Source of the DNA: Ramazzottius varieornatus
Lineage: Eukaryota > Animalia > Tardigrada
Reading direction: 5' to 3'
Length of the DNA stretch: 64,000 nucleotides
Assembly: GCA_001949185.1 (NCBI GenBank)
Contig: BDGG01000005.1
Span: 2,407,249-2,471,248, forward strand
The notes under the pieces were generated by a model, which searched no databases, was not told the DNA's origin, and worked only from the letters and a program-made list of their open reading frames with translations. Position 1 is the first letter of the stretch. Every line of letters begins with the position of its first letter. Below are positions 1-64,000 of the stretch, piece by piece. Made by a program: the position numbers and the translations under genes.

Positions 1-2147
1 CCCGTTCGAAGCGAGCCGACAAGTGCCCAAGGGAGGTCAACCATTTGTGGATGTTGCTGCATTGCAACGATGAAAATAACGCAAAGTCTTTTGCCCAGCA
101 GCTGGCCCAAAACGGGCGACCCATGGGCCTCATTATGACCGATGCTCCCGTCAAGATGTAAACTTACATTCCTTTCGTTTTCGCGCTGAAGCAGAACACT
201 AACCGTATCTTGACTTTCAGAGTCAACACGGTGAACGACAGTCCAACGGCATTTGTGGAGGCAGCCAGAAAGCACTACAATCCAGCCTGTGCGCTGGTAG
301 TTGCAATGTAAGTAGTTTCACCTCCGGGTCCACTCTCTCTTCCTTTTTACATGTAACCTCGCGATCCTTTAGCCTTCATGCATGGAGAAAGCCTCTTTCC
401 GGTTTTTGCAGACTTCCCAGCAACTCGAGCGATCGCTACAACGCGTTTAAAGAGTTCTTCTGCTGCACCGCGCCTTGTAAGTTTGGGCAATTGATGTCTC
501 AGAAATTTTGCAAATGCCGATTCCGGTGATCGTTTCTGATCCTTCGGGTTGTACTCTGCAGGTCCTTCGCAAGTAGTGGTGGCCAAGACCATCAGCGACC
601 AGAAGAAGGTTCGAAGTGTTGCTACCAAAGTTTGCATGCAGATATTGGCAAAACTTGGCGGTGAGAACTGGAAGATGAAGGTGAGTCCAGGTCTCCGAAA
701 TACGTTGAATGTAAAACTGCTTTGGTCGTGCTCACTCGTTTTTATTTGTCGTAGTTTCCCTTCAGTGTCCCGACGATGGTCATTGGGGTGGACTCGCATC
801 GCGACAAGACCGAACGAAACACTGTGGTGGCCGTGAGCGCTACTCACAATGCTGGCTTCTCTGGGTACTTCAGTTTCACTGAATATGCAAAGGACGACGA
901 CGCGGTTTATGGCACCGTGACTCGCCTTGTTAAAAGTACGCTCCTTAGTTTGGTTTTTCTGATTTTTCCTTTGAACATTGAAGTTGAATATTGCGGGCAG
1001 AGCATATTTGGGACGTTATGAAATAAATTCACCCATTTAATTTTCGTAAGTGGCGCACGTTTTCGATCAGTAGTATCAAAAACATGCGCCACTTGAGAAC
1101 GAACTGCGCGAAACCATTCGCCGACGTCTCATGTTTCTGAATTTGATCCGACTAGGTATTTTAAGCTCTGGTCTTTGGGAAATTCACTGTATGTAAATTT
1201 CAAAACACTTTGGCTACTAACGAGTTTGCTGTGCAGAAGCCGTGGAGGCTTTCAAGAAGCGTAACAACGTCGTCCCCGTCAACATCTTCATTTACCGGGA
1301 CGGTAAGTGTTGGCCTGTCTTTTCTATCCCTATCGCGGTGAAACGTAACTCAAGTATGTCTTTTTCTTAACAGGTATCAGCCAAGGACAACTTGATTACG
1401 TCCGTGAAGAAGAGCTGAAGGGCATCAAGACGGTCTTGGGCGACTTTGCTACGGATACCAAAGGCACTCTCCCCAGGCTAACTTACATCCTCGTCAACAA
1501 GCGCGATTCCTCTCGGTTCTTCGAAGCTGGCAACAACCCTTGCTCGGGGACCGTCATCGACAAAGTGGTCACTCGTCCATTCCGGTAAGCATGCATTTTT
1601 CCAACCATCTTTCGGAGCCCGGCAAATAGACAGCCTGATCGTTTCCCAAGTCGCACATGCCAGCAGCTACAGTAATATCACTGTACACGTGCCCCAGTTG
1701 GAAAACGATCTACTGTACTATAGTTTGCTCGGTGGCATCCCAGGATTTTCAGTTTCCTTGCTTTTCATATCTTCGCTCATTCATGGTGTCTTTTTCTTAT
1801 TTAGTTACGACTTTTTCATCGTGTCGCAGTCAGTTCGCGAGGGCACCGTGGCTCCTACCTACTACGACGTCATTTCCGACCAGGTGAAACTGCAACCGGA
1901 CGCGATGCAGCAGATGACATACATGTTGTGCCACATGTACTTCAACTGGCCGGTATGCCATTTTACTGTTTATTTTATAGGTGAAATCGAGCTTTTTATG
2001 ACGCTTTATTCGAATTGGGTTTTTTGTCAGGGAACCATTCGAGCTCCCGCACCTTGCCAGTACGCGCGCAAGCATGCTCAGTTGGTCGCTCTGAGCATCC
2101 ACGCTAAGGCCAAGGAACAACTAGAGGACAAGCTATTCTTCTTGTGA
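1..2147 (+). CDS. PIWI-clade Argonaute, MID-PIWI portion (5' part outside window), multi-exon
   Basis: Spliced exons give SQVVVAKT..SVATKVCMQILAKLGG, MVIGVD, IFIYRDG, VNKR..RFF, NPCSGTVID, YDFFIVSQSVREGTVAPTYY and [23 protein letters not shown]...DKLFFL*, all typical PIWI motifs. GT-AG introns; stop at 2147. Confidence 0.95.
1048..1094. repeat. Intronic N27 palindrome unit (PIWI intron)
   Basis: AAGTGGCGCA-27nt-TGCGCCACTT. Confidence 0.9.
1648..1699. repeat. Degenerate palindrome unit (PIWI intron)
   Basis: GATCGTTTCCCAAGTCGCACA-32nt-TGCCCCAGTTGGAAAACGATC. Confidence 0.7.
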
Positions 2148-2579
2148 GGATCCTCCATGGATCAACAACGACACTGTGACAAGCGAGCACCTTTGTTATT
2201 GTTTTCTAGAGATTTATAAACCCTTGTTTTTCGCTATCAAAGCTTTTACAGAGAGCTCATTCAAGATTTATTAGAATCTACTTTTCAGACACTAACCTTT
2301 GATGGATCGCAGCCTTCTGTTTTACCAAGAATCAAACTGTTCGGAGTCTTTTTACTCACGGATTATTCAACGCGTTTTAGATTTTTACGGGAACCTTTCA
2401 AAGTTCTCTGATTGATACCACGATGCTTCTGTTCAATGAAAAACGAATATCCAACAAAAAAAACCAACTTGAAACAGCCAGCCATGTAGGGGAAAGGATT
2501 GTAGGAAACTGAAGAACAACACCAAGGAGGAATTTGCCTGAATTACAGTACAATAGTTCGCAGTTTCGCAGACCAAAAC

Positions 2580-3215
2580 TCAGCGTCTCCTGTACCCACT
2601 AGTCATGGGTTGTGTGGAGTAGCCTATTGGACGTTTCGGTGCTTCCCGGAAGCCATAACGATCACCGGGTCCTGTAGCCAACGGATCGTAGTAAGGAGTG
2701 TTTAACGGAATGAAATCTTGTGCAGGGCGGGTCGGAAGTCCGTCGTAGGTACCTTGAGAAGCCGACGGAGCACAGCCTGGAGTGCATGAAGTAGAGTAGT
2801 ATGGATACTGGACAGATGGCGCGGAAGCCCCGGGTTCGCCATGGGGATATCGGGAAGGCTCTCGGTTGGATTCATAGGTTGGATAAGGACGATGACGGTC
2901 TCGACCACTGTCCCGTTCATACGGACGCAGAGGACCACGGCGATCGTGAAGAGGACTGCGCCGGTCGAGGCGAGTGGCGGACTTGCCCAGTTCGACGCGG
3001 AGTGTCTCTCCCATAAATGGCGCACCGTGGAGCCGGGACACGGCAAGTTCGGCGGTGGCCTTGTCCTTTAAGCCGACGAAAGCAAAGCGCTTGTTGATGC
3101 GAATATGGACGGGAGGGGAAATGTCTTCGAAGAGACGCTCAATGTCGGTATGGAGGACTGTCAATGGGACGTTGCCGATGAAAATGTCCTGAAATGAGGA
3201 AGAATCGGAAGGCAT
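2580..3215 (-). CDS. Single-RRM RNA-binding protein with R/D-rich and Y/P-rich tail
   Basis: RNP2 IFIGNV, RNP1 RFAFVGL, LHGAPFMGETLRVE. The coding region has no intron; a splice acceptor lies just before the ATG. Confidence 0.85.
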   Translation of the reverse strand: MPSDSSSFQDIFIGNVPLTVLHTDIERLFEDISPPVHIRINKRFAFVGLKDKATAELAVSRLHGAPFMGETLRVELGKSATRLDRRSPLHDRRGPLRPYERDSGRDRHRPYPTYESNREPSRYPHGEPGASAPSVQYPYYSTSCTPGCAPSASQGTYDGLPTRPAQDFIPLNTPYYDPLATGPGDRYGFREAPKRPIGYSTQPMTSGYRRR

Positions 3216-3871
3216 AGTTTCCTACAAGGAGTAAGAACGATACGACCGGAAATATCAGATTTTGAAACTGGAAAGTCGCTCACGGGAGGAATGGACTGGA
3301 GAAAGAAGCCGAGTGGCACCAAGGAGATTTGTGAGGGGGAAAAGTTCGAAACCTTGAAACAGTGCACCAGGAAATCGGTGTCAGTTCGAAATGGAGGAGA
3401 TTGGTCTAGTTTTACTCCCCCCACATCCCTTACCGTCGTAGCGCACTGTCTAGATAGCAAATTTGACAACTATCGTGTCACCGAGCAACGGAGCTTGACG
3501 TCACTGCGGAAGCTGCGCGAACTGGCTGGGGTTGACTCACGCACTCAGTCAGACAGGCCGAAAGTTTAAACCAACGCCTCATTTGAATCCTGTCGTTCCA
3601 ACTGTCGATGATGCGGTGACACGCTCTGCGAGGACGACGTTAACAAGTAACTGCGTTCCTTTATGATAAAACTCATGGCTGCAACTTATAGCCTGCAAGT
3701 CTCGCACTTCCGTGTCCTTCCGAACCTTCAGCCACCCGTTAAACGAAGAGTAGATCCACGAAACGTCGTGAAAGTATGAAACACGATAAAAAAATGAAAG
3801 CGCAATACACAGACTCGCGTTATACTATTGCAACAGACAGCACAAAGTTAAAACAACAACAAAACGGTATT

Positions 3872-4954
3872 TCAGTTGAAGGACAAGAGCTCGACGTCGA
3901 AGATGAGCACAGAGTTGGGCGGGATCAGGCCTGGATATCCTTTGGCGCCGTACGCATAGTCTACGAAAGAAAAGCGTTTTTATCAACACTCTCTGCAGTA
4001 ACTTACAGTACAGTGAATGAGTTTCAGAAAGGTATAACGAATGCAGGTACCTGGGCTGCAGGTGAGTTTGGCTCTCTGACCCAAAGACATTTGAGCTACT
4101 CCTTCGTCCCATCCTGCAAAATACAATACGGATGATACCGGAACGTGGCCAAACGAATCCTCACCGATTTTAACATGAGAAGTGAACAAGTGAAAATGAA
4201 TAAATACCTCGTATCACTTGGCCTTCTCCAAGCTTGAACGAAAATGGCTGTCCGCGATCCCGTGAAGAATCGAATTTCTTTCCATCAGTAAGAGTGCCTC
4301 AAAGGATAAAAAATCCCTAATTAAGTACAGTATACCACTCCACTGAAATTGATCCCAGAAGTAGTTCCGGAAGTCTATAAAATGTACGGACAGCCGGCAC
4401 TATCTGGGAGCTCGGCCAGGGAACTTGACAGAATCGTTTCATCAAGTGGCGCACACTTTTAGCCAATAACACTGGTAACGCGCGACACTCGGGAGAACGA
4501 TCATGTCCAGCCTTTTCCCAGCAGGAAAGCCTTTGCAGCCCGAGCTGGGTTAATCACTGAATCAAACGCTGAGAGCCATTGACCGACGATGCTTACCGGT
4601 GTAGTGGACGTTCACTGTTTGGCCGTTTTTCGGGAAATTCTTACCTGCAAACAAAGGGAACAATGAAAATGCTTGCAATTTTAAGGCATTTTCCGTTGAA
4701 ACCCCGAACAAAATATCTCATCTCATCAGACAAATGCCTCGTTTTCGTCCGCACCGACTCGAGGTCTTGGACTCGTCATCTTTCTTCGTCATCACGCACC
4801 ACATACACGTCGTCAAAAGGCTCCATGCAAAGAAAACCCAGGCTTCGAGCAACTTACCATCTCCGGGCCTGATAGTTTCAATCTCGACTCCCATGGCTGA
4901 TGATCCTTGAATCCAGATGCAAGCGAGCAGCAAAACGACAGGTAAGAAATGCAT
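3872..4954 (-). CDS. FKBP12-type peptidyl-prolyl isomerase (copy A, 5 coding exons, possible signal peptide)
   Basis: Exons assemble to [108 protein letters not shown]. In-frame upstream [20 protein letters not shown]. Confidence 0.93.
4444..4490. repeat. Intronic N27 palindrome unit (FKBP-A intron)
   Basis: AAGTGGCGCA-27nt-CGCGACACTC. Confidence 0.85.
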
Positions 4955-5468
4955 TGTTGCGGTGGGAGAAGGCTGCCGACCGGACGGAAAAGGAACAGAC
5001 AAAATCGATCGGTGCTTCTGTTTTGAAGACAGTAGTTTTCATTGGTCAAGCTGTCAGAGAGATGTTTTTGATTCGTAGGATTTGGGCCACACCCTCGTAG
5101 ACAACAAGGGACGAGTAATCCGCATCACTGTTTCGACTTTCAAAGCCTTGATTGTTGATCGACCAATAGATCATTTTCCAGTCTAAATTATTTTTCCATT
5201 TTTACGGATGTTAGTCATGCCACTCCCGTAATTTCCATAGTACTACAGTATGTAATTTCCTCGCGAAGAGCAAGCGAAAAATTCCCCCATAAAAACTGAC
5301 AACATTGTCCGACGTCCACTTTCTCGCTGGAAAACAAAGGACCGATGGCAAAAGTGCACAGAGAGCAACCACGACGATGAGCAGGATGAGGATAAATTCA
5401 ATAAAACACTGATTGCTTGTTTGGTTGTACGGAACTCAATTCATTTGGAAGATGGAAGCAATCCGAGC

Positions 5469-6016
5469 TTATTTCATGCCGAGCAACTCCACGTCGAACT
5501 TCAAAGTGGAATTCGGAGGAATGACTCCGGGATGTCCCTTCTTGCCATAGGCATAGTCGGGACTGCAGGTGAGCGTGGCGCGTTGTCCGAGGGACATCTG
5601 TGGGCAAATTGGAGAATTCGACGACAAAAATTCAGAAGTAAACGGGAAAAATTTACCTGTGCGACGCCTTCATCCCAACCCTTGATCACTTCTCCAGCTC
5701 CGATCTTGAACTGGAAAGGCTTTCCCCGATCCCGAGAAGAGTCAAATTTGGTTCCGTCGGTCAGTGTGCCTGTGAAACAGCGGCACAATACCCAGATAAA
5801 ACGGCGCATCTTTGGGGAGTTACATTAAATGAAGAATACAACTGGGCAAATTTTTCTCACCGGTGTAGTGGACTGAGACAGTCTGTCCTTTCTTCGGGTA
5901 GGTAGCTTCTGCAAAGGAAACCGATCGTGAGCAACTAGAGACCGGCAATCTTACCGGGGAATAATCGACATACGATCTCCATTCTGGCCATTGATGGTTT
6001 CGACGGTGACACCCAT
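5469..6016 (-). CDS. FKBP12-type peptidyl-prolyl isomerase (copy B, 4 coding exons)
   Basis: [108 protein letters not shown]. Confidence 0.95.
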
Positions 6017-6437
6017 TGCTGCTTGCTGCGATGCCGCTCTCGACTTGAAACACTGGACCAAGGTACTCTGTAGAGCCCTAGAAGATCGAAGGGAGGACAA
6101 CATAAAGGTGAACTTGAGATCGAGAAAAAAACACAGTCCTGTGGGAATTCTCTTCGCCACTGACTGACTGAATCAATCCAGGCACCGTAACGCAATATTC
6201 GGAAGCGGTTTCGTGGATACGCCGGTACGGTATCGCTGATGGAAAAATCTGGACCACCTTTGACATCGTGGTAGATGCCACCGGTTCCACAAAGAGGTGG
6301 TGGTTTCACTGTTTAACGTGAGTTACCCGGCTCGCCGGTGGTCACTACGGTTGGTCTTCAATTGGATTTCGCTGATGCGACAAATGTTCAACCAGGAACA
6401 TGAAAGTGAAAGAAGAACGAGAACTCCTGTTCTTAAA

Positions 6438-7318
6438 GGCATATTGTAAAAGCTGGACAAGACGCTGGACACGGACATTTGGACAATTTCCGGTTGGACA
6501 ACTGCATTGGACAATTAGACTGGACAAACTAATTCGAAACCGCGTAGAAACGCGACAAAAGCACGAAAACATTGTTTTTGTATTCTCCGAATACAGCAAA
6601 AGTAACACAGCAAACGATGGAAATTCCGAAACCGCAATCCATAGTGTTAATAATGTATGACACTAAAATATTCTTAATGATCCAGTGAAACCCTAATAAA
6701 ATGAATCAAGTCGTCTGCGTTCACGATGCAGCTTCCAGTTTGGAAAACTTGATACATAATCTGTGCGCCTTTGGCCGGCAAACCACCGTGAAGATCGCCC
6801 TCTCGCGCAGCGCACGGGTCCATTGGCAGGGCTTAGCGAAGCGAGGCCCTTTCAAGTCTGTCGAGATTTCAATGGAAGATCAGGTTCTTCGAGCTTTCAG
6901 ATATCGAAAACACAGTACTGAAAAAAGACACGCCACTTGATCGGGGCGATTAATAACTTTACTGGGGAACCGTACTGTGAGTCACAAGTTACGACTTACG
7001 ATGGCAGTACACGTAGTAGCCTAATTATTGACCTGTTATCAATTATTGGCCACCCGTTTATTTCGGGTGGCCAATAATTCATTATTACATTATTATTATA
7101 CATTATTAACGCTATGGATTGCGGTTTCGGAATTCCCATCGTTTGCTGTGTTACTTTTGCTGTATTCGGAGAATACAAAAACAATGTTTTCGTGCTTTTG
7201 TCGCGTTTCTACGCGGTTTCGAATTAGTTTGTCCAGTCTAATTGTCCAATGCAGTTGTCCAACCGGAAATTGTCCAAATATCCGTGTACAGCGTCTTGTC
7301 CAGCTTTTACAACATGCC
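6438..7318. mobile_element. Non-autonomous long-TIR (Mutator-like) element
   Basis: About 220-bp near-perfect inverted repeats (6438-6658 and 7098-7318) starting GGCAT, with tandem GGACA subterminal motifs. Imperfect 9-bp flanking duplication GTTCTTAAA/GTTCTCGAA. Confidence 0.8.
6838..6944 (+). repeat. Dispersed ~105-bp repeat, inverted copy at 23993-24100
   Basis: GAAGCGAGGCCCTTTCAAGTCTGTCGAGAT...ACTTGATC matches the reverse complement of 23993-24100; the ORF track shows KRGPFKSVEISM in both places. Confidence 0.8.
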
Positions 7319-8143
7319 GTTCTCGAACATTATCATGGAGTAATGCGGTAATCAGAACTATAGCTCACAAGTGCGGAAAAATTTAATCAACAAGATCGGT
7401 TGTGGTTGACTTGCCGGGGGAGGCGCCAGTATATTTGTAACGCAGCTTTGGGTATTGTTCCCGGTCCTCCCTGACGTTTGAATTCAGAGAGGAATGAAAA
7501 GGGGACTTTAGGCACAGCGGGGAAAACGCAACAGATGTGCCGCCGCGACATTTGGCACAAGTGGCTAGCTCAATGATGAAATTGAATTTCCACCAGAATT
7601 TAAGTCCTCTGGCCACTGGTCAAAACTTCCGGCTGTTGCAAAACTGCCTTACATCACGGTAAACGGGGAGGTTCAGGCTCAGAGAGTGGAGAGGATTTTA
7701 GAGTTTGAGGATACATTTACATGATTAGCGACATATCGGTAATAAATAGATCTGGAAGAAGAGTATGGTCAAGTGTTGTTGGGAGATGAGTGAAGAGGAA
7801 GAAGAGGCGGAAAGCGGGGCATATGGTGCACAAACATGCACAGCAGGCAGTGGACAACGATCCGACACTTATTCCATTGTCCATTGATCCATAACAGCCA
7901 CGGTGTGATCGCTGGATGCTGCGCGCCCATTTAGTCTCCACCGGTAAAGCTGGGCTTAGGGGAATAAATACAATCAGATTGGAAACTACAATGGAACGAG
8001 TGAATACGAGGTTTACTTGCTCAAATAACTTGCCTCGTTCGCTCGTCAATCAGTTCCGCACTTGTCGAGTTTGTGGAGTGATCACGGAACCTTTTATCGC
8101 CTTGATCGGATCGCAAAGGGCAATCCTGATATTGTAGCACGGG

Positions 8144-9344
8144 ATGACCACCGAAGCCTCCAACGGGCAGGTGCCGACCGTCAAGAAAAAGCGGGGACCC
8201 AAGAAGAAGGTCTGGTCTCCGCAGGTACGTGCTCAACGTCAGATGGTGAGGAGGAACCGCGCCAACGCGAGGGAGAGGTCGAGGATGCATGGATTGAACC
8301 GCTCTTTGGAGATGCTGCGCAGCGCGTGCCCCATGTTTGCTAATCAGAGATTAAGCAAAATCGACATCCTGCGATTTGCCCGGAATTACATCAAAACTTT
8401 GTCGGAGATCTTGCAGACGGGACAAACACCGGATATCCTGGATTATGCGAGGGCGTTGACCAAGGACCTGTCACAGGGAACGATTAACCTTATCGCCGGA
8501 CACCTTCAGGTACGAACGTAAAGCATTTCATTTAAACTAGTTTCTTCATGAGTAAGTGATATTAGCGCAATTTCTTCTGTAACACAAAGAGTAATAGACG
8601 AAAGAATTGAAATTGAACCCTGGGCAAACAAAACGTAGTGATCGTCGTTTCAAGTGGCCCATCTTTCAATTGTAAGGGCAGTAATCCTGCGCCTCTTGAA
8701 TGATCTGGTACGGTATGGTTGTCCAGCTCGCTCTCGCACTTCTCAAATACTCTGGCGCTGATACAGATGACTTAGATGAGTCAGTTCATAAAGTTTGAAG
8801 TATAACGAAGTAACAATAAAAAAAGGACGAACGATTTCGACGTTTGGGGCACGATACTTCTCCCGTATCAGAGTTTGCCCTTGAATCTCTCACAGATTCA
8901 ATCAGTAGACATTGTCTAAAGTATACGTACTCGTAACTGTTTCCTTAAATAAAACAGGTTTCTCCGCACCTGCTATGGTACCCGGACACAGTCCTCATCC
9001 CCGATCACTTCCTGTACGACTTCCCTCACGAACCGCCGGGGGTTTCTCGGCATTTACCTCTGTCTTTTCTACCTGCGAAAGTTCAAGAACCGATCAGCAA
9101 CATCCACAACCAAGAAAGCTTCTCCGGTTATCCGCAGGAAACGTTGACTTACCATCGGTCTTCCGGGTCCGCCGACAGCGACCAGTACTTGCCTGCGCGT
9201 TTTCCTCCAGGCCACCCAGTGCCCCAATCGGAACGTGCAGAAAGCACCGTCGTAAGGTATCCAGTCCAAGAAGTCCTGGACCATCGGATCAGCCCCAGTG
9301 GATTTCCCGGACATTTGTGGATGTCAGCGAATTTTCAAAGTTAA
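8144..9344 (+). CDS. NeuroD: NeuroD-family bHLH transcription factor (2 exons: 8144-8509, 8958-9344)
   Basis: KKRGPKKK basic stretch, RRNRANARERSRMHGLN...LSKIDILRFARNYI, and the NeuroD-specific LTKDLSQGTINLIAGHLQ. A phase-0 GT-AG intron keeps the frame to the stop at 9344. Confidence 0.9.
8652..8697. repeat. Palindrome unit (NeuroD intron)
   Basis: AAGTGGCCCA-26nt-TGCGCCTCTT. Confidence 0.75.
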
Positions 9345-9899
9345 CTTGAAATCGTTTGTGATTTTTGTCCGTCCTCGTAAAATTTCCTTTATCACTTTCC
9401 CTTTTGTTTTGGCGACCTAAGTGCTTCAAACTTTCTAGTCCAGAATTTTTATGAGGTGATTATTCCCGCTAAGCAATTACAAATTTCATATGGTGGAGAG
9501 TGTGTTGCTCGTTATCGGTATGAACTTGTCCCGAAGTCAATTAAACTCGTTTATTATTTAACAATTAAACTAACGACCGGCAACACTGTCCAGTTCACCT
9601 CTTGATCCCTCAACGCTCTGGTCTGACAGGCAAAAGTCCATTAATACTGCAAACGATCATTACAAATTTCCCTGTGTGGACAAATGCATTTCCCAGCTGT
9701 CACTTTTGAGCAACTTTATTCCTGCCGTGACCTCGAAGACTACAAACAGACATCGAAAAATACAATTAGGCATTTCAGAAGTAAAATTTCAGAGATTTGA
9801 CTTTGTCAGAAAAATCAAACATCCACTAAAACGGTCTTCCGACATTGAAAAGCACAAACTCTGTACAGAGCTGCAAGCGAAAGCTCGCCTTTATCCCGT

Positions 9900-12258
9900 C
9901 TACCTAGCGAAGACTAGTGGTTCATCATCGTCAATGCTACTTCGACCATACCGATCGTAGTCTGATTCGTACACCGTTCTTGATCGCTTCCGTAGGTAGA
10001 GGAAGAGTCCAGCTGTGATCAAAGTCTACGAAAACATCAACAATGACGCACAATGGACCGAAAGACTGTTATCATTTCAGAGAGTCAAAGTACACACTCA
10101 CCACCACAATCTGCATGATTGCAAAGCCTGTCAACGTCCACTCGAAGCCGTATCCATCGGAGAGTGCACCGCCGATTGTCGGTCCCAGAAACGCCCTACG
10201 AATTTTGAATTTCGTACAATCCGATGTTAAAGAAACGTTTCAGCTTCCAAGGGAGAATAACAATCGGTTTCTCCAAGGTGTCCGAAAGCGGCATACGAAA
10301 TTGACCAGATCACTTTCCCGAGTGACACCCGCTTCTAGCCAATTTCGCTATAAACGTGCGTCACTTGAGTAAACGATCTGGTCGTGTTTGTCAAGTGGCG
10401 CACGCGTCCAATGGAAATCTCAATGACCGTGCGCCACTTCCGAGCCGATCTGGCCGAGTTTGCTTTCTTACCCTAAAGAAATGGCGGAATTCAGGCTTCC
10501 AGAGACCATTCCGTATGTATCGATAGTTTCTGGAAAGCCCTTTTCACTAAGAAGAAAGCACATAAGTGACGTTTCTGTTCATTCTAAAGTCTACACACCC
10601 AAGAAAATAAAGTTGCGCGGACTTACATGGCGGTCTTGAGGTTCTTGCCGAATGGTGGAATGAGCTGTAAACCCACACCGAGGCCCATGAAGATGTTCCC
10701 GATGATATTCACCCACAGCATATCATGCAGTCGAGCAGGGAAGATGGGCGAAGGACCCATCAGGAGATATCCCACGACTGTAAACAACCCACCAAGTAGT
10801 ATACATTCCCACGCTCGTCCGAACCTATCCAGGAAAAAGCCTAGCAAAGGCGAGGAGAATAAGTACACCGCCGTCGGAATGAGGAAAACCAAACTCAGAA
10901 GTGTAAAGTTCGAAAGGAGCTGCAACGGATAAAGACGCTTTGAGGACTTTGAGGGTGCAGAATGGTAAAAAGTACTTACGTGTTTTAGGTGAGCTGAATA
11001 AGTGGCGTCGATGAAGCCAAGTCCGAACGTAATAGTGAACACGGACAGAAGTGTGCAGAGGATCGCGGGAATCTTGATGTATGTTCGGAATGTACCGTAG
11101 TCTCTTCCCCTGGTTGTCTTATTGACTGGAAGAGTGTACAAAGCGACAAGACCCACTAACATGACGCAGGTTCCCAAGAAGACTAACGGAGCTTTGAAGC
11201 CACCAGCCTCGTATAGACCCGACCCAATGATCGGACCCACCATGAAACCCAGCCCGCTGAAGGTTTCACAAGTCCCGAACATTGTAGATATGGAGGTGGG
11301 AAATACGTCGGCGATGATCGTGAAACTCGCTGGAACGAGGTACAAGGCGGCTGAGTTTCTGGCGAACAACCTTGCAACGTATGGAAGCGCGACAAAAGAT
11401 TCAGCAAGATCACGTTCCAGAAGTGGCGCATACTCTCGCTGTTACTAGCTTGGAGCGTGCGCCACTTGGACAAACAGCCTTGTCGCTTATCAGAAAATCC
11501 GACATAACGAGTGCATGACCTCACGGTTTAGGTCAAGCACTGTATTACTGCAGCGTGATCACAGCATGACGTAACGAACAGGTTGATACGTCAATTAGGG
11601 CACTTTACCTGTGACAACGGCAGACGCTCCGAGCCCTTGCATTATCCGAATCAGGTAGCACATGGAGATGAACGCAGGATCCGGAGAATATTCCAGGACT
11701 CCCATGAAGACAGTTGCCGCTCCGGCGACGCCGATCCCGGAAATGTACATGAACTTGGTTCCAATGTTATGGATCTGCTAACACGAATACAGGTCAGTTC
11801 AACACACCAAGGTAGATTGATTCTTGATTCTAATGTACCGTTAGTCCCCAAACAAACGAAAACACAAACATGACCAGCTGCATGATTCCGAAGACCAGCC
11901 CCACATCGCCACTTGATGCGCCTTTCGAGGCGGCCTGTAATGAAAACACATGCGACACTGACGTAGGTACGAAGGAAAAGACATCGAATCACTTACGAAC
12001 GAAGGAAAAAACACGGCGATGCAGGCATAGAACGTCGAAGTGAAGAAGTTGCCCTGGAACAAAGGGACCACATTACTCCCATCGCCGGCTTCAAACTTGA
12101 ATCTTGATATTTCTTCACGATACAGAAAAGCTACAAACCAAGCAGAGAGTTGCAAGAATTATCTTCCTGTCTCTTGGAATGGAGAGGAAGGTATCGTATC
12201 GCCGCGGACGCCCTGCTGGCGACACTACCGCACCTCCGAGCTCATCCACTTCCGTCAT
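9900..12258 (-). CDS. MFS transporter, SLC18B1-like, multi-exon
   Basis: Many hydrophobic helices, ETFSGLGFMVGPIIGSGLYEAGGFKAP and YLLMGPSP motifs. The last exon ends ...SIDDDEPLVFAR*. Confidence 0.85.
10320..10439. repeat. Two tandem N27 palindrome units (MFS intron)
   Basis: Units at 10320-10366 and 10393-10439, both with 27-nt spacers. Confidence 0.9.
11421..11467. repeat. N27 palindrome unit (MFS intron)
   Basis: Perfect arms, 27-nt spacer. Confidence 0.9.
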
Positions 12259-12391
12259 GGTCACCGCTGTTCTCCATCCATATGATCCAAGCACATGCAC
12301 ACGCTTCGAAGCGGGAAACGAAAGCAAGATCTAATCTAACTTTACCAAGAAGAAAACCGAAGACAGTACAAAATTAATAAAAATTCGGAGT

Positions 12392-12602
12392 CTGGGCAAA
12401 GTTCCTCAGAAGTCTGGGGTCACGGCGTAGAGGCATAGTCGAGGAATTTAGGTAGGGGGCAGGGTAGCCTAAGGGTAGGGGCTTGCCATGTGGAGGCCGA
12501 GAATTTTCAAGAAAAACCCGAAACCTTTCCTTGCCCTTCTCAAATTTCATCAGCTATGCCTCTACGCTATGACCCCAGACTTTTGAGGAACCTTTCCCAC
12601 AG
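12392..12602. mobile_element. MITE with ~58-bp imperfect terminal inverted repeats
   Basis: CTGGGCAAAGTTCCTCAGAAGTCTGGGGTCACGGCGTAGAGGCATAG pairs with CTATGCCTCTACGCTATGACCCCAGACTTTTGAGGAACCTTTCCCACAG. Confidence 0.75.
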
Positions 12603-13122
12603 CTAGTGCTGGCAACGATACGGTATACCGATATCGTATCAAAATATATCGAATCTTTGCGATATAATATGCAGCAAATATCGTATCGAAGATATCGATA
12701 TGAAGCTCATATCGAATAACGCGATAAAATATTTGGCAATATCGTGTCGCGCCATATCGATATATAGTTTCGATATATCGGTATTTTGGTGAATGGCAAA
12801 CTCGGTAATGATACACGTTCACGAAAGACTATGGTTGATTTCAAAGCCTTGATTCTGGCCATGGTGTACCGAAAATACTCCGCCCATTCGGTCCTGTCCC
12901 GAATGTGCCGTCAGCACCGATCTCATTGCACTAGCCTAATCGTGCGGCCGTATGTATTCATGGGCTGGAGCGTGCGTGCACGATCATCTTGTTTCTGCTG
13001 GATATCGATAGCAAATTTTCCATACTACAGTTTCCCGATTGTGAGTCTTGGAAGTTTGTTCGGCGGTCTTTAGCGGAATTCGAAACCTCTCATCATAAGC
13101 TCGTAGGAAGACTATTGAGAAG

Positions 13123-15631
13123 GTGTTCGGGCGACGGACGTCTCTGGAAGCTGAGCTTCGTCGACATGAAGAAGAAGACGCCGAGCGGGAGCGAGACAGG
13201 GCTGAGTTGTACGGAGAAGAAGATGTTCAAGCACCATCACCTGCTGCGTCTTCGATCTCCACAGCTCCCAACACGACTTCGAAGAAGCGGAAAGCTGCCG
13301 AGGACATTGAGCGGCGAGCGCCTGTTTTTCAACACTGGACCCATGATGCCGTGAGGAAGAAGAGCTGCTGTAAGTACTGTAAGAAGGAATACGCTGACAG
13401 TAACTCAAACACTCCCCTGTCGAAACATAAGAAGAAGGCTCATCTTAACGTGCTGGAAGGCAAAAGTGCGAAGGAACGAGTTCCAGACCGGTGTCGTAAG
13501 ATGGACAGGGAAGCAGGCTGCGGAGTTCCAACAATAAGCAAGAAAGCCAAGAGAGAAAAAGACGACAAGCTGACGCGCCTAATCGTGAAGTGCTCTTTAC
13601 CATTCTCGATGGTCGATTACAAAGAATTTGTCGAATTTGTTAAGGCTCTGAACCCTTCGTATGTTGTACCGTCCAGAAACACTCTGAAGTCTTGGCTGAT
13701 CGATGACTTCGAAAAATACAAGGAAGGCACCTTCATTTTCCCAAGCGGCGCAGGCTCCGTGATGATAGTATGTGAAAAGCGCGCCACGTGAAAAGAAGCT
13801 TGACAGAATTGTTTTTCCAAGTGGCGCACGTTATGGTTGCCATTGATTGGAATGTTGTGTCACTCAGTATAATGATCTTTAAATATTTGTTCGCCCAACT
13901 CCCGCATATTGGTAAATTTTTTACGGTCCGAACCAGTAGCTGAATTCAGAAAAATCTGATCACGATTGTTTTGTTTCTGTAGCTAAAGAAGAAGCGGCAG
14001 AAACACCTAGAAGGATATCCCTCACCATGGATCCATGGACGTCACTAGCGCAAGAAGGATACATGGCTATCGCAGCACACTGGGTGACCAACGAGTTTGA
14101 GCTGCGCCGAGTCCTGCTTGACTTTGTCGATCTGCCTGCCGAACATAGCGCCGAGAATCTGAAGAACTGTTCTGACAGTCTTGTGAGATTACGACATTGC
14201 TCATAAGACTCTAGGCTACATAATGGACGGTGCAGCGAATATGACAGCCTACTTTAAAGGCATCCTGCTTGAACTACGAATGGAGAGAGAAAACCGCGGT
14301 GTGAAAAACGACGGAAACTTTCTATCTTTATGATTACTTGGTATCATCTCTGTAGGAGATAACATACGTTGACGTTGGGTTTTTCTGCTAACACTTTCCG
14401 AATCCAAAGTACGATGTATTTGTCATGTTATGAATACAGTGTGTCAGGTTGGCGTGGTAGTTGAGAAGAACTTGATCGGTCGAGTATGCGAGTTGATCAA
14501 AGTCGTGAAAAGACCAAAACCCAAAAGAATCTTCCGAAGTCTGCTCACTGACGACAAAAAGAAGAAGCTCGGCCTGCCGCTGGACTGTTCGACCCGTTGG
14601 AAGCACGTTACACATGGTGGAAAGAGCCTTTGAGATGCGCCACGATTTTAAAAAGTACTTCACTCTGCACGACAGCATGGACATGAAGAAAACTCGTCTA
14701 CTGGAGAAGGAATGAGACGAGATGAGGGAACTGGTTGAGCTCCTGACGCCTATGCAGCAGATTACGGTCGACTGCTCTGCTGCAGCAGAACCAACATTTC
14801 ATGTCGGAAAGTTTCGTCTGACACGTCTGGCTCTTCACCTTAGACAAAGCCAAGAACTTCCAACGGCGGCAGGTTTCGTAAATCTGGTTGCTTTAGGTTA
14901 TGTTGATTTTCCCTTTATTCGGTAGTATCCACTTTTGTAGTTTTTCCTTGATTTATTTACAGGCCGATATTCTGAGAAAGACTGCAGAAGCCATGGAGGA
15001 CAAGATGACGCATATCAGTCAGATGACGCATAAGACGTGGTTAATGTTGGGCAGCTTTTGGATCCTTGCATCAAGCGAAGCCTGGTACCAGACACGGTGG
15101 GCAAGCTTGCGGCATCGGATCTGTTAAAGAAGTTCTGTGCGTTCTACAAAACCGAAAGTGACCAAATTCCGAAGTCGACAGCAGTTACTTCCGTGTCCAC
15201 CAGCACCATCCGAAGGGTGTTCCTCGAACTGCTGAACAAGAATGCGAGTGCTGACTAAAGCGAAGCGGGACAAATATCTAGGCAATATTCTTGGTTCATC
15301 AATGGTACAATAATTGCCTTACAGTCTGCGCGCTAAATAGGATCTGTTTTTCAACCCAGGTACGGCGCCGGAATTGGATTGCAAGCCATTGCAGTGGTGG
15401 AAAGAACGTCGAGAGATATTTTCAACTTTGTGCAAAGTAGTGATGAATATTTTAGCTGTCTGTGATTCTTCGTCTGAGTCCGTGCACTGGTTTTCTCAAA
15501 GTGGTAGAGTAATCCCGAAGTCGCGATGTAGTCTTGGTACTAATTCTGTCCAGGTTTCCATGTATTTGAAGTCTTGGCATGGTCACGTCTGTCTTGCTGA
15601 ATCCGAAGCTTTTGATCTTACTAATACTTGA
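13123..15631 (+). pseudogene. Disrupted, intron-containing hAT transposase
   Basis: BED finger (CKYC...H...H), LPFSMVD..F..FVKALNPSYVVPSR, ISLTMDPWTS...MAIAAHW, LDCSTRW and dimerisation domain PLQWWK...SSSES..FSQSG. Broken by stops and frameshifts (e.g. TGA near 14714, TAA near 15256). Start approximate. Confidence 0.9.
13743..13865. repeat. Two tandem N27 palindrome units (hAT transposase intron)
   Basis: Units at 13743-13789 and 13819-13865. Confidence 0.85.
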
Positions 15632-15931
15632 TGTGGAAATCGGCTGTCTGAGTTCTTGGGCTTAAACCAGTGGAATTCCGAAAAATTAAAATAGCAGAAA
15701 TATCGATATATCGCTGCGATATGATACGATACATTGAAAATACGGTAACGGAAAAATATCGTATCGAACTGTATCGTATTTTTGCCAGCACTACCCACAG
15801 CCTAATTCTTTGCATTTCTTGATTGGAAGGTTCTGCCGATTGCGAGGATACTTCAGTACAAAGTACCAGAGCAAAACACCTACAGAGGCCCGGAGTCCAA
15901 AGTCCTACGAGTAAAAGGATTAACCCAAGCA

Positions 15932-16110
15932 TAGTGCTGGGATAAATACGATAAAATACGATATGATATTTTCTGATGAATATCTTTCAATGTTTATATT
16001 CCGTTTTAGATATGAACCACGTATCGATAGTTCAATATGATACGTTTCTGATATTTTATTGTTGATATATCGAATTTTATTGCAGTGATATATTGATATA
16101 TCAAGCCATT
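15932..16110 (+). mobile_element. Truncated hAT-related end
   Basis: TAGTGCTGGG followed by CGATA/GATAT repeats like the ends of the 12604 element. No matching right end seen. Confidence 0.6.
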
Positions 16111-16293
16111 ACCATGTTGAAAACAATCGAAAGATCCAAAGAGAAACCAAACGGCTGTCGATCACTACGTTTGAGTCAGAAAAAAAGTCAAATGTCTTCC
16201 TGTACGCGACTGTGTTCGTTGCTCAATCTATCAAGGTCTGTCGTTACGCACCTAGGTACGCTGACTGCTCACTTCTCCGAAGTCAGCTTGGAT

Positions 16294-16724
16294 TAATGAT
16301 GAGCATTACATCTTATGTTACATTTACACGTTTTCACGACATTATAACCACGGGGAAGTTGTAGTGTAAATGTGAAATGTAACTACAACTGTTACCTGCC
16401 AGAATCTGCGGTATTTGTAAGTATTTTGCCGCCAGAAATCTAAAATTCGGCTGACTTACGCGGAAAAATGTCAAACATATCCTGAGTATGGTCATTTTGC
16501 AGCCGTATTTTTATCTTTGTCTGGAAGATAGTTACTAAGATCTATGTTCTGTGCAAACATAGTTGGTTCGTTATTTTCGTCGCTCCTTGTGACTTGTAGG
16601 CGTTACAAACTACTCGGTCTGTGAAATGTAAACTAGTGTAAAACGTAATTACACTTTTACAATTACACTTTTTTACATTAGACTTTACGTTACACGGACC
16701 ATCTGCGTGTAACGCTCATCATCA
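16294..16724. mobile_element. hAT-type MITE
   Basis: TIR TAATGATGAGCATTACA / TGTAACGCTCATCATCA, near 8-bp TSD GCTTGGAT/GCTTGAAT, TTACA/TGTAA subterminal repeats. Confidence 0.75.
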
Positions 16725-17353
16725 GCTTGAATGCATATGCGCGATACACTACGAGCGAGGCTGCGCTTCGTGCGCGGTACCGAACTGGAGTATTACAGAG
16801 ATGAAGTTGGCACCCCGGTACACTTTGCAACTGTTGCTATGGCCTTGCTGCGCCCCTTTCGTGACGTGTAACTAGATTTTGCTTTCCGGAGTTCCCCTTA
16901 TTTTCGGAAACTAGCGTAATCGAGGTTACGGTTGGCTGGCATTGAGAAGCATGGTGGCTCCCCAATTATTCAAAGATCTGATCAGTTGCTTCGCTTATCA
17001 GTGACGTTGCAACTCATCTTACCTACAGTCGGACTCTTTCCCGGCGGTGGCAACTTAATGTGTGTATTGACTTCCGAAGTTCCGATTCTCAAGTCGCAGC
17101 GCCTTACGTCAGCTGCGACAGGGAAAAACGGCGCGAAATGTCTGTGCGTTTCATCCAGCGCATGACGTATTTGACGCCTTGGGTTGTTCCGATTTTTGAA
17201 AACTGATCTGTATTTTTCTTAGCTCTGTGAATGACTGTGATCAGCGGTGGATCGTGGACGGGTGATTTACTCAGCCTAATATGGGCAGTGGGCAGAGTAG
17301 ATCAGTAAGGCGGAGCTAGTTTGAGAAGTAAGGAGTGGGAACGAAAAGAAAAT

Positions 17354-18026
17354 NNNNNNNNNNNNNNNNNNNNNNNNNNNNNNNNNNNNNNNNNNNNNNN
17401 NNNNNNNNNNNNNNNNNNNNNNNNNNNNNNNNNNNNNNNNNNNNNNNNNNNNNNNNNNNNNNNNNNNNNNNNNNNNNNNNNNNNNNNNNNNNNNNNNNNN
17501 NNNNNNNNNNNNNNNNNNNNNNNNNNNNNNNNNNNNNNNNNNNNNNNNNNNNNNNNNNNNNNNNNNNNNNNNNNNNNNNNNNNNNNNNNNNNNNNNNNNN
17601 NNNNNNNNNNNNNNNNNNNNNNNNNNNNNNNNNNNNNNNNNNNNNNNNNNNNNNNNNNNNNNNNNNNNNNNNNNNNNNNNNNNNNNNNNNNNNNNNNNNN
17701 NNNNNNNNNNNNNNNNNNNNNNNNNNNNNNNNNNNNNNNNNNNNNNNNNNNNNNNNNNNNNNNNNNNNNNNNNNNNNNNNNNNNNNNNNNNNNNNNNNNN
17801 NNNNNNNNNNNNNNNNNNNNNNNNNNNNNNNNNNNNNNNNNNNNNNNNNNNNNNNNNNNNNNNNNNNNNNNNNNNNNNNNNNNNNNNNNNNNNNNNNNNN
17901 NNNNNNNNNNNNNNNNNNNNNNNNNNNNNNNNNNNNNNNNNNNNNNNNNNNNNNNNNNNNNNNNNNNNNNNNNNNNNNNNNNNNNNNNNNNNNNNNNNNN
18001 NNNNNNNNNNNNNNNNNNNNNNNNNN
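17354..18026. other. Assembly gap (N run)
   Basis: Continuous Ns. Confidence 1.
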
Positions 18027-18036
18027 CACTGCTCAT

Positions 18037-18562
18037 TAGAGCCCTGCAATATGCCGTACGTTCTGTACTGCACTGCATTTTACTGCATTGTAGTGCAGTT
18101 GCAGTCGCCGAAACGATGAAAAAATGCAGATGCAGTGCAGTTGCACTTTCGGGAAACCGGATGCAGTGCAGATGCAGCACGGGTTTTCGCTACTGCTGCA
18201 GGGCGCTGATTCCTTTTTGTCCTTATACGCTAAGCGCATACTTGTTGTGCCTGCTTCTAGTACCCCTTCTGAACGACTTTTTAGCCATACCGGTGATGCT
18301 CTCAACAGTAAGCGAACTAGTATGCTGCCTGAAACTGAGTGATCTGATGATTATTCGGTGGAACTATCTCGCAGAAGAATAAATAATTATCGATAATAAT
18401 TTATGCAGTATCGATGCAGTAAAATGCAGCTAGACGTTCATGGATGCAGTGCAGTTGCAGTTTCCCTCGGTCAGAATAAATGAAATAAATAAAGTTGCAG
18501 TTTGGAAGAACTGGATGCAGAGCAGTTGCAGAACGGATGTTGCGTGCTGCTGCAGGGCTCTA
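18037..18562. mobile_element. hAT-type MITE
   Basis: TIR TAGAGCCCTGCA / TGCAGGGCTCTA, near 8-bp TSD CTGCTCAT/CTGCACAT, many TGCAG repeats, and an extra internal right-end copy near 18196-18208. Confidence 0.8.
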
Positions 18563-19854
18563 CTGCACATATCCACAATCACGGAACTGTCACTTACGAC
18601 CTAGGGAAACTTTGTTATCAGTGCGCAATTCTATCTTTTGAACAGGAGACCCGGTGTTCGAATAACATTCGGAACGGCGTTTCTCATACAAAAAGGTATT
18701 GATTGACTGATTTCCGTTCCAAAGTTGGGCTGCACTTGCTGTTACGCAGCCGTTCTGTCTTCGGATAATTCACTGAGTAAATCACCCTTCCATCGCCGAC
18801 TGTGATCTTCCTCTGAAGTGAAGCTCTCACTCTTTGCTTCTATCGGATCTTGATCGCCACATTTCCGGCCATGGACCTGTAAGCCCTGAACCTCGAGGAG
18901 GCTGCTTCGTCGAATGCAGCGGAGGTAAGACTTGGAGAAAACACTTTCACCGATCTGTATGGTTCCAGACGGATGCTGAAAAAGCGGGAATGGTTTGCGC
19001 TGGTCCTAGCTGTCTCCTTCCTTTCAAACCAACTGATGCCAAGGAAATCAGCTTCCACCGTTTTCCCACTGGTCTTCTTGGCAGCTTATGGCTTCATACA
19101 TGTGGGATGAAAGATACCCTCGGTATAGTCGACCACGTTTACATCTGCAGTACTCAGTTCCAAGCCACTGACTTTGAACCGGCCGCCAAGAACAAACAGT
19201 CTGAAACACGGCTTTTACATACAGCGCTTCCTTCATGTGTCTTCGACGGAAGTGGACAGCGAATACAGCCGACGAAATACGGAGGCGACGAGCAAGTGCA
19301 CGAGGTAGAGCAGATGGACGACGCTTCCGCTGAGGTAAAGATATTTCTCGAATCAAACTACTTTATCGAAAGATATTTGCACGGTTGATTATTGCCGTAG
19401 GTGGAACCTGCCAGTACAGAAGAGGTACCTTTAAAGTGCGCCGTCGCAAACTGTCCGCATATTCGTGGAGATCCAGGCTCGCTCCACATCAGCCTCTACC
19501 CTTTTCCACGGGGCATGTAGGCCAAGGTCTGGCTGGTCAAGTGTGGAATGGACATGGATACTGGGCATGCTCATATCTGCAGTGCTCATTTTAAATTGAT
19601 AGATTTTCATCCCGACACCATGGGGAACAAAACCACGAGACAATTGCTAGAATCAGCCATTTATTCCATCGGGTCGGTTCCTTTCGCTGCATCTATAATT
19701 TAGTTCTCTCCGACACTGATCGCGTACCAACTGAAGTAGTAGTCACCTCTACGAGCGCGATGGAGCAAGAAGCGAACGATGGCTCTTTGGTGAATGTAAG
19801 CAACCAACGAAGACTGGGAGCTCGGCGAACGAACTCAGCAAGACTGTTTCTTCC

Positions 19855-19901
19855 AGGTGCCGCATGCTTTCGCCCAGCAACACCGGGGACGTGCGCCACT
19901 T
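19855..19901. repeat. N27 palindrome unit (THAP pseudogene intron)
   Basis: AGGTGCCGCA-27nt-TGCGCCACTT. Confidence 0.85.
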
Positions 19902-20647
19902 GTGAACTTGACGAAATCGCTCTTCCAAGTAGAATTCCGCAAGACTGTCAGAATGGTATCTTCTTGTTTTCTTCCTGTGATGTTTGAGCGGTGCATTATT
20001 GTTTCTTTTTTCTAACATCAACTCAAGAGCAAGAAGCAGGGAAAGCCCACAAAGAGCACCAGAAGTGACTGCGCAGTGTCGATGTGCCGTTACTACCACG
20101 GGAAGCCCGGCTGTGAAGAGGTCTCCTTCCACAGGTATCCAACAGGTGTGGATCAAGGCTTACAGAAGATATGAGGAGATCGGCAAGAGCGAGCGCATGT
20201 GTAGTGGCCACTTCTGCCTTCCCACAGACTTCCACTTTTCTGGAGCTGGACTGGTGAAACGGATTAACGAGACGGCACCGCCTTCGCGCTTTGACTGTCT
20301 TCCCCCCAAGACTCCGGCTTGCGTATGCGAAGTCAGCTCCGAGGAAAGACCTGGCTGCTGGAGAGTTCGGGAAGCCCATCCCAAAGAGGCTGGAACCGAC
20401 GAAGTTCTCGCTGAAGCACTTGACGCAGAAAGCGATAAACGATGTGGACAGTCTTCGAGAGTCGTTGAGCGATGCTGGGAAGAAGATGCATCGGGCGAGC
20501 AGTAAAATAGCGGACCAGGAAAGGGAGATCAACCTTTTGAAATCTCACTCGACGCTATCACGTCGACCAAGGTGAAAAACTAGAATTTCCCAGAATATAA
20601 TGGCTGATTGGGAGCTCGGCAAACAAAGTCGACAAAATTAGTTTCCC

Positions 20648-20776
20648 AAGTGGCGCATGCTCTCCGTATTATTGGCTGTAACCGTGCGCCACTTGTATAA
20701 ACTCTCTTATCGAGTTTGGCCGTCTTCCCAAGTCGCGCACGTCTTCAGTGTTATTAACTGAACGTGTGAGCCACTT
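20648..20776. repeat. Two tandem N27 palindrome units
   Basis: Units at 20648-20694 and 20730-20776. Confidence 0.9.
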
Positions 20777-21303
20777 GGAAGAATGATCTCGCCCAGTTCG
20801 TCTGCCGAGGGTCCAGAATATATTATTTATATCACTTCTTTAAATGTTCTTTTTGTTCCTACAGCGTAAGTTGGATGGCATTCTGGGGATGGATCGCCTG
20901 ACCGCCGAAGCAAGAAGGATTCATGAACTGGGCGAGTCGTCATCAAGAGAATTCAAAGTGATGGGCAACTCTCTAAACCTACAGCTCTAGATACTTACCT
21001 CAAAGAGTTTTCTGTGCCCACAATGTTAGAATTGACGAGCCCACAGTGTTAGAATTCATTGACAAATTAGTCACCGAGAGCCGAATGCGACGGTACTGAT
21101 GATCATTATTACGTCGGTGAGCGACTTGACTTCGGTTCACTCGGAGCTCTCCCATAAGTCCTTTCCCACTTTTTATCAATGTCCAAACAAACCATTCTGT
21201 GGTTAAGCCATCGATAAAACATAAAAAATCAAACAGCGATATCACAGTAACACTGAAGGCACGAGTCAATCTTAAAGAAAAAGAATTCGCCAGAGTATTC
21301 CCG

Positions 21304-24300
21304 TCATGGTTTGCGAGTTTTGGTCTCCAACCATCGAGTACACAGGCTCTGTACAGCCCCATCACCGGTTTGTTGAGCTTCGGTACCCACAAAGGCCACA
21401 AGATCCACACGCTGCATCTGCACAGCCAGCAGATAAGCTGACCGTAACTTCTTCCCTTTCACGAAAGCTTCCACCTGCAAGAAAGCGAGAACAGTGATGA
21501 GTTACGAACAGTAAACTCAACCCCATGATTTTCCGGATGGTACAGAATGATTGTTGATGAGAGATCATTTCAGATTGCGTTCTGATTATCTTTCCACCTT
21601 TTTTGTACAGTTTCCTTCGACTGATTTTATTGGGAGGTCTTGCTAACAAACAAGTAATTCCATAAGACTGTTTTTTTCCATTCTGCGCACGTCATTCTTT
21701 ATTATTGGCTGAGCGCGTGCGCCACTTGGAAAAACGATCTTGTCGGGTTTGTCCAAATGGCGCATGCTGTCAGTGTTATTGACTGGAAGCATGCGCCACT
21801 TGGACAAGCGTCCCTGATAAGTTTGTTTGCTGCGCTCCCCTTAATTTCATCTTGGAGAAAGCTGAGAGGATACCATTTTCTGATGCTACTGTAACAGATC
21901 TGTGACTATTATCACCTTCTTTTCGTCGGAGGACATCTGCTTAATGGCCAGTTCCCATTCCCTTGCAGCCGACGCCCTAACCGCCGGCCCACATTGACCG
22001 ATCATTCTTATAACCAACGCATCATACGCTGAATCGGTCATCTTCCTCTCTTTCCTCAAGGTTGACAAGATGTTCAGTATCCCTCTGATACATTTCTTGC
22101 TTCCGGCACTCGCTGCCTTCACCAACACCTCTTCCACGTCCATGCCATGGTTCTCTATAATCGCTAAAATGTCATCTTCGATCTTCGGCGTAGCGTGGTG
22201 CTCGAGCAAAATGCTCAACAAGTCTGTCTTGACTTGAACATTGCCAAACAATGTCGGTAAGGGAGTTGAACGAGAAAAATCCAGTGGGGTTTCCGATGCG
22301 AGGAACTGTGTGACTGAGATCTGGAGTTCGATTGTCTTCAGGAACTTCCGCGTCTCGGTCGTGGACATGCTGGATCTCACGCGTTGCAGAGGCTCAGTTT
22401 GCAATGTGTTGCGTGTTTCGAGGTACATTGTGAGATGTTTTTGCGCTTGTTCGAGGAACTCGACCCGACTGTGGTAATCTTGGTGGCGTGTAGAAGGTCC
22501 TCTTTGAAAGAGAATGACGCAGGTCGTTGCCGCTCTGATAAAATCCTAGAATAGAGTAACCGTAGAAAAAAATTCAGACCGCTTCCAATCATCCATGCCT
22601 AAGCTGAAAACATGTTACAGTATCCTGTACATCATACAGTACACGCAAGACGTGTAATTATGGTACAGTAAAAATTATGGACAGGCGGAAAGGACGGCGA
22701 AATGGAAATTCGACGGAAGAAACTTGTCAAAAAATGTATTACTGTGAATCGGTCGCGTAAGTACGTGCTCCCGTACCGCGGTAGCGAAAAGGCCTGTACC
22801 ATAATTTTTACTGTACCGTAATTTCTACTGTACCATGATTTCTCGTTCTGCGTGTACGAGTACATGGTGTAACAACACTGAAAATTCATCTGGTGTCGGT
22901 TCAATTTTTGTCGAAGTCAAACATCAATGTAAACATCAGAGTATTACCTTTATGAATATCTGGAATTGGAGAAGAACACGGTTCATGTTGCGTTTGGTCA
23001 GCTGCTTGCAAATTCCAATCAGAGTATCAGCCCATTTGCCCAGAGTCGGATCGGACAAAAGCAGCTCGTCCTCCAGGGAAGCCAGCTGCCCTGCTCGAAG
23101 ACTCGGCAAGACAATGTTCTCCATTACGACTTCAGCACCGACATTCTAGTAAGACCAAAGATTGAACAATAAAGCTAATATGGAAGTAAACCGAAAGAGA
23201 AAAAATCGTTGTTCGACTTACTTCTCGCAAGGAGTATTCCAGAGCTTTCTGGGTCAGGCCTTTCTTTATGAAGAACCGCAGCAATGTCGCATACGTCCCA
23301 TAAGCTTCTTGATAGTAAAGACATTCCGTCATTTTCTTCTGACTTTCTTCCTCGATCACGGACGGATCCACCGCGTCCACTTTCAGAATGTCGCCTTGCA
23401 TGACCAAATTGATCAAACTGTCGGCCGAAAACGCTCCACGTTTGCGCGGCATCCTCGCTCCGTCAATCACGTCCATCAGTTCTTCCACGGTCGACAGTGA
23501 GGATGTGTTAGTCTGTGCTTTGTCCAGGAGAGGCTTCAGACATTTCGACAGCTTCTCCCTGGCTTCCGGAAACCTTCCGGCTTTGAGTAAGGAGCGACCC
23601 CAAGAAAGCCAGACGTGTCCGGCGTCAGCACCGGCTTTGGTCGACAAGTCGATGGCGAGAGCGTAGCGCTCTTGAAGCACCAGCTGATCCCGAACCCGTC
23701 TGCAAAAACACAAACCATCACAGATTGCAGATGCGACTATGTGGGACAGGCAACTGCAATGTACAAGATCACTTCCATAACTGGCGCACGGTTCGAGCTA
23801 GCAACAAGGAAAAAGTGCGCCACTTGTGATGACGATCTTGGAAATCTCATCTGCTGGCTCCTCATACGACATATCAATAACACTAGCTAGTGGTTCTGAC
23901 CACTGGGAAGGCCGAGCAAAGGAGGCAAAAGATTATAGGCCACAAATTTTCACTGCGTTGCGTTGCAGTTGCGAGTAAAAAATTTCTGTTGTCCGGATCA
24001 AGTTACGCATTTGTTTTCAGTACAGAGTTTGCGATATGTGAAAGCTCGAACAATCTGATCGTCCATTGATATCTCGACAGACTTAAAAGGGCCTCGCTTC
24101 CCTCGGCCTGATGACATCACCATACGGACAAGCATACATGACATCGTTGCAACCGCCGAAACTAATGTCCCTGGTCTTGTGGCCACGAATTTTACGAAGT
24201 CAAAACAATTTACCTGACAGTGTCCATTTCCGCTATTTGCTGAACGGATGGAATCTCCGTCGCACCAGCGTCCAAAAGCAGCTCGATGAGCTGCAGCTGG

Positions 24301-27300
24301 TTTAGGTACAGGTCACAGACATGAACCCAGTCAGTGCTATCTCCGTCCTGGTGCAAAACGAGCTTTGCGCTATAGAACAGTGTCCGCATGATGCCCACTA
24401 CCGCTGCGTGCTCCATCCCACTGTCGTTATGCGCACCCACCCACTCAGACAGATCATTCCCTATCTTTAAAAGTTCTTTCCCAGCCACTAACGGACTCGA
24501 GTGTAACTTGAGCAACCCCACGCACAAGCTTGCATCAGGAGCTTCTGCATAACTGAACTCGTTCCTCACCACTACATTACTGTTCACGTCGGCGGTGAGG
24601 GTCTGACCGGTTGAATGACCGTTCACTGGACTTGATACACGTTCTCGTGGAGGAAAGAGGTTTGACTTCCGTTGGAGAGACTTAGAGAGACTATGGGGAG
24701 TTCGGAGAGAGCTACGAGGTGCAGAGAAGACGATACCGGACTGGCGGGGCGTTCGAGGGGCTGTATTGAGTGCGATGGTCTGCTCGAAGCAGTCATCGCA
24801 AGCTCGTTGTGGCTCCTCGCCGTACGCATCGATCTGGATGGTCTGGTTGCTGCAGGCATTATCCACGATACGACCGCATCTTCGACAGTGATGCTTCCGG
24901 TTGAACTGTAAAACACCGGTGAGTGTGAGAAGAAATACAATCAGGCCAACACACTAGACAAGATTTTTTACCCAAGCGGCGCACACTCATGGCCAACCAC
25001 ACGGAAACAGTGCGCCACTTCGAAAAACAATCAGACTTGACAAAGTCATTCTTCCAAGTGGCGCACGCGTCCAGCCAATCAGAATGAAAACGTGCTCCAC
25101 CGGGGAAACCATCTTATCGTACTTCGTCACCCCAGCGCTCCAAGAACAGAAACTAATACCAGAAAAGCCAATGTGAAGCTGAGAAGGACAGAACCGTCCA
25201 CCTCGAGGTACCAAAACAAGCACTCGGATATGCGCTTACTTACCATGCCAAACTTGTCGCCGCAAACTGCGCAAGCAGTGACGTTGATGTCCACCATCCA
25301 TTCTTTCTTGCTCGGCGCCACGACCGGCATCACGAACTGTTCCTTCAAGTTCGGACCATCACCATGAACAGAAACGCTTCTGAGCTTCCTCTTATCCTTC
25401 ACTGTACTTCCAGAAGTTCCAATGGAGACGCTGGAAGCTCCAGAGTTACTTTCCGCACTGTACTCTGACGCACTGTCGGTGTGGACCGACATCTCCACAG
25501 CCTTCTTGGCGTAGGTCACTAATAGGTCTTCGAACATTTTCTGGCTAACGACGTTGAAGAGGTTGGGTACCTTGAGGATAGCTGGGAAGTAGATGAGCTT
25601 ATTCCACATCAGGAGCTGCTCGAGGGTGAGGATGTTGTGGCCTCTTAGGTGCGACAGAGACTTTTGAAGGTTCTCTGGAAGTTCTTGCAGGATCAAGTTT
25701 TCCACTTCATGTTCTTTCAAAGCTGAGGTTTGTTGCGGACTGAACTTGTTAGACAGCAAGGCAATCTTTATGACGGGAAGCCTTCCTTCGGGTGAAAAAA
25801 GGGAATCTAGCACCTCGGTTATCTTGTCGAAGGAGGAACTGTCCAGCAAAGGCATCAGCAGCTGCAACAACGAACTTTATAGTTTATTTTATTGTTTTAA
25901 AAAGGGAAGCTCGGCAAAAAACAACGTAAAGCTAGCTTTCCCAAGCGGCGCACCTTCCCAGTGTAACTGGCTGGAAAAGTGCGCCACTTCGAAAGACGAT
26001 CTTGCCGAAGTTGTTAGCCCAAGTTCCGAATATTCAAAATGTTATTTTTTGGAATTTTACGATTTCTTAGGCAAGATTCAGTTCTTACTTGATATGCCGA
26101 GAGGACGTTGGGTGGTTTGCTGTCCAGCATGTAAACCAGTCCCCTCATGACCAAGTCGTCTTGGTATTTCGACAATGACGGTATTTCGCTCTGTCGCAAC
26201 CAGGCGTTCAACGGCGCGATCTGGTCGGCTCGAAGCATGGCCGCACTGAAAGCCTGGAACTGATTCTCCACCCTGCTTTCGACCTCTTTGATGGCAATCT
26301 GGTTCACAAGAGTTTCCATACTCCACTGCGGAAAAACCTCAACCCACACTGCCGGCTCCGAATTCAACGCTCGAACCAACTAAAAACACAACAGAAACTC
26401 GTTCAAAACCAAACATGAAAATCGTCCATTAAACTCGAAAATCGCATTGTACCGTTTCCAAACTCTTTACTCGGGACAAGCTACTATGGACACTAGCTCT
26501 TGGGTCTTCAGCAGCGGTCAAGTCGAAGTACCAAATACAAGCAGCTAGCGGCCATTGTTTCCACACCGAAACGACTGTCCGGTTCCTCAGATCAACGTCT
26601 CTGATCTTCATCGCAGTGGTCCACGCGTCAGTTACCAGGTTCTTCTCGATAGATATGGCTACTGTCACTTCCTTCACTAATCTAGCTTGGGGATTCCTTG
26701 CTTCGTGCATGGCGATGATGGGTGCGTCTAGTAGCGCTATTGGATCTCCACCTGGAAGATGAATTCATAAGTAAACAAATTTTAAAAGCTTTGATGGATT
26801 AAATGGAAACTTTGAACAAGTTTTACCTCTCTCCAAGCATTCGGTGACGACGTCACACAGTAAAGCCGTGGAGAAGAAGCCGTCGTGGGAAGTGAAGACA
26901 AGCTTCAGTAGGGAGCGGTTGGAAAGCGACCCGGAAGCGGGTAGAAGTGAGTGCGAGCTGCCGTTTGGTGAGAGAAGGTCGAAGAGCCAATTACAAGGGG
27001 AAGCGATGTACGGTAGAAGATCGTCAAGTGGAACATCGTCTTCCGGTTTCCGAAAGGTGTGGACGTTGAATATCTGTGTTGGTTGATGCGGAGGAAAGTC
27101 AACTTCGGCGCTCTTCAGATTTCTACACGGGTTTCTTTCCCTAAAAATGAAAAGTGCCGCTTACTAGATGAAATTCTCTGGGTTTTTGATCACATCGGAT
27201 TCTTCAAAAATAAGAACAAGCTTTCACTGTCGCGGAAGAACCAGTCTTTCAGAGGTTTCCTGAAATTCAAAGCACGACGAGTTGAAGCCACTCGCTGATA

Positions 27301-30300
27301 TAAATTTGCCCTTTTCTACGGTTTATTCACAATATTAATATTGATACTACAGTGCGACGGTCACGCCATCAGTGCTGTACACTCCAACATGCGAGATACA
27401 TGTGGGCTATACAGTAGTAGCCTTACCGGTGATCCGTTAGAGAAGTCTCTCGTCTCAACAAGACCACTTTTGATTTCTGGCCACTGGGTTCCAAGGTAGC
27501 TTCTTCGAAGTCGATTGCAGTCGCTTGGTTCCAATGTCTCTTCAGAAGACCAGCCAGCTTGTCGGCAGCGTAGAGACGGAAGAGCCACGGCGGAGCATGG
27601 ACAATCTTCTTCGACTCCTCATACCACGTTGTCCTGTTGACGTACTCGCCAATCGCCCCGTTCACCTACGAAACCCAGACCACAAAATTTCAGTTTAAAT
27701 TTGGACTGTGTGAGCTAACAGGAACAAACGAGAGCTCAAACAAATTCAATCTGTCCGTTTTTCGAAGTAGCGCACGTTACCGGTCAATATCATCGAGAAC
27801 GTGCACCACTTAGGAAAGCAATCTATCCAAATTTCCCACCTGTTGCTGAAACATTTCCGGGTAGTACACTTTGACACTGATGCGTCTTTCAAAGTCCGCT
27901 ATCAAAAAGCCGTTTTCTTTTCTTCGCGCAGTGCCGAACCGCGAAAAGTACACCGTATTTCGGAAAGGCGAGAGCTCGTCAAACAGCTCCTGTAGCCGTA
28001 CCACACCGAAGGATCCCACTTCGTACCGGTAACACCAGAAATGGACTCGACGCAGGACCTCATTGGCGTCAGTGCAGAACCTGCTCGAGTCTTCTCTCGC
28101 GTGCAAGAGGGAATGTAAAAAGAGGAGGTTGTACAGATTAAGAAAGAAACATGTCCGATGGACATCAGAAGGAAAAGACAAGTCGGAATACTGGAGTGAA
28201 GACAGTGCGGAGAGGACCGGTTGGGCTGATCGGAATCTGACGGTGGATGGTTGGTAGACATTGTCCCCGCGGTCCTTGAGCAGTTTCAGCAGGCGAGCCA
28301 GGCAGCTTGTTACGAGTGGCAATGGGTCGGCAGAGGTCTTGAAGGGCTTCTCAGGGTCAGGAGTGTTGAGTGTTATTTCCTGTTCGAAGAAGGAGGATGG
28401 AAGTGCGGAAAGAGAGGAGGAAGGCTTCCAGCCAGAGAGGTCCATCAGCATTTCCGGAATGTTTAACGAGAGGTTCTTGGTTAAGAGGTCGATCTCTTGC
28501 ACCGGACGTTTCTCGGCGAACATCTTCCGTAGATACTGTGAAGGAAAAAGAAGGTCACTGAGGAACTTTATAATTTTGACTATACCGCAATGTACTGTAG
28601 ATAAACGCACAGCCGAGATTGAAACTCTGCCCGTTTTCTACAAGTTTACGTCGTGTGATGAAGAAATCCTTAACTGCAAAACCTGTCTGAGAAAGTGGAG
28701 TGTTGACAACAATATGGTGACAAAAGCTGCGAGGTGACGGATGGTTGACCAAGTACCAACTATCGCCACACAGAAATGCGTCTTACAGCTACATTTGACT
28801 TACGAGGTATGGGTATTGGTAGAGAAGAGCGAAGTTATCGCCATCCGGGTCCATCTTCAAGCATGCCGCGAAGTTCCTCACAAACGTCAGCATTCCCAGC
28901 AAAAAGCTCCTTCTCGAGGCCTGCAGTTCCACCCCTTCCCCATCGACCAGCCCCAGCAACCCAGAAGGCGGAAGACTCGAACGACACATTTTGATCAACT
29001 GCCTGACCAACGACACTCCCTCCTTCGACCCCGCTTTCGACGGCTCCATCAGCAACTCTTTCAGCCTCCTCACTCTTCTAGAAACCTCCTCCAACACCGC
29101 CGCGAACGACTGTCCGGCCACCGGATTGAACGGCGTGGCTTTCAGGAAAGGAAGCTTCTGATTCAACGTCACGCACATTTCTAAACTTGCACTGATGAAC
29201 TCCTCGAATTTCTTAATATTTTCGGAACGATCGTTCAGTGACGGAAATGGAAGCCCTAATGTCTTTATTGAGTCTGTGATGAATTTGACCGATTCGGGGA
29301 ATGTATCACTGTCGCTGCGGAGTATGGCATGGTCGATAGCGACCAGGATGGACAAGTGTTCGTCTGTCAGTTCGCTGTGTGGGGAGAGTGGAAGACTGGT
29401 CAGCACTTCGAAGCTGCCGAAGCGTTTAGTTTTGGGACTGGGTTCTTGGAGGCACAGGCTAAAACGTTGGACGGATTCAGCGAAGGACTCGCCGAAAGTG
29501 ATTTCGCGCTTCCAGTGTTCCGCGTCCATGCCGAAGATCTGGACGACTTGGTCAGCCAGGTCAAAGCTACCGCGGTGGAGACAGATGTAGAGAAGGGAAG
29601 AAGGACTGGAAAGCATCTTCTCGATGATGGAGGTATCGGTGTACTTGCGCAGAATGGACGACGCATGGCGTTTCCGTCTTCTTTTTCTGGAAATCAGAGT
29701 AGAAGTAAAGTTTTTTGTACGATTTCAAGTTCAAACCAATATTCTGAAAAATATACTGCGCGATAATATTCGCGAAACGAAATGGGACATAAGTACTCAA
29801 ATTCGACAAAATCGTATAACCAAATGGCGCACACGATTATCCTATGACCGCGGAGACATGCGCCACTTGAGAAAACGATCTTGTAGAAATGTGCTCGCCG
29901 AGCTGACGAGCTCCCAAAAACTGATGCGAGTATTCAGAGCATGTCTCCGATCACACCATTCATTGCAATACGACCACAACTAGGGCGTTGTGTCAGCTCA
30001 GATTCTCGGAGCCAAGGTACGTTTCACCGGTTCGTTACGTTTAATTCTTTTGATGCTGTAGGGCCTCTTTCACCTCATTGCTTTTTTGGTTGAGTTCTCC
30101 GCTTCTTTCGTTAAAAACGACGGCTTCATCAAATCCTCGACATAGGCCGAGTTTGAACTCATTGGCACTTCCTTCGGGTAGGTCACCACATCCAGCCTCC
30201 ACAACGCATCGGCAACCCTCTGCTGCAGCGCCGATACCCTACTCGGTAGCTCTTCCATCGTCACTGAACTCGCAATCTTCATTTCCTCATCGTTCTTCCC

Positions 30301-31777
30301 GTCCCTCAGTCTCACCGCCGTGCTGGTGACGATGACGACTTCCTTTAGCATCTCCAGCACTTTTCTCACTAGTCCTTCGCTACAGCAACAAAAGCCTTCT
30401 TTGATCTTCCTTGTAGCTGATGCCCAGCTCTTCACGCTGTTGCTGTCTGTATCCGTCACACCTTCGTACTCAAACACATCGTCTGCAACATGTTCCTCTT
30501 TCATATCCTCACTTCGAAGGAAGAGAAGCGAGAAGACGTTCTCCATGACTTCTACACGAAACTCTAACGGTTGTATCTGTCTGAAGTTCTCTGTGGATCT
30601 TGTCAGGTCGAAGTCTGGTAAACTGTCGTCTTGAAAAAGACCGCGATGGAGACTACTGCGTGAGCTACGTTTACTAAGTTGTCGGGAAGCCACTTTCCGG
30701 CTGGCTGCATCGCGGTAGATGAGAGTCATCACGTCGAGAAGGACGCTGCAGCCCATGAATATGGATGCATCGCTTTTCCTTTCTGGACTGAGGATTGCAA
30801 GGCAGCTAGCTCCTTTCGATTCTTCTGACTCGAAACGGACACGTTTGAGGGAAGGCGATGCTACGACCTCGTCTTCGGGCAAAGTAATCTGGGGGAGTGA
30901 GCGGATCGCCTCGACGTCGATACTTTCCAAGTCGGAGAAGTTTAGGACAGCGCCGAGCACGGAAGTTTCATGGAAGTCGGGAAAAGCTTTGCTAAAAAGC
31001 TCGCCGAACTCGGTCTCGCTGGAAAACTGGAGACTCTCGGGCTCGAGTAAACTGCGGCGACTTATCAGCTCGTCGACGATTTCGAACTGGGCTTTCAAGA
31101 CGTTGAACGCTTGACCGACTGCTCTCAACACCTGAAAAGTGAAAACTAAGTCCGATGAAACATTAATGAGTACCTTGGTGATTGGAAAGCCGCGACTCAC
31201 AGGCGTTTCTTGAGAAGAAATGATTTGGAAGGATTTTCGGAGTATTTTTCGTGCAGTGGGAACGTTTTCGGTGACGATGTCATTCCAGCACAGTAGCGCT
31301 ACTACTTGTCCGAAGACGCTTTCTATCCACGGAACTTGGCGCACGAACATCTGGACATCATCCGCCGACCGGGACGTCGACAAGTTATTTATAAGCTCCT
31401 GGAAGACGTGAAAAACAATCGTGTAGCACGCTTTCAGTTTACAGCAGATGTTTAAACAGAGCGTGTGTTAAACCGCGCATGACGTCATAGAGACGCTGTA
31501 GCAAATTACGGAATTATGAGCCAACACTGCGTCAGTCAGTGACGTCGCAAGAATGACGGAATGCACTTACGAACAGCAATCTGGATAAATGCTCTCTCCG
31601 TATCACAGATATTTCGCCAACTCTAACAGGATCCAGAAACGCAGACGTTACTCCCTTAGGGTCAGACCGATACCGTTCTGCGGAGACATCAACATCCACC
31701 GTACTCGTCACTGCACTAGCGATGTCTTCTTCGGAGGCGTCCGGATGATTGTTTAGGAAATTCAGCAGCGCGTCCAT
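21304..31777 (-). CDS. ZFYVE26: Spastizin / zinc finger FYVE domain protein 26, multi-exon
   Basis: Very long helical protein with QPLEFRVEVMENVFSLLF, LEQLLM, FYVE W..D...CAVC..F..FNRKHHCRRCGR, RNEFSYAEAPDASLC, RDQLV..ERYALA and C-terminal KLRSAYLLAV...LCTRWL*. Confidence 0.9.
21680..21801. repeat. Two tandem palindrome units (ZFYVE26 last intron)
   Basis: Spacers 28 and 27 nt. Confidence 0.88.
22639..22857. mobile_element. MITE (TA-flanked, Tc1/mariner-like), related to 52207-52411
   Basis: GTACACGCA..AATTATGG..CAGTAAA..TTATGG ends inverted. The internal sequence is shared in opposite orientation with the 52207 copy. Confidence 0.75.
23779..23825. repeat. N27 palindrome unit (ZFYVE26 intron)
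   Basis: AACTGGCGCA-27nt-TGCGCCACTT. Confidence 0.9.
23993..24100 (-). repeat. Dispersed repeat, copy of 6838-6944
   Basis: Reverse-complement similarity to 6838-6944; lies in a ZFYVE26 intron. Confidence 0.8.
24974..25102. repeat. Two tandem N27 palindrome units (ZFYVE26 intron inside FYVE)
   Basis: Units at 24974-25020 and 25056-25102. Confidence 0.9.
25943..25989. repeat. N27 palindrome unit (ZFYVE26 intron)
   Basis: AAGCGGCGCA-27nt-TGCGCCACTT. Confidence 0.9.
27765..27811. repeat. N27 palindrome unit (ZFYVE26 intron)
   Basis: AAGTAGCGCA-27nt-TGCACCACTT. Confidence 0.85.
29822..29868. repeat. N27 palindrome unit (ZFYVE26 intron)
   Basis: AAATGGCGCA-27nt-TGCGCCACTT. Confidence 0.9.
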
Positions 31778-32290
31778 ATTGGCCACTCTAGATCGAATCC
31801 TGGTTAGCAAGACTGTGGTACATTCTGTAGCCTCAAAACGCGCGCTGCAATGTTTTGTGACTGTTCAAATGCACCAGGATAGTTTTGGAAGATTGTATCG
31901 AGAAAGTCATGGTGCTTGCATGACTGCCCCTTCTCTTGCTTCCATCGGTGCAACGCGAACCGAGACTATTTCTTACCTAATGGGCTTTCCGTCCAGGTAA
32001 CCACTCTTCCTCAGTCTATCAGTTGTTTATATTGTAAGAATAGGAGAGGTTGGGAAATAGAGTCTTCGAGAGACACGACAGGAAGTTAATCCGAATCGCG
32101 ATCGGAATTCGGAAATTTGGAATTCTTGCGACCTACACAGGCAATCAAAAAATTTGATTGCGCTTCTCTGAACGTTGGCACACAGAAGTGTACTAGATTA
32201 CGTCAGGTAGCGTCTGACGTCGGTGATTGATTGATGGTCGGTCTGCCCATTTCCTACACGTCCGTCGCATACGCTTTATGCCTTTATCCA

Positions 32291-34987
32291 ATGGCAGCTA
32301 AAAAAACCAAACAGTTTCATTTCCGGTGAACCCAGTCAAGAGTTTCTTCCCACTGCCCGATGAACTGGTCGCTATTCTCGGTTTCACAGGTGCAACTGCA
32401 TGTTACGGCTACGACGGACGCCACTGCCTTGGCCCTTGGGAGAACTCCGCCGAAGAAGGCTGATGAGAGGGGTGACGGGTCAGCAGACGTAACGGCGCTG
32501 GAGCTTCGAGGCTTGGAATAGATGGACGTCGACATGGGGGACGAATCCAGCAACGGACACTCGCGCGGTGGATTGCCCTCCTTGCATGACACCAAGTTGG
32601 AAGCCGACCTTCGTGCACTTCTGGCAAAACTGTCTGGACAATGCATTACAGCGTCACTAACCAGTGATATCATTGCGGCGCTGAAAGATATCAACCGCCA
32701 TCTTCACGCGTCCGTCATTTATGTGCATTTCTGTCGTCAGGATGAACCCGACAGAACTTTGTCGGCCGACAACGAAGAAAAGCTACGCAGTTACTTGGGT
32801 TTCGGGACTAACGACGAGCGCTGGAACACACTTCTCGCACGTCAAAGGGAGGTGCATGGCATACTGACTCGGCTGAAAGATGCCATCAAAGCCACTCGTT
32901 TGGACCTTGTACAGAAATCCCTAGGCTTGCGCACTCGCAATCCGAAAGACGGTCTTTGGGTCAGTTCTCTTAGGAAAGCTCCCGCCGAATTAGCTGAAGA
33001 AGCCGGCGAGAAGCAGAGCACAGCGAGATGGCTGAATGAAGTTATTCCCGGCCTTACTCAGTTTCTCGATATTCTATCTTCACAAGACTTCTTCAGTCTG
33101 TTATGGGAGCGCCTATTTGGACAAGGTAAATAGCAAACAGGATTCACCACGTTTTATCTAAAAAGCTTTATCAAATCTGTTTGGAAGCTCGCAAACCAAC
33201 TCGATCATGGCCGGTTTTTCCCCAGAATGGCGCATGCGTTCAGCCATCAACACTTGGAAACTGCGCCACTTGGGTAAACAAACTCGACAAGATCTTTTCT
33301 CCAAGTGGCGCACTTTATCAGACACTGACAAGAAAAAATGCGTCACTCGAGAAAACGATCAAGAGCGGTTTTGAAACTGGCGCACGCTTTCAGCCAATGG
33401 TGCAGATAACATCCGCCAGATGGGTAAAAAATTTTTCCGGCTTAGTTGTAGAGCTCCCATTTGTAATCCTTCCTGTTTATGCGCAGACATGGTGGGCAAG
33501 ACGGAAAGTTCGAACGGTCATCAAGAGGACATCTCACTTCCAGTGAGCTCCTGTCAGCCAGTGTTGGCTCCTGCTTCGGCTGAACCTTCCCTGCTAAACC
33601 TGAAACGTGAAGACCTTGCTGCGATGGAGGATCTGGGCTGCGGGAAGAATGCCCAAGGTGTGCTGGAAGGAACTGAGGCGTTTGACTTGGGCAAGGTCCG
33701 GGAATTGCCCTACGACATCCAATGGCAAATAAGGAAGTATGTCGAGTTCAACAGAATGACGTCGGAAAATACGATCAGGCAGCATATTCAGCTCCAGACA
33801 GTTCCAGTTATCCCGGAACAACACGAAAAGAAAAGTGTGACAGCTGACATGTTACCATTCGACCTGTGGCGAAAGATACTACGATACGTCGACGACGACG
33901 ATTCAGTCCTGTATTCTCTCATCGAAGCTTCGGAGAAATTCCGAACTTTATTGCGACAAGAAACGCGAGAGCGAATAAATCGCCCTGAGTATTGGAAAAA
34001 TGCGCTGATTCGACGAGGTGTGAATGTTTATAGTTACCCATCGACTTGTCCGAAGAAAGACAGGAAGAACTGGAACGATAATCAATGGTATGCCAGCTCG
34101 GCCAGCAGACTGAACAAGACTGCTTGTCCAGGTGGCGCCTGTTTTCAGTTAGTATTGCGGATGGCGCGCGCGCCACTTGGGCAAATGATCTTGTTCGGTG
34201 CATAATTCCCAGTTTGCTCAGAAGAGTAGCTCAGTTTGTAACACGTATAATTCTGTTGTTGTTCGTTTTTGCAGGTATGATCGATACAAGAAGTACGTGA
34301 AGACCCTAGCCTGCTTTTGCTGCTTTTCCCGTCTGTCGACGGTAGCTAGTGGGAAACCTGTGGTAACTCACGAGTTCCATGGACGGATCTCCATCGAAGC
34401 GACGCGGTTGGCTCGTGGTCAGGCTGGTGCCTTGGACGCCGAAGAGAACCAGGATCACGTTGCGCGACCTCGACTAAAGGATATCGGCATTCAGGTCTTG
34501 GGAGTTCAGGTAAGACCTCAAAAGTCTTTCTGTTTCGTGAAATAACTTCCGAAATTGGGCAGTAACACTAACCTACATTAGTGCACCATGAAGCATGACA
34601 ATTTACAAACAGCAGATCAAACGTATAAAGTGTAAGCGAAGTGTGGAAAACCTAGAAGATTTTTTGAAATCTTCAGCCAGAAAAAGAATATGGCCCGCTG
34701 TTCGCTCTCCAGATTTCGTAAAAGATACGGTTGTGATAGGTCAATGGGGAAGATATCAGAAGATGACAAAGCGAGACCTAAAGGAATTTGCAAGCACGGT
34801 GACAGAAATAACCCATAATCAGAAAGAAGCCCAAAACATAACTAAAAACGTGCAGTTCTACTGGACTGGTATATATCGTATCTGTGATATACCGATACCA
34901 TCTCTCCTTGTTCGTTCCCAGGTCCTCTCGCATCTTCGTGAACTTTTCGTGAAAGTTGAGCTTGACGGAGTACGTGCCACATCGTAA
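32291..34987 (+). CDS. Uncharacterised multi-exon protein with F-box-like motif(s)
   Basis: Open exons about 32390-33125, 33488-34088, 34275-34509 and 34614-34987 with GT-AG junctions. DMLPFDLWRKILRYV and ELPYDIQWQIRKY resemble F-box starts. Start codon tentative. Confidence 0.6.
33225..33421. repeat. Three tandem palindrome units (F-box-like gene intron)
   Basis: Units at 33225, 33303 and 33375; spacers 27, 26 and 27 nt. Confidence 0.9.
34130..34178. repeat. Palindrome unit (F-box-like gene intron)
   Basis: AGGTGGCGCC-29nt-CGCGCCACTT. Confidence 0.8.
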
Positions 34988-35043
34988 CGGAATAAAAATT
35001 GAATTTCAGCGCTAGTAAAATCGTTGTTAGAATCGATATAAGT

Positions 35044-35400
35044 TTACTTTTCCAGAAACCGTTTCCGTGGAGGTTTGCGTGGAGTGGGTAGGTCAGCGAG
35101 GTAGGATGGGTAGCCGGGAAAGATTGTTGCAACGGCATCGTTCGTTAGAGTAGCTCGCTGCTGTTTTCCGCCGTTGTCTTGGGCCTTGATACACTGACGC
35201 TTGAAGAAGCGGTCCGCGAAATGCTTACTACACACTCGGTCGTGTTTGTTGGGTTCCTTGTCCCGCCGGATGTTCCTGGTCCATTCCTTCAATCGCTTTT
35301 CATCTCTGGGAAACTTGAAAAAGGACAGGTGACCATTAGGCTTCTCAGACGGAATGCCGCTCCGGCAACCAGGAACGTAACATTGCACCTTACTAGGCAT
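35044..35400 (-). CDS. Small THAP-domain protein
   Basis: Intact C2CH THAP: CYVPGC..SFFKFP..W..VCSKHF...AVATIF, followed by PRKPPRKR. Confidence 0.88.
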   Translation of the reverse strand: MPSKVQCYVPGCRSGIPSEKPNGHLSFFKFPRDEKRLKEWTRNIRRDKEPNKHDRVCSKHFADRFFKRQCIKAQDNGGKQQRATLTNDAVATIFPGYPSYLADLPTPRKPPRKRFLEK

Positions 35401-35470
35401 AGTGGTTATCAAACCTAAAAGCCTACAGTAAATGGGACGTGGCCAAACGGAATCGCCCAAATCCTTCCCC

Positions 35471-35517
35471 AAGTGGCGCACGCTACCAGCCAGTAACAAC
35501 TGAGTCGTGCGCTACTT
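35471..35517. repeat. N27 palindrome unit (probable 5' UTR intron of THAP gene)
   Basis: AAGTGGCGCA-27nt-TGCGCTACTT; minus-strand acceptor at about 35415. Confidence 0.88.
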
Positions 35518-36021
35518 AGAATAACGATTTGGGTGAAATCACTTGTCGATCTCCCAGATTAGAAAGATATTCTGAACAATGGTATAATACGAGCCGCTTT
35601 TCTTATATGAAGAAAGGATTCCGGACCGGCGGTGGCAAAGTTGGCTGAAAGAACAACACAGCCACTTGCAATGCACAAATGCTTAAAAGTTGTACAATCT
35701 GTTGTCACTAAATATCGAGGATTTCGTCCTTGGATAGACTAATTTTCCTCAGAAAGGCTTAGAGGCTGAGCGCAATGAAACCGTCGTCCGGACTGCTTCC
35801 AAAAGAATAGACCGCCCATTCAGGTAGCCCTGGCGGATCGAGACATTGGGCAGATTGAGCCTGAAGACCTGCCGCCTTTATATCGCTGTTTACGTTGGCG
35901 TCGGTATGCATCTCCAAGAATGTCAAAAGAAACCCTATTATCGAAGTAGCCCGTAAAGTGATTCTTTGAAACCTACCAGTATTTTATTGGCGAGGATTAA
36001 GAGAATGAGATTAATTGTCTC

Positions 36022-36068
36022 GACTGCCGCACGTCTTGATTGTTATCGGCTTGAAGCGTGCGCCGCTT
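36022..36068. repeat. N27 palindrome unit upstream of UBC exon
   Basis: GACTGCCGCA-27nt-TGCGCCGCTT. Confidence 0.75.
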
Positions 36069-36204
36069 AAGATAACCATCCCTCTACGTTCTGTTTGTCG
36101 GCCTCCCAACACCAACAATGTCCGAAAGAAAATATTCAGACTTTTCAACGCTAAATTATGTAATCAAATGCTTGTGTTCCTTCCGCCTCCGGTCGAGACC
36201 AGCA

Positions 36205-36744
36205 ATGTCAGTACTGTCCGAATTGTTTTTGCAGTTTTGTGACTGGGACGTCGCAAAGTCTCCGGCCCAACAAACCAGTTTCGACAACCTGATCGTCACG
36301 CTCCTTGGACCACCTAACACACCCTACGTCGGAGGTCGCTTCCAGCTGCTTATCCACTTCCCAGTCGCCTTTCCGTTCGAGCCACCTCAAGCGCGAATGT
36401 TGACCAAGATCGTCAGTCCGTACTTTACGGACCACGGGGATTTCTACTACAAGTTCAACAGTGTCTGCGGTGGAGGCACCAACCTGGCCTTGCCAACATA
36501 CCGCGAGTACTGGCTGCTCATCTACGACATTGGCTACATCGTCAACATCGTGGCGCGCTACCTGACCTTCATGGACCTGGACAAGGTGGACGGAGAAACG
36601 CCGGCGCAATTGATTGTGGTGAACCAGAAGCACAACGAGCTGTTCGAGAAGAACAGGGTGGCGTTTGATGCACAAGCGCGAAAGTGTACGGCGGAGAACG
36701 CCATGGCTCACTGGGATGTTCGCTCGAAAGGTTTCTCGTCGTAA
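36205..36744 (+). CDS. Ubiquitin-conjugating (UBC-fold) protein, probable catalytically inactive variant
   Basis: GPPNTPYVGGRFQLLIHFPVAFPFEPP...TKI..P and C-terminal FDAQARKCTAENAM. HPN is replaced by SPY and G-x-I-C by GDFY. May have an upstream exon (acceptor at about 36234). Confidence 0.8.
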   Translation: MSVLSELFLQFCDWDVAKSPAQQTSFDNLIVTLLGPPNTPYVGGRFQLLIHFPVAFPFEPPQARMLTKIVSPYFTDHGDFYYKFNSVCGGGTNLALPTYREYWLLIYDIGYIVNIVARYLTFMDLDKVDGETPAQLIVVNQKHNELFEKNRVAFDAQARKCTAENAMAHWDVRSKGFSS

Positions 36745-37239
36745 ACTCCTCGAACCAACTTTATACTTCACCTCTGTTATCCAAACTCTCAGCCAACTCT
36801 CTTTCTGGTACCTGGCGATTTGTACACAGTACGTACAGTAAAAACATAGCTATGGTAGAAACGTGAATTCTGCTTTTTCTTCTCGGGGATAGTTTCGTGA
36901 TGGACTATGGATCCGTTCAACACTGACACCGGTGCCACAAAATTTTTCTTTACACGTTTACAATGGGTAAGAGCAGGAAGGCTCTACTGTACTAGTCTGT
37001 ACAGACTCCGATGGAGCCCGGCAAGCTTGATACGGAACTTGTTACTGCAGAAGACGAACAAAACGACGGCGACGGTCTGATGAAGAGCTGCTCAACGCCT
37101 TTTGCGGATATCACACCTTTAATGATGAGCGTACTTCGAGGGACTGCTGACCAGCTGAATAGAGTCTTTAGATTGTTTGATAGGAATGTTCCGTGTTCAT
37201 CGTAGCGATCTGAAAACCCAGCGATACCGATCCGCATGA

Positions 37240-38090
37240 AATACGTCGAACCCGACGACGGCTTTCTTAGAGCAGTCTGACATGAGGCTTCTTGGTGGCT
37301 GTATGAGCTCTGTTTTCATGTATATGGAAACCGACACACGGGACGATTCGACGAATTGTCAGAAGACAATTAAGCTTCAAAACCGCGGCAAGTATCACTT
37401 TCTAAGTTCGGTGATTGCACAAAGAGAACGAAAGAGCTGATAAACTGTCGGCGTGAAGAAATCGAGCAGACTCAAGCTGTAGTCAAGAGACCTCGGGAAC
37501 CGTCGGGCACAACAAATCGCGAAGCTATTCGCTGTGTATTCCGAGGGTTTTGAAAGGGTCTCACCGGCTACACGAAGAGGCGTGTCGTGTATGGAACAGG
37601 AGATGCTGGCCATGTTCGAGCAGCTGTCCGCTTAGGCTGTTTACCGAGAGAAATCTTACAGTATGTTGAGACATTCAAGTCGGAATGAAAAAAGTAGGAT
37701 ATTTGAAAGGGAGACGGATTGATGGGAGAAGGTTTGGAGGATGAGTAGAAATATCATAGCGATGTCTGGCTGGAGTTGATTCTGAAAAGGAAAGCTGGAA
37801 CGGGCGTAGAGCTGGACCATTTGGTTCTGCCGGATGTAACTGCGAGCAAGGGCCAGAAGTGGGTTGCGGATATGAAGGCTGTGATATCGAAAATGTACGA
37901 AATTGCGCCGGAAAGGCCGTACATGTATTCCACTTTATTTTCTGAAAGTTTCTGAAGCTGTTGGGAGTAACTGGTCTATGACGTCAGAGCGAGGCAATGT
38001 AATTCCGTTCACCAATAGCTCGTTATAGTACGGTTGCACCGCGCAATTTACAAGTCTGCAAATGCGCCATGCGCGCGTTGATCCGACAAG
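37240..38090 (+). pseudogene. Degraded partial duplicate of the CCDC180 gene
   Basis: Collinear DNA similarity to about 52630-53630 (e.g. GTTCGAGCAGCTGTCCGCT, TGTTGAGACATTCAAGT, GCTGTGATATCG), including the following intron. Many stops and deletions. Confidence 0.85.
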
Positions 38091-38417
38091 AAGAGAATAT
38101 GGAACCGTGCTCGAGCTGCGCAGCCTGCACTACAGTAATTATGATAATGGACGGCCAGTCGAATTTTTGCGTGGTGTTTCGGAAGTGCATAAGGATAACG
38201 AAGATGTGCATTTTATTACTTGGAAGAGGGGGCCAAGGAAGCTGGACTTTTCGCAGGATGATGGCCGGTCTGAGTTGTCAAACCCTCCAGGGCGACCAGC
38301 CCAAATCGAGAACAATCCGCAGCACTAAACTGCCCACTGATCAGTCACATTCGACTGGCAGAGGCGGTAAATCAACCACACGAAAAACCAGCGCGCTGAC
38401 AGTCAAGAAGACAACAG

Positions 38418-41400
38418 TCAAAGTGAACGCCGGGGTTCCAGTCTACTTGGTCGCGTGGAAGCGCCGGAAATTGAACCGTCAAACTCATATCCGGATGGCG
38501 AACTGGCTGTAGATGGCACGTAACGTGCCCGAGAGAAGATATCAGCCGAGGCCCGTTCGGTCATTAGTGCTCGCGGACTGTAATCGCTGGGATGCGAGTA
38601 GGGCGTTGGCGACACAGCAACCGGAATACTCTCCCGACTCCGTAGGCTGTTGGAACAGAAAGCACAACGTAAACTTATGTGACGCTAGAAATGGTGCAAA
38701 GTTTCGAGGCCGACATTTTGAAATCGCTGCTAAAGTTGCAACTGGACATTCTGCAGTATTCATCAAACCAGCGCGATTGCATACTGGGTCTCAGAAAACC
38801 AACGGGACGCAGGAAGAAAACTAACAAGCCAAGGAATCAACAGCTTCCGTTATTCAGCAACGGACTTGAATTTCCTTTTTTTTGAATAAACCGCTCAGTG
38901 ATCAAGGCTGAATAAAGTAAAGCATCCTTACCACTTGATGGACACGGCAATAGCGACGACGATCACAACGCCACCTATGGTGCCGACAACGCCCACAATA
39001 ATCGTCATCATGCCAGAAATTCCGCCTCTCACTGCAAATCAAAACCAGATATCCGCAGATGCGTAATGCGCAATTTTTGGCTGTCTATAACGGAGGCACA
39101 AATGTTTTGATAAAAAAAGCAGTTCTCACTAACCCTCTTGCCGACTCTCAGCGGGTACCAACGTTGGGATCTCCGCGACACAGTCTGCAACCGGTCCTTC
39201 CCAGCGACCTCGCGCGCCGCATACTCGATAGAAAATCCCCAATGTCACCAGCTGCCCAGTGCAGGAGTACGCTGCGATGCTTCCGTACGTTGTACTACCG
39301 TTGACCAGAATAACCATTCCGCTAGGAAGCTTTTCCGGCTGTCCACAGTCCACAGCTGTTGAAACACACGAAGAAATCAGCGGCACGAATTAATCGCTTC
39401 GGTCCACAAATAAATGTATCATAGAGCTCGCAAACTTACGAAAACAGTCTGGCAAGCTGTCCCAAACTCCCTCCGGCAAGCACACTGTAGAGTTGTTTCC
39501 CACCAGGACATATCCGGGCAAACATCGGAAAAAGATGGTGTCGCGTTGGTAGAGCATTTCCGCGTACTCGACAACCGGAAGTGGCGGGCAAGCAGGTGGA
39601 GGTTGGGTGACCGGCAGGCGTGGAGGATCAACCGACGGCGGCGCAAAGGGCGGTCGAGTGCCTGTCTCTGGCCTGCTAGTATTGCTGGTCGTATGGTCCG
39701 TTTGACTTTGACTAGCCGTATGGGTCGCTTCAGTGTACGGCTGACCGGTAACGTGGGGTACCCGACCAGTAACAGATGCCGTATGGTTTGTTGCGGGGGT
39801 TCTGAACGGTCCAGCGCGAACCAACGGAGTAAGCCTGGCTTGCTGTGGTGTCAGCGAAGTTACCAGCGTGTTGAAATTCGTCATGGCAGTTGAAGTCGGG
39901 CTGAATCTTGTGGCTTCGGTTTTCGATCTGGTCGACAAAGGCGGAATCAGGGTAGGACCGTATCCTGGTATGCACAAAGGCATGATACCTCTCCATGAGC
40001 CGTCTGGAGTACACGTCAAAAAAGGTATACCCACGAGGTTAAAGTTGGTGTTACAGGTGTAACGAGCCACCATCATCGGCCCCAACATGTCCACGGTGTA
40101 GCGCCCGTTGAATAGGACTGGGACATTGTTGCAGCGGTTCTGCAGGCCGATAGGAAATGTTAGTAGTGGTTGAGACCTCGGGGTGGTTGTCAGCGTTGCG
40201 GGAGAGGGCTTCCGTGTCCGAGGAGATGTCGGTAGCGGACGCGGTATCGTTGGTTTCGCTGTGACAGATGGTGCAAAGTACTCGGTCTCTGGCGTCTCTG
40301 CCGCTTGTGCCACATCTGGGTTTACTGTCGTGGTTGTTTCTGCTGCTGGTACAGTTGTTCGAGCACTTGGCGGCATGTTAAAGGACGCTTCGGGCAGAAT
40401 CCACCCGGCTTTTGTCGTGATCGGTGTCAAGACGGTGTGGACACGTGTTTGTAACGGGTGTGATGACCTTTGTGGTACTGTTGTCGACTGTGAGGTGGTA
40501 GGGCTTGACTCTACCGCGGTGGTAGAGGTGGTAGTGGGACTGCTTGTTGCTAAATCGATCTGTCCTGATCCATTACTTTGGCTTAGTGATGGATGGTTGA
40601 TTGGGGACAATTGAGTGATTGTTTGAGTAGAATTGTCGGTAACAGCGGTTGACTGGGTTTGGCTGCTGGCTTTCTGCACCACGATGGTCGACGGAAAGCT
40701 AATGTGGCTTATGGTTTTGGCTGATGTTGGCTCAGCGGATACGGATGTAAAGTTCATGACAGGTACGAAGGTCGCCATCGGAAGCCTTGTTAACATTTCA
40801 GGCGTCGTCTGTAATGAGGTGACGGTGGACAGACAGCGAGGAAGTACTCCACTCCAGGTGCCACTTGAGAAAGAAAGTTCGACGTTACAGTCATCGTGTC
40901 GTTGTTGAGAAGTAGAATGCAACTACCTTACTTTGGTAAACAGTTACGCGAGGCAGGACCAGACAAGTCGTAACCTTCTTCACAGTTATAAGTGACAAGG
41001 CCTCCAAGACGTCGGTCAAGCATGGTAACCAGGCCGCTCTCCGGCTGCTCCGGTATGGGACACGACGTGAAGTCTGTGTTGTGGACATAAATGTGTCAGG
41101 GTTGTCATTGTCTTTATCGCTTCTTTGTCAAAGTACGATATATTGTCTCCAGTTGAAAACATGAGCTTACTTGTTTGACAAATCCAGAATCCCTGACCAG
41201 ACTCACAGTTAAAGTCGTTCCATAACCAGCCGGCTCTCGCCGAAAGTCCCGTACAAAACTGACGACTGGTCACTTTGTCCGGCTGGTTAGATGCCCAAAA
41301 ACTTCCAACCGGCTCATTACCTGCAAGAAAAAAAATGTAAATGAGACCTTTATCTCTGACTCGTTTCGTTGTTTCCGCAGCGGAAACAATAAACATAATT

Positions 41401-42892
41401 GATTTGCGTGTTTTGCTAAGGAAATGCATCGTACCGTTCGTCCAGAGCCAGTGGTCCTCCATGGTGGACATATTTACGGAGCGGAAAAGCCCGATCCAGT
41501 AAAATGCTTCCGATGGTTGAAATCGGTGCAGGTAGGATAACTTAGCTTGGAGGTATGTCTGTTCTTGCGGGCCGATGTCGTTCATCAGGGTTCCACCCAT
41601 TTTTCGGCAAGTTTGCAATGCGCCACCCCATGTCGCTTGAGCATGGCTGTGGAAACTTAGGCAAGAGTGCTGGACCACTGCTTTGGCCGACGCCTCGTTG
41701 GGACAAAGCTCGGAAGTTAAAGCTAAGGGCCAAACAAATATCAGACATAATCTGAAATATTAGTTTGAATTCAAGGTGAAAAGAAATGTACCGTCAACGC
41801 TAAGCACGTTGACTTCGCACAGTCGAAGTCGTCCATTACTCAACAATGTGAAATCTATCCGGAGAAATCTGATGGGGACTATTTTCCGGCAGGGAACAGA
41901 CACTGCCGCGGTTTGTTCTGGAACGATACATCTCATAAAACTGGTACAAAAGTCATCGCATCTTTTTAGAGTGCATCGTTGGGAAATCGCATGAATGGAA
42001 GAGAGATTGTCAGATTGCTTACCGGTGCCGGCGTAATCGAGCCTCCCACAGTGGACGTCAACAGGAATGTTATTTCTAGAGACGTACTGAAGGGTGACGT
42101 TAGCTGTCCATGCGAAATCCGCTACGTACACAAAACGGCCCGTGAGCAGCAGGCAACACTTGCCCAAACCAATGAGGCGGAAGGAAGACCAGAGAGTGTT
42201 ACCGTATATTACCTAATGCTAAAATCCGTAGGCTATGGATATGAAAGTTTTCCGTTAAGTCGATCTTCCAGGTGAAGGTACTACCGGCGGAGAAACTATG
42301 CGCGTAACAATCGCGAGCACGCGTTGAGATCACTCCGTCATTGGTAAGCCAGGCAAATCGGTCAGCAGGAAGGATCAGTGGTTTATGCATTGCAACGTTT
42401 AAACCTGCTCAAAACAAGACAGTCACGTAAATAAAACAGGCTGGCGTTTACTCGCGGATTGCACACCGTACCAGGAGGAACGCAACGTCAACCGACTTTC
42501 TCCCATTTTCCATATATCAAACTAAAATTCTTGTCAAAGGAACGACAGTTTGACGTACCACAAAAGGGCATAGACCCGCTCCAGGTCAAATCCGGCCGGC
42601 AAAATCTGACGGCTTCGCCCAGTGTGATGTAAGGTTCTTCGCAAGAGTACACCGCTGTCGTTCCCACCGGCAGCGGGAATCGTCCGCCGTCGGGAGACAC
42701 CGGCTGCTGGAGAGTCACTTTAGAGTTGAGACGTGAACCGGGGAAACTGCAGCCATGTTTTGAAAGATGATGTGGTCCTTGTACATTTTGGTGAGAGGGA
42801 AGGGCCTTTTGTGCGTGGGAATTCGAAGGGAAGAGAAGACAGATCCAAATCTGGAACAGGATCAACCGGCAAACGCTGTTACTACCTGCCAT
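38418..42892 (-). CDS. Type I membrane protein with sushi/CCP repeats, a probable F5/8-like domain, a C-type lectin domain and Thr-rich mucin segments (furrowed/selectin-like)
   Basis: Signal peptide; CCP motifs (YSCEEPY..C..W, YTCNTNF..C..W, FRCLPGY, CGQP..YSC); CTL (WIGL, QPD, WNDFNC); TM IIVGVVGTIGGVVIVVAIAV; cytoplasmic exon ending at 38418. Confidence 0.85.
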
Positions 42893-44055
42893 GCTTTCCA
42901 TAAACATGTGTTAATTCTCATGTCGTCCTGAAGAGTAAACATAACAATGAATGCCGGTAAGCATCGTTGAGGAGTTTAGTCCAAGTGTTGCGTGTCAAGG
43001 AAATGACATATGATCGACAAATAACAATAAATTCATTGCCGCCGTCTGTCAGTTGTGACAAGCATATATCCATTGTAAAACCATGCTGGACTTGGTGACA
43101 TCGTTTTCCCACACAGAGAACGTTGTTAAAAACAATGCATTACATGAGGAATGACTGTCGCGCATGCTGAAATCCCAGTTAGAAAAAGGAGTCAGAAAAG
43201 CGGGGTGTCAAGGTGTTGAGAAACGGATGACTACATCACCAACGATGCTTCCAACGTTTGGAAGTTGATCAAGAGTGTCAGTTGAGGGCATTTCAAGAGC
43301 TTATACCTGAGCGAGCTGTGCATTGTTTCTGCTGCAGGATCACTCGACTCTGTATCAACAAGAAAACACAAGAGACTCAGGTTACACCGATTAGCCGACA
43401 CAGTAAAGATTGATCAACCTACCTGCGCTGCGCGACACAGTCATTGTGTTATCAGCGGGACGGAAATGCCTTGCTGGTAATTGGCTGGGAGACATCGAAC
43501 CGTAGGCTGAAGTCGCAACGTCGCATTTCTTCTGCGTTTCTGGACTACATGCAAATTGCAAGGTAGCCCGCACATTCTGAGCGCACGTGAATAAGGCCGT
43601 CTCCGTGAATTGGGTATGCATTGCGGCATTGGTAAACCCTTAGTGACCACGATTTCCTCCAGAAATCTCTGAAAGCTTTCTTGGTTCTAGCTTTGTTTTA
43701 CGCCCACAGTTTTCCTTATTATCTTTCCAGCTCTTGTGGTGTTATTGGTTACCCCATCCTTCGGAGAAAAAATGCCTCTCATGGTCTGAGTGAAAGAAGG
43801 CATCACGTGTCAAGAAGTGATGCGTAAAGGCCTGCGCGTTTTTATGGACATCTTTGGAACTTTCGGGAATATGGTTTTTGGTTGTTATTGTTGAGCACAG
43901 TACAAAAGGGATCATGAGCTTACAACGTTTGGGAACGCCGTCCAAACTGACTCGTGAGCACAATTCGAAAGTTTTTTGTTCTCAGGGTTGATTCTTGTCT
44001 TGTGTGCACTACATATACTGCGCGTTCCGAACTACGTGCAAGTTCAGTGATACTT

Positions 44056-44539
44056 GGGTTTCGGCAGCCCAGTTTTCGGTACATTATTTTTGGTTCCAAA
44101 TGACCCTTTTCTGACATGAAATTTGAGAGAATATTCAGGGGCATCGGATGGTAACTTTGCCATACCTCGTCGTGGCTCAAAGTCTCAAAAGACTGTTCGC
44201 CCTTTTGGAATGATATTGCACGAAACGTCAGGGGCGATTAACCTCCGAAACAGCTTGAGGGTTTGGTGTCAAAACGATTGTATGTGTAGTTTTACGCTCT
44301 GACGTCATTCTGATGTCAGAATTTTGGACAAAAATTCGAACCCCTCTGGATCTTCCTGACGTGGCCGTTTGACCACTGGTCAGAAATCAGATCTGACTCC
44401 AGATTCGCGTTTCTCGATGTCTGTATCATGGCATCACATGAGCAGTTACAAAAAACCCCTGGGGTGCCAAAACTTCGAAACTGTTCCCTGAACAATCGCG
44501 AAATTAGTTAATGTGCCGAAAATTGGGCTGCCGAAACCC
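44056..44539. mobile_element. MITE with ~31-bp TIRs and apparent 4-bp TSD
   Basis: GGGTTTCGGCAGCCCAGTTTTCGGTACATTA / TAATGTGCCGAAAATTGGGCTGCCGAAACCC, with ACTT on both flanks. Confidence 0.7.
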
Positions 44540-46118
44540 ACTTGTTGGTTGGAAAACGACGATACAGATCCTGTTTTTTGGGAAAGCTTTTGACGATGCC
44601 TCGCGACCGTTTTGTTGGTTTTCCAACACATCTTGCTTTCGAAATGTCTAGAGCGGCCTTTTGGCTTTGAATATCAGTCAGCCATTAAGTTATTCCGATT
44701 TCTGAACGACAGACGTTTCAGATTAACGCGGAGCTTCCTTGTATGACACTGTGAGTGTGAGGACCTCAATGCGCTGATGCTGTGCATGCAAACCCGTGTT
44801 GCGAGACAGTCATCGAATAAATCGCGGCTTTCATATAAATAATTGGCCATGGTGTCATGCTGATCGAACCTCCGTTTGGTATCAATATAAGCCGGAATAA
44901 ACCTCGCCTGACGGCAAAAATCGATTTTTTATGACCGATGTAAGACTTTCTTCTGTTTTGAAAATCCTTCTTGCTTCTTGTTGCGGCGTACAGTAAAAGG
45001 ATCGAGGGTAGCGAGGTTTCTAGATACAGATATCCAGACTACACATTAGATTCGCTTGCACCTACTGTAGCGGCAAGCTTAGGGCAATTGACATACAGTA
45101 TATATCCTCTTTCGAGGTAGGTGGAATTAGATGACGAGACCCATTTCAAGCAGATAAGGAATGATAGAGTGTTGCACCAGTTATCACAGTAAATCAGTTT
45201 GTCGATATCTGCAGTCATCAACAAGATCTCATGTGTACCGCACCGGAAGCCTAGCTTGTTTACCGCAGGGATGATTCTTTCTTGTCGTTCTCCAACAGAT
45301 AATTGAGAGCATAGTAACACGCTTCAAAAACCAATCTTCTTGAGGAGATCTAATGAACCAGCTTGCACAGGAAGTATTTTGTCATTAGCGTACCCTGTCA
45401 CTATCTTGAAAAAGAATATTTCCCGCTGGTCATGGCTTAAGGTTGTTTCCGCCGCATGGATTTCATCGGGTTTGAAATATCGCTGGTACTACCTATTTCG
45501 CTGAGTTCTTGCTCGAGGCGGTCTTCATACTAAACCTGACCGCGTACGTTTTTTCGAAGCTCGTCTATTTGGCATCCGAACACTCTGGCGTACTCCTGGA
45601 GCGGAAAAAGGGAAAGCGGCTGGGTCTCGTCCGGATCACGGGACCCCCACCGGGGCCCTTTTCGAGCGGTGTCAAATCCTGAAGTTAAAAAGGAAAAAGT
45701 CGAAGGTAATGTCGCACTCCGGCACCCGACTTGTATCCGACGATCTTTCAGTGGTGGAACCATCCAGACTAATCGGCGCATAGGTCGCCGTTCACCACTT
45801 ACCTGCGCTGATTTGGAAATCAGCGAATCCACCAGGTAACGAACTTTTTGCATTTGCAATTCTCTTGCTGAATCATTCCATAAACCAACAAAAGACGAAG
45901 CAAAAGCACTGTCACACGTCTCGTCAATTTTATTACGCAATTTCTGTTGTTCCCCATTAGCTGTCAATGAATAAGATAAGTCCCTTTAGGTTGATGACCG
46001 TTAATTAAGCTACGGTCACGTATTATTGATATGTGCTTTTTGACGCTCCTCATCCTCGAGCAAAATTTGGTCACTTGGATAGACAGCTTGTTTAACACCG
46101 GTTCTTTTCTTCCATCAG

Positions 46119-49100
46119 GTTCTCTCATGGGGAAATCGAAAAACGTCGTCGAAACAAACTCAACGCATTTATATACGAGCTGGCAGCACTAGTTCCCCTT
46201 TGCCGCGCAGTCAGTTCCAGGAAGTTGGACAAGCTGACAATTTTGAAATTGTCAGTAGATTACCTGACTAAAAGCAGCCAAAATTCTGTATCTGCATGGA
46301 ATGACCGGGTCGACACCGCTGTCGTCTCATCTGGCCGCCCTGCTCTAGATTGTGCTTCGCTACACAATTATCTTGCATCGGAAGATCTTCACCAGCTGAT
46401 TCGTATTATCGGTGGTATTGTCCTCATCATTGACTGTGCCACATTTGAATGTTATCTTACACCGGGGACACCGTCAGAGACATTTAACTCGAAATCCTCG
46501 GTTAGTCTGATATATAGAAAGTTCGGCGAAGCTAAAATAAGCCGCTTTAGCCGTCCTTAGCCGTGGATAAAGCAGCTAAGAACTTCTAGCCACGGCTAAA
46601 GCAGCTAAAATACTTCTAGCCACGGCTAAAATGTATTGTGCGTTCGAATGATTTATTGATGCCAAACTACTTTAGCCGACTCAATATCATTAAATCAATC
46701 GCACGCACAATACATTTTAGCCGTGGCTAAAAGTATTTTAGGTGCTTTAGCCGCGGCTAAAATATTTTTAGCCACGGCTAAGAACGGCTAAAACGGCTTA
46801 TTCTAGCTTCGCCGATCCTTCTATAGTCTGTTACAGTTAGCAACTCCCTTTCAAACATAAACTGCAGGTTCGCCGAAATCCTCAGACTGAAACTTTCCTT
46901 ACCGCCGTACGTAATCGTTTTTTATTGAATCTAAAACAACGGTAAACGCACACCGGGGAATTTTGGGCAAGTAAAAGGCATGTACCAGGCGGAAATGACG
47001 GCAAAGTAACGTATCAGCATTCGTAGTGGCATCAGTTGTTTCAGTATGACTTGTCCGATTCCTCCAGGCCTGGAATTTTTGGAAAGTAAAACGAGATATC
47101 CCTCCAATTCTTTCTTTGCAGTATAGTACCGAGTTCTGCCTTTAAGATCTGCTTTATAACACTTGGAATCGTCGCTGCGGACGCTCAGCAAAAATAGATG
47201 TGTCGACGCTCAAACTTTCAAAATTTCTTGACTCAGAATAAAACTACTTTTCTTCTCCAAGTCTGAACCTTTAAAATTCTGCCAAACATGACAAGCAGAG
47301 CGCCGGACTTAGTGTTCTTAAAAGCCCGGTTACAGCTTTGCTAAACGGTTTGGTTGAAAAAGGTAGCCAGGTAGAAAGGATGATCACACCCGCAAACGGA
47401 AGTCGGATTCTCATAAAGTCGAGGAGACTCTGATCCAGACCCGACACCGTATATGGATATCTAAGAGTTTGGGATACCTATCGACACCACCGTTAACAGT
47501 TTTTAATAAGTCCGGAACAGGAAAGAATTTCAACTTATCGACCTCACTAAAGTGGCGTAGTAAACTAGACGGTGTTTTTGGCGGAATTCCCATAAATTGT
47601 TTTTCAGAATTTGTGCAAGTCGGAATCAAAAGCTTTCACGCATCGATTAAATGACGCAAGATCTACGCATTTGGATACGCCAGGTTACGCTCGTCGAGGA
47701 AAAGAAAATAGAAAAATAAGTACAAGTAAAAGGTTCTTGCAGCTTCTTCTGGCCCAGTGTTCTCTTCCAAGCTTGGTCGTACATACTCGCCTGGGTCTGC
47801 AAAAACAAGAAGAGCCTATACTGTATATGCTTTAGAATTTTTTTTGCAATCAAAAAGTCTAACGCCGAGGTCAAAAAAAATTTTGAAAGTTACCCCCAAA
47901 AACGGACAAGTCATAGTGAAACACCTGATACACTGTAATCCGCTAGCGATCGAACTATGCCGGTGTGACTTAAAGTAATTGTGTACCGCTGTAAAATTTA
48001 TTTTATCCACCACTGTCACAGATCTGGCCATTTCTTCTGTCATAATATACGGAGGTCGCTGACAAGTGACCCTTTCGAACCTCAGATACCGTTTCGATTT
48101 GTTTCTCTGATCTGCTACCTAGGACACTGGCCAAACATTTGAGCCAGTGTTGATTTCAGTCTCGGGCATAAATTCTGGCCGTTCGACCAATCAAGTACAA
48201 CTGTTTCACTGAGACTGAATAGTAAAAACTAGCTTTTGTAACGCAGTTTTTGTATCAGTCTTCAGTTGACTTTTGTCGCTTGATTGATCGTGGCACCGCA
48301 GTAGATCTCTCATAACAAGAAATTATCTTACCAACTTGGAACCGGAACATGGTCTGGGAACCTGTTGGTCACCATATCTAAGTGGTGAAGTCGTCTTGAT
48401 GGTAGGTTTGATCAACATTGAACTTGACAAGCTCCGTATCCCAGTACAAGCTAATCACTATTCTATAGCGGACACAGCCTAGGCCGAATTGTCTGCAAAC
48501 CTTGAGAGCCCTCTGGAGCATGTCCGGTTGCTCTCAGTTCACTAGGCCAATGTCCCAACAAGCACCTTAGACCAAAGGAAATCGAAACGGTATCTCACGA
48601 TCCGGAAGGGCTCATTTTATGTGTTTCGTTCACTGCACTATACTGGAAAACATCTGTGGAAGAATCGATATTTTTCCAGAGGTCAGCAGCGAATACGAGT
48701 CTTAACAACTTCATTCATGCAGACGACGCGTCTATGATATGCGAACACTTAGAGAAAATTTCTTCCGTCTCCACCCACTCGAAAGAGCTCGTAACATTTG
48801 TGTGTCGTATGCGCCGCTCCCTCTGGCTAACCACGGGAAACACTTCGGACTCCCATGGACCTTATGCTAAAGCGACACTTGTGGGAACAATCAAGCTATC
48901 CATGCAGGCTAATGGTTCCAGTTCTGGCTTCGCATCTGTCCATGACCTTTCTGTTCGACAAAATGTGTTCGTAGCGCTGGCTCAGCCTCTGGCCGAACTC
49001 AATGTCCCTAGATTTCTGGTAGCCAGCGAACCAGTGGACTTTTTTTATCGTCTGACAACACAAGCCAAGTTCATCGTGGTGGAAGAAGAGTTTGCAAATA

Positions 49101-49561
49101 TTCTGGGTTACTCGGTTGAAGATTTAATCGGACGGTCTCTGTATGAAATATGCCATACGGAAGAACTTGCGATCATAGCTAACAGTCATCGCCATTTGTT
49201 GCATCCAAGTCTTGAAAGCGAGCCTGACGTCGTTGAACGGCATCGTTTCCTGACCAGAAGTAACAATATCATTTTGGCGCGAACCATGTGGCAAGCGTCT
49301 CGAAATCCGATGTCTGGCTTCATCGAGGCTATTCTAGTTCGCTCTACAATTATTGACGAACGACACGTGTCCGGAGACACTGTTCCTCGATTTCCGGTTT
49401 CCCGACCACCTCGCTGTACAGAACCTATTCCGCAGTTTCGGACGGAACTTTCGACGCAGCATGCAGTAACAGAAATCCCACCCGATATTCTGCAGCGACC
49501 TCAACATTGGCATATTCGGTCTTCACGACTAACTAGATTATCGACTTCGCCAACCGCGTAA
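46119..49561 (+). CDS. Class II bHLH-PAS factor, cycle/BMAL1-like (5' exons unresolved)
   Basis: HGEIEKRRRNKLNAFIYELAALVPLC..RKLDKLTILKL (EKRRR and KLDKLT favour BMAL1/CYC over ARNT). PAS-A is split by an intron at about 46501-48679; PAS-B LGYSVEDLIGRSLYEICH. Confidence 0.82.
46513..46825. mobile_element. Foldback MITE with long TIRs and near 8-bp TSD
   Basis: TATAGAAAGTTCGGCGAAGCTAAAATAAGCCG / CGGCTTATTCTAGCTTCGCCGATCCTTCTATA, TAGCC(A/G)CGGCTAA repeats, flanks GTCTGATA/GTCTGTTA. Confidence 0.85.
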
Positions 49562-52206
49562 TATATGAATGGAAAGGTCATGGTGATTATACCAGTCACC
49601 TGAAATAGCCCGCATCTAAAAAAATTTCCCCCACGCTCTGGCACTAAGCCATTCGGCCCGCGACGTCACCCAACGGCAGACAGTGGGCCAAACGACAATC
49701 GTCCATTGAGAGCAGATGTTTACCTTTCCGGTGATACTGTTTGCCTCCTTTTTTTTGGAGAAAGTACCTCTGCCTTCAGCTGTTGTTTCAAACACCAAAT
49801 TCTGCCTCTTATTTTCGCGGCTGGTTTCACTGTGCTTATCTGACCTTCTGACTTCGTCAATTTTATGCAACTCTTGGATTGGGTTTCGACCAAAACTTTC
49901 AGTCGGCTAATTTTGTTGTTGTTGCTTATTAGTTCAAAGTCTCAGTCTACCCAGAACGAACGTCTGCAGCGACTGCGACTGTGGTACTTGGTAAACTCTC
50001 GGCAAGCCGCCCGTGCAAAGCCAGAGCCTTCTCGGGATGCAGAAAAATGGTACCGGAAGCGGAGGTTTTCGAGAAATCCAGCACCTTACAGTCTTGAGTT
50101 TCTTAATCATCTCATGATCGTGTGGTTTCGTACAGCTATATTTCAGTAAGTTCGTTCATAAATCAGTGCAGGGAGGTATCTATTGGCCACGCGCGGTGTC
50201 AAGCTGAAGTTGGCCACGATGAAGGTAACACAGCTAACGCCGAAGACCACGCGGTATCCCGCAAACAAGTAAACTTGCTACCACTCATAACACTGAGTTG
50301 TTCTCGACTCAATTGTTTTCCAACTTCCATACTATATTTTCTTGGTTCAGTATCCTATTTACTATCTCACATAAAATTATTGGCCGGATATCTGTTCACA
50401 GGAAGTCGGAATCGACGCAAAACTGGAAAAGGTGCGAAGTGAAAAAACTCACAACTTTCGGAGTTTTCACGATCATTTTGAAAAATTATTTTCCAGTATG
50501 TGACTGAGCTCCTGAAGTTTTGTTGTTGACAATAATTAGAACTGAGTCTGAGCTACCCAAGAAGGGGTCGGAAACGTGAATGTGCCGTTCAGAACCATAG
50601 CTAGAGTTCTCGGCAGAAAACCGTTTTCCCGGCAAATGGCTAGATTTAATAGTTTTAATTCATTTGCCGAGCCAGTTGGGCAGTCCTGTGGCCTTTTTCA
50701 ATCTTTCCAGACTGCTCAGATACTTTTAGGCCTATCTATATCAAATCGGGGATCGCAACTCAAGCACATGATTCTGTAGACTGCGTTTTAGTCGCGGCGA
50801 CATGTCTTCCCCACCGGAAGTCATATCAGTCGACTGTTCAAAGCTATTTCTTGCTGTATCGTATCGAATTGTGGCTCATTCAATGCGGACTAAGCAACGG
50901 AAAAACAGTAATCTGAGTTTTTCGACGTCGAAGTTCGAGGTGGTAGCAAGTTGGCTGGGACAGGGTGTATTTCTAGGGGTAGAGATCCGTTTCATGAAAG
51001 TACCTTTCTGCATCACACATCGTACGGCTTGATGGTCTGATCCTGCTCCTGCGTATGATGACTTCGCCAAGTGTGTGAAGCATTATAGTAGTTCAGAGCT
51101 TGCTTATTGTAAGACTGGGGAATTTTATCAATGTTACATCAATAAAGTTTGCCAGTCTGAAAATAAGCAGTCTCCAAACAGGGTCGCGGATAGGCTCCTA
51201 TATGAAATTTCACAAGTCCATGACGTGCACCTGAAAGTCACACACAAATTTCACCGATGTAAAATTGGTGAAAATCCCTTGTCGATAAATAAGCAAGCTC
51301 TATACAGGCACGAATACTACCAGCCTCATTTTTGGCGTTGGGATCGCCCACAGAAAATAAAATAGAACTGGCTCTCTTCCCCAGGAGGATGAACAGGTAC
51401 AGTGGTGGCCCTAAACATTTTTAATTCTTTTCAGCAGTCAGAAATCCAAATGTCTGGCGGTTCCGGGTCGTCAGGTTGGGTTACATTGCACTAGAAAATT
51501 CCGTAACGGTTCCGCTTTGCTCCCCCAGCCGAGGCCACACATTTGAAATTGGACTGCCAAAAACAATTGAAATTGTTGGGGCCACCACTGAAGAGGTCGG
51601 ACAGGAAGCTGTATACGCGAACAGCCCTCATTCGGAAGTGTCAACGGAGCTTGTCCACCCAGAAATAGGAGCGTTTGTGCCTGACTTACTTCGTCATCCC
51701 GTAAGTGCTTGATTCCTCCAGTCAGCACAAGCTACCAAGAAGTCACGTATACGTTGCAATGGAAAAGCTGCCAAGCGGCATAATCAAATGTCTGTGCGAT
51801 GAATAAACGGAGGCATATCGGAAAGCTTCGCTGCAAGTTCGGACATCGCTAGCGGAGGGACTGAGGGCTGTTGCAGCAGCCCTTTCCGTATTCAGGACTA
51901 GGTAACTTACCTGATATGGTCTACCTTTCCCTGCACATCAATCTGTTCTAAAAAAACTGCGTTTGGGCTGATGCCTTTGATTGCACTGGGTTCGTATTTC
52001 TCTCGCGGATACTTGCGACACTGCTCAAGCTTCCTGGTTTCTCGTACGCGTTGAGTTATTCTTGGTATATTGCACCTGTGTATTGCACCAAAAGTTGAAA
52101 CTTTTGAAGCCGGACGTCAGTAGTCATTTAGCTGGTGGAAGGATGACACCTTTCAAACATCTCCTTATCAGACGGCGTAGCTTGCTGCTTGCTGCTTGGA
52201 CTTGTA

Positions 52207-52411
52207 GTACACGCACGACGAGAAATTATGGGCCAGTAAAGATTATGGGACCAGGCCTTTTCGCTACGGCGGTGCGGAAGCACGTACGTACGTGACAGAT
52301 TCATAGTAATGCACTTTTCGACACTTTTTACGTTTGAATTTCCATTTTGCCGTCTTTTCCGCCTGGTCCCATAACTTTTACTGGCCCCATAATTTCCCGT
52401 CGTGCGTGTAC
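52207..52411. mobile_element. MITE (TA-flanked), related to 22639-22857
   Basis: About 50-bp TIRs GTACACGCACGACGAGAAATTATGGGCCAGTAAA...GGACCAGG. Confidence 0.8.
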
Positions 52412-52540
52412 AGCGTTTTTGGCTTCGTGTGTGAGAAAAGTGTGGATGTTGCAGAGCAACACTTCAAGCTTCCTGCGGAGGCATAAAATTGTGGGCGAGA
52501 CCTCTGGCTTTCATCTGAGATCAGTCAGCTGCACGATGAA

Positions 52541-55500
52541 ATGGGAGATAAGGAAAACCAGGAAGTAGCTTTTCTTGTCCAGTTACTGCCAGACAACTAT
52601 GCGCCTTCGAAAGATTTCACTGGTATCTCGACACGTATCTACGAGCGTCGGAAAGCTTTCTTCGGCGATCAAAGTTCCCTTCTGTGTAAGGAGCTGGATA
52701 TTGTCGGAATCGAAATCGAAGAGAAGCTAACTTGTTGCCTTAAAACCCTGAATAATTTTATCGCGCTTAATGAGGCCGAACTGGACAAACTTGCCAGCGA
52801 CAGCGATCCTCGAGACAGGCCTGTCAATGAACAAGAAGCGTATGGGCAAGGAGCAAGATTCTCGTTGGCAGAGTTCGATGAATGTACGAAGAGGGCAAAA
52901 GAACTGATAAAGTGCCGACGCGACCTGATCGAACAGACTCAAGCCGTGGTCGAAAGCCTCGAGAACCATCGTGCGAAAGAAATCACGAAGTTATTCGATG
53001 TGTATGTTCCGAGAATTTTGGAAGGCTCTCACCTGCTGCAAGAAGATGCATGTCGTATTATGGAACAGGAAATGTTGGCCATCAACCAAGTTATCCTGCG
53101 GAACCGACGTGCGTACATTGCGTTGTTCGAGCAGCTGTCCGCTCAGGCAGCCTATCGAGAGAAAGCGTGTGTTGAGACATTCAAGTTGCACAAGTTGGAA
53201 TGGAAAGAGTTGGAAGTTCGGAGAGCGATTGAAAAGATGGGAGAAGCTCTGGAAAGCCACTGCAAGTTGGACCAGAGCCATGTTGATGCGTTGCTGGAGC
53301 CAACACGGAAATACCAGGAAGACCTAGCTTGGAAGAAGGCAGGCATAGTTGCCGAGTTAGAGAACTTGGTTCCACCTGCTGTAACTGTTAGCAAGTGCCG
53401 GAAGTGGGTCGAGGATATGGAAGCTGTGATATCGGAAATATACGACACCGCGCTGGAAGGTCCGTACAGGTATAACATTATCAAATTAGCTATAACGTAT
53501 TCTGTCTTTTTGTGGATCTGGATAGTGTATGAAGCTAGAGCGTGGGTTGCGATAGTTTGTCGTTAACAGCGCGTTGTACTGCGCACCGTCAAACTGTGCA
53601 AATGCGCAACGCGCGAGTTGATCAGATATGACGTGAACGTTCGGTCGCATTCGATTCTGCACGCAAAGGAACGAAGGAGAGAAACTTTCTCCGTTATTTT
53701 CTAGGCGTGTTGAAAGTGAGGAAGTACATCGAAGATCGGCATCTGAATTACTTCGATGAGGTGGTCAAGCTAGCTGATCTTTTGAAGAAGAATTTGCAGT
53801 TTTCGGGTGAGGATATCCGGTTCAGTTTCGCCGAGCCCTGCTTATTCATGTCCGCAAGCCGGCAAGCCCAGTTCGACAACGATCTGCAGTATTACACATG
53901 GGAACTCAACGTCAAGATGGATGAGGAAATCCGGGATGTTCAAAGTGTATTCGGGTTCTGTCATGGGGCGACATGGCACTGGGAGTTACATCTGACCAGC
54001 GTTGCCAAGGCCGAAACGTTTCTGGATGCCCAACTTGAAAAGCAGCGAACGTTACTCAAGACAATGTACGATGCGAAGACTGCACCGAAGCTGCGGACTA
54101 TCTTGGAGGCTCTTCGACGCGCCGGCACATCCGCTACGGTTGTCACCCAGCAGACAGCTGCAGGCAGTGCAGCAAAGGAAGTCGATGGTCAACTAAGGGA
54201 TTCGTGGAAGAAATCATTAACCTATTTCGGCTCTTACCCATCGATTGTCCGAGTTCTTATGAAGGTACAGCGCAACCAAGTAGCCGTGCTGTTACCCCGA
54301 CCAGCCTTGCTCGTTAACTTTGTTTGATCTGTGATCAAACGTATCGTAACAGATACGTAGAAACAACGTCAATTTACTTCACGCCCTCCATATTTCGAAC
54401 ACACCGGAACGGAATCGGCTAAATCCTGTTTCGTTAATCAGATGATCAGACTAATTGAAAATGGGTGTTGTCCAAAAGCTAATTTTTTCTCAACTTCTGA
54501 ATTCAAGAGTCATTGTTCTTGGATTGATACCAAGATGAGCAAAAAGCAGAGTTTTCATCCGGAATCTTTTTTTAGTATTTAGTTTGGTCTTTTGTTCAAG
54601 GCTTCCGTTGAAAGTGCAAGGTCCATCTTGTACTATTGAGCTCTCGCAAATAACATTAGCACAGCACTTTTTTTCCGCGGTGTATACTTCTTTAAAGTGC
54701 GAACTTACGTGCATAGTCATATGTACTTTTATATTACACAGGGGTACGAAGAACGACTGTGTGCTTACATGCAAGTATCCATGAAGAAGTCGATTGTCGC
54801 ACCTGCGATCGAACCCTTTTCTCCAAGCCAGCCGCCTCCACCGCCGAAGACTGATCTCAACTCGAAGCCGACTGGTCGGAAACTGCCGGATATCCCTGTC
54901 GACGGCGAAGAAAAAGCCTCGTTATTGTCGTTTGGCATTACCCCGGCCGACGAAGAAAATCTCGGTATCCGGATGAAAGGCCTACCAATTTTCCCCGATG
55001 ACCCACGGCCCAAGCCACTACCCGAAACACTGTCGACACCGTCTGGTGTCACGTTTGAGCCACGACCCAGCACCATCGAAGAATGCTTCCGGTTCGGAGT
55101 GTTCTCCCAAGCGCTACTCCCAAAAGGCCAGGCAGCTCCCCATACCGACTCGAATCAGACATTACTGATAGAAACTGCATCGCAAGCAGACATGACAAAA
55201 GACGTCAATGTTACCACATATGTACCGAAGAAACTAGGCTTGCTGAACCTAGACGCGTTGGTGGAAAGATCGAAGATGAGTTCAAAGCTGCTGGTCGAAG
55301 AAACAAAGCACGGTCTAACCAGGAAGTTCTTGATTCATTTGGCCGAACAATGGACCGCACTGCTGACGTCGAGTTCGAACAGTTTTCTCGAGACGAAGAA
55401 GGAAGCATTCGAGCTGGAGATGCAGACCAGACTACGCTGTTCAGCATTGCGCGTGACTGTGTTCGTGGAAGCTGTGGCTAGACAGCGACTGGAAGAACTC

Positions 55501-58500
55501 ACAGCGCATGAAGATGCGTACAAGGACATGGAGACCGCTGTAACCACCGCTATTGCTGAACTGAGGACTGCAGACCTGGCGGGCATCAACCAGAAACTAA
55601 ATGATAGGCTCACGGGAGTAAAGGATACTTTGGCTGTCATTGAGAAGGGACTCTTGAACGCCAGCCGGCAAGCACAGATTGATCAACTCAAAAAGCGAGC
55701 ACAGGTACTGCATGTTGGAGCTCGGCATGCAAGCAAACTAGACAGGGTTCTTTTCCAAGTTGCGCACGCTCTCGGTACTATCGACCGAAAGCGTGCACCG
55801 CTTGGAAAAGCTCGTTCGCCGAGCTCTCATAGGCGTCGTCGACATAAATTGTTTCGTCTGTCTGATATGAAATTTTACAGAACGAAAACGAACGTTTTAT
55901 GGAAACCGTGAAGACCATGCTATCACAGTTCCGGACGAAATATCCGGTCAAACTTCAGGCTTTACAGCAAAAAGTTCGTGAGATGTTAGCTTCGATCAAG
56001 GTAGGCATTCCACCGTGTAGTTGTGTATAAAAACATTCAGTCCTTCCTCCATCCGGCATCTTGTTGCCGTACAGATTATGAAATTTCGGTCTGTTTGAAG
56101 GGTAGATGTTTCAAGACGGAGGAAATTACAGTCCAGATGAGGCCAAGAAATTCGAGCAACTCTTCGGTAAGCTGATCGAGAAAACCGCGCAAGGAGAGAA
56201 GTCCTTCGGAACAGAGTGTCAACAGATCGAACTGAAGCGCAAGACGGCGGTCGACATGCTGGTCAACAAGAGTATGGAAAAGGTGCCGGCCCACGAAACG
56301 GACGTGGAAGCCGTCAGAGTCCTCACCGGTATCCTAGCCAGAGCTCAGGCCGAGATAAAGAAGCATGCTGCGTTGGTCAACACCGAATATGCAGATGTAA
56401 AAGGAAAGATGAACTACTTGAGGGGCGTACTCGCCGCGTTGAGACGGAACGTGACAACGGCTGAAATCGATGCGGATAACGTGCTGTTGAAGCTAACGGG
56501 GCTCCTTCAAGAGGTACGTGGGGCAAATCTGTCTTGGTATTCCAAACAGAGCTCCATAGCGCACTGGGAAAAAAAGAGGGGGGGGGGGTTGTGATTTATA
56601 TTTGGAAAGGCTCGGAGATGCAGAACTTCATATTGATACAAATGCTCGTAGAAAACAGGGCGTAGCCTTGACACCTCCATCACCGCAAGCGCCGTGTTAG
56701 TTCGAACAGGAAGGCGGCGTGTTACCGCAGTTATGAATTTATGACTTTCAGTCAAACCGAGCCGTGAAAATTTTGCTGATTTCATTACGAGGCACTGGCC
56801 CTCGAGTGGACACGGCAGATTTCGACATCGGTACAAAGAGAACTGCGCGCAGTGAAGCACGGTCTGTCGTGCTGTATTTAGTGATCAAGCCAAGTGATCG
56901 TAGTCAATCAATGTGACAACACGACGGCCAAGGGTCCACAGCAATGTCTAATCTGGAGATGTCTACTGCAGGGCCAGTGCCTCGTATCGTTTGCGCCCAC
57001 TTTTTTTCGTGTTACGAGTTCATGGTCTGTAGACGAGAGCATGCTGCGGTCAACTGGGCTGTATCGGCTCAACCTGGCCTGTTCCAGCGACTTCCTCCGT
57101 CCCAGAAACGCCAAAGTCTCCAACCGCAGCTCCTCGGAACATCGCTTCCGCCCAGTCAGCGCGAAGCGCCAAAGGCGCAAACCCACCACAACTGCCGCCC
57201 ACCGAACCTGCACTTGTTCGACAACCCACAGTTACTTCTTTTTTGCTCGGCAGTACACGCCGGTCGAAGATCGGCGCTCCCTTGAAGGCCCATCCGCCTG
57301 TGCCAACCGACTTCCAGCTGTCGACGTCCGACGGACCTGTTCCCTTAGTCCAACCGCGCATTCCAGTCCCAATGGACGGTCGACCGATCACTTCGTCCGC
57401 GCCAAAGACTGCACCATCTTCAGCAGTAGGTCTTAAAGGTAACGACTCACTGACAGAAAAGAAAGGAGCGAAGAGCCTGGAGAAGTACAACGTCTTCGGT
57501 GATACAGTCCTTCCTGGTGCAAGGACGTTTTTGGAGAGGGTCCATGTAGTGTGTTGGCAAGTATTGGACGAGAGTTTAACAGCTTCCAAAGCGTACCATC
57601 AAGCAAGAGGCACGAGACCGGTGACGAGACCGAATTTGATACCGAATTCACTGGAGGAAACGGTGGAAAGGCTCTGTAGGAAATTGCTGAACTACCTGAC
57701 TCAGTCGGAAGAGTTTGCGGCGCTCATGGCTGACCGGTACCGGGAGATGGCCAGCGGCTTGATGGACCTGATTGTTGACTTGGCACCGCTGATATTCCGG
57801 CATTTGCTGGGCAGGTTTTTTCAAGAACTAGTTTTAAAATCGAAGTTGATCAAGGACAAGTACGGCGACGACTGCAGGAGAATCTCCGATGCACGACAGG
57901 TGAAAACTGATTCATTCGGCGGTTCCCTTTTGAACAGTACTGTAGTATTTCCTATGATGTGGTCGATCACCGGTACCGGTCGGCCGATCAGGGCGAGGGG
58001 TGAATTCGCCACATCCCCTATGGCTATTTCACACAGTATGGACCAAACTGGTCTTTACCATAGAGGGCATTTTTGCAGGATATCGATGATCTGGGCATTC
58101 CAATTCAGCTCATCCGACAGAACGATATTCAAGAACTCCTAAAGTTTTTCGTGGCTTCTAACAAAGCTGATTGGTTAAATGAGCTACAGACCTTATCGGA
58201 AGACTTTCTTCGCAAGCTAAAGTCGGCCATCGAAAAGCTATTTGAAGCAGCGGACCTGTTGATTACATCCGAGGAGCTTCAAACACCAGTGGCGCCCCCT
58301 ACGTTGACCATTTGCGCGCAGTCACGACGGAGCGTGGTGTCTCCTGTCGACGATCCACGACGAAGTACGGTTGGGCAAACCTGGAAAGCTTTCGATATTA
58401 GCGGTATTGTGGAGCAACCGGACGAAACTCTATGTTTTTGCGATATTTCCTGCGAGAAGACTACCTTGGCTCACTTGGCGGTGGACGACGCAAGACACAG

Positions 58501-58669
58501 GATCTTCTCGGAATTTTTACAGCAGTTTGATATCAGAAAAGAAGAGACTGCTTTCTTCGATAGAGTGCCATATAAAAAACCAGAGGCCGAACAGAAAGAG
58601 TGTGTCGAAAGCCAGTTGAAGAGACTTGAGATTCTGGATAAGATACACAACGTAAAACAACGCATTTGA
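52541..58669 (+). CDS. CCDC180: Coiled-coil domain-containing protein 180-like, multi-exon (possible extra 5' exons at 51450-51900)
   Basis: Long coiled-coil exons with RIMEQEMLAINQVILRNRRAY, FQDGGNYSPDE, KYNVFG, and CEKTTLAHLAVDDAR near the C-terminus. Recognised from memory of the family. Confidence 0.72.
55757..55803. repeat. N27 palindrome unit (CCDC180 intron)
   Basis: AAGTTGCGCA-27nt-TGCACCGCTT with GAGCTCGGC..GCCGAGCTC outer arms. Confidence 0.85.
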
Positions 58670-58748
58670 AAATATACATGGCATCAATATTACAAAAGTC
58701 CTCATTGAATAAATGGTTGGTTCGGAGGATCGTAGGGGCGAAGAACAA

Positions 58749-59159
58749 TAAGGGCTTACAAAAATAGATTAAACCGCTGGTGCAATTACAACGCTGGTGT
58801 AATTGGTCCCACCCACGCCCTTGCGAGTTCTATTCATTCCACCAGACATTACACTTTCGGTGTAATTACGAGTCGCTCCGGAACGACTCGTAATTACACC
58901 AGATGCAACCAACATCCCGAGTGCTCCCCTCCAAACCTTCAAATGTCACTTCCGTGACGAAGTCTCTGGTGAGTGTATGGTGGTTCCTCCAACATCAAAG
59001 ATCTCATAATCCTCCGATCGTACTTACCTGCAGTGCGGGGCTCTCAAAACCAGCCGTTACACCGCTTTCCTAACTGGTCAAAAAAGTTTTCTGGGCCTAT
59101 CCACCAAACTAGCTGGTGTAATTACACCACCAAGCCAGCTTAGTCTTTGTATGCCCTTA
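58749..59159. mobile_element. Possible degenerate MITE with GGTGTAATTACACC-type repeats
   Basis: Short TIR TAAGGGCTTACAAA / TTTGTATGCCCTTA, 6/8 flanking match, internal palindrome at 58859-58900. Confidence 0.5.
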
Positions 59160-60969
59160 ATGAACGAATGTCTTGGCGCCAAATATCACGAAATCCCCGA
59201 GAGACTTTGTTAAAGGAAAAAGAAATAGACCCATCGCGTGCGAAACTGGCCGAGCTGTCGCGAGCCAGGAGCTTTGTTTCGTGGTCCCATCCCACTCCTG
59301 TAATACACCGGTACCTACTTATTGATTCTGACCCCTTCCCATCTCTTCTTGCATCGTATCACCTTTTCGTCAAAGCCTTCGCCGACTTAGTGCCAGCTCT
59401 TGCACTCCGCTTTTGAGATACGTCTCGGCTCGGGTCTCTAGTTTCTCTCGTCTGATATGAGCCAATATTGAACATAGTACAAGGGCTCTCAAGGCTATCG
59501 TACTCCTTCGGAATTTTGCGTATAACTAAAGGAAATGGCTATAGTCACCGTCTAAACCGCCTGAAAGGCCATTGTCATCGCCTTTACCACCCAATAGTCT
59601 AGAGTCACCGTCTTCGATAAATACCAAATTAATTGATCTGAAACCGTCTCATAGAAGAATTTCTTACCCTACAGTCCCCGCCTCGAAAAATATTTTGAAA
59701 TGTAACAAAAAATTACTATAAAAACGTTAAAAAGAAAAGTCTGACGGCAGATCGCACAGTGATAGTACCTAAAACCTAGAGTATCCCCCTGCTCGCCTGG
59801 AATGCGGAGTTACCCTATATACATCCTGACTCAGTAGTATACTTTGACACCCACAGCGCCATCTGTTCGAACGAACGACGAACTCGAGTCGCTGGCCAGA
59901 CTGGAGTCGCCTTTCCGGTGAGTAAAGACTTTTGATCAAAACATCCAGGTAGACAGGGAAGAAACTGGAGACTGGAATATGAGACCGTTTTTGCGGAAGT
60001 GTATCATTTTAAGCTGTGGTTTCGGCAACACAAATTTCGCCATGTTATCAATAGATCGTAGCTTCCGTGTGGCACTGGGTGTATGTACCCAGACAGCGGA
60101 GATGAAATGGTTGACTACGGTTCATTGGTGAAGGGCGGAAGTTGAAGAGGAGACCTTGCCCGCTCTTCAGTTTCAAGGCGATCTTTGAGGAACCAGATTC
60201 TTGAAGCCGCCTTATCTTTTCAGTCAGGTACTAGCACGGTAAAAGTACGCCAAGTAGCTGAATCATGACATTCCAGTGTCAACGCCGGCCTTTGTTTGCT
60301 CTCAAGTGATCGGAACCGATTACGTAATCATCAGTGGCAGTCTTGATAACATTTGCGAACCTGTATCTCAGTAGTACACGGTAGCTCGACCAAACTTCAA
60401 CCACGCGCTGTTCAGCTTTCTTCTCGTACACAGGTATCCGTCTAGCTCCGAGCAAGAAGAAAAAAAACCTATTTAGCTGCCCACCTTCTTCATCGATTAG
60501 TTTTTCTTTTTCGTCGGCCATATGGCGCCGTCAGAAGTCAGATGTATAACCTGTCGCACAGCGCTGATTTGCGCAGGTTGAATTTCACGAAGCGATCGAT
60601 CGGAAACCACGCAGCCGATTTCAGTTTTCGATCGCTGTGCGCTCTTCAGTATCTTTCACGGATCCTCTACGACGTACCATACGAAGCAGGTACTCGACTA
60701 TATCGATCAGCTTGTCTCCTCTACAGTGGTTTTACTGGTTCGTTTTACGCGGCGGTTGACTCGGCCATAACTTGCAAGTACATGTTTGTCTAACCACCCA
60801 TCCATGTGCTGGTTTTAACTTAGTGGCCACTATTGACTGGCGCTGCTGTGGCTAGTGGCCAGTGCTTTTAATTCTTGTTAACTGCAGGTTAATCGACTTT
60901 GGAAGGACAGTCAAAGTAGAGCACCATCCAGTGTCCATCGCTCGTGCTCGCTGCTCAATATAGCCTTTC

Positions 60970-63900
60970 ATGTTGAGTTCAATGGCCTCATCAGTTCGCG
61001 GGTCCACCGCTTACTTGGATCGTGTCCACTCTAAAGACGAACTCCAAGCCCTGAATACACGGCTCGCCAAATATATCGACAAGATTCGGAATCTGGAGAA
61101 CGAGAATGTCGCCTTGCAGGTGAGCAGTAGTCGGGACCCAGGCAAACAAGCTCAAAGGAGCCGTTCTTACAAGTGGCGCACGCTTGCAGCCTATAGCACT
61201 TTGAACGTGCGCCACTTGAGAAAACGATCATGTCGTGCAGGCTTGCGTTTTTTAAACCTCCGAAAACTTCAACTCAAAAATGTGAGAAGAAATATTCGCG
61301 CGAATCAGTACTCTTTCACCGGGCTGCGTTTGGTAGATCTCAGCACAATCCAATCATTAAGTTGTTTCCCGGTACCAACATGCAAAGTTTCATTCATTTC
61401 GGGCAAACGTCTTTTTGAAATGTTGAAGTTCTTTTATAGCGCCAGCTGAATACCGCGGAGCAGCACACCGTTACCGAAGTCCATCGCGTGTCAAAGTCTT
61501 ACGACGAGGAGCTCGTCAAGCTTCGTAAGCAGTTGGAAGATGTACTGCGAGACAATGCTCGGTTGCAAATGGAGCGGAACAGTATGGAAAATGAGAATAA
61601 GCAGTATCAGCAGCGGTAAGTCGATTACCGACCCTTTGTTCGATAGGCTTTGAAAGCTCATTAGAAAGGACGGTCCGCCGTAGTGCAGTGAAAGCAGAAA
61701 TGCTTGGCCAACGCAAGTGTGTTTTTCTTGCACTCGTCCAAGAAAGGAAATTCAGTAAGCGCGCTGGTCAAGCGTGACGAAAAATACTATGCTTGACCAC
61801 AAAACGCTGCGAGGCCTGCAAAAAAGTAGTGCGCTGTCTCGCCAAAGTGTAACAATGAGAGATCAGTATTTTGTTTTTGCTCGTCAACCGTCCTCGGCGA
61901 CGGTGAAGAAGAGAGATGAGAGCAGAAAAAAACCGTGAAACTGGTTCTGTGTTTAATCAAGCGGAATGCGAGACATCTCAAAGAGATCTTCAAGTTGACC
62001 ACAGAACGCATACAGTGTCGCCATGAAGGAATTTAGTTCCGCGTTCTTGGCCTCTGCTCAAAATTAGCACTTTACTTAAATCTAACTCCATGGCTTAACT
62101 TGCCGAGGTTCCCACCAAGATTGTGAAAACCTGTCAACTTCTGAACAGGACCAGCATTTCCATAGATAAGATTTGGTCTAATCGTACAGCCACTTTCCAT
62201 TCGGGACAAATGATGGCCCACCTAATGTGTACCCCGTCGCCTTTGTCCAGTCAAACGCAAAACCAATGGAGAGGTGATCAAGGATGTAGTTCGTTGATCG
62301 AGTTATTTTTTATGATCCTGTATAACCTTGCTATGTAAACTGATTTTTCACAATGTTTGGTTCCATTCCGAAGGCAAAACAGGTTCCACAAATTAATCGC
62401 ACTACGCTGTGTTTTCTTTTCTAGAAGAACTTATTCCTTCAAATAACAGCGGCACGTAGGAACCAGGCAAAAAAGCAACCCTACGCAATACTACTGTGTT
62501 TCAAGACAGAACTGTAATATCTTGAAAACTGGCGAATATCCTCTTTGTCTTGCATTTTTTATGTACCGTAATTTTGGGTAATCCTTGAGGTCGTAACTCG
62601 TCCAAAGCGTTAAAGCGATCATGCCACATTGCTGAAAATAGGAAGGACTAATCTAGGTTCCCGAAATCCCTTGATGTACCTGCGTCTTGTACCGGGAGAA
62701 ATTCATCGTACGTCGTGGTGTGAGTCTCCACATTCCCCCCCCCCCACTTTCACTGCGCAGAACCGCCTCCACTGTGTGTATAACGTTTTTCCATATTTGC
62801 TTATTATGAGGGCATTATCCTTGCAGTCAGTCGCAGCTGGAGAAGCAGGTGCAGAACCTGGAGGCCAAGCTACGGCAAGCGGAAGACTTGATTGCCGATT
62901 TGCAGCATCGTTTATCGCAGTCGTTAGATGCTCGTCAACAACTGGAGAGTGACATTAAGGTACGACCGGTCTAACCACAAAAAGGTTGAAAGTCAAAACC
63001 CTGACCATAAAACGTGCAATAATCATATGACTATTTTCGCAGGATTTAAAGACACAGATCAATACGCTGAAGACCCAGTTCAACACGCTGCAGCATGATT
63101 ACGACAACGAGCGCGTTCGCACTGCCGACTTGGAAAACAAGTTACAGACCAAGGAGGAGGAATATGAATTCGAGAAAAATGCGTTACATGAGGTGAGACC
63201 TTACCTTCACCTTGAGAAAAATTATGATCGATGTACCACGCTTCATTGATCCCCGCGGAATCTAATTATGATCTGCCGAAGTATGCTAATCCGTATTTGA
63301 GACGTGCGCAAGTAAACCAAATGGCTTTCCGAAGTGGCGCACACTCTGCTAACAACGATGCGATCGTCATCTCAGGTGGCGCATTTTGACGTTGTCACTA
63401 TTAGAGAGTGTGCGCCACTTGTACTAACGATTTGGTTCAGTGCATTTGCCCAGGTCTGCTTTAGAAGTCACCGATCAAAACTATGAGACAAATTGAAATG
63501 ATTTCCATGCAATGCTCAAAACTTTAGAGTCTGCGGGAGGAGAAATCTCAACGACAGTATTTGATGAACGATCTGCAACGAGGTCTTCAAGATGAGTTCG
63601 AGTCCAAGCTGGTCCAACAGCTCCAAGAACTCCGTAACGAGTACGAGGACATGATCAAGAATGTCCGAGCGGAAGTTGAAGGCAAGTCTGATGATCGTAT
63701 CCGAGCCCTGATGCAACTGTCGGACCAACACACCGACACCATCACGCGGCTGCAGAACGAGATCGACGAGTGGCGAACCCGTTCGACCCAGACACAGGCC
63801 GATCTTGACCGACTCCGCAAAGAGGTTTGTCCTTCAGTCTGGATTACAGTATAAACTGAGCTTAGTAGGAAACGTTGGATGATTTCGCAGAATGCTGACC

Positions 63901-64000
63901 TAAGCTCGAAGTTGAGCGACGCTCAGAGGACCAAGGACGAGCAAATTCGCGCCTTGCAAAAGCAGATTCAGCAACTTCAGGAGTCGCTCCAACGCGTTCA
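60970..64000 (+). CDS. Lamin-type intermediate filament protein, possibly cytotardin (3' end outside window)
   Basis: Coil 1A KDELQALNTRLAKYIDKIRNLENEN, SYDEELVKLRKQLED, ERVRTADLENKLQTKEEEYEF, LQELRNEYE. Short head without the lamin SPTR CDK1 site. Confidence 0.88.
61171..61217. repeat. N27 palindrome unit (first intron after the IF start codon)
   Basis: Perfect arms, 27-nt spacer. Confidence 0.92.
63332..63420. repeat. Truncated plus complete palindrome unit (IF gene intron)
   Basis: Orphan left arm at 63332; AGGTGGCGCA-27nt-TGCGCCACTT at 63374-63420. Confidence 0.88.

What the first reader, a model, noticed from the sequence alone, without database searches (positions are those of the whole stretch)
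1048..63420. Dispersed family of fixed-spacing palindromes: AAGTGGCGCA-N27-TGCGCCACTT
Seen: 29 units at 22 loci (first arm at 1048, 1648, 4444, 8652, 10320, 10393, 11421, 13743, 13819, 19855, 20648, 20730, 21680, 21755, 23779, 24974, 25056, 25943, 27765, 29822, 33225, 33303, 33375, 34130, 35471, 36022, 55757, 61171, 63374). The spacer is exactly 27 nt in 24 of them; the others are 26, 26, 28, 29 and 32. Spacer sequences are strongly diverged and share only a loose consensus near CGCTTCCAGCCAATAACACTGAAAACG, found in either orientation. The arms are much better conserved and extend outward roughly as GATCGTTTTyCC-AAGTGGCGCACG. Inference: neutral decay of a MITE should erode arms and spacer alike. 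Conserved half-sites at a fixed 37-bp offset (about 3.5 helical turns) around a drifting middle suggest a bipartite binding site for a dimeric DNA-binding protein (transposase-derived or architectural) or a selected structural element. I do not recognise it as a described family.
Basis: partly seen in the sequence, partly recalled or inferred. Interest (0 to 1): 0.9.

Follow-up and report, generated by a model that had tools for sequence, protein, structure and literature searches.

The report
Old tardigrade MITE with slow-decaying boxes
The fixed-spacing palindromes are the middle of a roughly 125-bp palindromic mini-transposon that is already in a published tardigrade repeat library, but its two inverted 10-12-bp inner boxes have decayed about three times more slowly than the rest of the element in some 13,000 copies, which suggests that a protein still reads them.

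Summary
The genome (55.8 Mb, 200 contigs; by size and the library match, Ramazzottius varieornatus) holds 1,416 perfect arm pairs, against 0 for the control.

The arms are not a free-standing element. They are the inner part of a 123-125-bp near-perfect palindrome with 4-bp target-site duplications (A-N-A-T). It is published as ramVar1-7 (DNA/Sola) and ramVar1-23 in Peona et al. 2024, so "not a described family" is wrong.

Arm identity is 0.87-0.89, against about 0.70 for flanks, 0.60 for the spacer and 0.54-0.70 for the outer termini. Divergence is 2.2-3.6 times lower in every base class, CpG included.

- The family is star-like, a single old burst, so this slow-down came after insertion.
- It is uniform (one binomial, p about 0.89) and independent between the two arms of a unit.
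- There is no covariation and no strand-coherent G:U pattern.
- Spacer length (78% at 27 nt) is only moderately more stable than the flank (57.5%).

Best reading: former transposase-binding boxes still under weak constraint as protein sites, each acting on its own. Earlier agents of this scan saw the same family on other DNA.

The parts
1010..1130 (.). MITE copy (reader unit 1048), monomer
   Evidence: nhmmer profile hit; perfect arm pair
1614..1717 (.). MITE copy (unit 1648), degenerate arms, 32-nt spacer
4405..4516 (.). MITE copy (unit 4444), perfect left terminus and left arm
8620..8729 (.). MITE copy (unit 8652), 26-nt spacer, flank of the ramVar1-7 type
10289..10467 (.). Tandem dimer (units 10320, 10393), arm-start period 73
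11382..11486 (.). MITE copy (unit 11421), beside an MFS_1 exon
13731..13903 (.). Tandem dimer (units 13743, 13819), period 76
19815..19913 (.). MITE copy (unit 19855)
20609..20814 (.). Tandem dimer (units 20648, 20730), period 82. Both outer termini are present and the junction forms a second small hairpin.
21647..21839 (.). Tandem dimer (units 21680, 21755), period 75
23749..23856 (.). MITE copy (unit 23779) in a short intron of a minus-strand gene
24944..25124 (.). Tandem dimer (units 24974, 25056), period 82. It fills most of the roughly 225-nt gap between two minus-strand exon ORFs (FYVE exon at 24213-24953).
25905..26027 (.). MITE copy (unit 25943), near full length
27732..27833 (.). MITE copy (unit 27765)
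29783..29904 (.). MITE copy (unit 29822), full length
33182..33459 (.). Tandem trimer (units 33225, 33303, 33375), periods 78 and 72
34095..34198 (.). MITE copy (unit 34130), 29-nt spacer
35433..35556 (.). MITE copy (unit 35471), full length. Its best full-length relative anywhere in the genome is 74% identical.
36014..36108 (.). MITE copy (unit 36022), degenerate
55716..55829 (.). MITE copy (unit 55757) inside an ordinary intron (donor at 55705, acceptor at 55880) of a DUF4455/DUF4456 gene
61133..61246 (.). MITE copy (unit 61171), perfect arm pair
63311..63456 (.). Fragment with a solo arm (63332) followed by a MITE copy (unit 63374)

Best explanation
The units are copies of an ancient, very abundant, non-autonomous DNA transposon (a MITE). 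I estimate about 13,600 units in the genome. The element is 123-125 bp long and is an almost perfect palindrome:
- an outer terminus (GGGAGCTCGGC)
- a 27-nt flank
- a 27-nt centre that is itself a 9-bp stem plus a 9-nt loop
- then the mirror image of the first three parts.

It inserted with 4-bp target-site duplications, preferring A-N-A-T. In this window it sits mostly inside short introns. The family spread in essentially one old burst and then died: its terminal cleavage sequences have since decayed like neutral DNA. The two inner boxes lie 39 bp inside each end and were most probably the transposase-binding sites of the active element (inferred). Since insertion they have changed about three times more slowly than the rest, uniformly in all copies and independently of each other.

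The mechanism I commit to is that each box is still recognised as double-stranded DNA by a sequence-specific protein, either a retained or domesticated transposase DNA-binding domain or a host factor. Weak purifying selection, or a binding-dependent repair bias, then slows its decay. The 27-nt spacing is largely an inherited feature of the founder rather than a requirement.

Shown: the anatomy, the TSD, identity with the published family, the star-like history, and the size and uniformity of the slow-down. Inferred: that a protein binds, and which one.
For: **Identity.** My consensus matches ramVar1-23, and with subfamily differences ramVar1-7 (DNA/Sola; 123 bp, 4-bp TSD, 56-bp TIR), in the supplement of Peona et al. 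2024.

**TSD.** Only k=4 stands out: per-base match 0.52 against about 0.30 for other lengths, with exact AAAT, ATAT and ACAT pairs.

**Slow-down without ascertainment:**
- Thirty copies chosen on the left half only have a right arm at 0.8-0.95 identity, against 0.4-0.7 elsewhere.
- With an arm-blind profile, arms are at 0.87, flanks at 0.69-0.70 and the spacer at 0.60.
- Comparing each copy's left half with its own right half, one-sided changes are 21.6% in arms and 36.6% in flanks, Fisher p = 3e-12.
- It holds in every base class: arm AT 0.137, CpG 0.087, GC 0.126, against 0.282, 0.325 and 0.299 elsewhere.
- With terminus-blind detection, the termini are at 0.54-0.62.
- Genome counts: 9,740 perfect arms against 428 perfect termini; 1,416 perfect arm pairs against 4 perfect terminus pairs.
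- Jukes-Cantor distance ratios are 2.2-3.6.

**Post-insertion.** Pairwise identity of half-elements is 0.5479, against 0.5476 after column permutation. The nearest relatives genome-wide are 74-81% identical.

**Uniform and independent.** Arm mismatch counts fit one binomial. The ratio N1/N0 = 2.40 gives p = 0.893, and the conditional counts give 0.881-0.884.
Against: - No binding protein and no autonomous partner were found.
- The conservation profile across the box is rather flat (0.83-0.93). It lacks the peaks and troughs typical of many transcription-factor motifs.
- A uniform, partial slow-down of about 27,000 boxes needs very many weakly selected sites. A sequence-specific mutation or repair peculiarity cannot be excluded from one genome alone.
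- The motif has no match as a known binding site in the searched literature.
That does not favour a simple symmetric dimer.
- One earlier agent of this scan judged the copies to evolve like surrounding intron DNA.
Confidence: 0.5

Rival explanations
1. Selection at the transposon level only. The boxes are transposase-binding sites that were kept in the lineages of elements that went on transposing. Flanks and spacer drifted between many master copies. After insertion nothing is constrained.
For: Internal transposase-binding sites are usual in DNA transposons (general knowledge). The published library holds several consensus variants with the same boxes but different flanks: ramVar1-0, -6, -7, -16, -23 and -26. 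About 60% of positions changed on both halves are changed symmetrically, so some variation predates insertion. A few columns have alternative alleles at 0.36-0.52.
Against: The family is star-like: half-element pairwise identity is 0.5479, against 0.5476 permuted. There are no close relatives genome-wide. The outer termini, which any cut-and-paste transposase needs, have decayed to 0.54-0.70. Arm conservation is the same whether or not the adjacent terminus is perfect, 0.28 against 0.29. Most flank changes are one-sided, so they arose after the palindrome existed.
Confidence: 0.15
2. Structural selection. The GC-rich boxes are the nucleating stem of a hairpin, either in intronic pre-mRNA (hiding the insertion so that short introns still splice) or as a DNA cruciform. 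What is kept is the pairing, not the sequence.
For: The whole element is a palindrome, and in this window the copies sit in short introns that they largely fill. The conservation profile is flat and equal on both boxes. In the 11 units of one minus-strand gene, arm transitions are 8 to 1 in the G:U-compatible direction on the sense strand, p = 0.04.
Against: Compensated changes in the boxes number 7, against roughly 3-4 expected. That proportion (0.64 of double changes) is no higher than in the unconstrained flanks (0.60). Transitions within a unit are not strand-coherent: 0.449 concordant against 0.50 expected, from 173 transitions. The 9-bp stem between box and loop and the 27-bp flank stems are not protected. 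There is no Rfam match.
Confidence: 0.15
3. An ordinary, neutrally decaying MITE. The apparent protection of the boxes comes from ascertainment, alignment or subfamily mixing, or from a locally low mutation rate.
For: One earlier follow-up in this scan reached this verdict. Only one genome was available, so mutation rate and selection cannot be separated directly.
Against: Four designs that do not select on the arms all show the effect (and the counts in 51, 52, 58). So does the self-comparison within each copy, which needs no consensus. The GC-rich, non-repetitive termini and the CpGs outside the boxes are not protected.
Confidence: 0.1
4. Concerted evolution. A nuclease or transposase that recognises the boxes keeps triggering short-tract gene conversion from other copies, which resets mutated boxes to the family consensus.
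For: It would give a flat, uniform slow-down centred on the boxes with shoulders one or two bases wide, as observed, without any benefit to the host.
Against: No active or domesticated enzyme was found. Conversion tracts are normally much longer than 12 bp and would also homogenise the neighbouring spacer and flank, which are among the most diverged parts. This is inference only and was not tested directly.
Confidence: 0.1

Closest known systems
ramVar1-7 (DNA/Sola) and ramVar1-23 (DNA), with ramVar1-0, -6, -16 and -26, in the curated Ramazzottius varieornatus repeat library of Peona et al. 2024, Mob DNA 15:10 (PMC11071193)
   Same: The termini, flanks, boxes and length (123-125 bp) are the same. 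The table lists a 4-bp TSD and 'TIR: whole / 56 bp', which agrees with my own consensus and TSD.
   Different: Nothing differs in the element itself. Searches of the paper's main text and held supplements turned up only catalogue entries for it; I saw no mention there of unequal decay of the inner boxes. For most variants the TSD is given as 'Unclear' and no superfamily is assigned.
Sola superfamily of DNA transposons (4-bp TSD)
   Same: A 4-bp target-site duplication. The published curators assigned one variant to Sola.
   Different: No Sola transposase or autonomous element with matching ends was found or could be searched for here. The assignment rests on TSD length alone. Other superfamilies also make 4-bp TSDs (from my own knowledge).
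MADE1/Hsmar1 MITEs and the SETMAR protein in primates (from my own knowledge, not checked here)
   Same: Thousands of dead MITE copies carry the binding site of a transposase DNA-binding domain that the host has kept. This is the kind of system my best explanation proposes.
   Different: In that case the site lies within the terminal inverted repeat and the protein is known. Here the site is 39 bp inside the ends, the termini have decayed, and no protein is known.
Internal (subterminal) transposase-binding sites, as in P elements or the IR/DR type of Tc1-like elements (from my own knowledge)
   Same: The recognition site lies tens of bp inside the cleaved terminus, once per end and in inverted orientation.
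   Different: Those sites are described in active elements. Continued protection in long-dead copies is not part of that picture.
Transcription-factor sites spread by MITEs or SINEs (for example the plant MITE study PMC5950925 listed, which I did not read)
   Same: One short motif is multiplied genome-wide by a small transposon.
   Different: Those studies show that motifs were amplified. I know of no uniform post-insertion slow-down of the motif across all copies being reported there, and I have not checked.
Introner elements (intron-creating transposons)
   Same: Small TIR elements with TSDs that make up most of many short introns.
   Different: In the intervals examined, plausible splice sites could be read at four (around 23749, 24944, 25905 and 55716), and they lie outside the element. 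So the element does not supply the splice sites here.

Membership tests
MITE (non-autonomous class II transposon) | Terminal inverted repeats | tested here: met
   The whole element is a palindrome; the left-half consensus is complementary to the right half at 61 of 62 positions.
MITE (non-autonomous class II transposon) | Target-site duplication of fixed length | tested here: met
   4 bp: per-base match 0.52 against about 0.30 for other lengths; 6 exact pairs out of 35 old copies; A-N-A-T preference.
MITE (non-autonomous class II transposon) | Short, non-coding, high copy number | tested here: met
   123-125 bp. 9,740 perfect boxes in the genome and about 13,600 units estimated.
MITE (non-autonomous class II transposon) | A related autonomous element with the same ends | not tested
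None is in the curated table. The one long library consensus that carries the element is a hAT family with a nested copy.
Published family ramVar1-7 / ramVar1-23 | Sequence identity of the consensus | tested here: met
   The library strings shown have the same termini, flanks and boxes as my consensus.
Sola superfamily | 4-bp TSD | tested here: met
   the published table agrees.
Sola superfamily | Mobilised by a Sola-clade DDE transposase with matching TIRs | not testable with these tools
   I know of no Sola profile in the available libraries and had no reference protein. No transposase domain was found among the 20 long ORFs of the window that I scanned.
   0.87-0.89 against 0.54-0.70.
   Left and right mismatch counts are uncorrelated (rho -0.18). 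P(arm | partner arm) is 0.291, against P(arm | terminus) at 0.280.
   78.3% of perfect pairs are at 27 nt, against 57.5% for the 27-nt flank, p = 1.4e-6. The flank has about twice as many homopolymer runs of 3 or more, and 22% of perfect pairs have another spacing.
Structured RNA or selected hairpin | Compensatory changes and G:U-tolerant substitutions | tested here: not met
   There is no excess over the flanks. Strand coherence is 0.449 against 0.50 expected. Rfam gives 0 matches in the window.
Introner element | The element or its TSD provides the splice sites | tested here: not met
   Where donors and acceptors could be read (units 23749, 24944, 25905, 55716), they lie outside the element. 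This is inferred from the sequence; no RNA reads were available.

The most novel reading that the evidence does not exclude
About 27,000 copies of one 10-12-bp box, delivered by a single ancient MITE burst and sitting mainly in introns, are still bound by a tardigrade protein (a domesticated transposase or an architectural factor) and are kept by weak selection. That would make the MITE the carrier of a genome-wide protein-binding network in a very compact animal genome.
Probability: 0.3. Interest if true: 0.75.

Novelty: new member of a known kind. Interest (0 to 1): 0.45.

Why it matters
As a repeat family this is catalogued and ordinary, so the claim of an undescribed class of element should be dropped. 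What is left is a clean, quantitative anomaly. In a long-dead transposon whose cutting ends have decayed like neutral DNA, one short internal motif has resisted change about threefold, equally in some 13,000 copies. If a protein is responsible, the most abundant repeat of this genome would be a map of its binding sites. That is directly testable with DAP-seq, a pull-down or footprinting. It would also be a rare case outside mammals and plants in which sites delivered by a transposon are demonstrably kept after insertion. If a mutation or repair bias is responsible instead, it would be an unusual sequence-specific one. The result also settles a disagreement between earlier follow-ups of this scan: the 'evolves like intron DNA' verdict does not hold for the boxes.

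Tried and rejected
- I used shorter patterns instead.
- **Random genome sample.** All sample statistics therefore rest on the window plus 62 loci (255 kb) and on count-only genome searches.
- **RNA evidence.** The intron calls are inferences from ORFs, Pfam hits and splice motifs.
- **Chance or artefact.** Rejected by the shuffles and the reversed-pattern controls.
- **Known RNA family.** No Rfam match in the window.
- **Known binding motif in the literature.** The only hits were primers and unrelated sequences.
- **Relatives in metagenomes.** Eight contigs hold the exact arm pair. None shares the flanks or the spacer. Seven are GC-rich and look bacterial, and one is a different palindrome, so they are chance matches.
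- **Fixed 37/74-bp lattice.** In tandem units the arm-start period varies from 72 to 82.
- **Introner.** Rejected.
- **CTCF, E2F, NRF1 and THAP-like motifs.** I considered these resemblances from memory only. None was good enough to state, and no motif library was available.
- **Autonomous partner in the published library.** The long consensus that carries the element is a hAT family with a nested copy.

Full report

Yes. The exact pattern AAGTGGCGCA-N(20-35)-TGCGCCACTT occurs 5 times in the window and never in 100 shuffles. Single arms with at most one mismatch occur 47 times, against 3.9 expected. Allowing two mismatches per arm gives 22 real pairs, 18 of them with a 27-nt spacer.

Printing all 29 reader coordinates at a fixed 27-nt offset shows the remaining, more degenerate partners. 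A profile built from the family finds all 29 units and one extra fragment at 63311-63347.

The assembly gap at 17354-18026 lies between units that end at 13903 and start at 19815. No unit touches it, so continuity across it does not bear on the finding. ORFs listed across the gap are artefacts of the N run.

**2. What the units are**

The window belongs to a 55.8-Mb assembly of 200 contigs. Its size, and the exact match to a published repeat library (below), point to the tardigrade Ramazzottius varieornatus.

Alignment with wider flanks shows that the 10-nt arms are only the inner part of a 123-125-bp near-perfect palindrome. Its layout is:
- outer terminus GGGAGCTCGGC (columns 2-12)
- a 27-nt flank ending in GATCGTTTTCCC
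- the box (columns 40-49)
- a 27-nt centre that is itself a 9-bp stem plus a 9-nt loop (CCAATAACA, the only asymmetric part, hence 'either orientation')
- then the mirror image.

The left-half consensus is complementary to the right half at 61 of 62 positions.

Copies with recognisable ends carry 4-bp target-site duplications with an A-N-A-T preference. Only k=4 stands out, with a per-base match of 0.52 against about 0.30 for other lengths, and exact AAAT, ATAT and ACAT pairs. This explains the frequent T before and A after the element.

Some loci hold two or three units in tandem between one pair of termini. The arm-start period there is 72-82 nt, so it is not fixed. The junction is itself a small hairpin made of the flank.

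**3. It is already catalogued**

The supplement of Peona et al. 2024 (Mob DNA 15:10, PMC11071193) lists ramVar1-7 as DNA/Sola, 123 bp, 4-bp TSD, 56-bp TIR. It lists ramVar1-23 as DNA, 125 bp, 'TIR whole', TSD unclear. Both have the same termini, flanks and boxes. Four more top-ranked families (ramVar1-0, -6, -16, -26; 113-125 bp, 'whole') have the same description.

The box 10-mer occurs 58 times in that library file. My term searches of the main text and held supplements found only catalogue entries for the family, and I saw nothing there about unequal conservation.

No autonomous Sola element is in the part of the curated table that I read. The one long consensus that carries the element is a hAT family with a nested copy. 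The Sola label therefore appears to rest on TSD length, which I confirm. I could not test for a Sola transposase.

**4. Are the boxes really better conserved?**

(a) I took thirty loci chosen for a perfect left terminus plus left box. Their right box is 0.8-0.95 identical per column. Spacer, right flank and right terminus are at 0.4-0.7.

(b) I scrambled the box columns of the profile before searching. In 74 copies that were not the reason a locus was fetched, the results were as follows.

| Segment | Identity to consensus |
|---|---|
| Boxes | 0.87 |
| Flanks | 0.69-0.70 |
| Spacer | 0.60 |

The flank value is biased upwards, because the flanks drove the detection.

(c) I compared each copy's left half with the reverse complement of its own right half. 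This needs no consensus and is blind to symmetric subfamily differences. One-sided changes affect 21.6% of box pairs and 36.6% of flank pairs, p = 3e-12.

(d) Divergence by base class shows that neither composition nor CpG decay explains the effect.

| Base class | Inside boxes | Elsewhere |
|---|---|---|
| A/T | 0.137 | 0.282 |
| CpG | 0.087 | 0.325 |
| Other G/C | 0.126 | 0.299 |

(e) The outer termini are GC-rich and non-repetitive, so they are the fairest comparator. Measured with terminus-blind detection they are only 0.54-0.62 identical, against a background of 0.39.

(f) Alignment-free genome counts point the same way.

| Count in the whole genome | Number |
|---|---|
| Perfect boxes (control 114) | 9,740 |
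| Perfect termini (control 2) | 428 |
| Perfect box pairs | 1,416 |
| Perfect terminus pairs | 4 |
| Perfect terminus plus adjacent box | 120 |

These counts give a per-site identity of 0.88 for boxes and 0.67-0.70 for termini. Jukes-Cantor distance ratios are 2.2 (self-comparison), 3.0 (sample) and 3.6 (genome counts). The protected block is columns 40-49 at 0.83-0.93, with shoulders at columns 39 and 50.

**5. When did the difference arise?**

The family is star-like. Pairwise identity of unbiased half-elements over non-box columns is 0.5479, against 0.5476 after permuting columns. Per-copy divergence is only slightly more variable than binomial.

A well-preserved copy has no relative above 81% anywhere in the genome. 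A typical window copy has none above 74% over its full length.

Box, flank and spacer divergences are uncorrelated across copies. P(box perfect | adjacent terminus perfect) is 0.280, which equals P(box perfect | partner box perfect) at 0.291. So there are no younger and older classes.

A few columns carry alternative alleles at 0.36-0.52, and about 60% of double changes are symmetric. Some subfamily variation therefore predates insertion, but it is a small part of the whole.

Hence most change is private and arose after insertion, and the boxes' slow-down arose after insertion too. Selection acting only on actively transposing lineages cannot explain it, all the more since the cleavage termini have decayed like neutral DNA.

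**6. What kind of constraint?**

It is uniform. Mismatch counts per box fit a single binomial with p = 0.117 (observed 38/45/23/8/2, expected 34/45/27/9.5/2).

Genome-wide, pairs with at most one mismatch at 27 nt number 3,766, against 1,109 perfect pairs. That gives p = 0.893, the same as from the conditional counts. From this I estimate about 10,700 units at 27 nt and about 13,600 in all.

It is independent between the two boxes of a unit (rho -0.18).

It is not a pairing constraint. Compensated changes number 7, against about 3-4 expected, and their proportion is no higher than in the flanks. Transitions within a unit are not strand-coherent, as they should be if G:U-compatible changes were tolerated in a transcript (0.449 against 0.50).

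One small observation runs the other way and remains unexplained. In the 11 units of the minus-strand gene at 19.8-30 kb, box transitions are 8 to 1 in the G:U-compatible sense direction, p = 0.04.

Spacing is only moderately conserved. 78.3% of perfect pairs have exactly 27 nt, against 57.5% for the equally long flank, p = 1.4e-6. The flank contains about twice as many homopolymer runs, and a fifth of perfect pairs have another spacing. I therefore regard the fixed spacer as mostly inherited.

**7. Context**

The window carries ordinary animal genes: RRM, MFS, FYVE, UBC, Sushi, C-type lectin, PAS and DUF4455/4456. No transposase turned up among the 20 long ORFs that I scanned.

Units lie in the gaps between exon-sized ORFs and fill most of these short introns. 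Where splice sites could be read, plausible donors and acceptors lie outside the element. Examples are the dimer at 24944-25124, and unit 55716-55829 with a donor at 55705 and an acceptor at 55880. Both orientations occur within one gene. These intron calls are inferences, because RNA reads could not be obtained.

There is no Rfam match. No paper uses the motif as a binding site. The eight metagenome contigs with the exact pair share neither flanks nor spacer with the family.

**8. Verdict**

The boxes behave like kept recognition sites. However, the thing is a described MITE, the two boxes are not coupled, the spacing is mostly inheritance, and a structural role is not supported.

My best explanation (confidence about 0.5) is that these are former transposase-binding boxes still read by a protein and weakly constrained, each on its own. 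The rivals are:
- selection at the transposon level only (0.15)
- an RNA or DNA hairpin (0.15)
- neutral decay with an artefact or a low local mutation rate (0.1)
- box-centred gene conversion (0.1).

Earlier follow-ups of this scan on other windows saw the same family. Three reported a 3-5-fold slow-down, a 4-bp TSD and 12-13 thousand copies, which my independent tests reproduce. One called the decay uniform, which my tests contradict for the boxes.

Noticed in passing
window 20609-20814, 24944-25124, 33182-33459 and other tandem loci: Two or three units share one pair of outer termini. The junction between units is about 12 nt of right flank joined to about 23 nt of left flank, and it forms a second small hairpin. 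The whole dimer is therefore a larger palindrome, as if made by fold-back copying. The period is 72-82 nt, not fixed.
   Followed up: partly
window 19815-29904 (11 units in a minus-strand gene): Transitions inside the boxes are 8 to 1 in the direction that would keep G:U pairing in the sense transcript (p = 0.04). The sample-wide test for strand coherence is negative.
   Followed up: partly
window 54640-55908: A 423-codon open frame reads straight through the MITE copy at 55716-55829. Splice-like sites at 55705 (donor) and 55880 (acceptor) indicate an ordinary 176-nt intron, so the open frame is coincidental.
   Followed up: yes
window 24905-25130: A short intron of about 225 nt consists mostly (about 80%) of a MITE dimer. 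Several neighbouring gaps between exon-sized ORFs of the same stretch are likewise mostly MITE.
   Followed up: partly
published library, consensus ramVar4-518 (DNA/hAT): This 490-bp hAT non-autonomous consensus contains one nested copy of the palindromic MITE with both boxes perfect. That copy was therefore carried along when the hAT family spread.
   Followed up: no
L065:38-173 (contig JAAUYB010018826.1): A different long palindrome in a 47%-GC metagenome contig has the same 10-nt boxes 26 nt apart but unrelated flanks and spacer. It is probably chance, because in a palindrome only one 10-mer has to match.
   Followed up: partly
whole sample: CpG positions outside the boxes have not decayed noticeably faster than other G/C positions (0.325 against 0.299). 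This suggests little or no CpG methylation-driven mutation in this genome.
   Followed up: no
window 17276-18382: Several long 'ORFs' listed across the assembly gap (17354-18026) are artefacts of translating the N run.
   Followed up: yes
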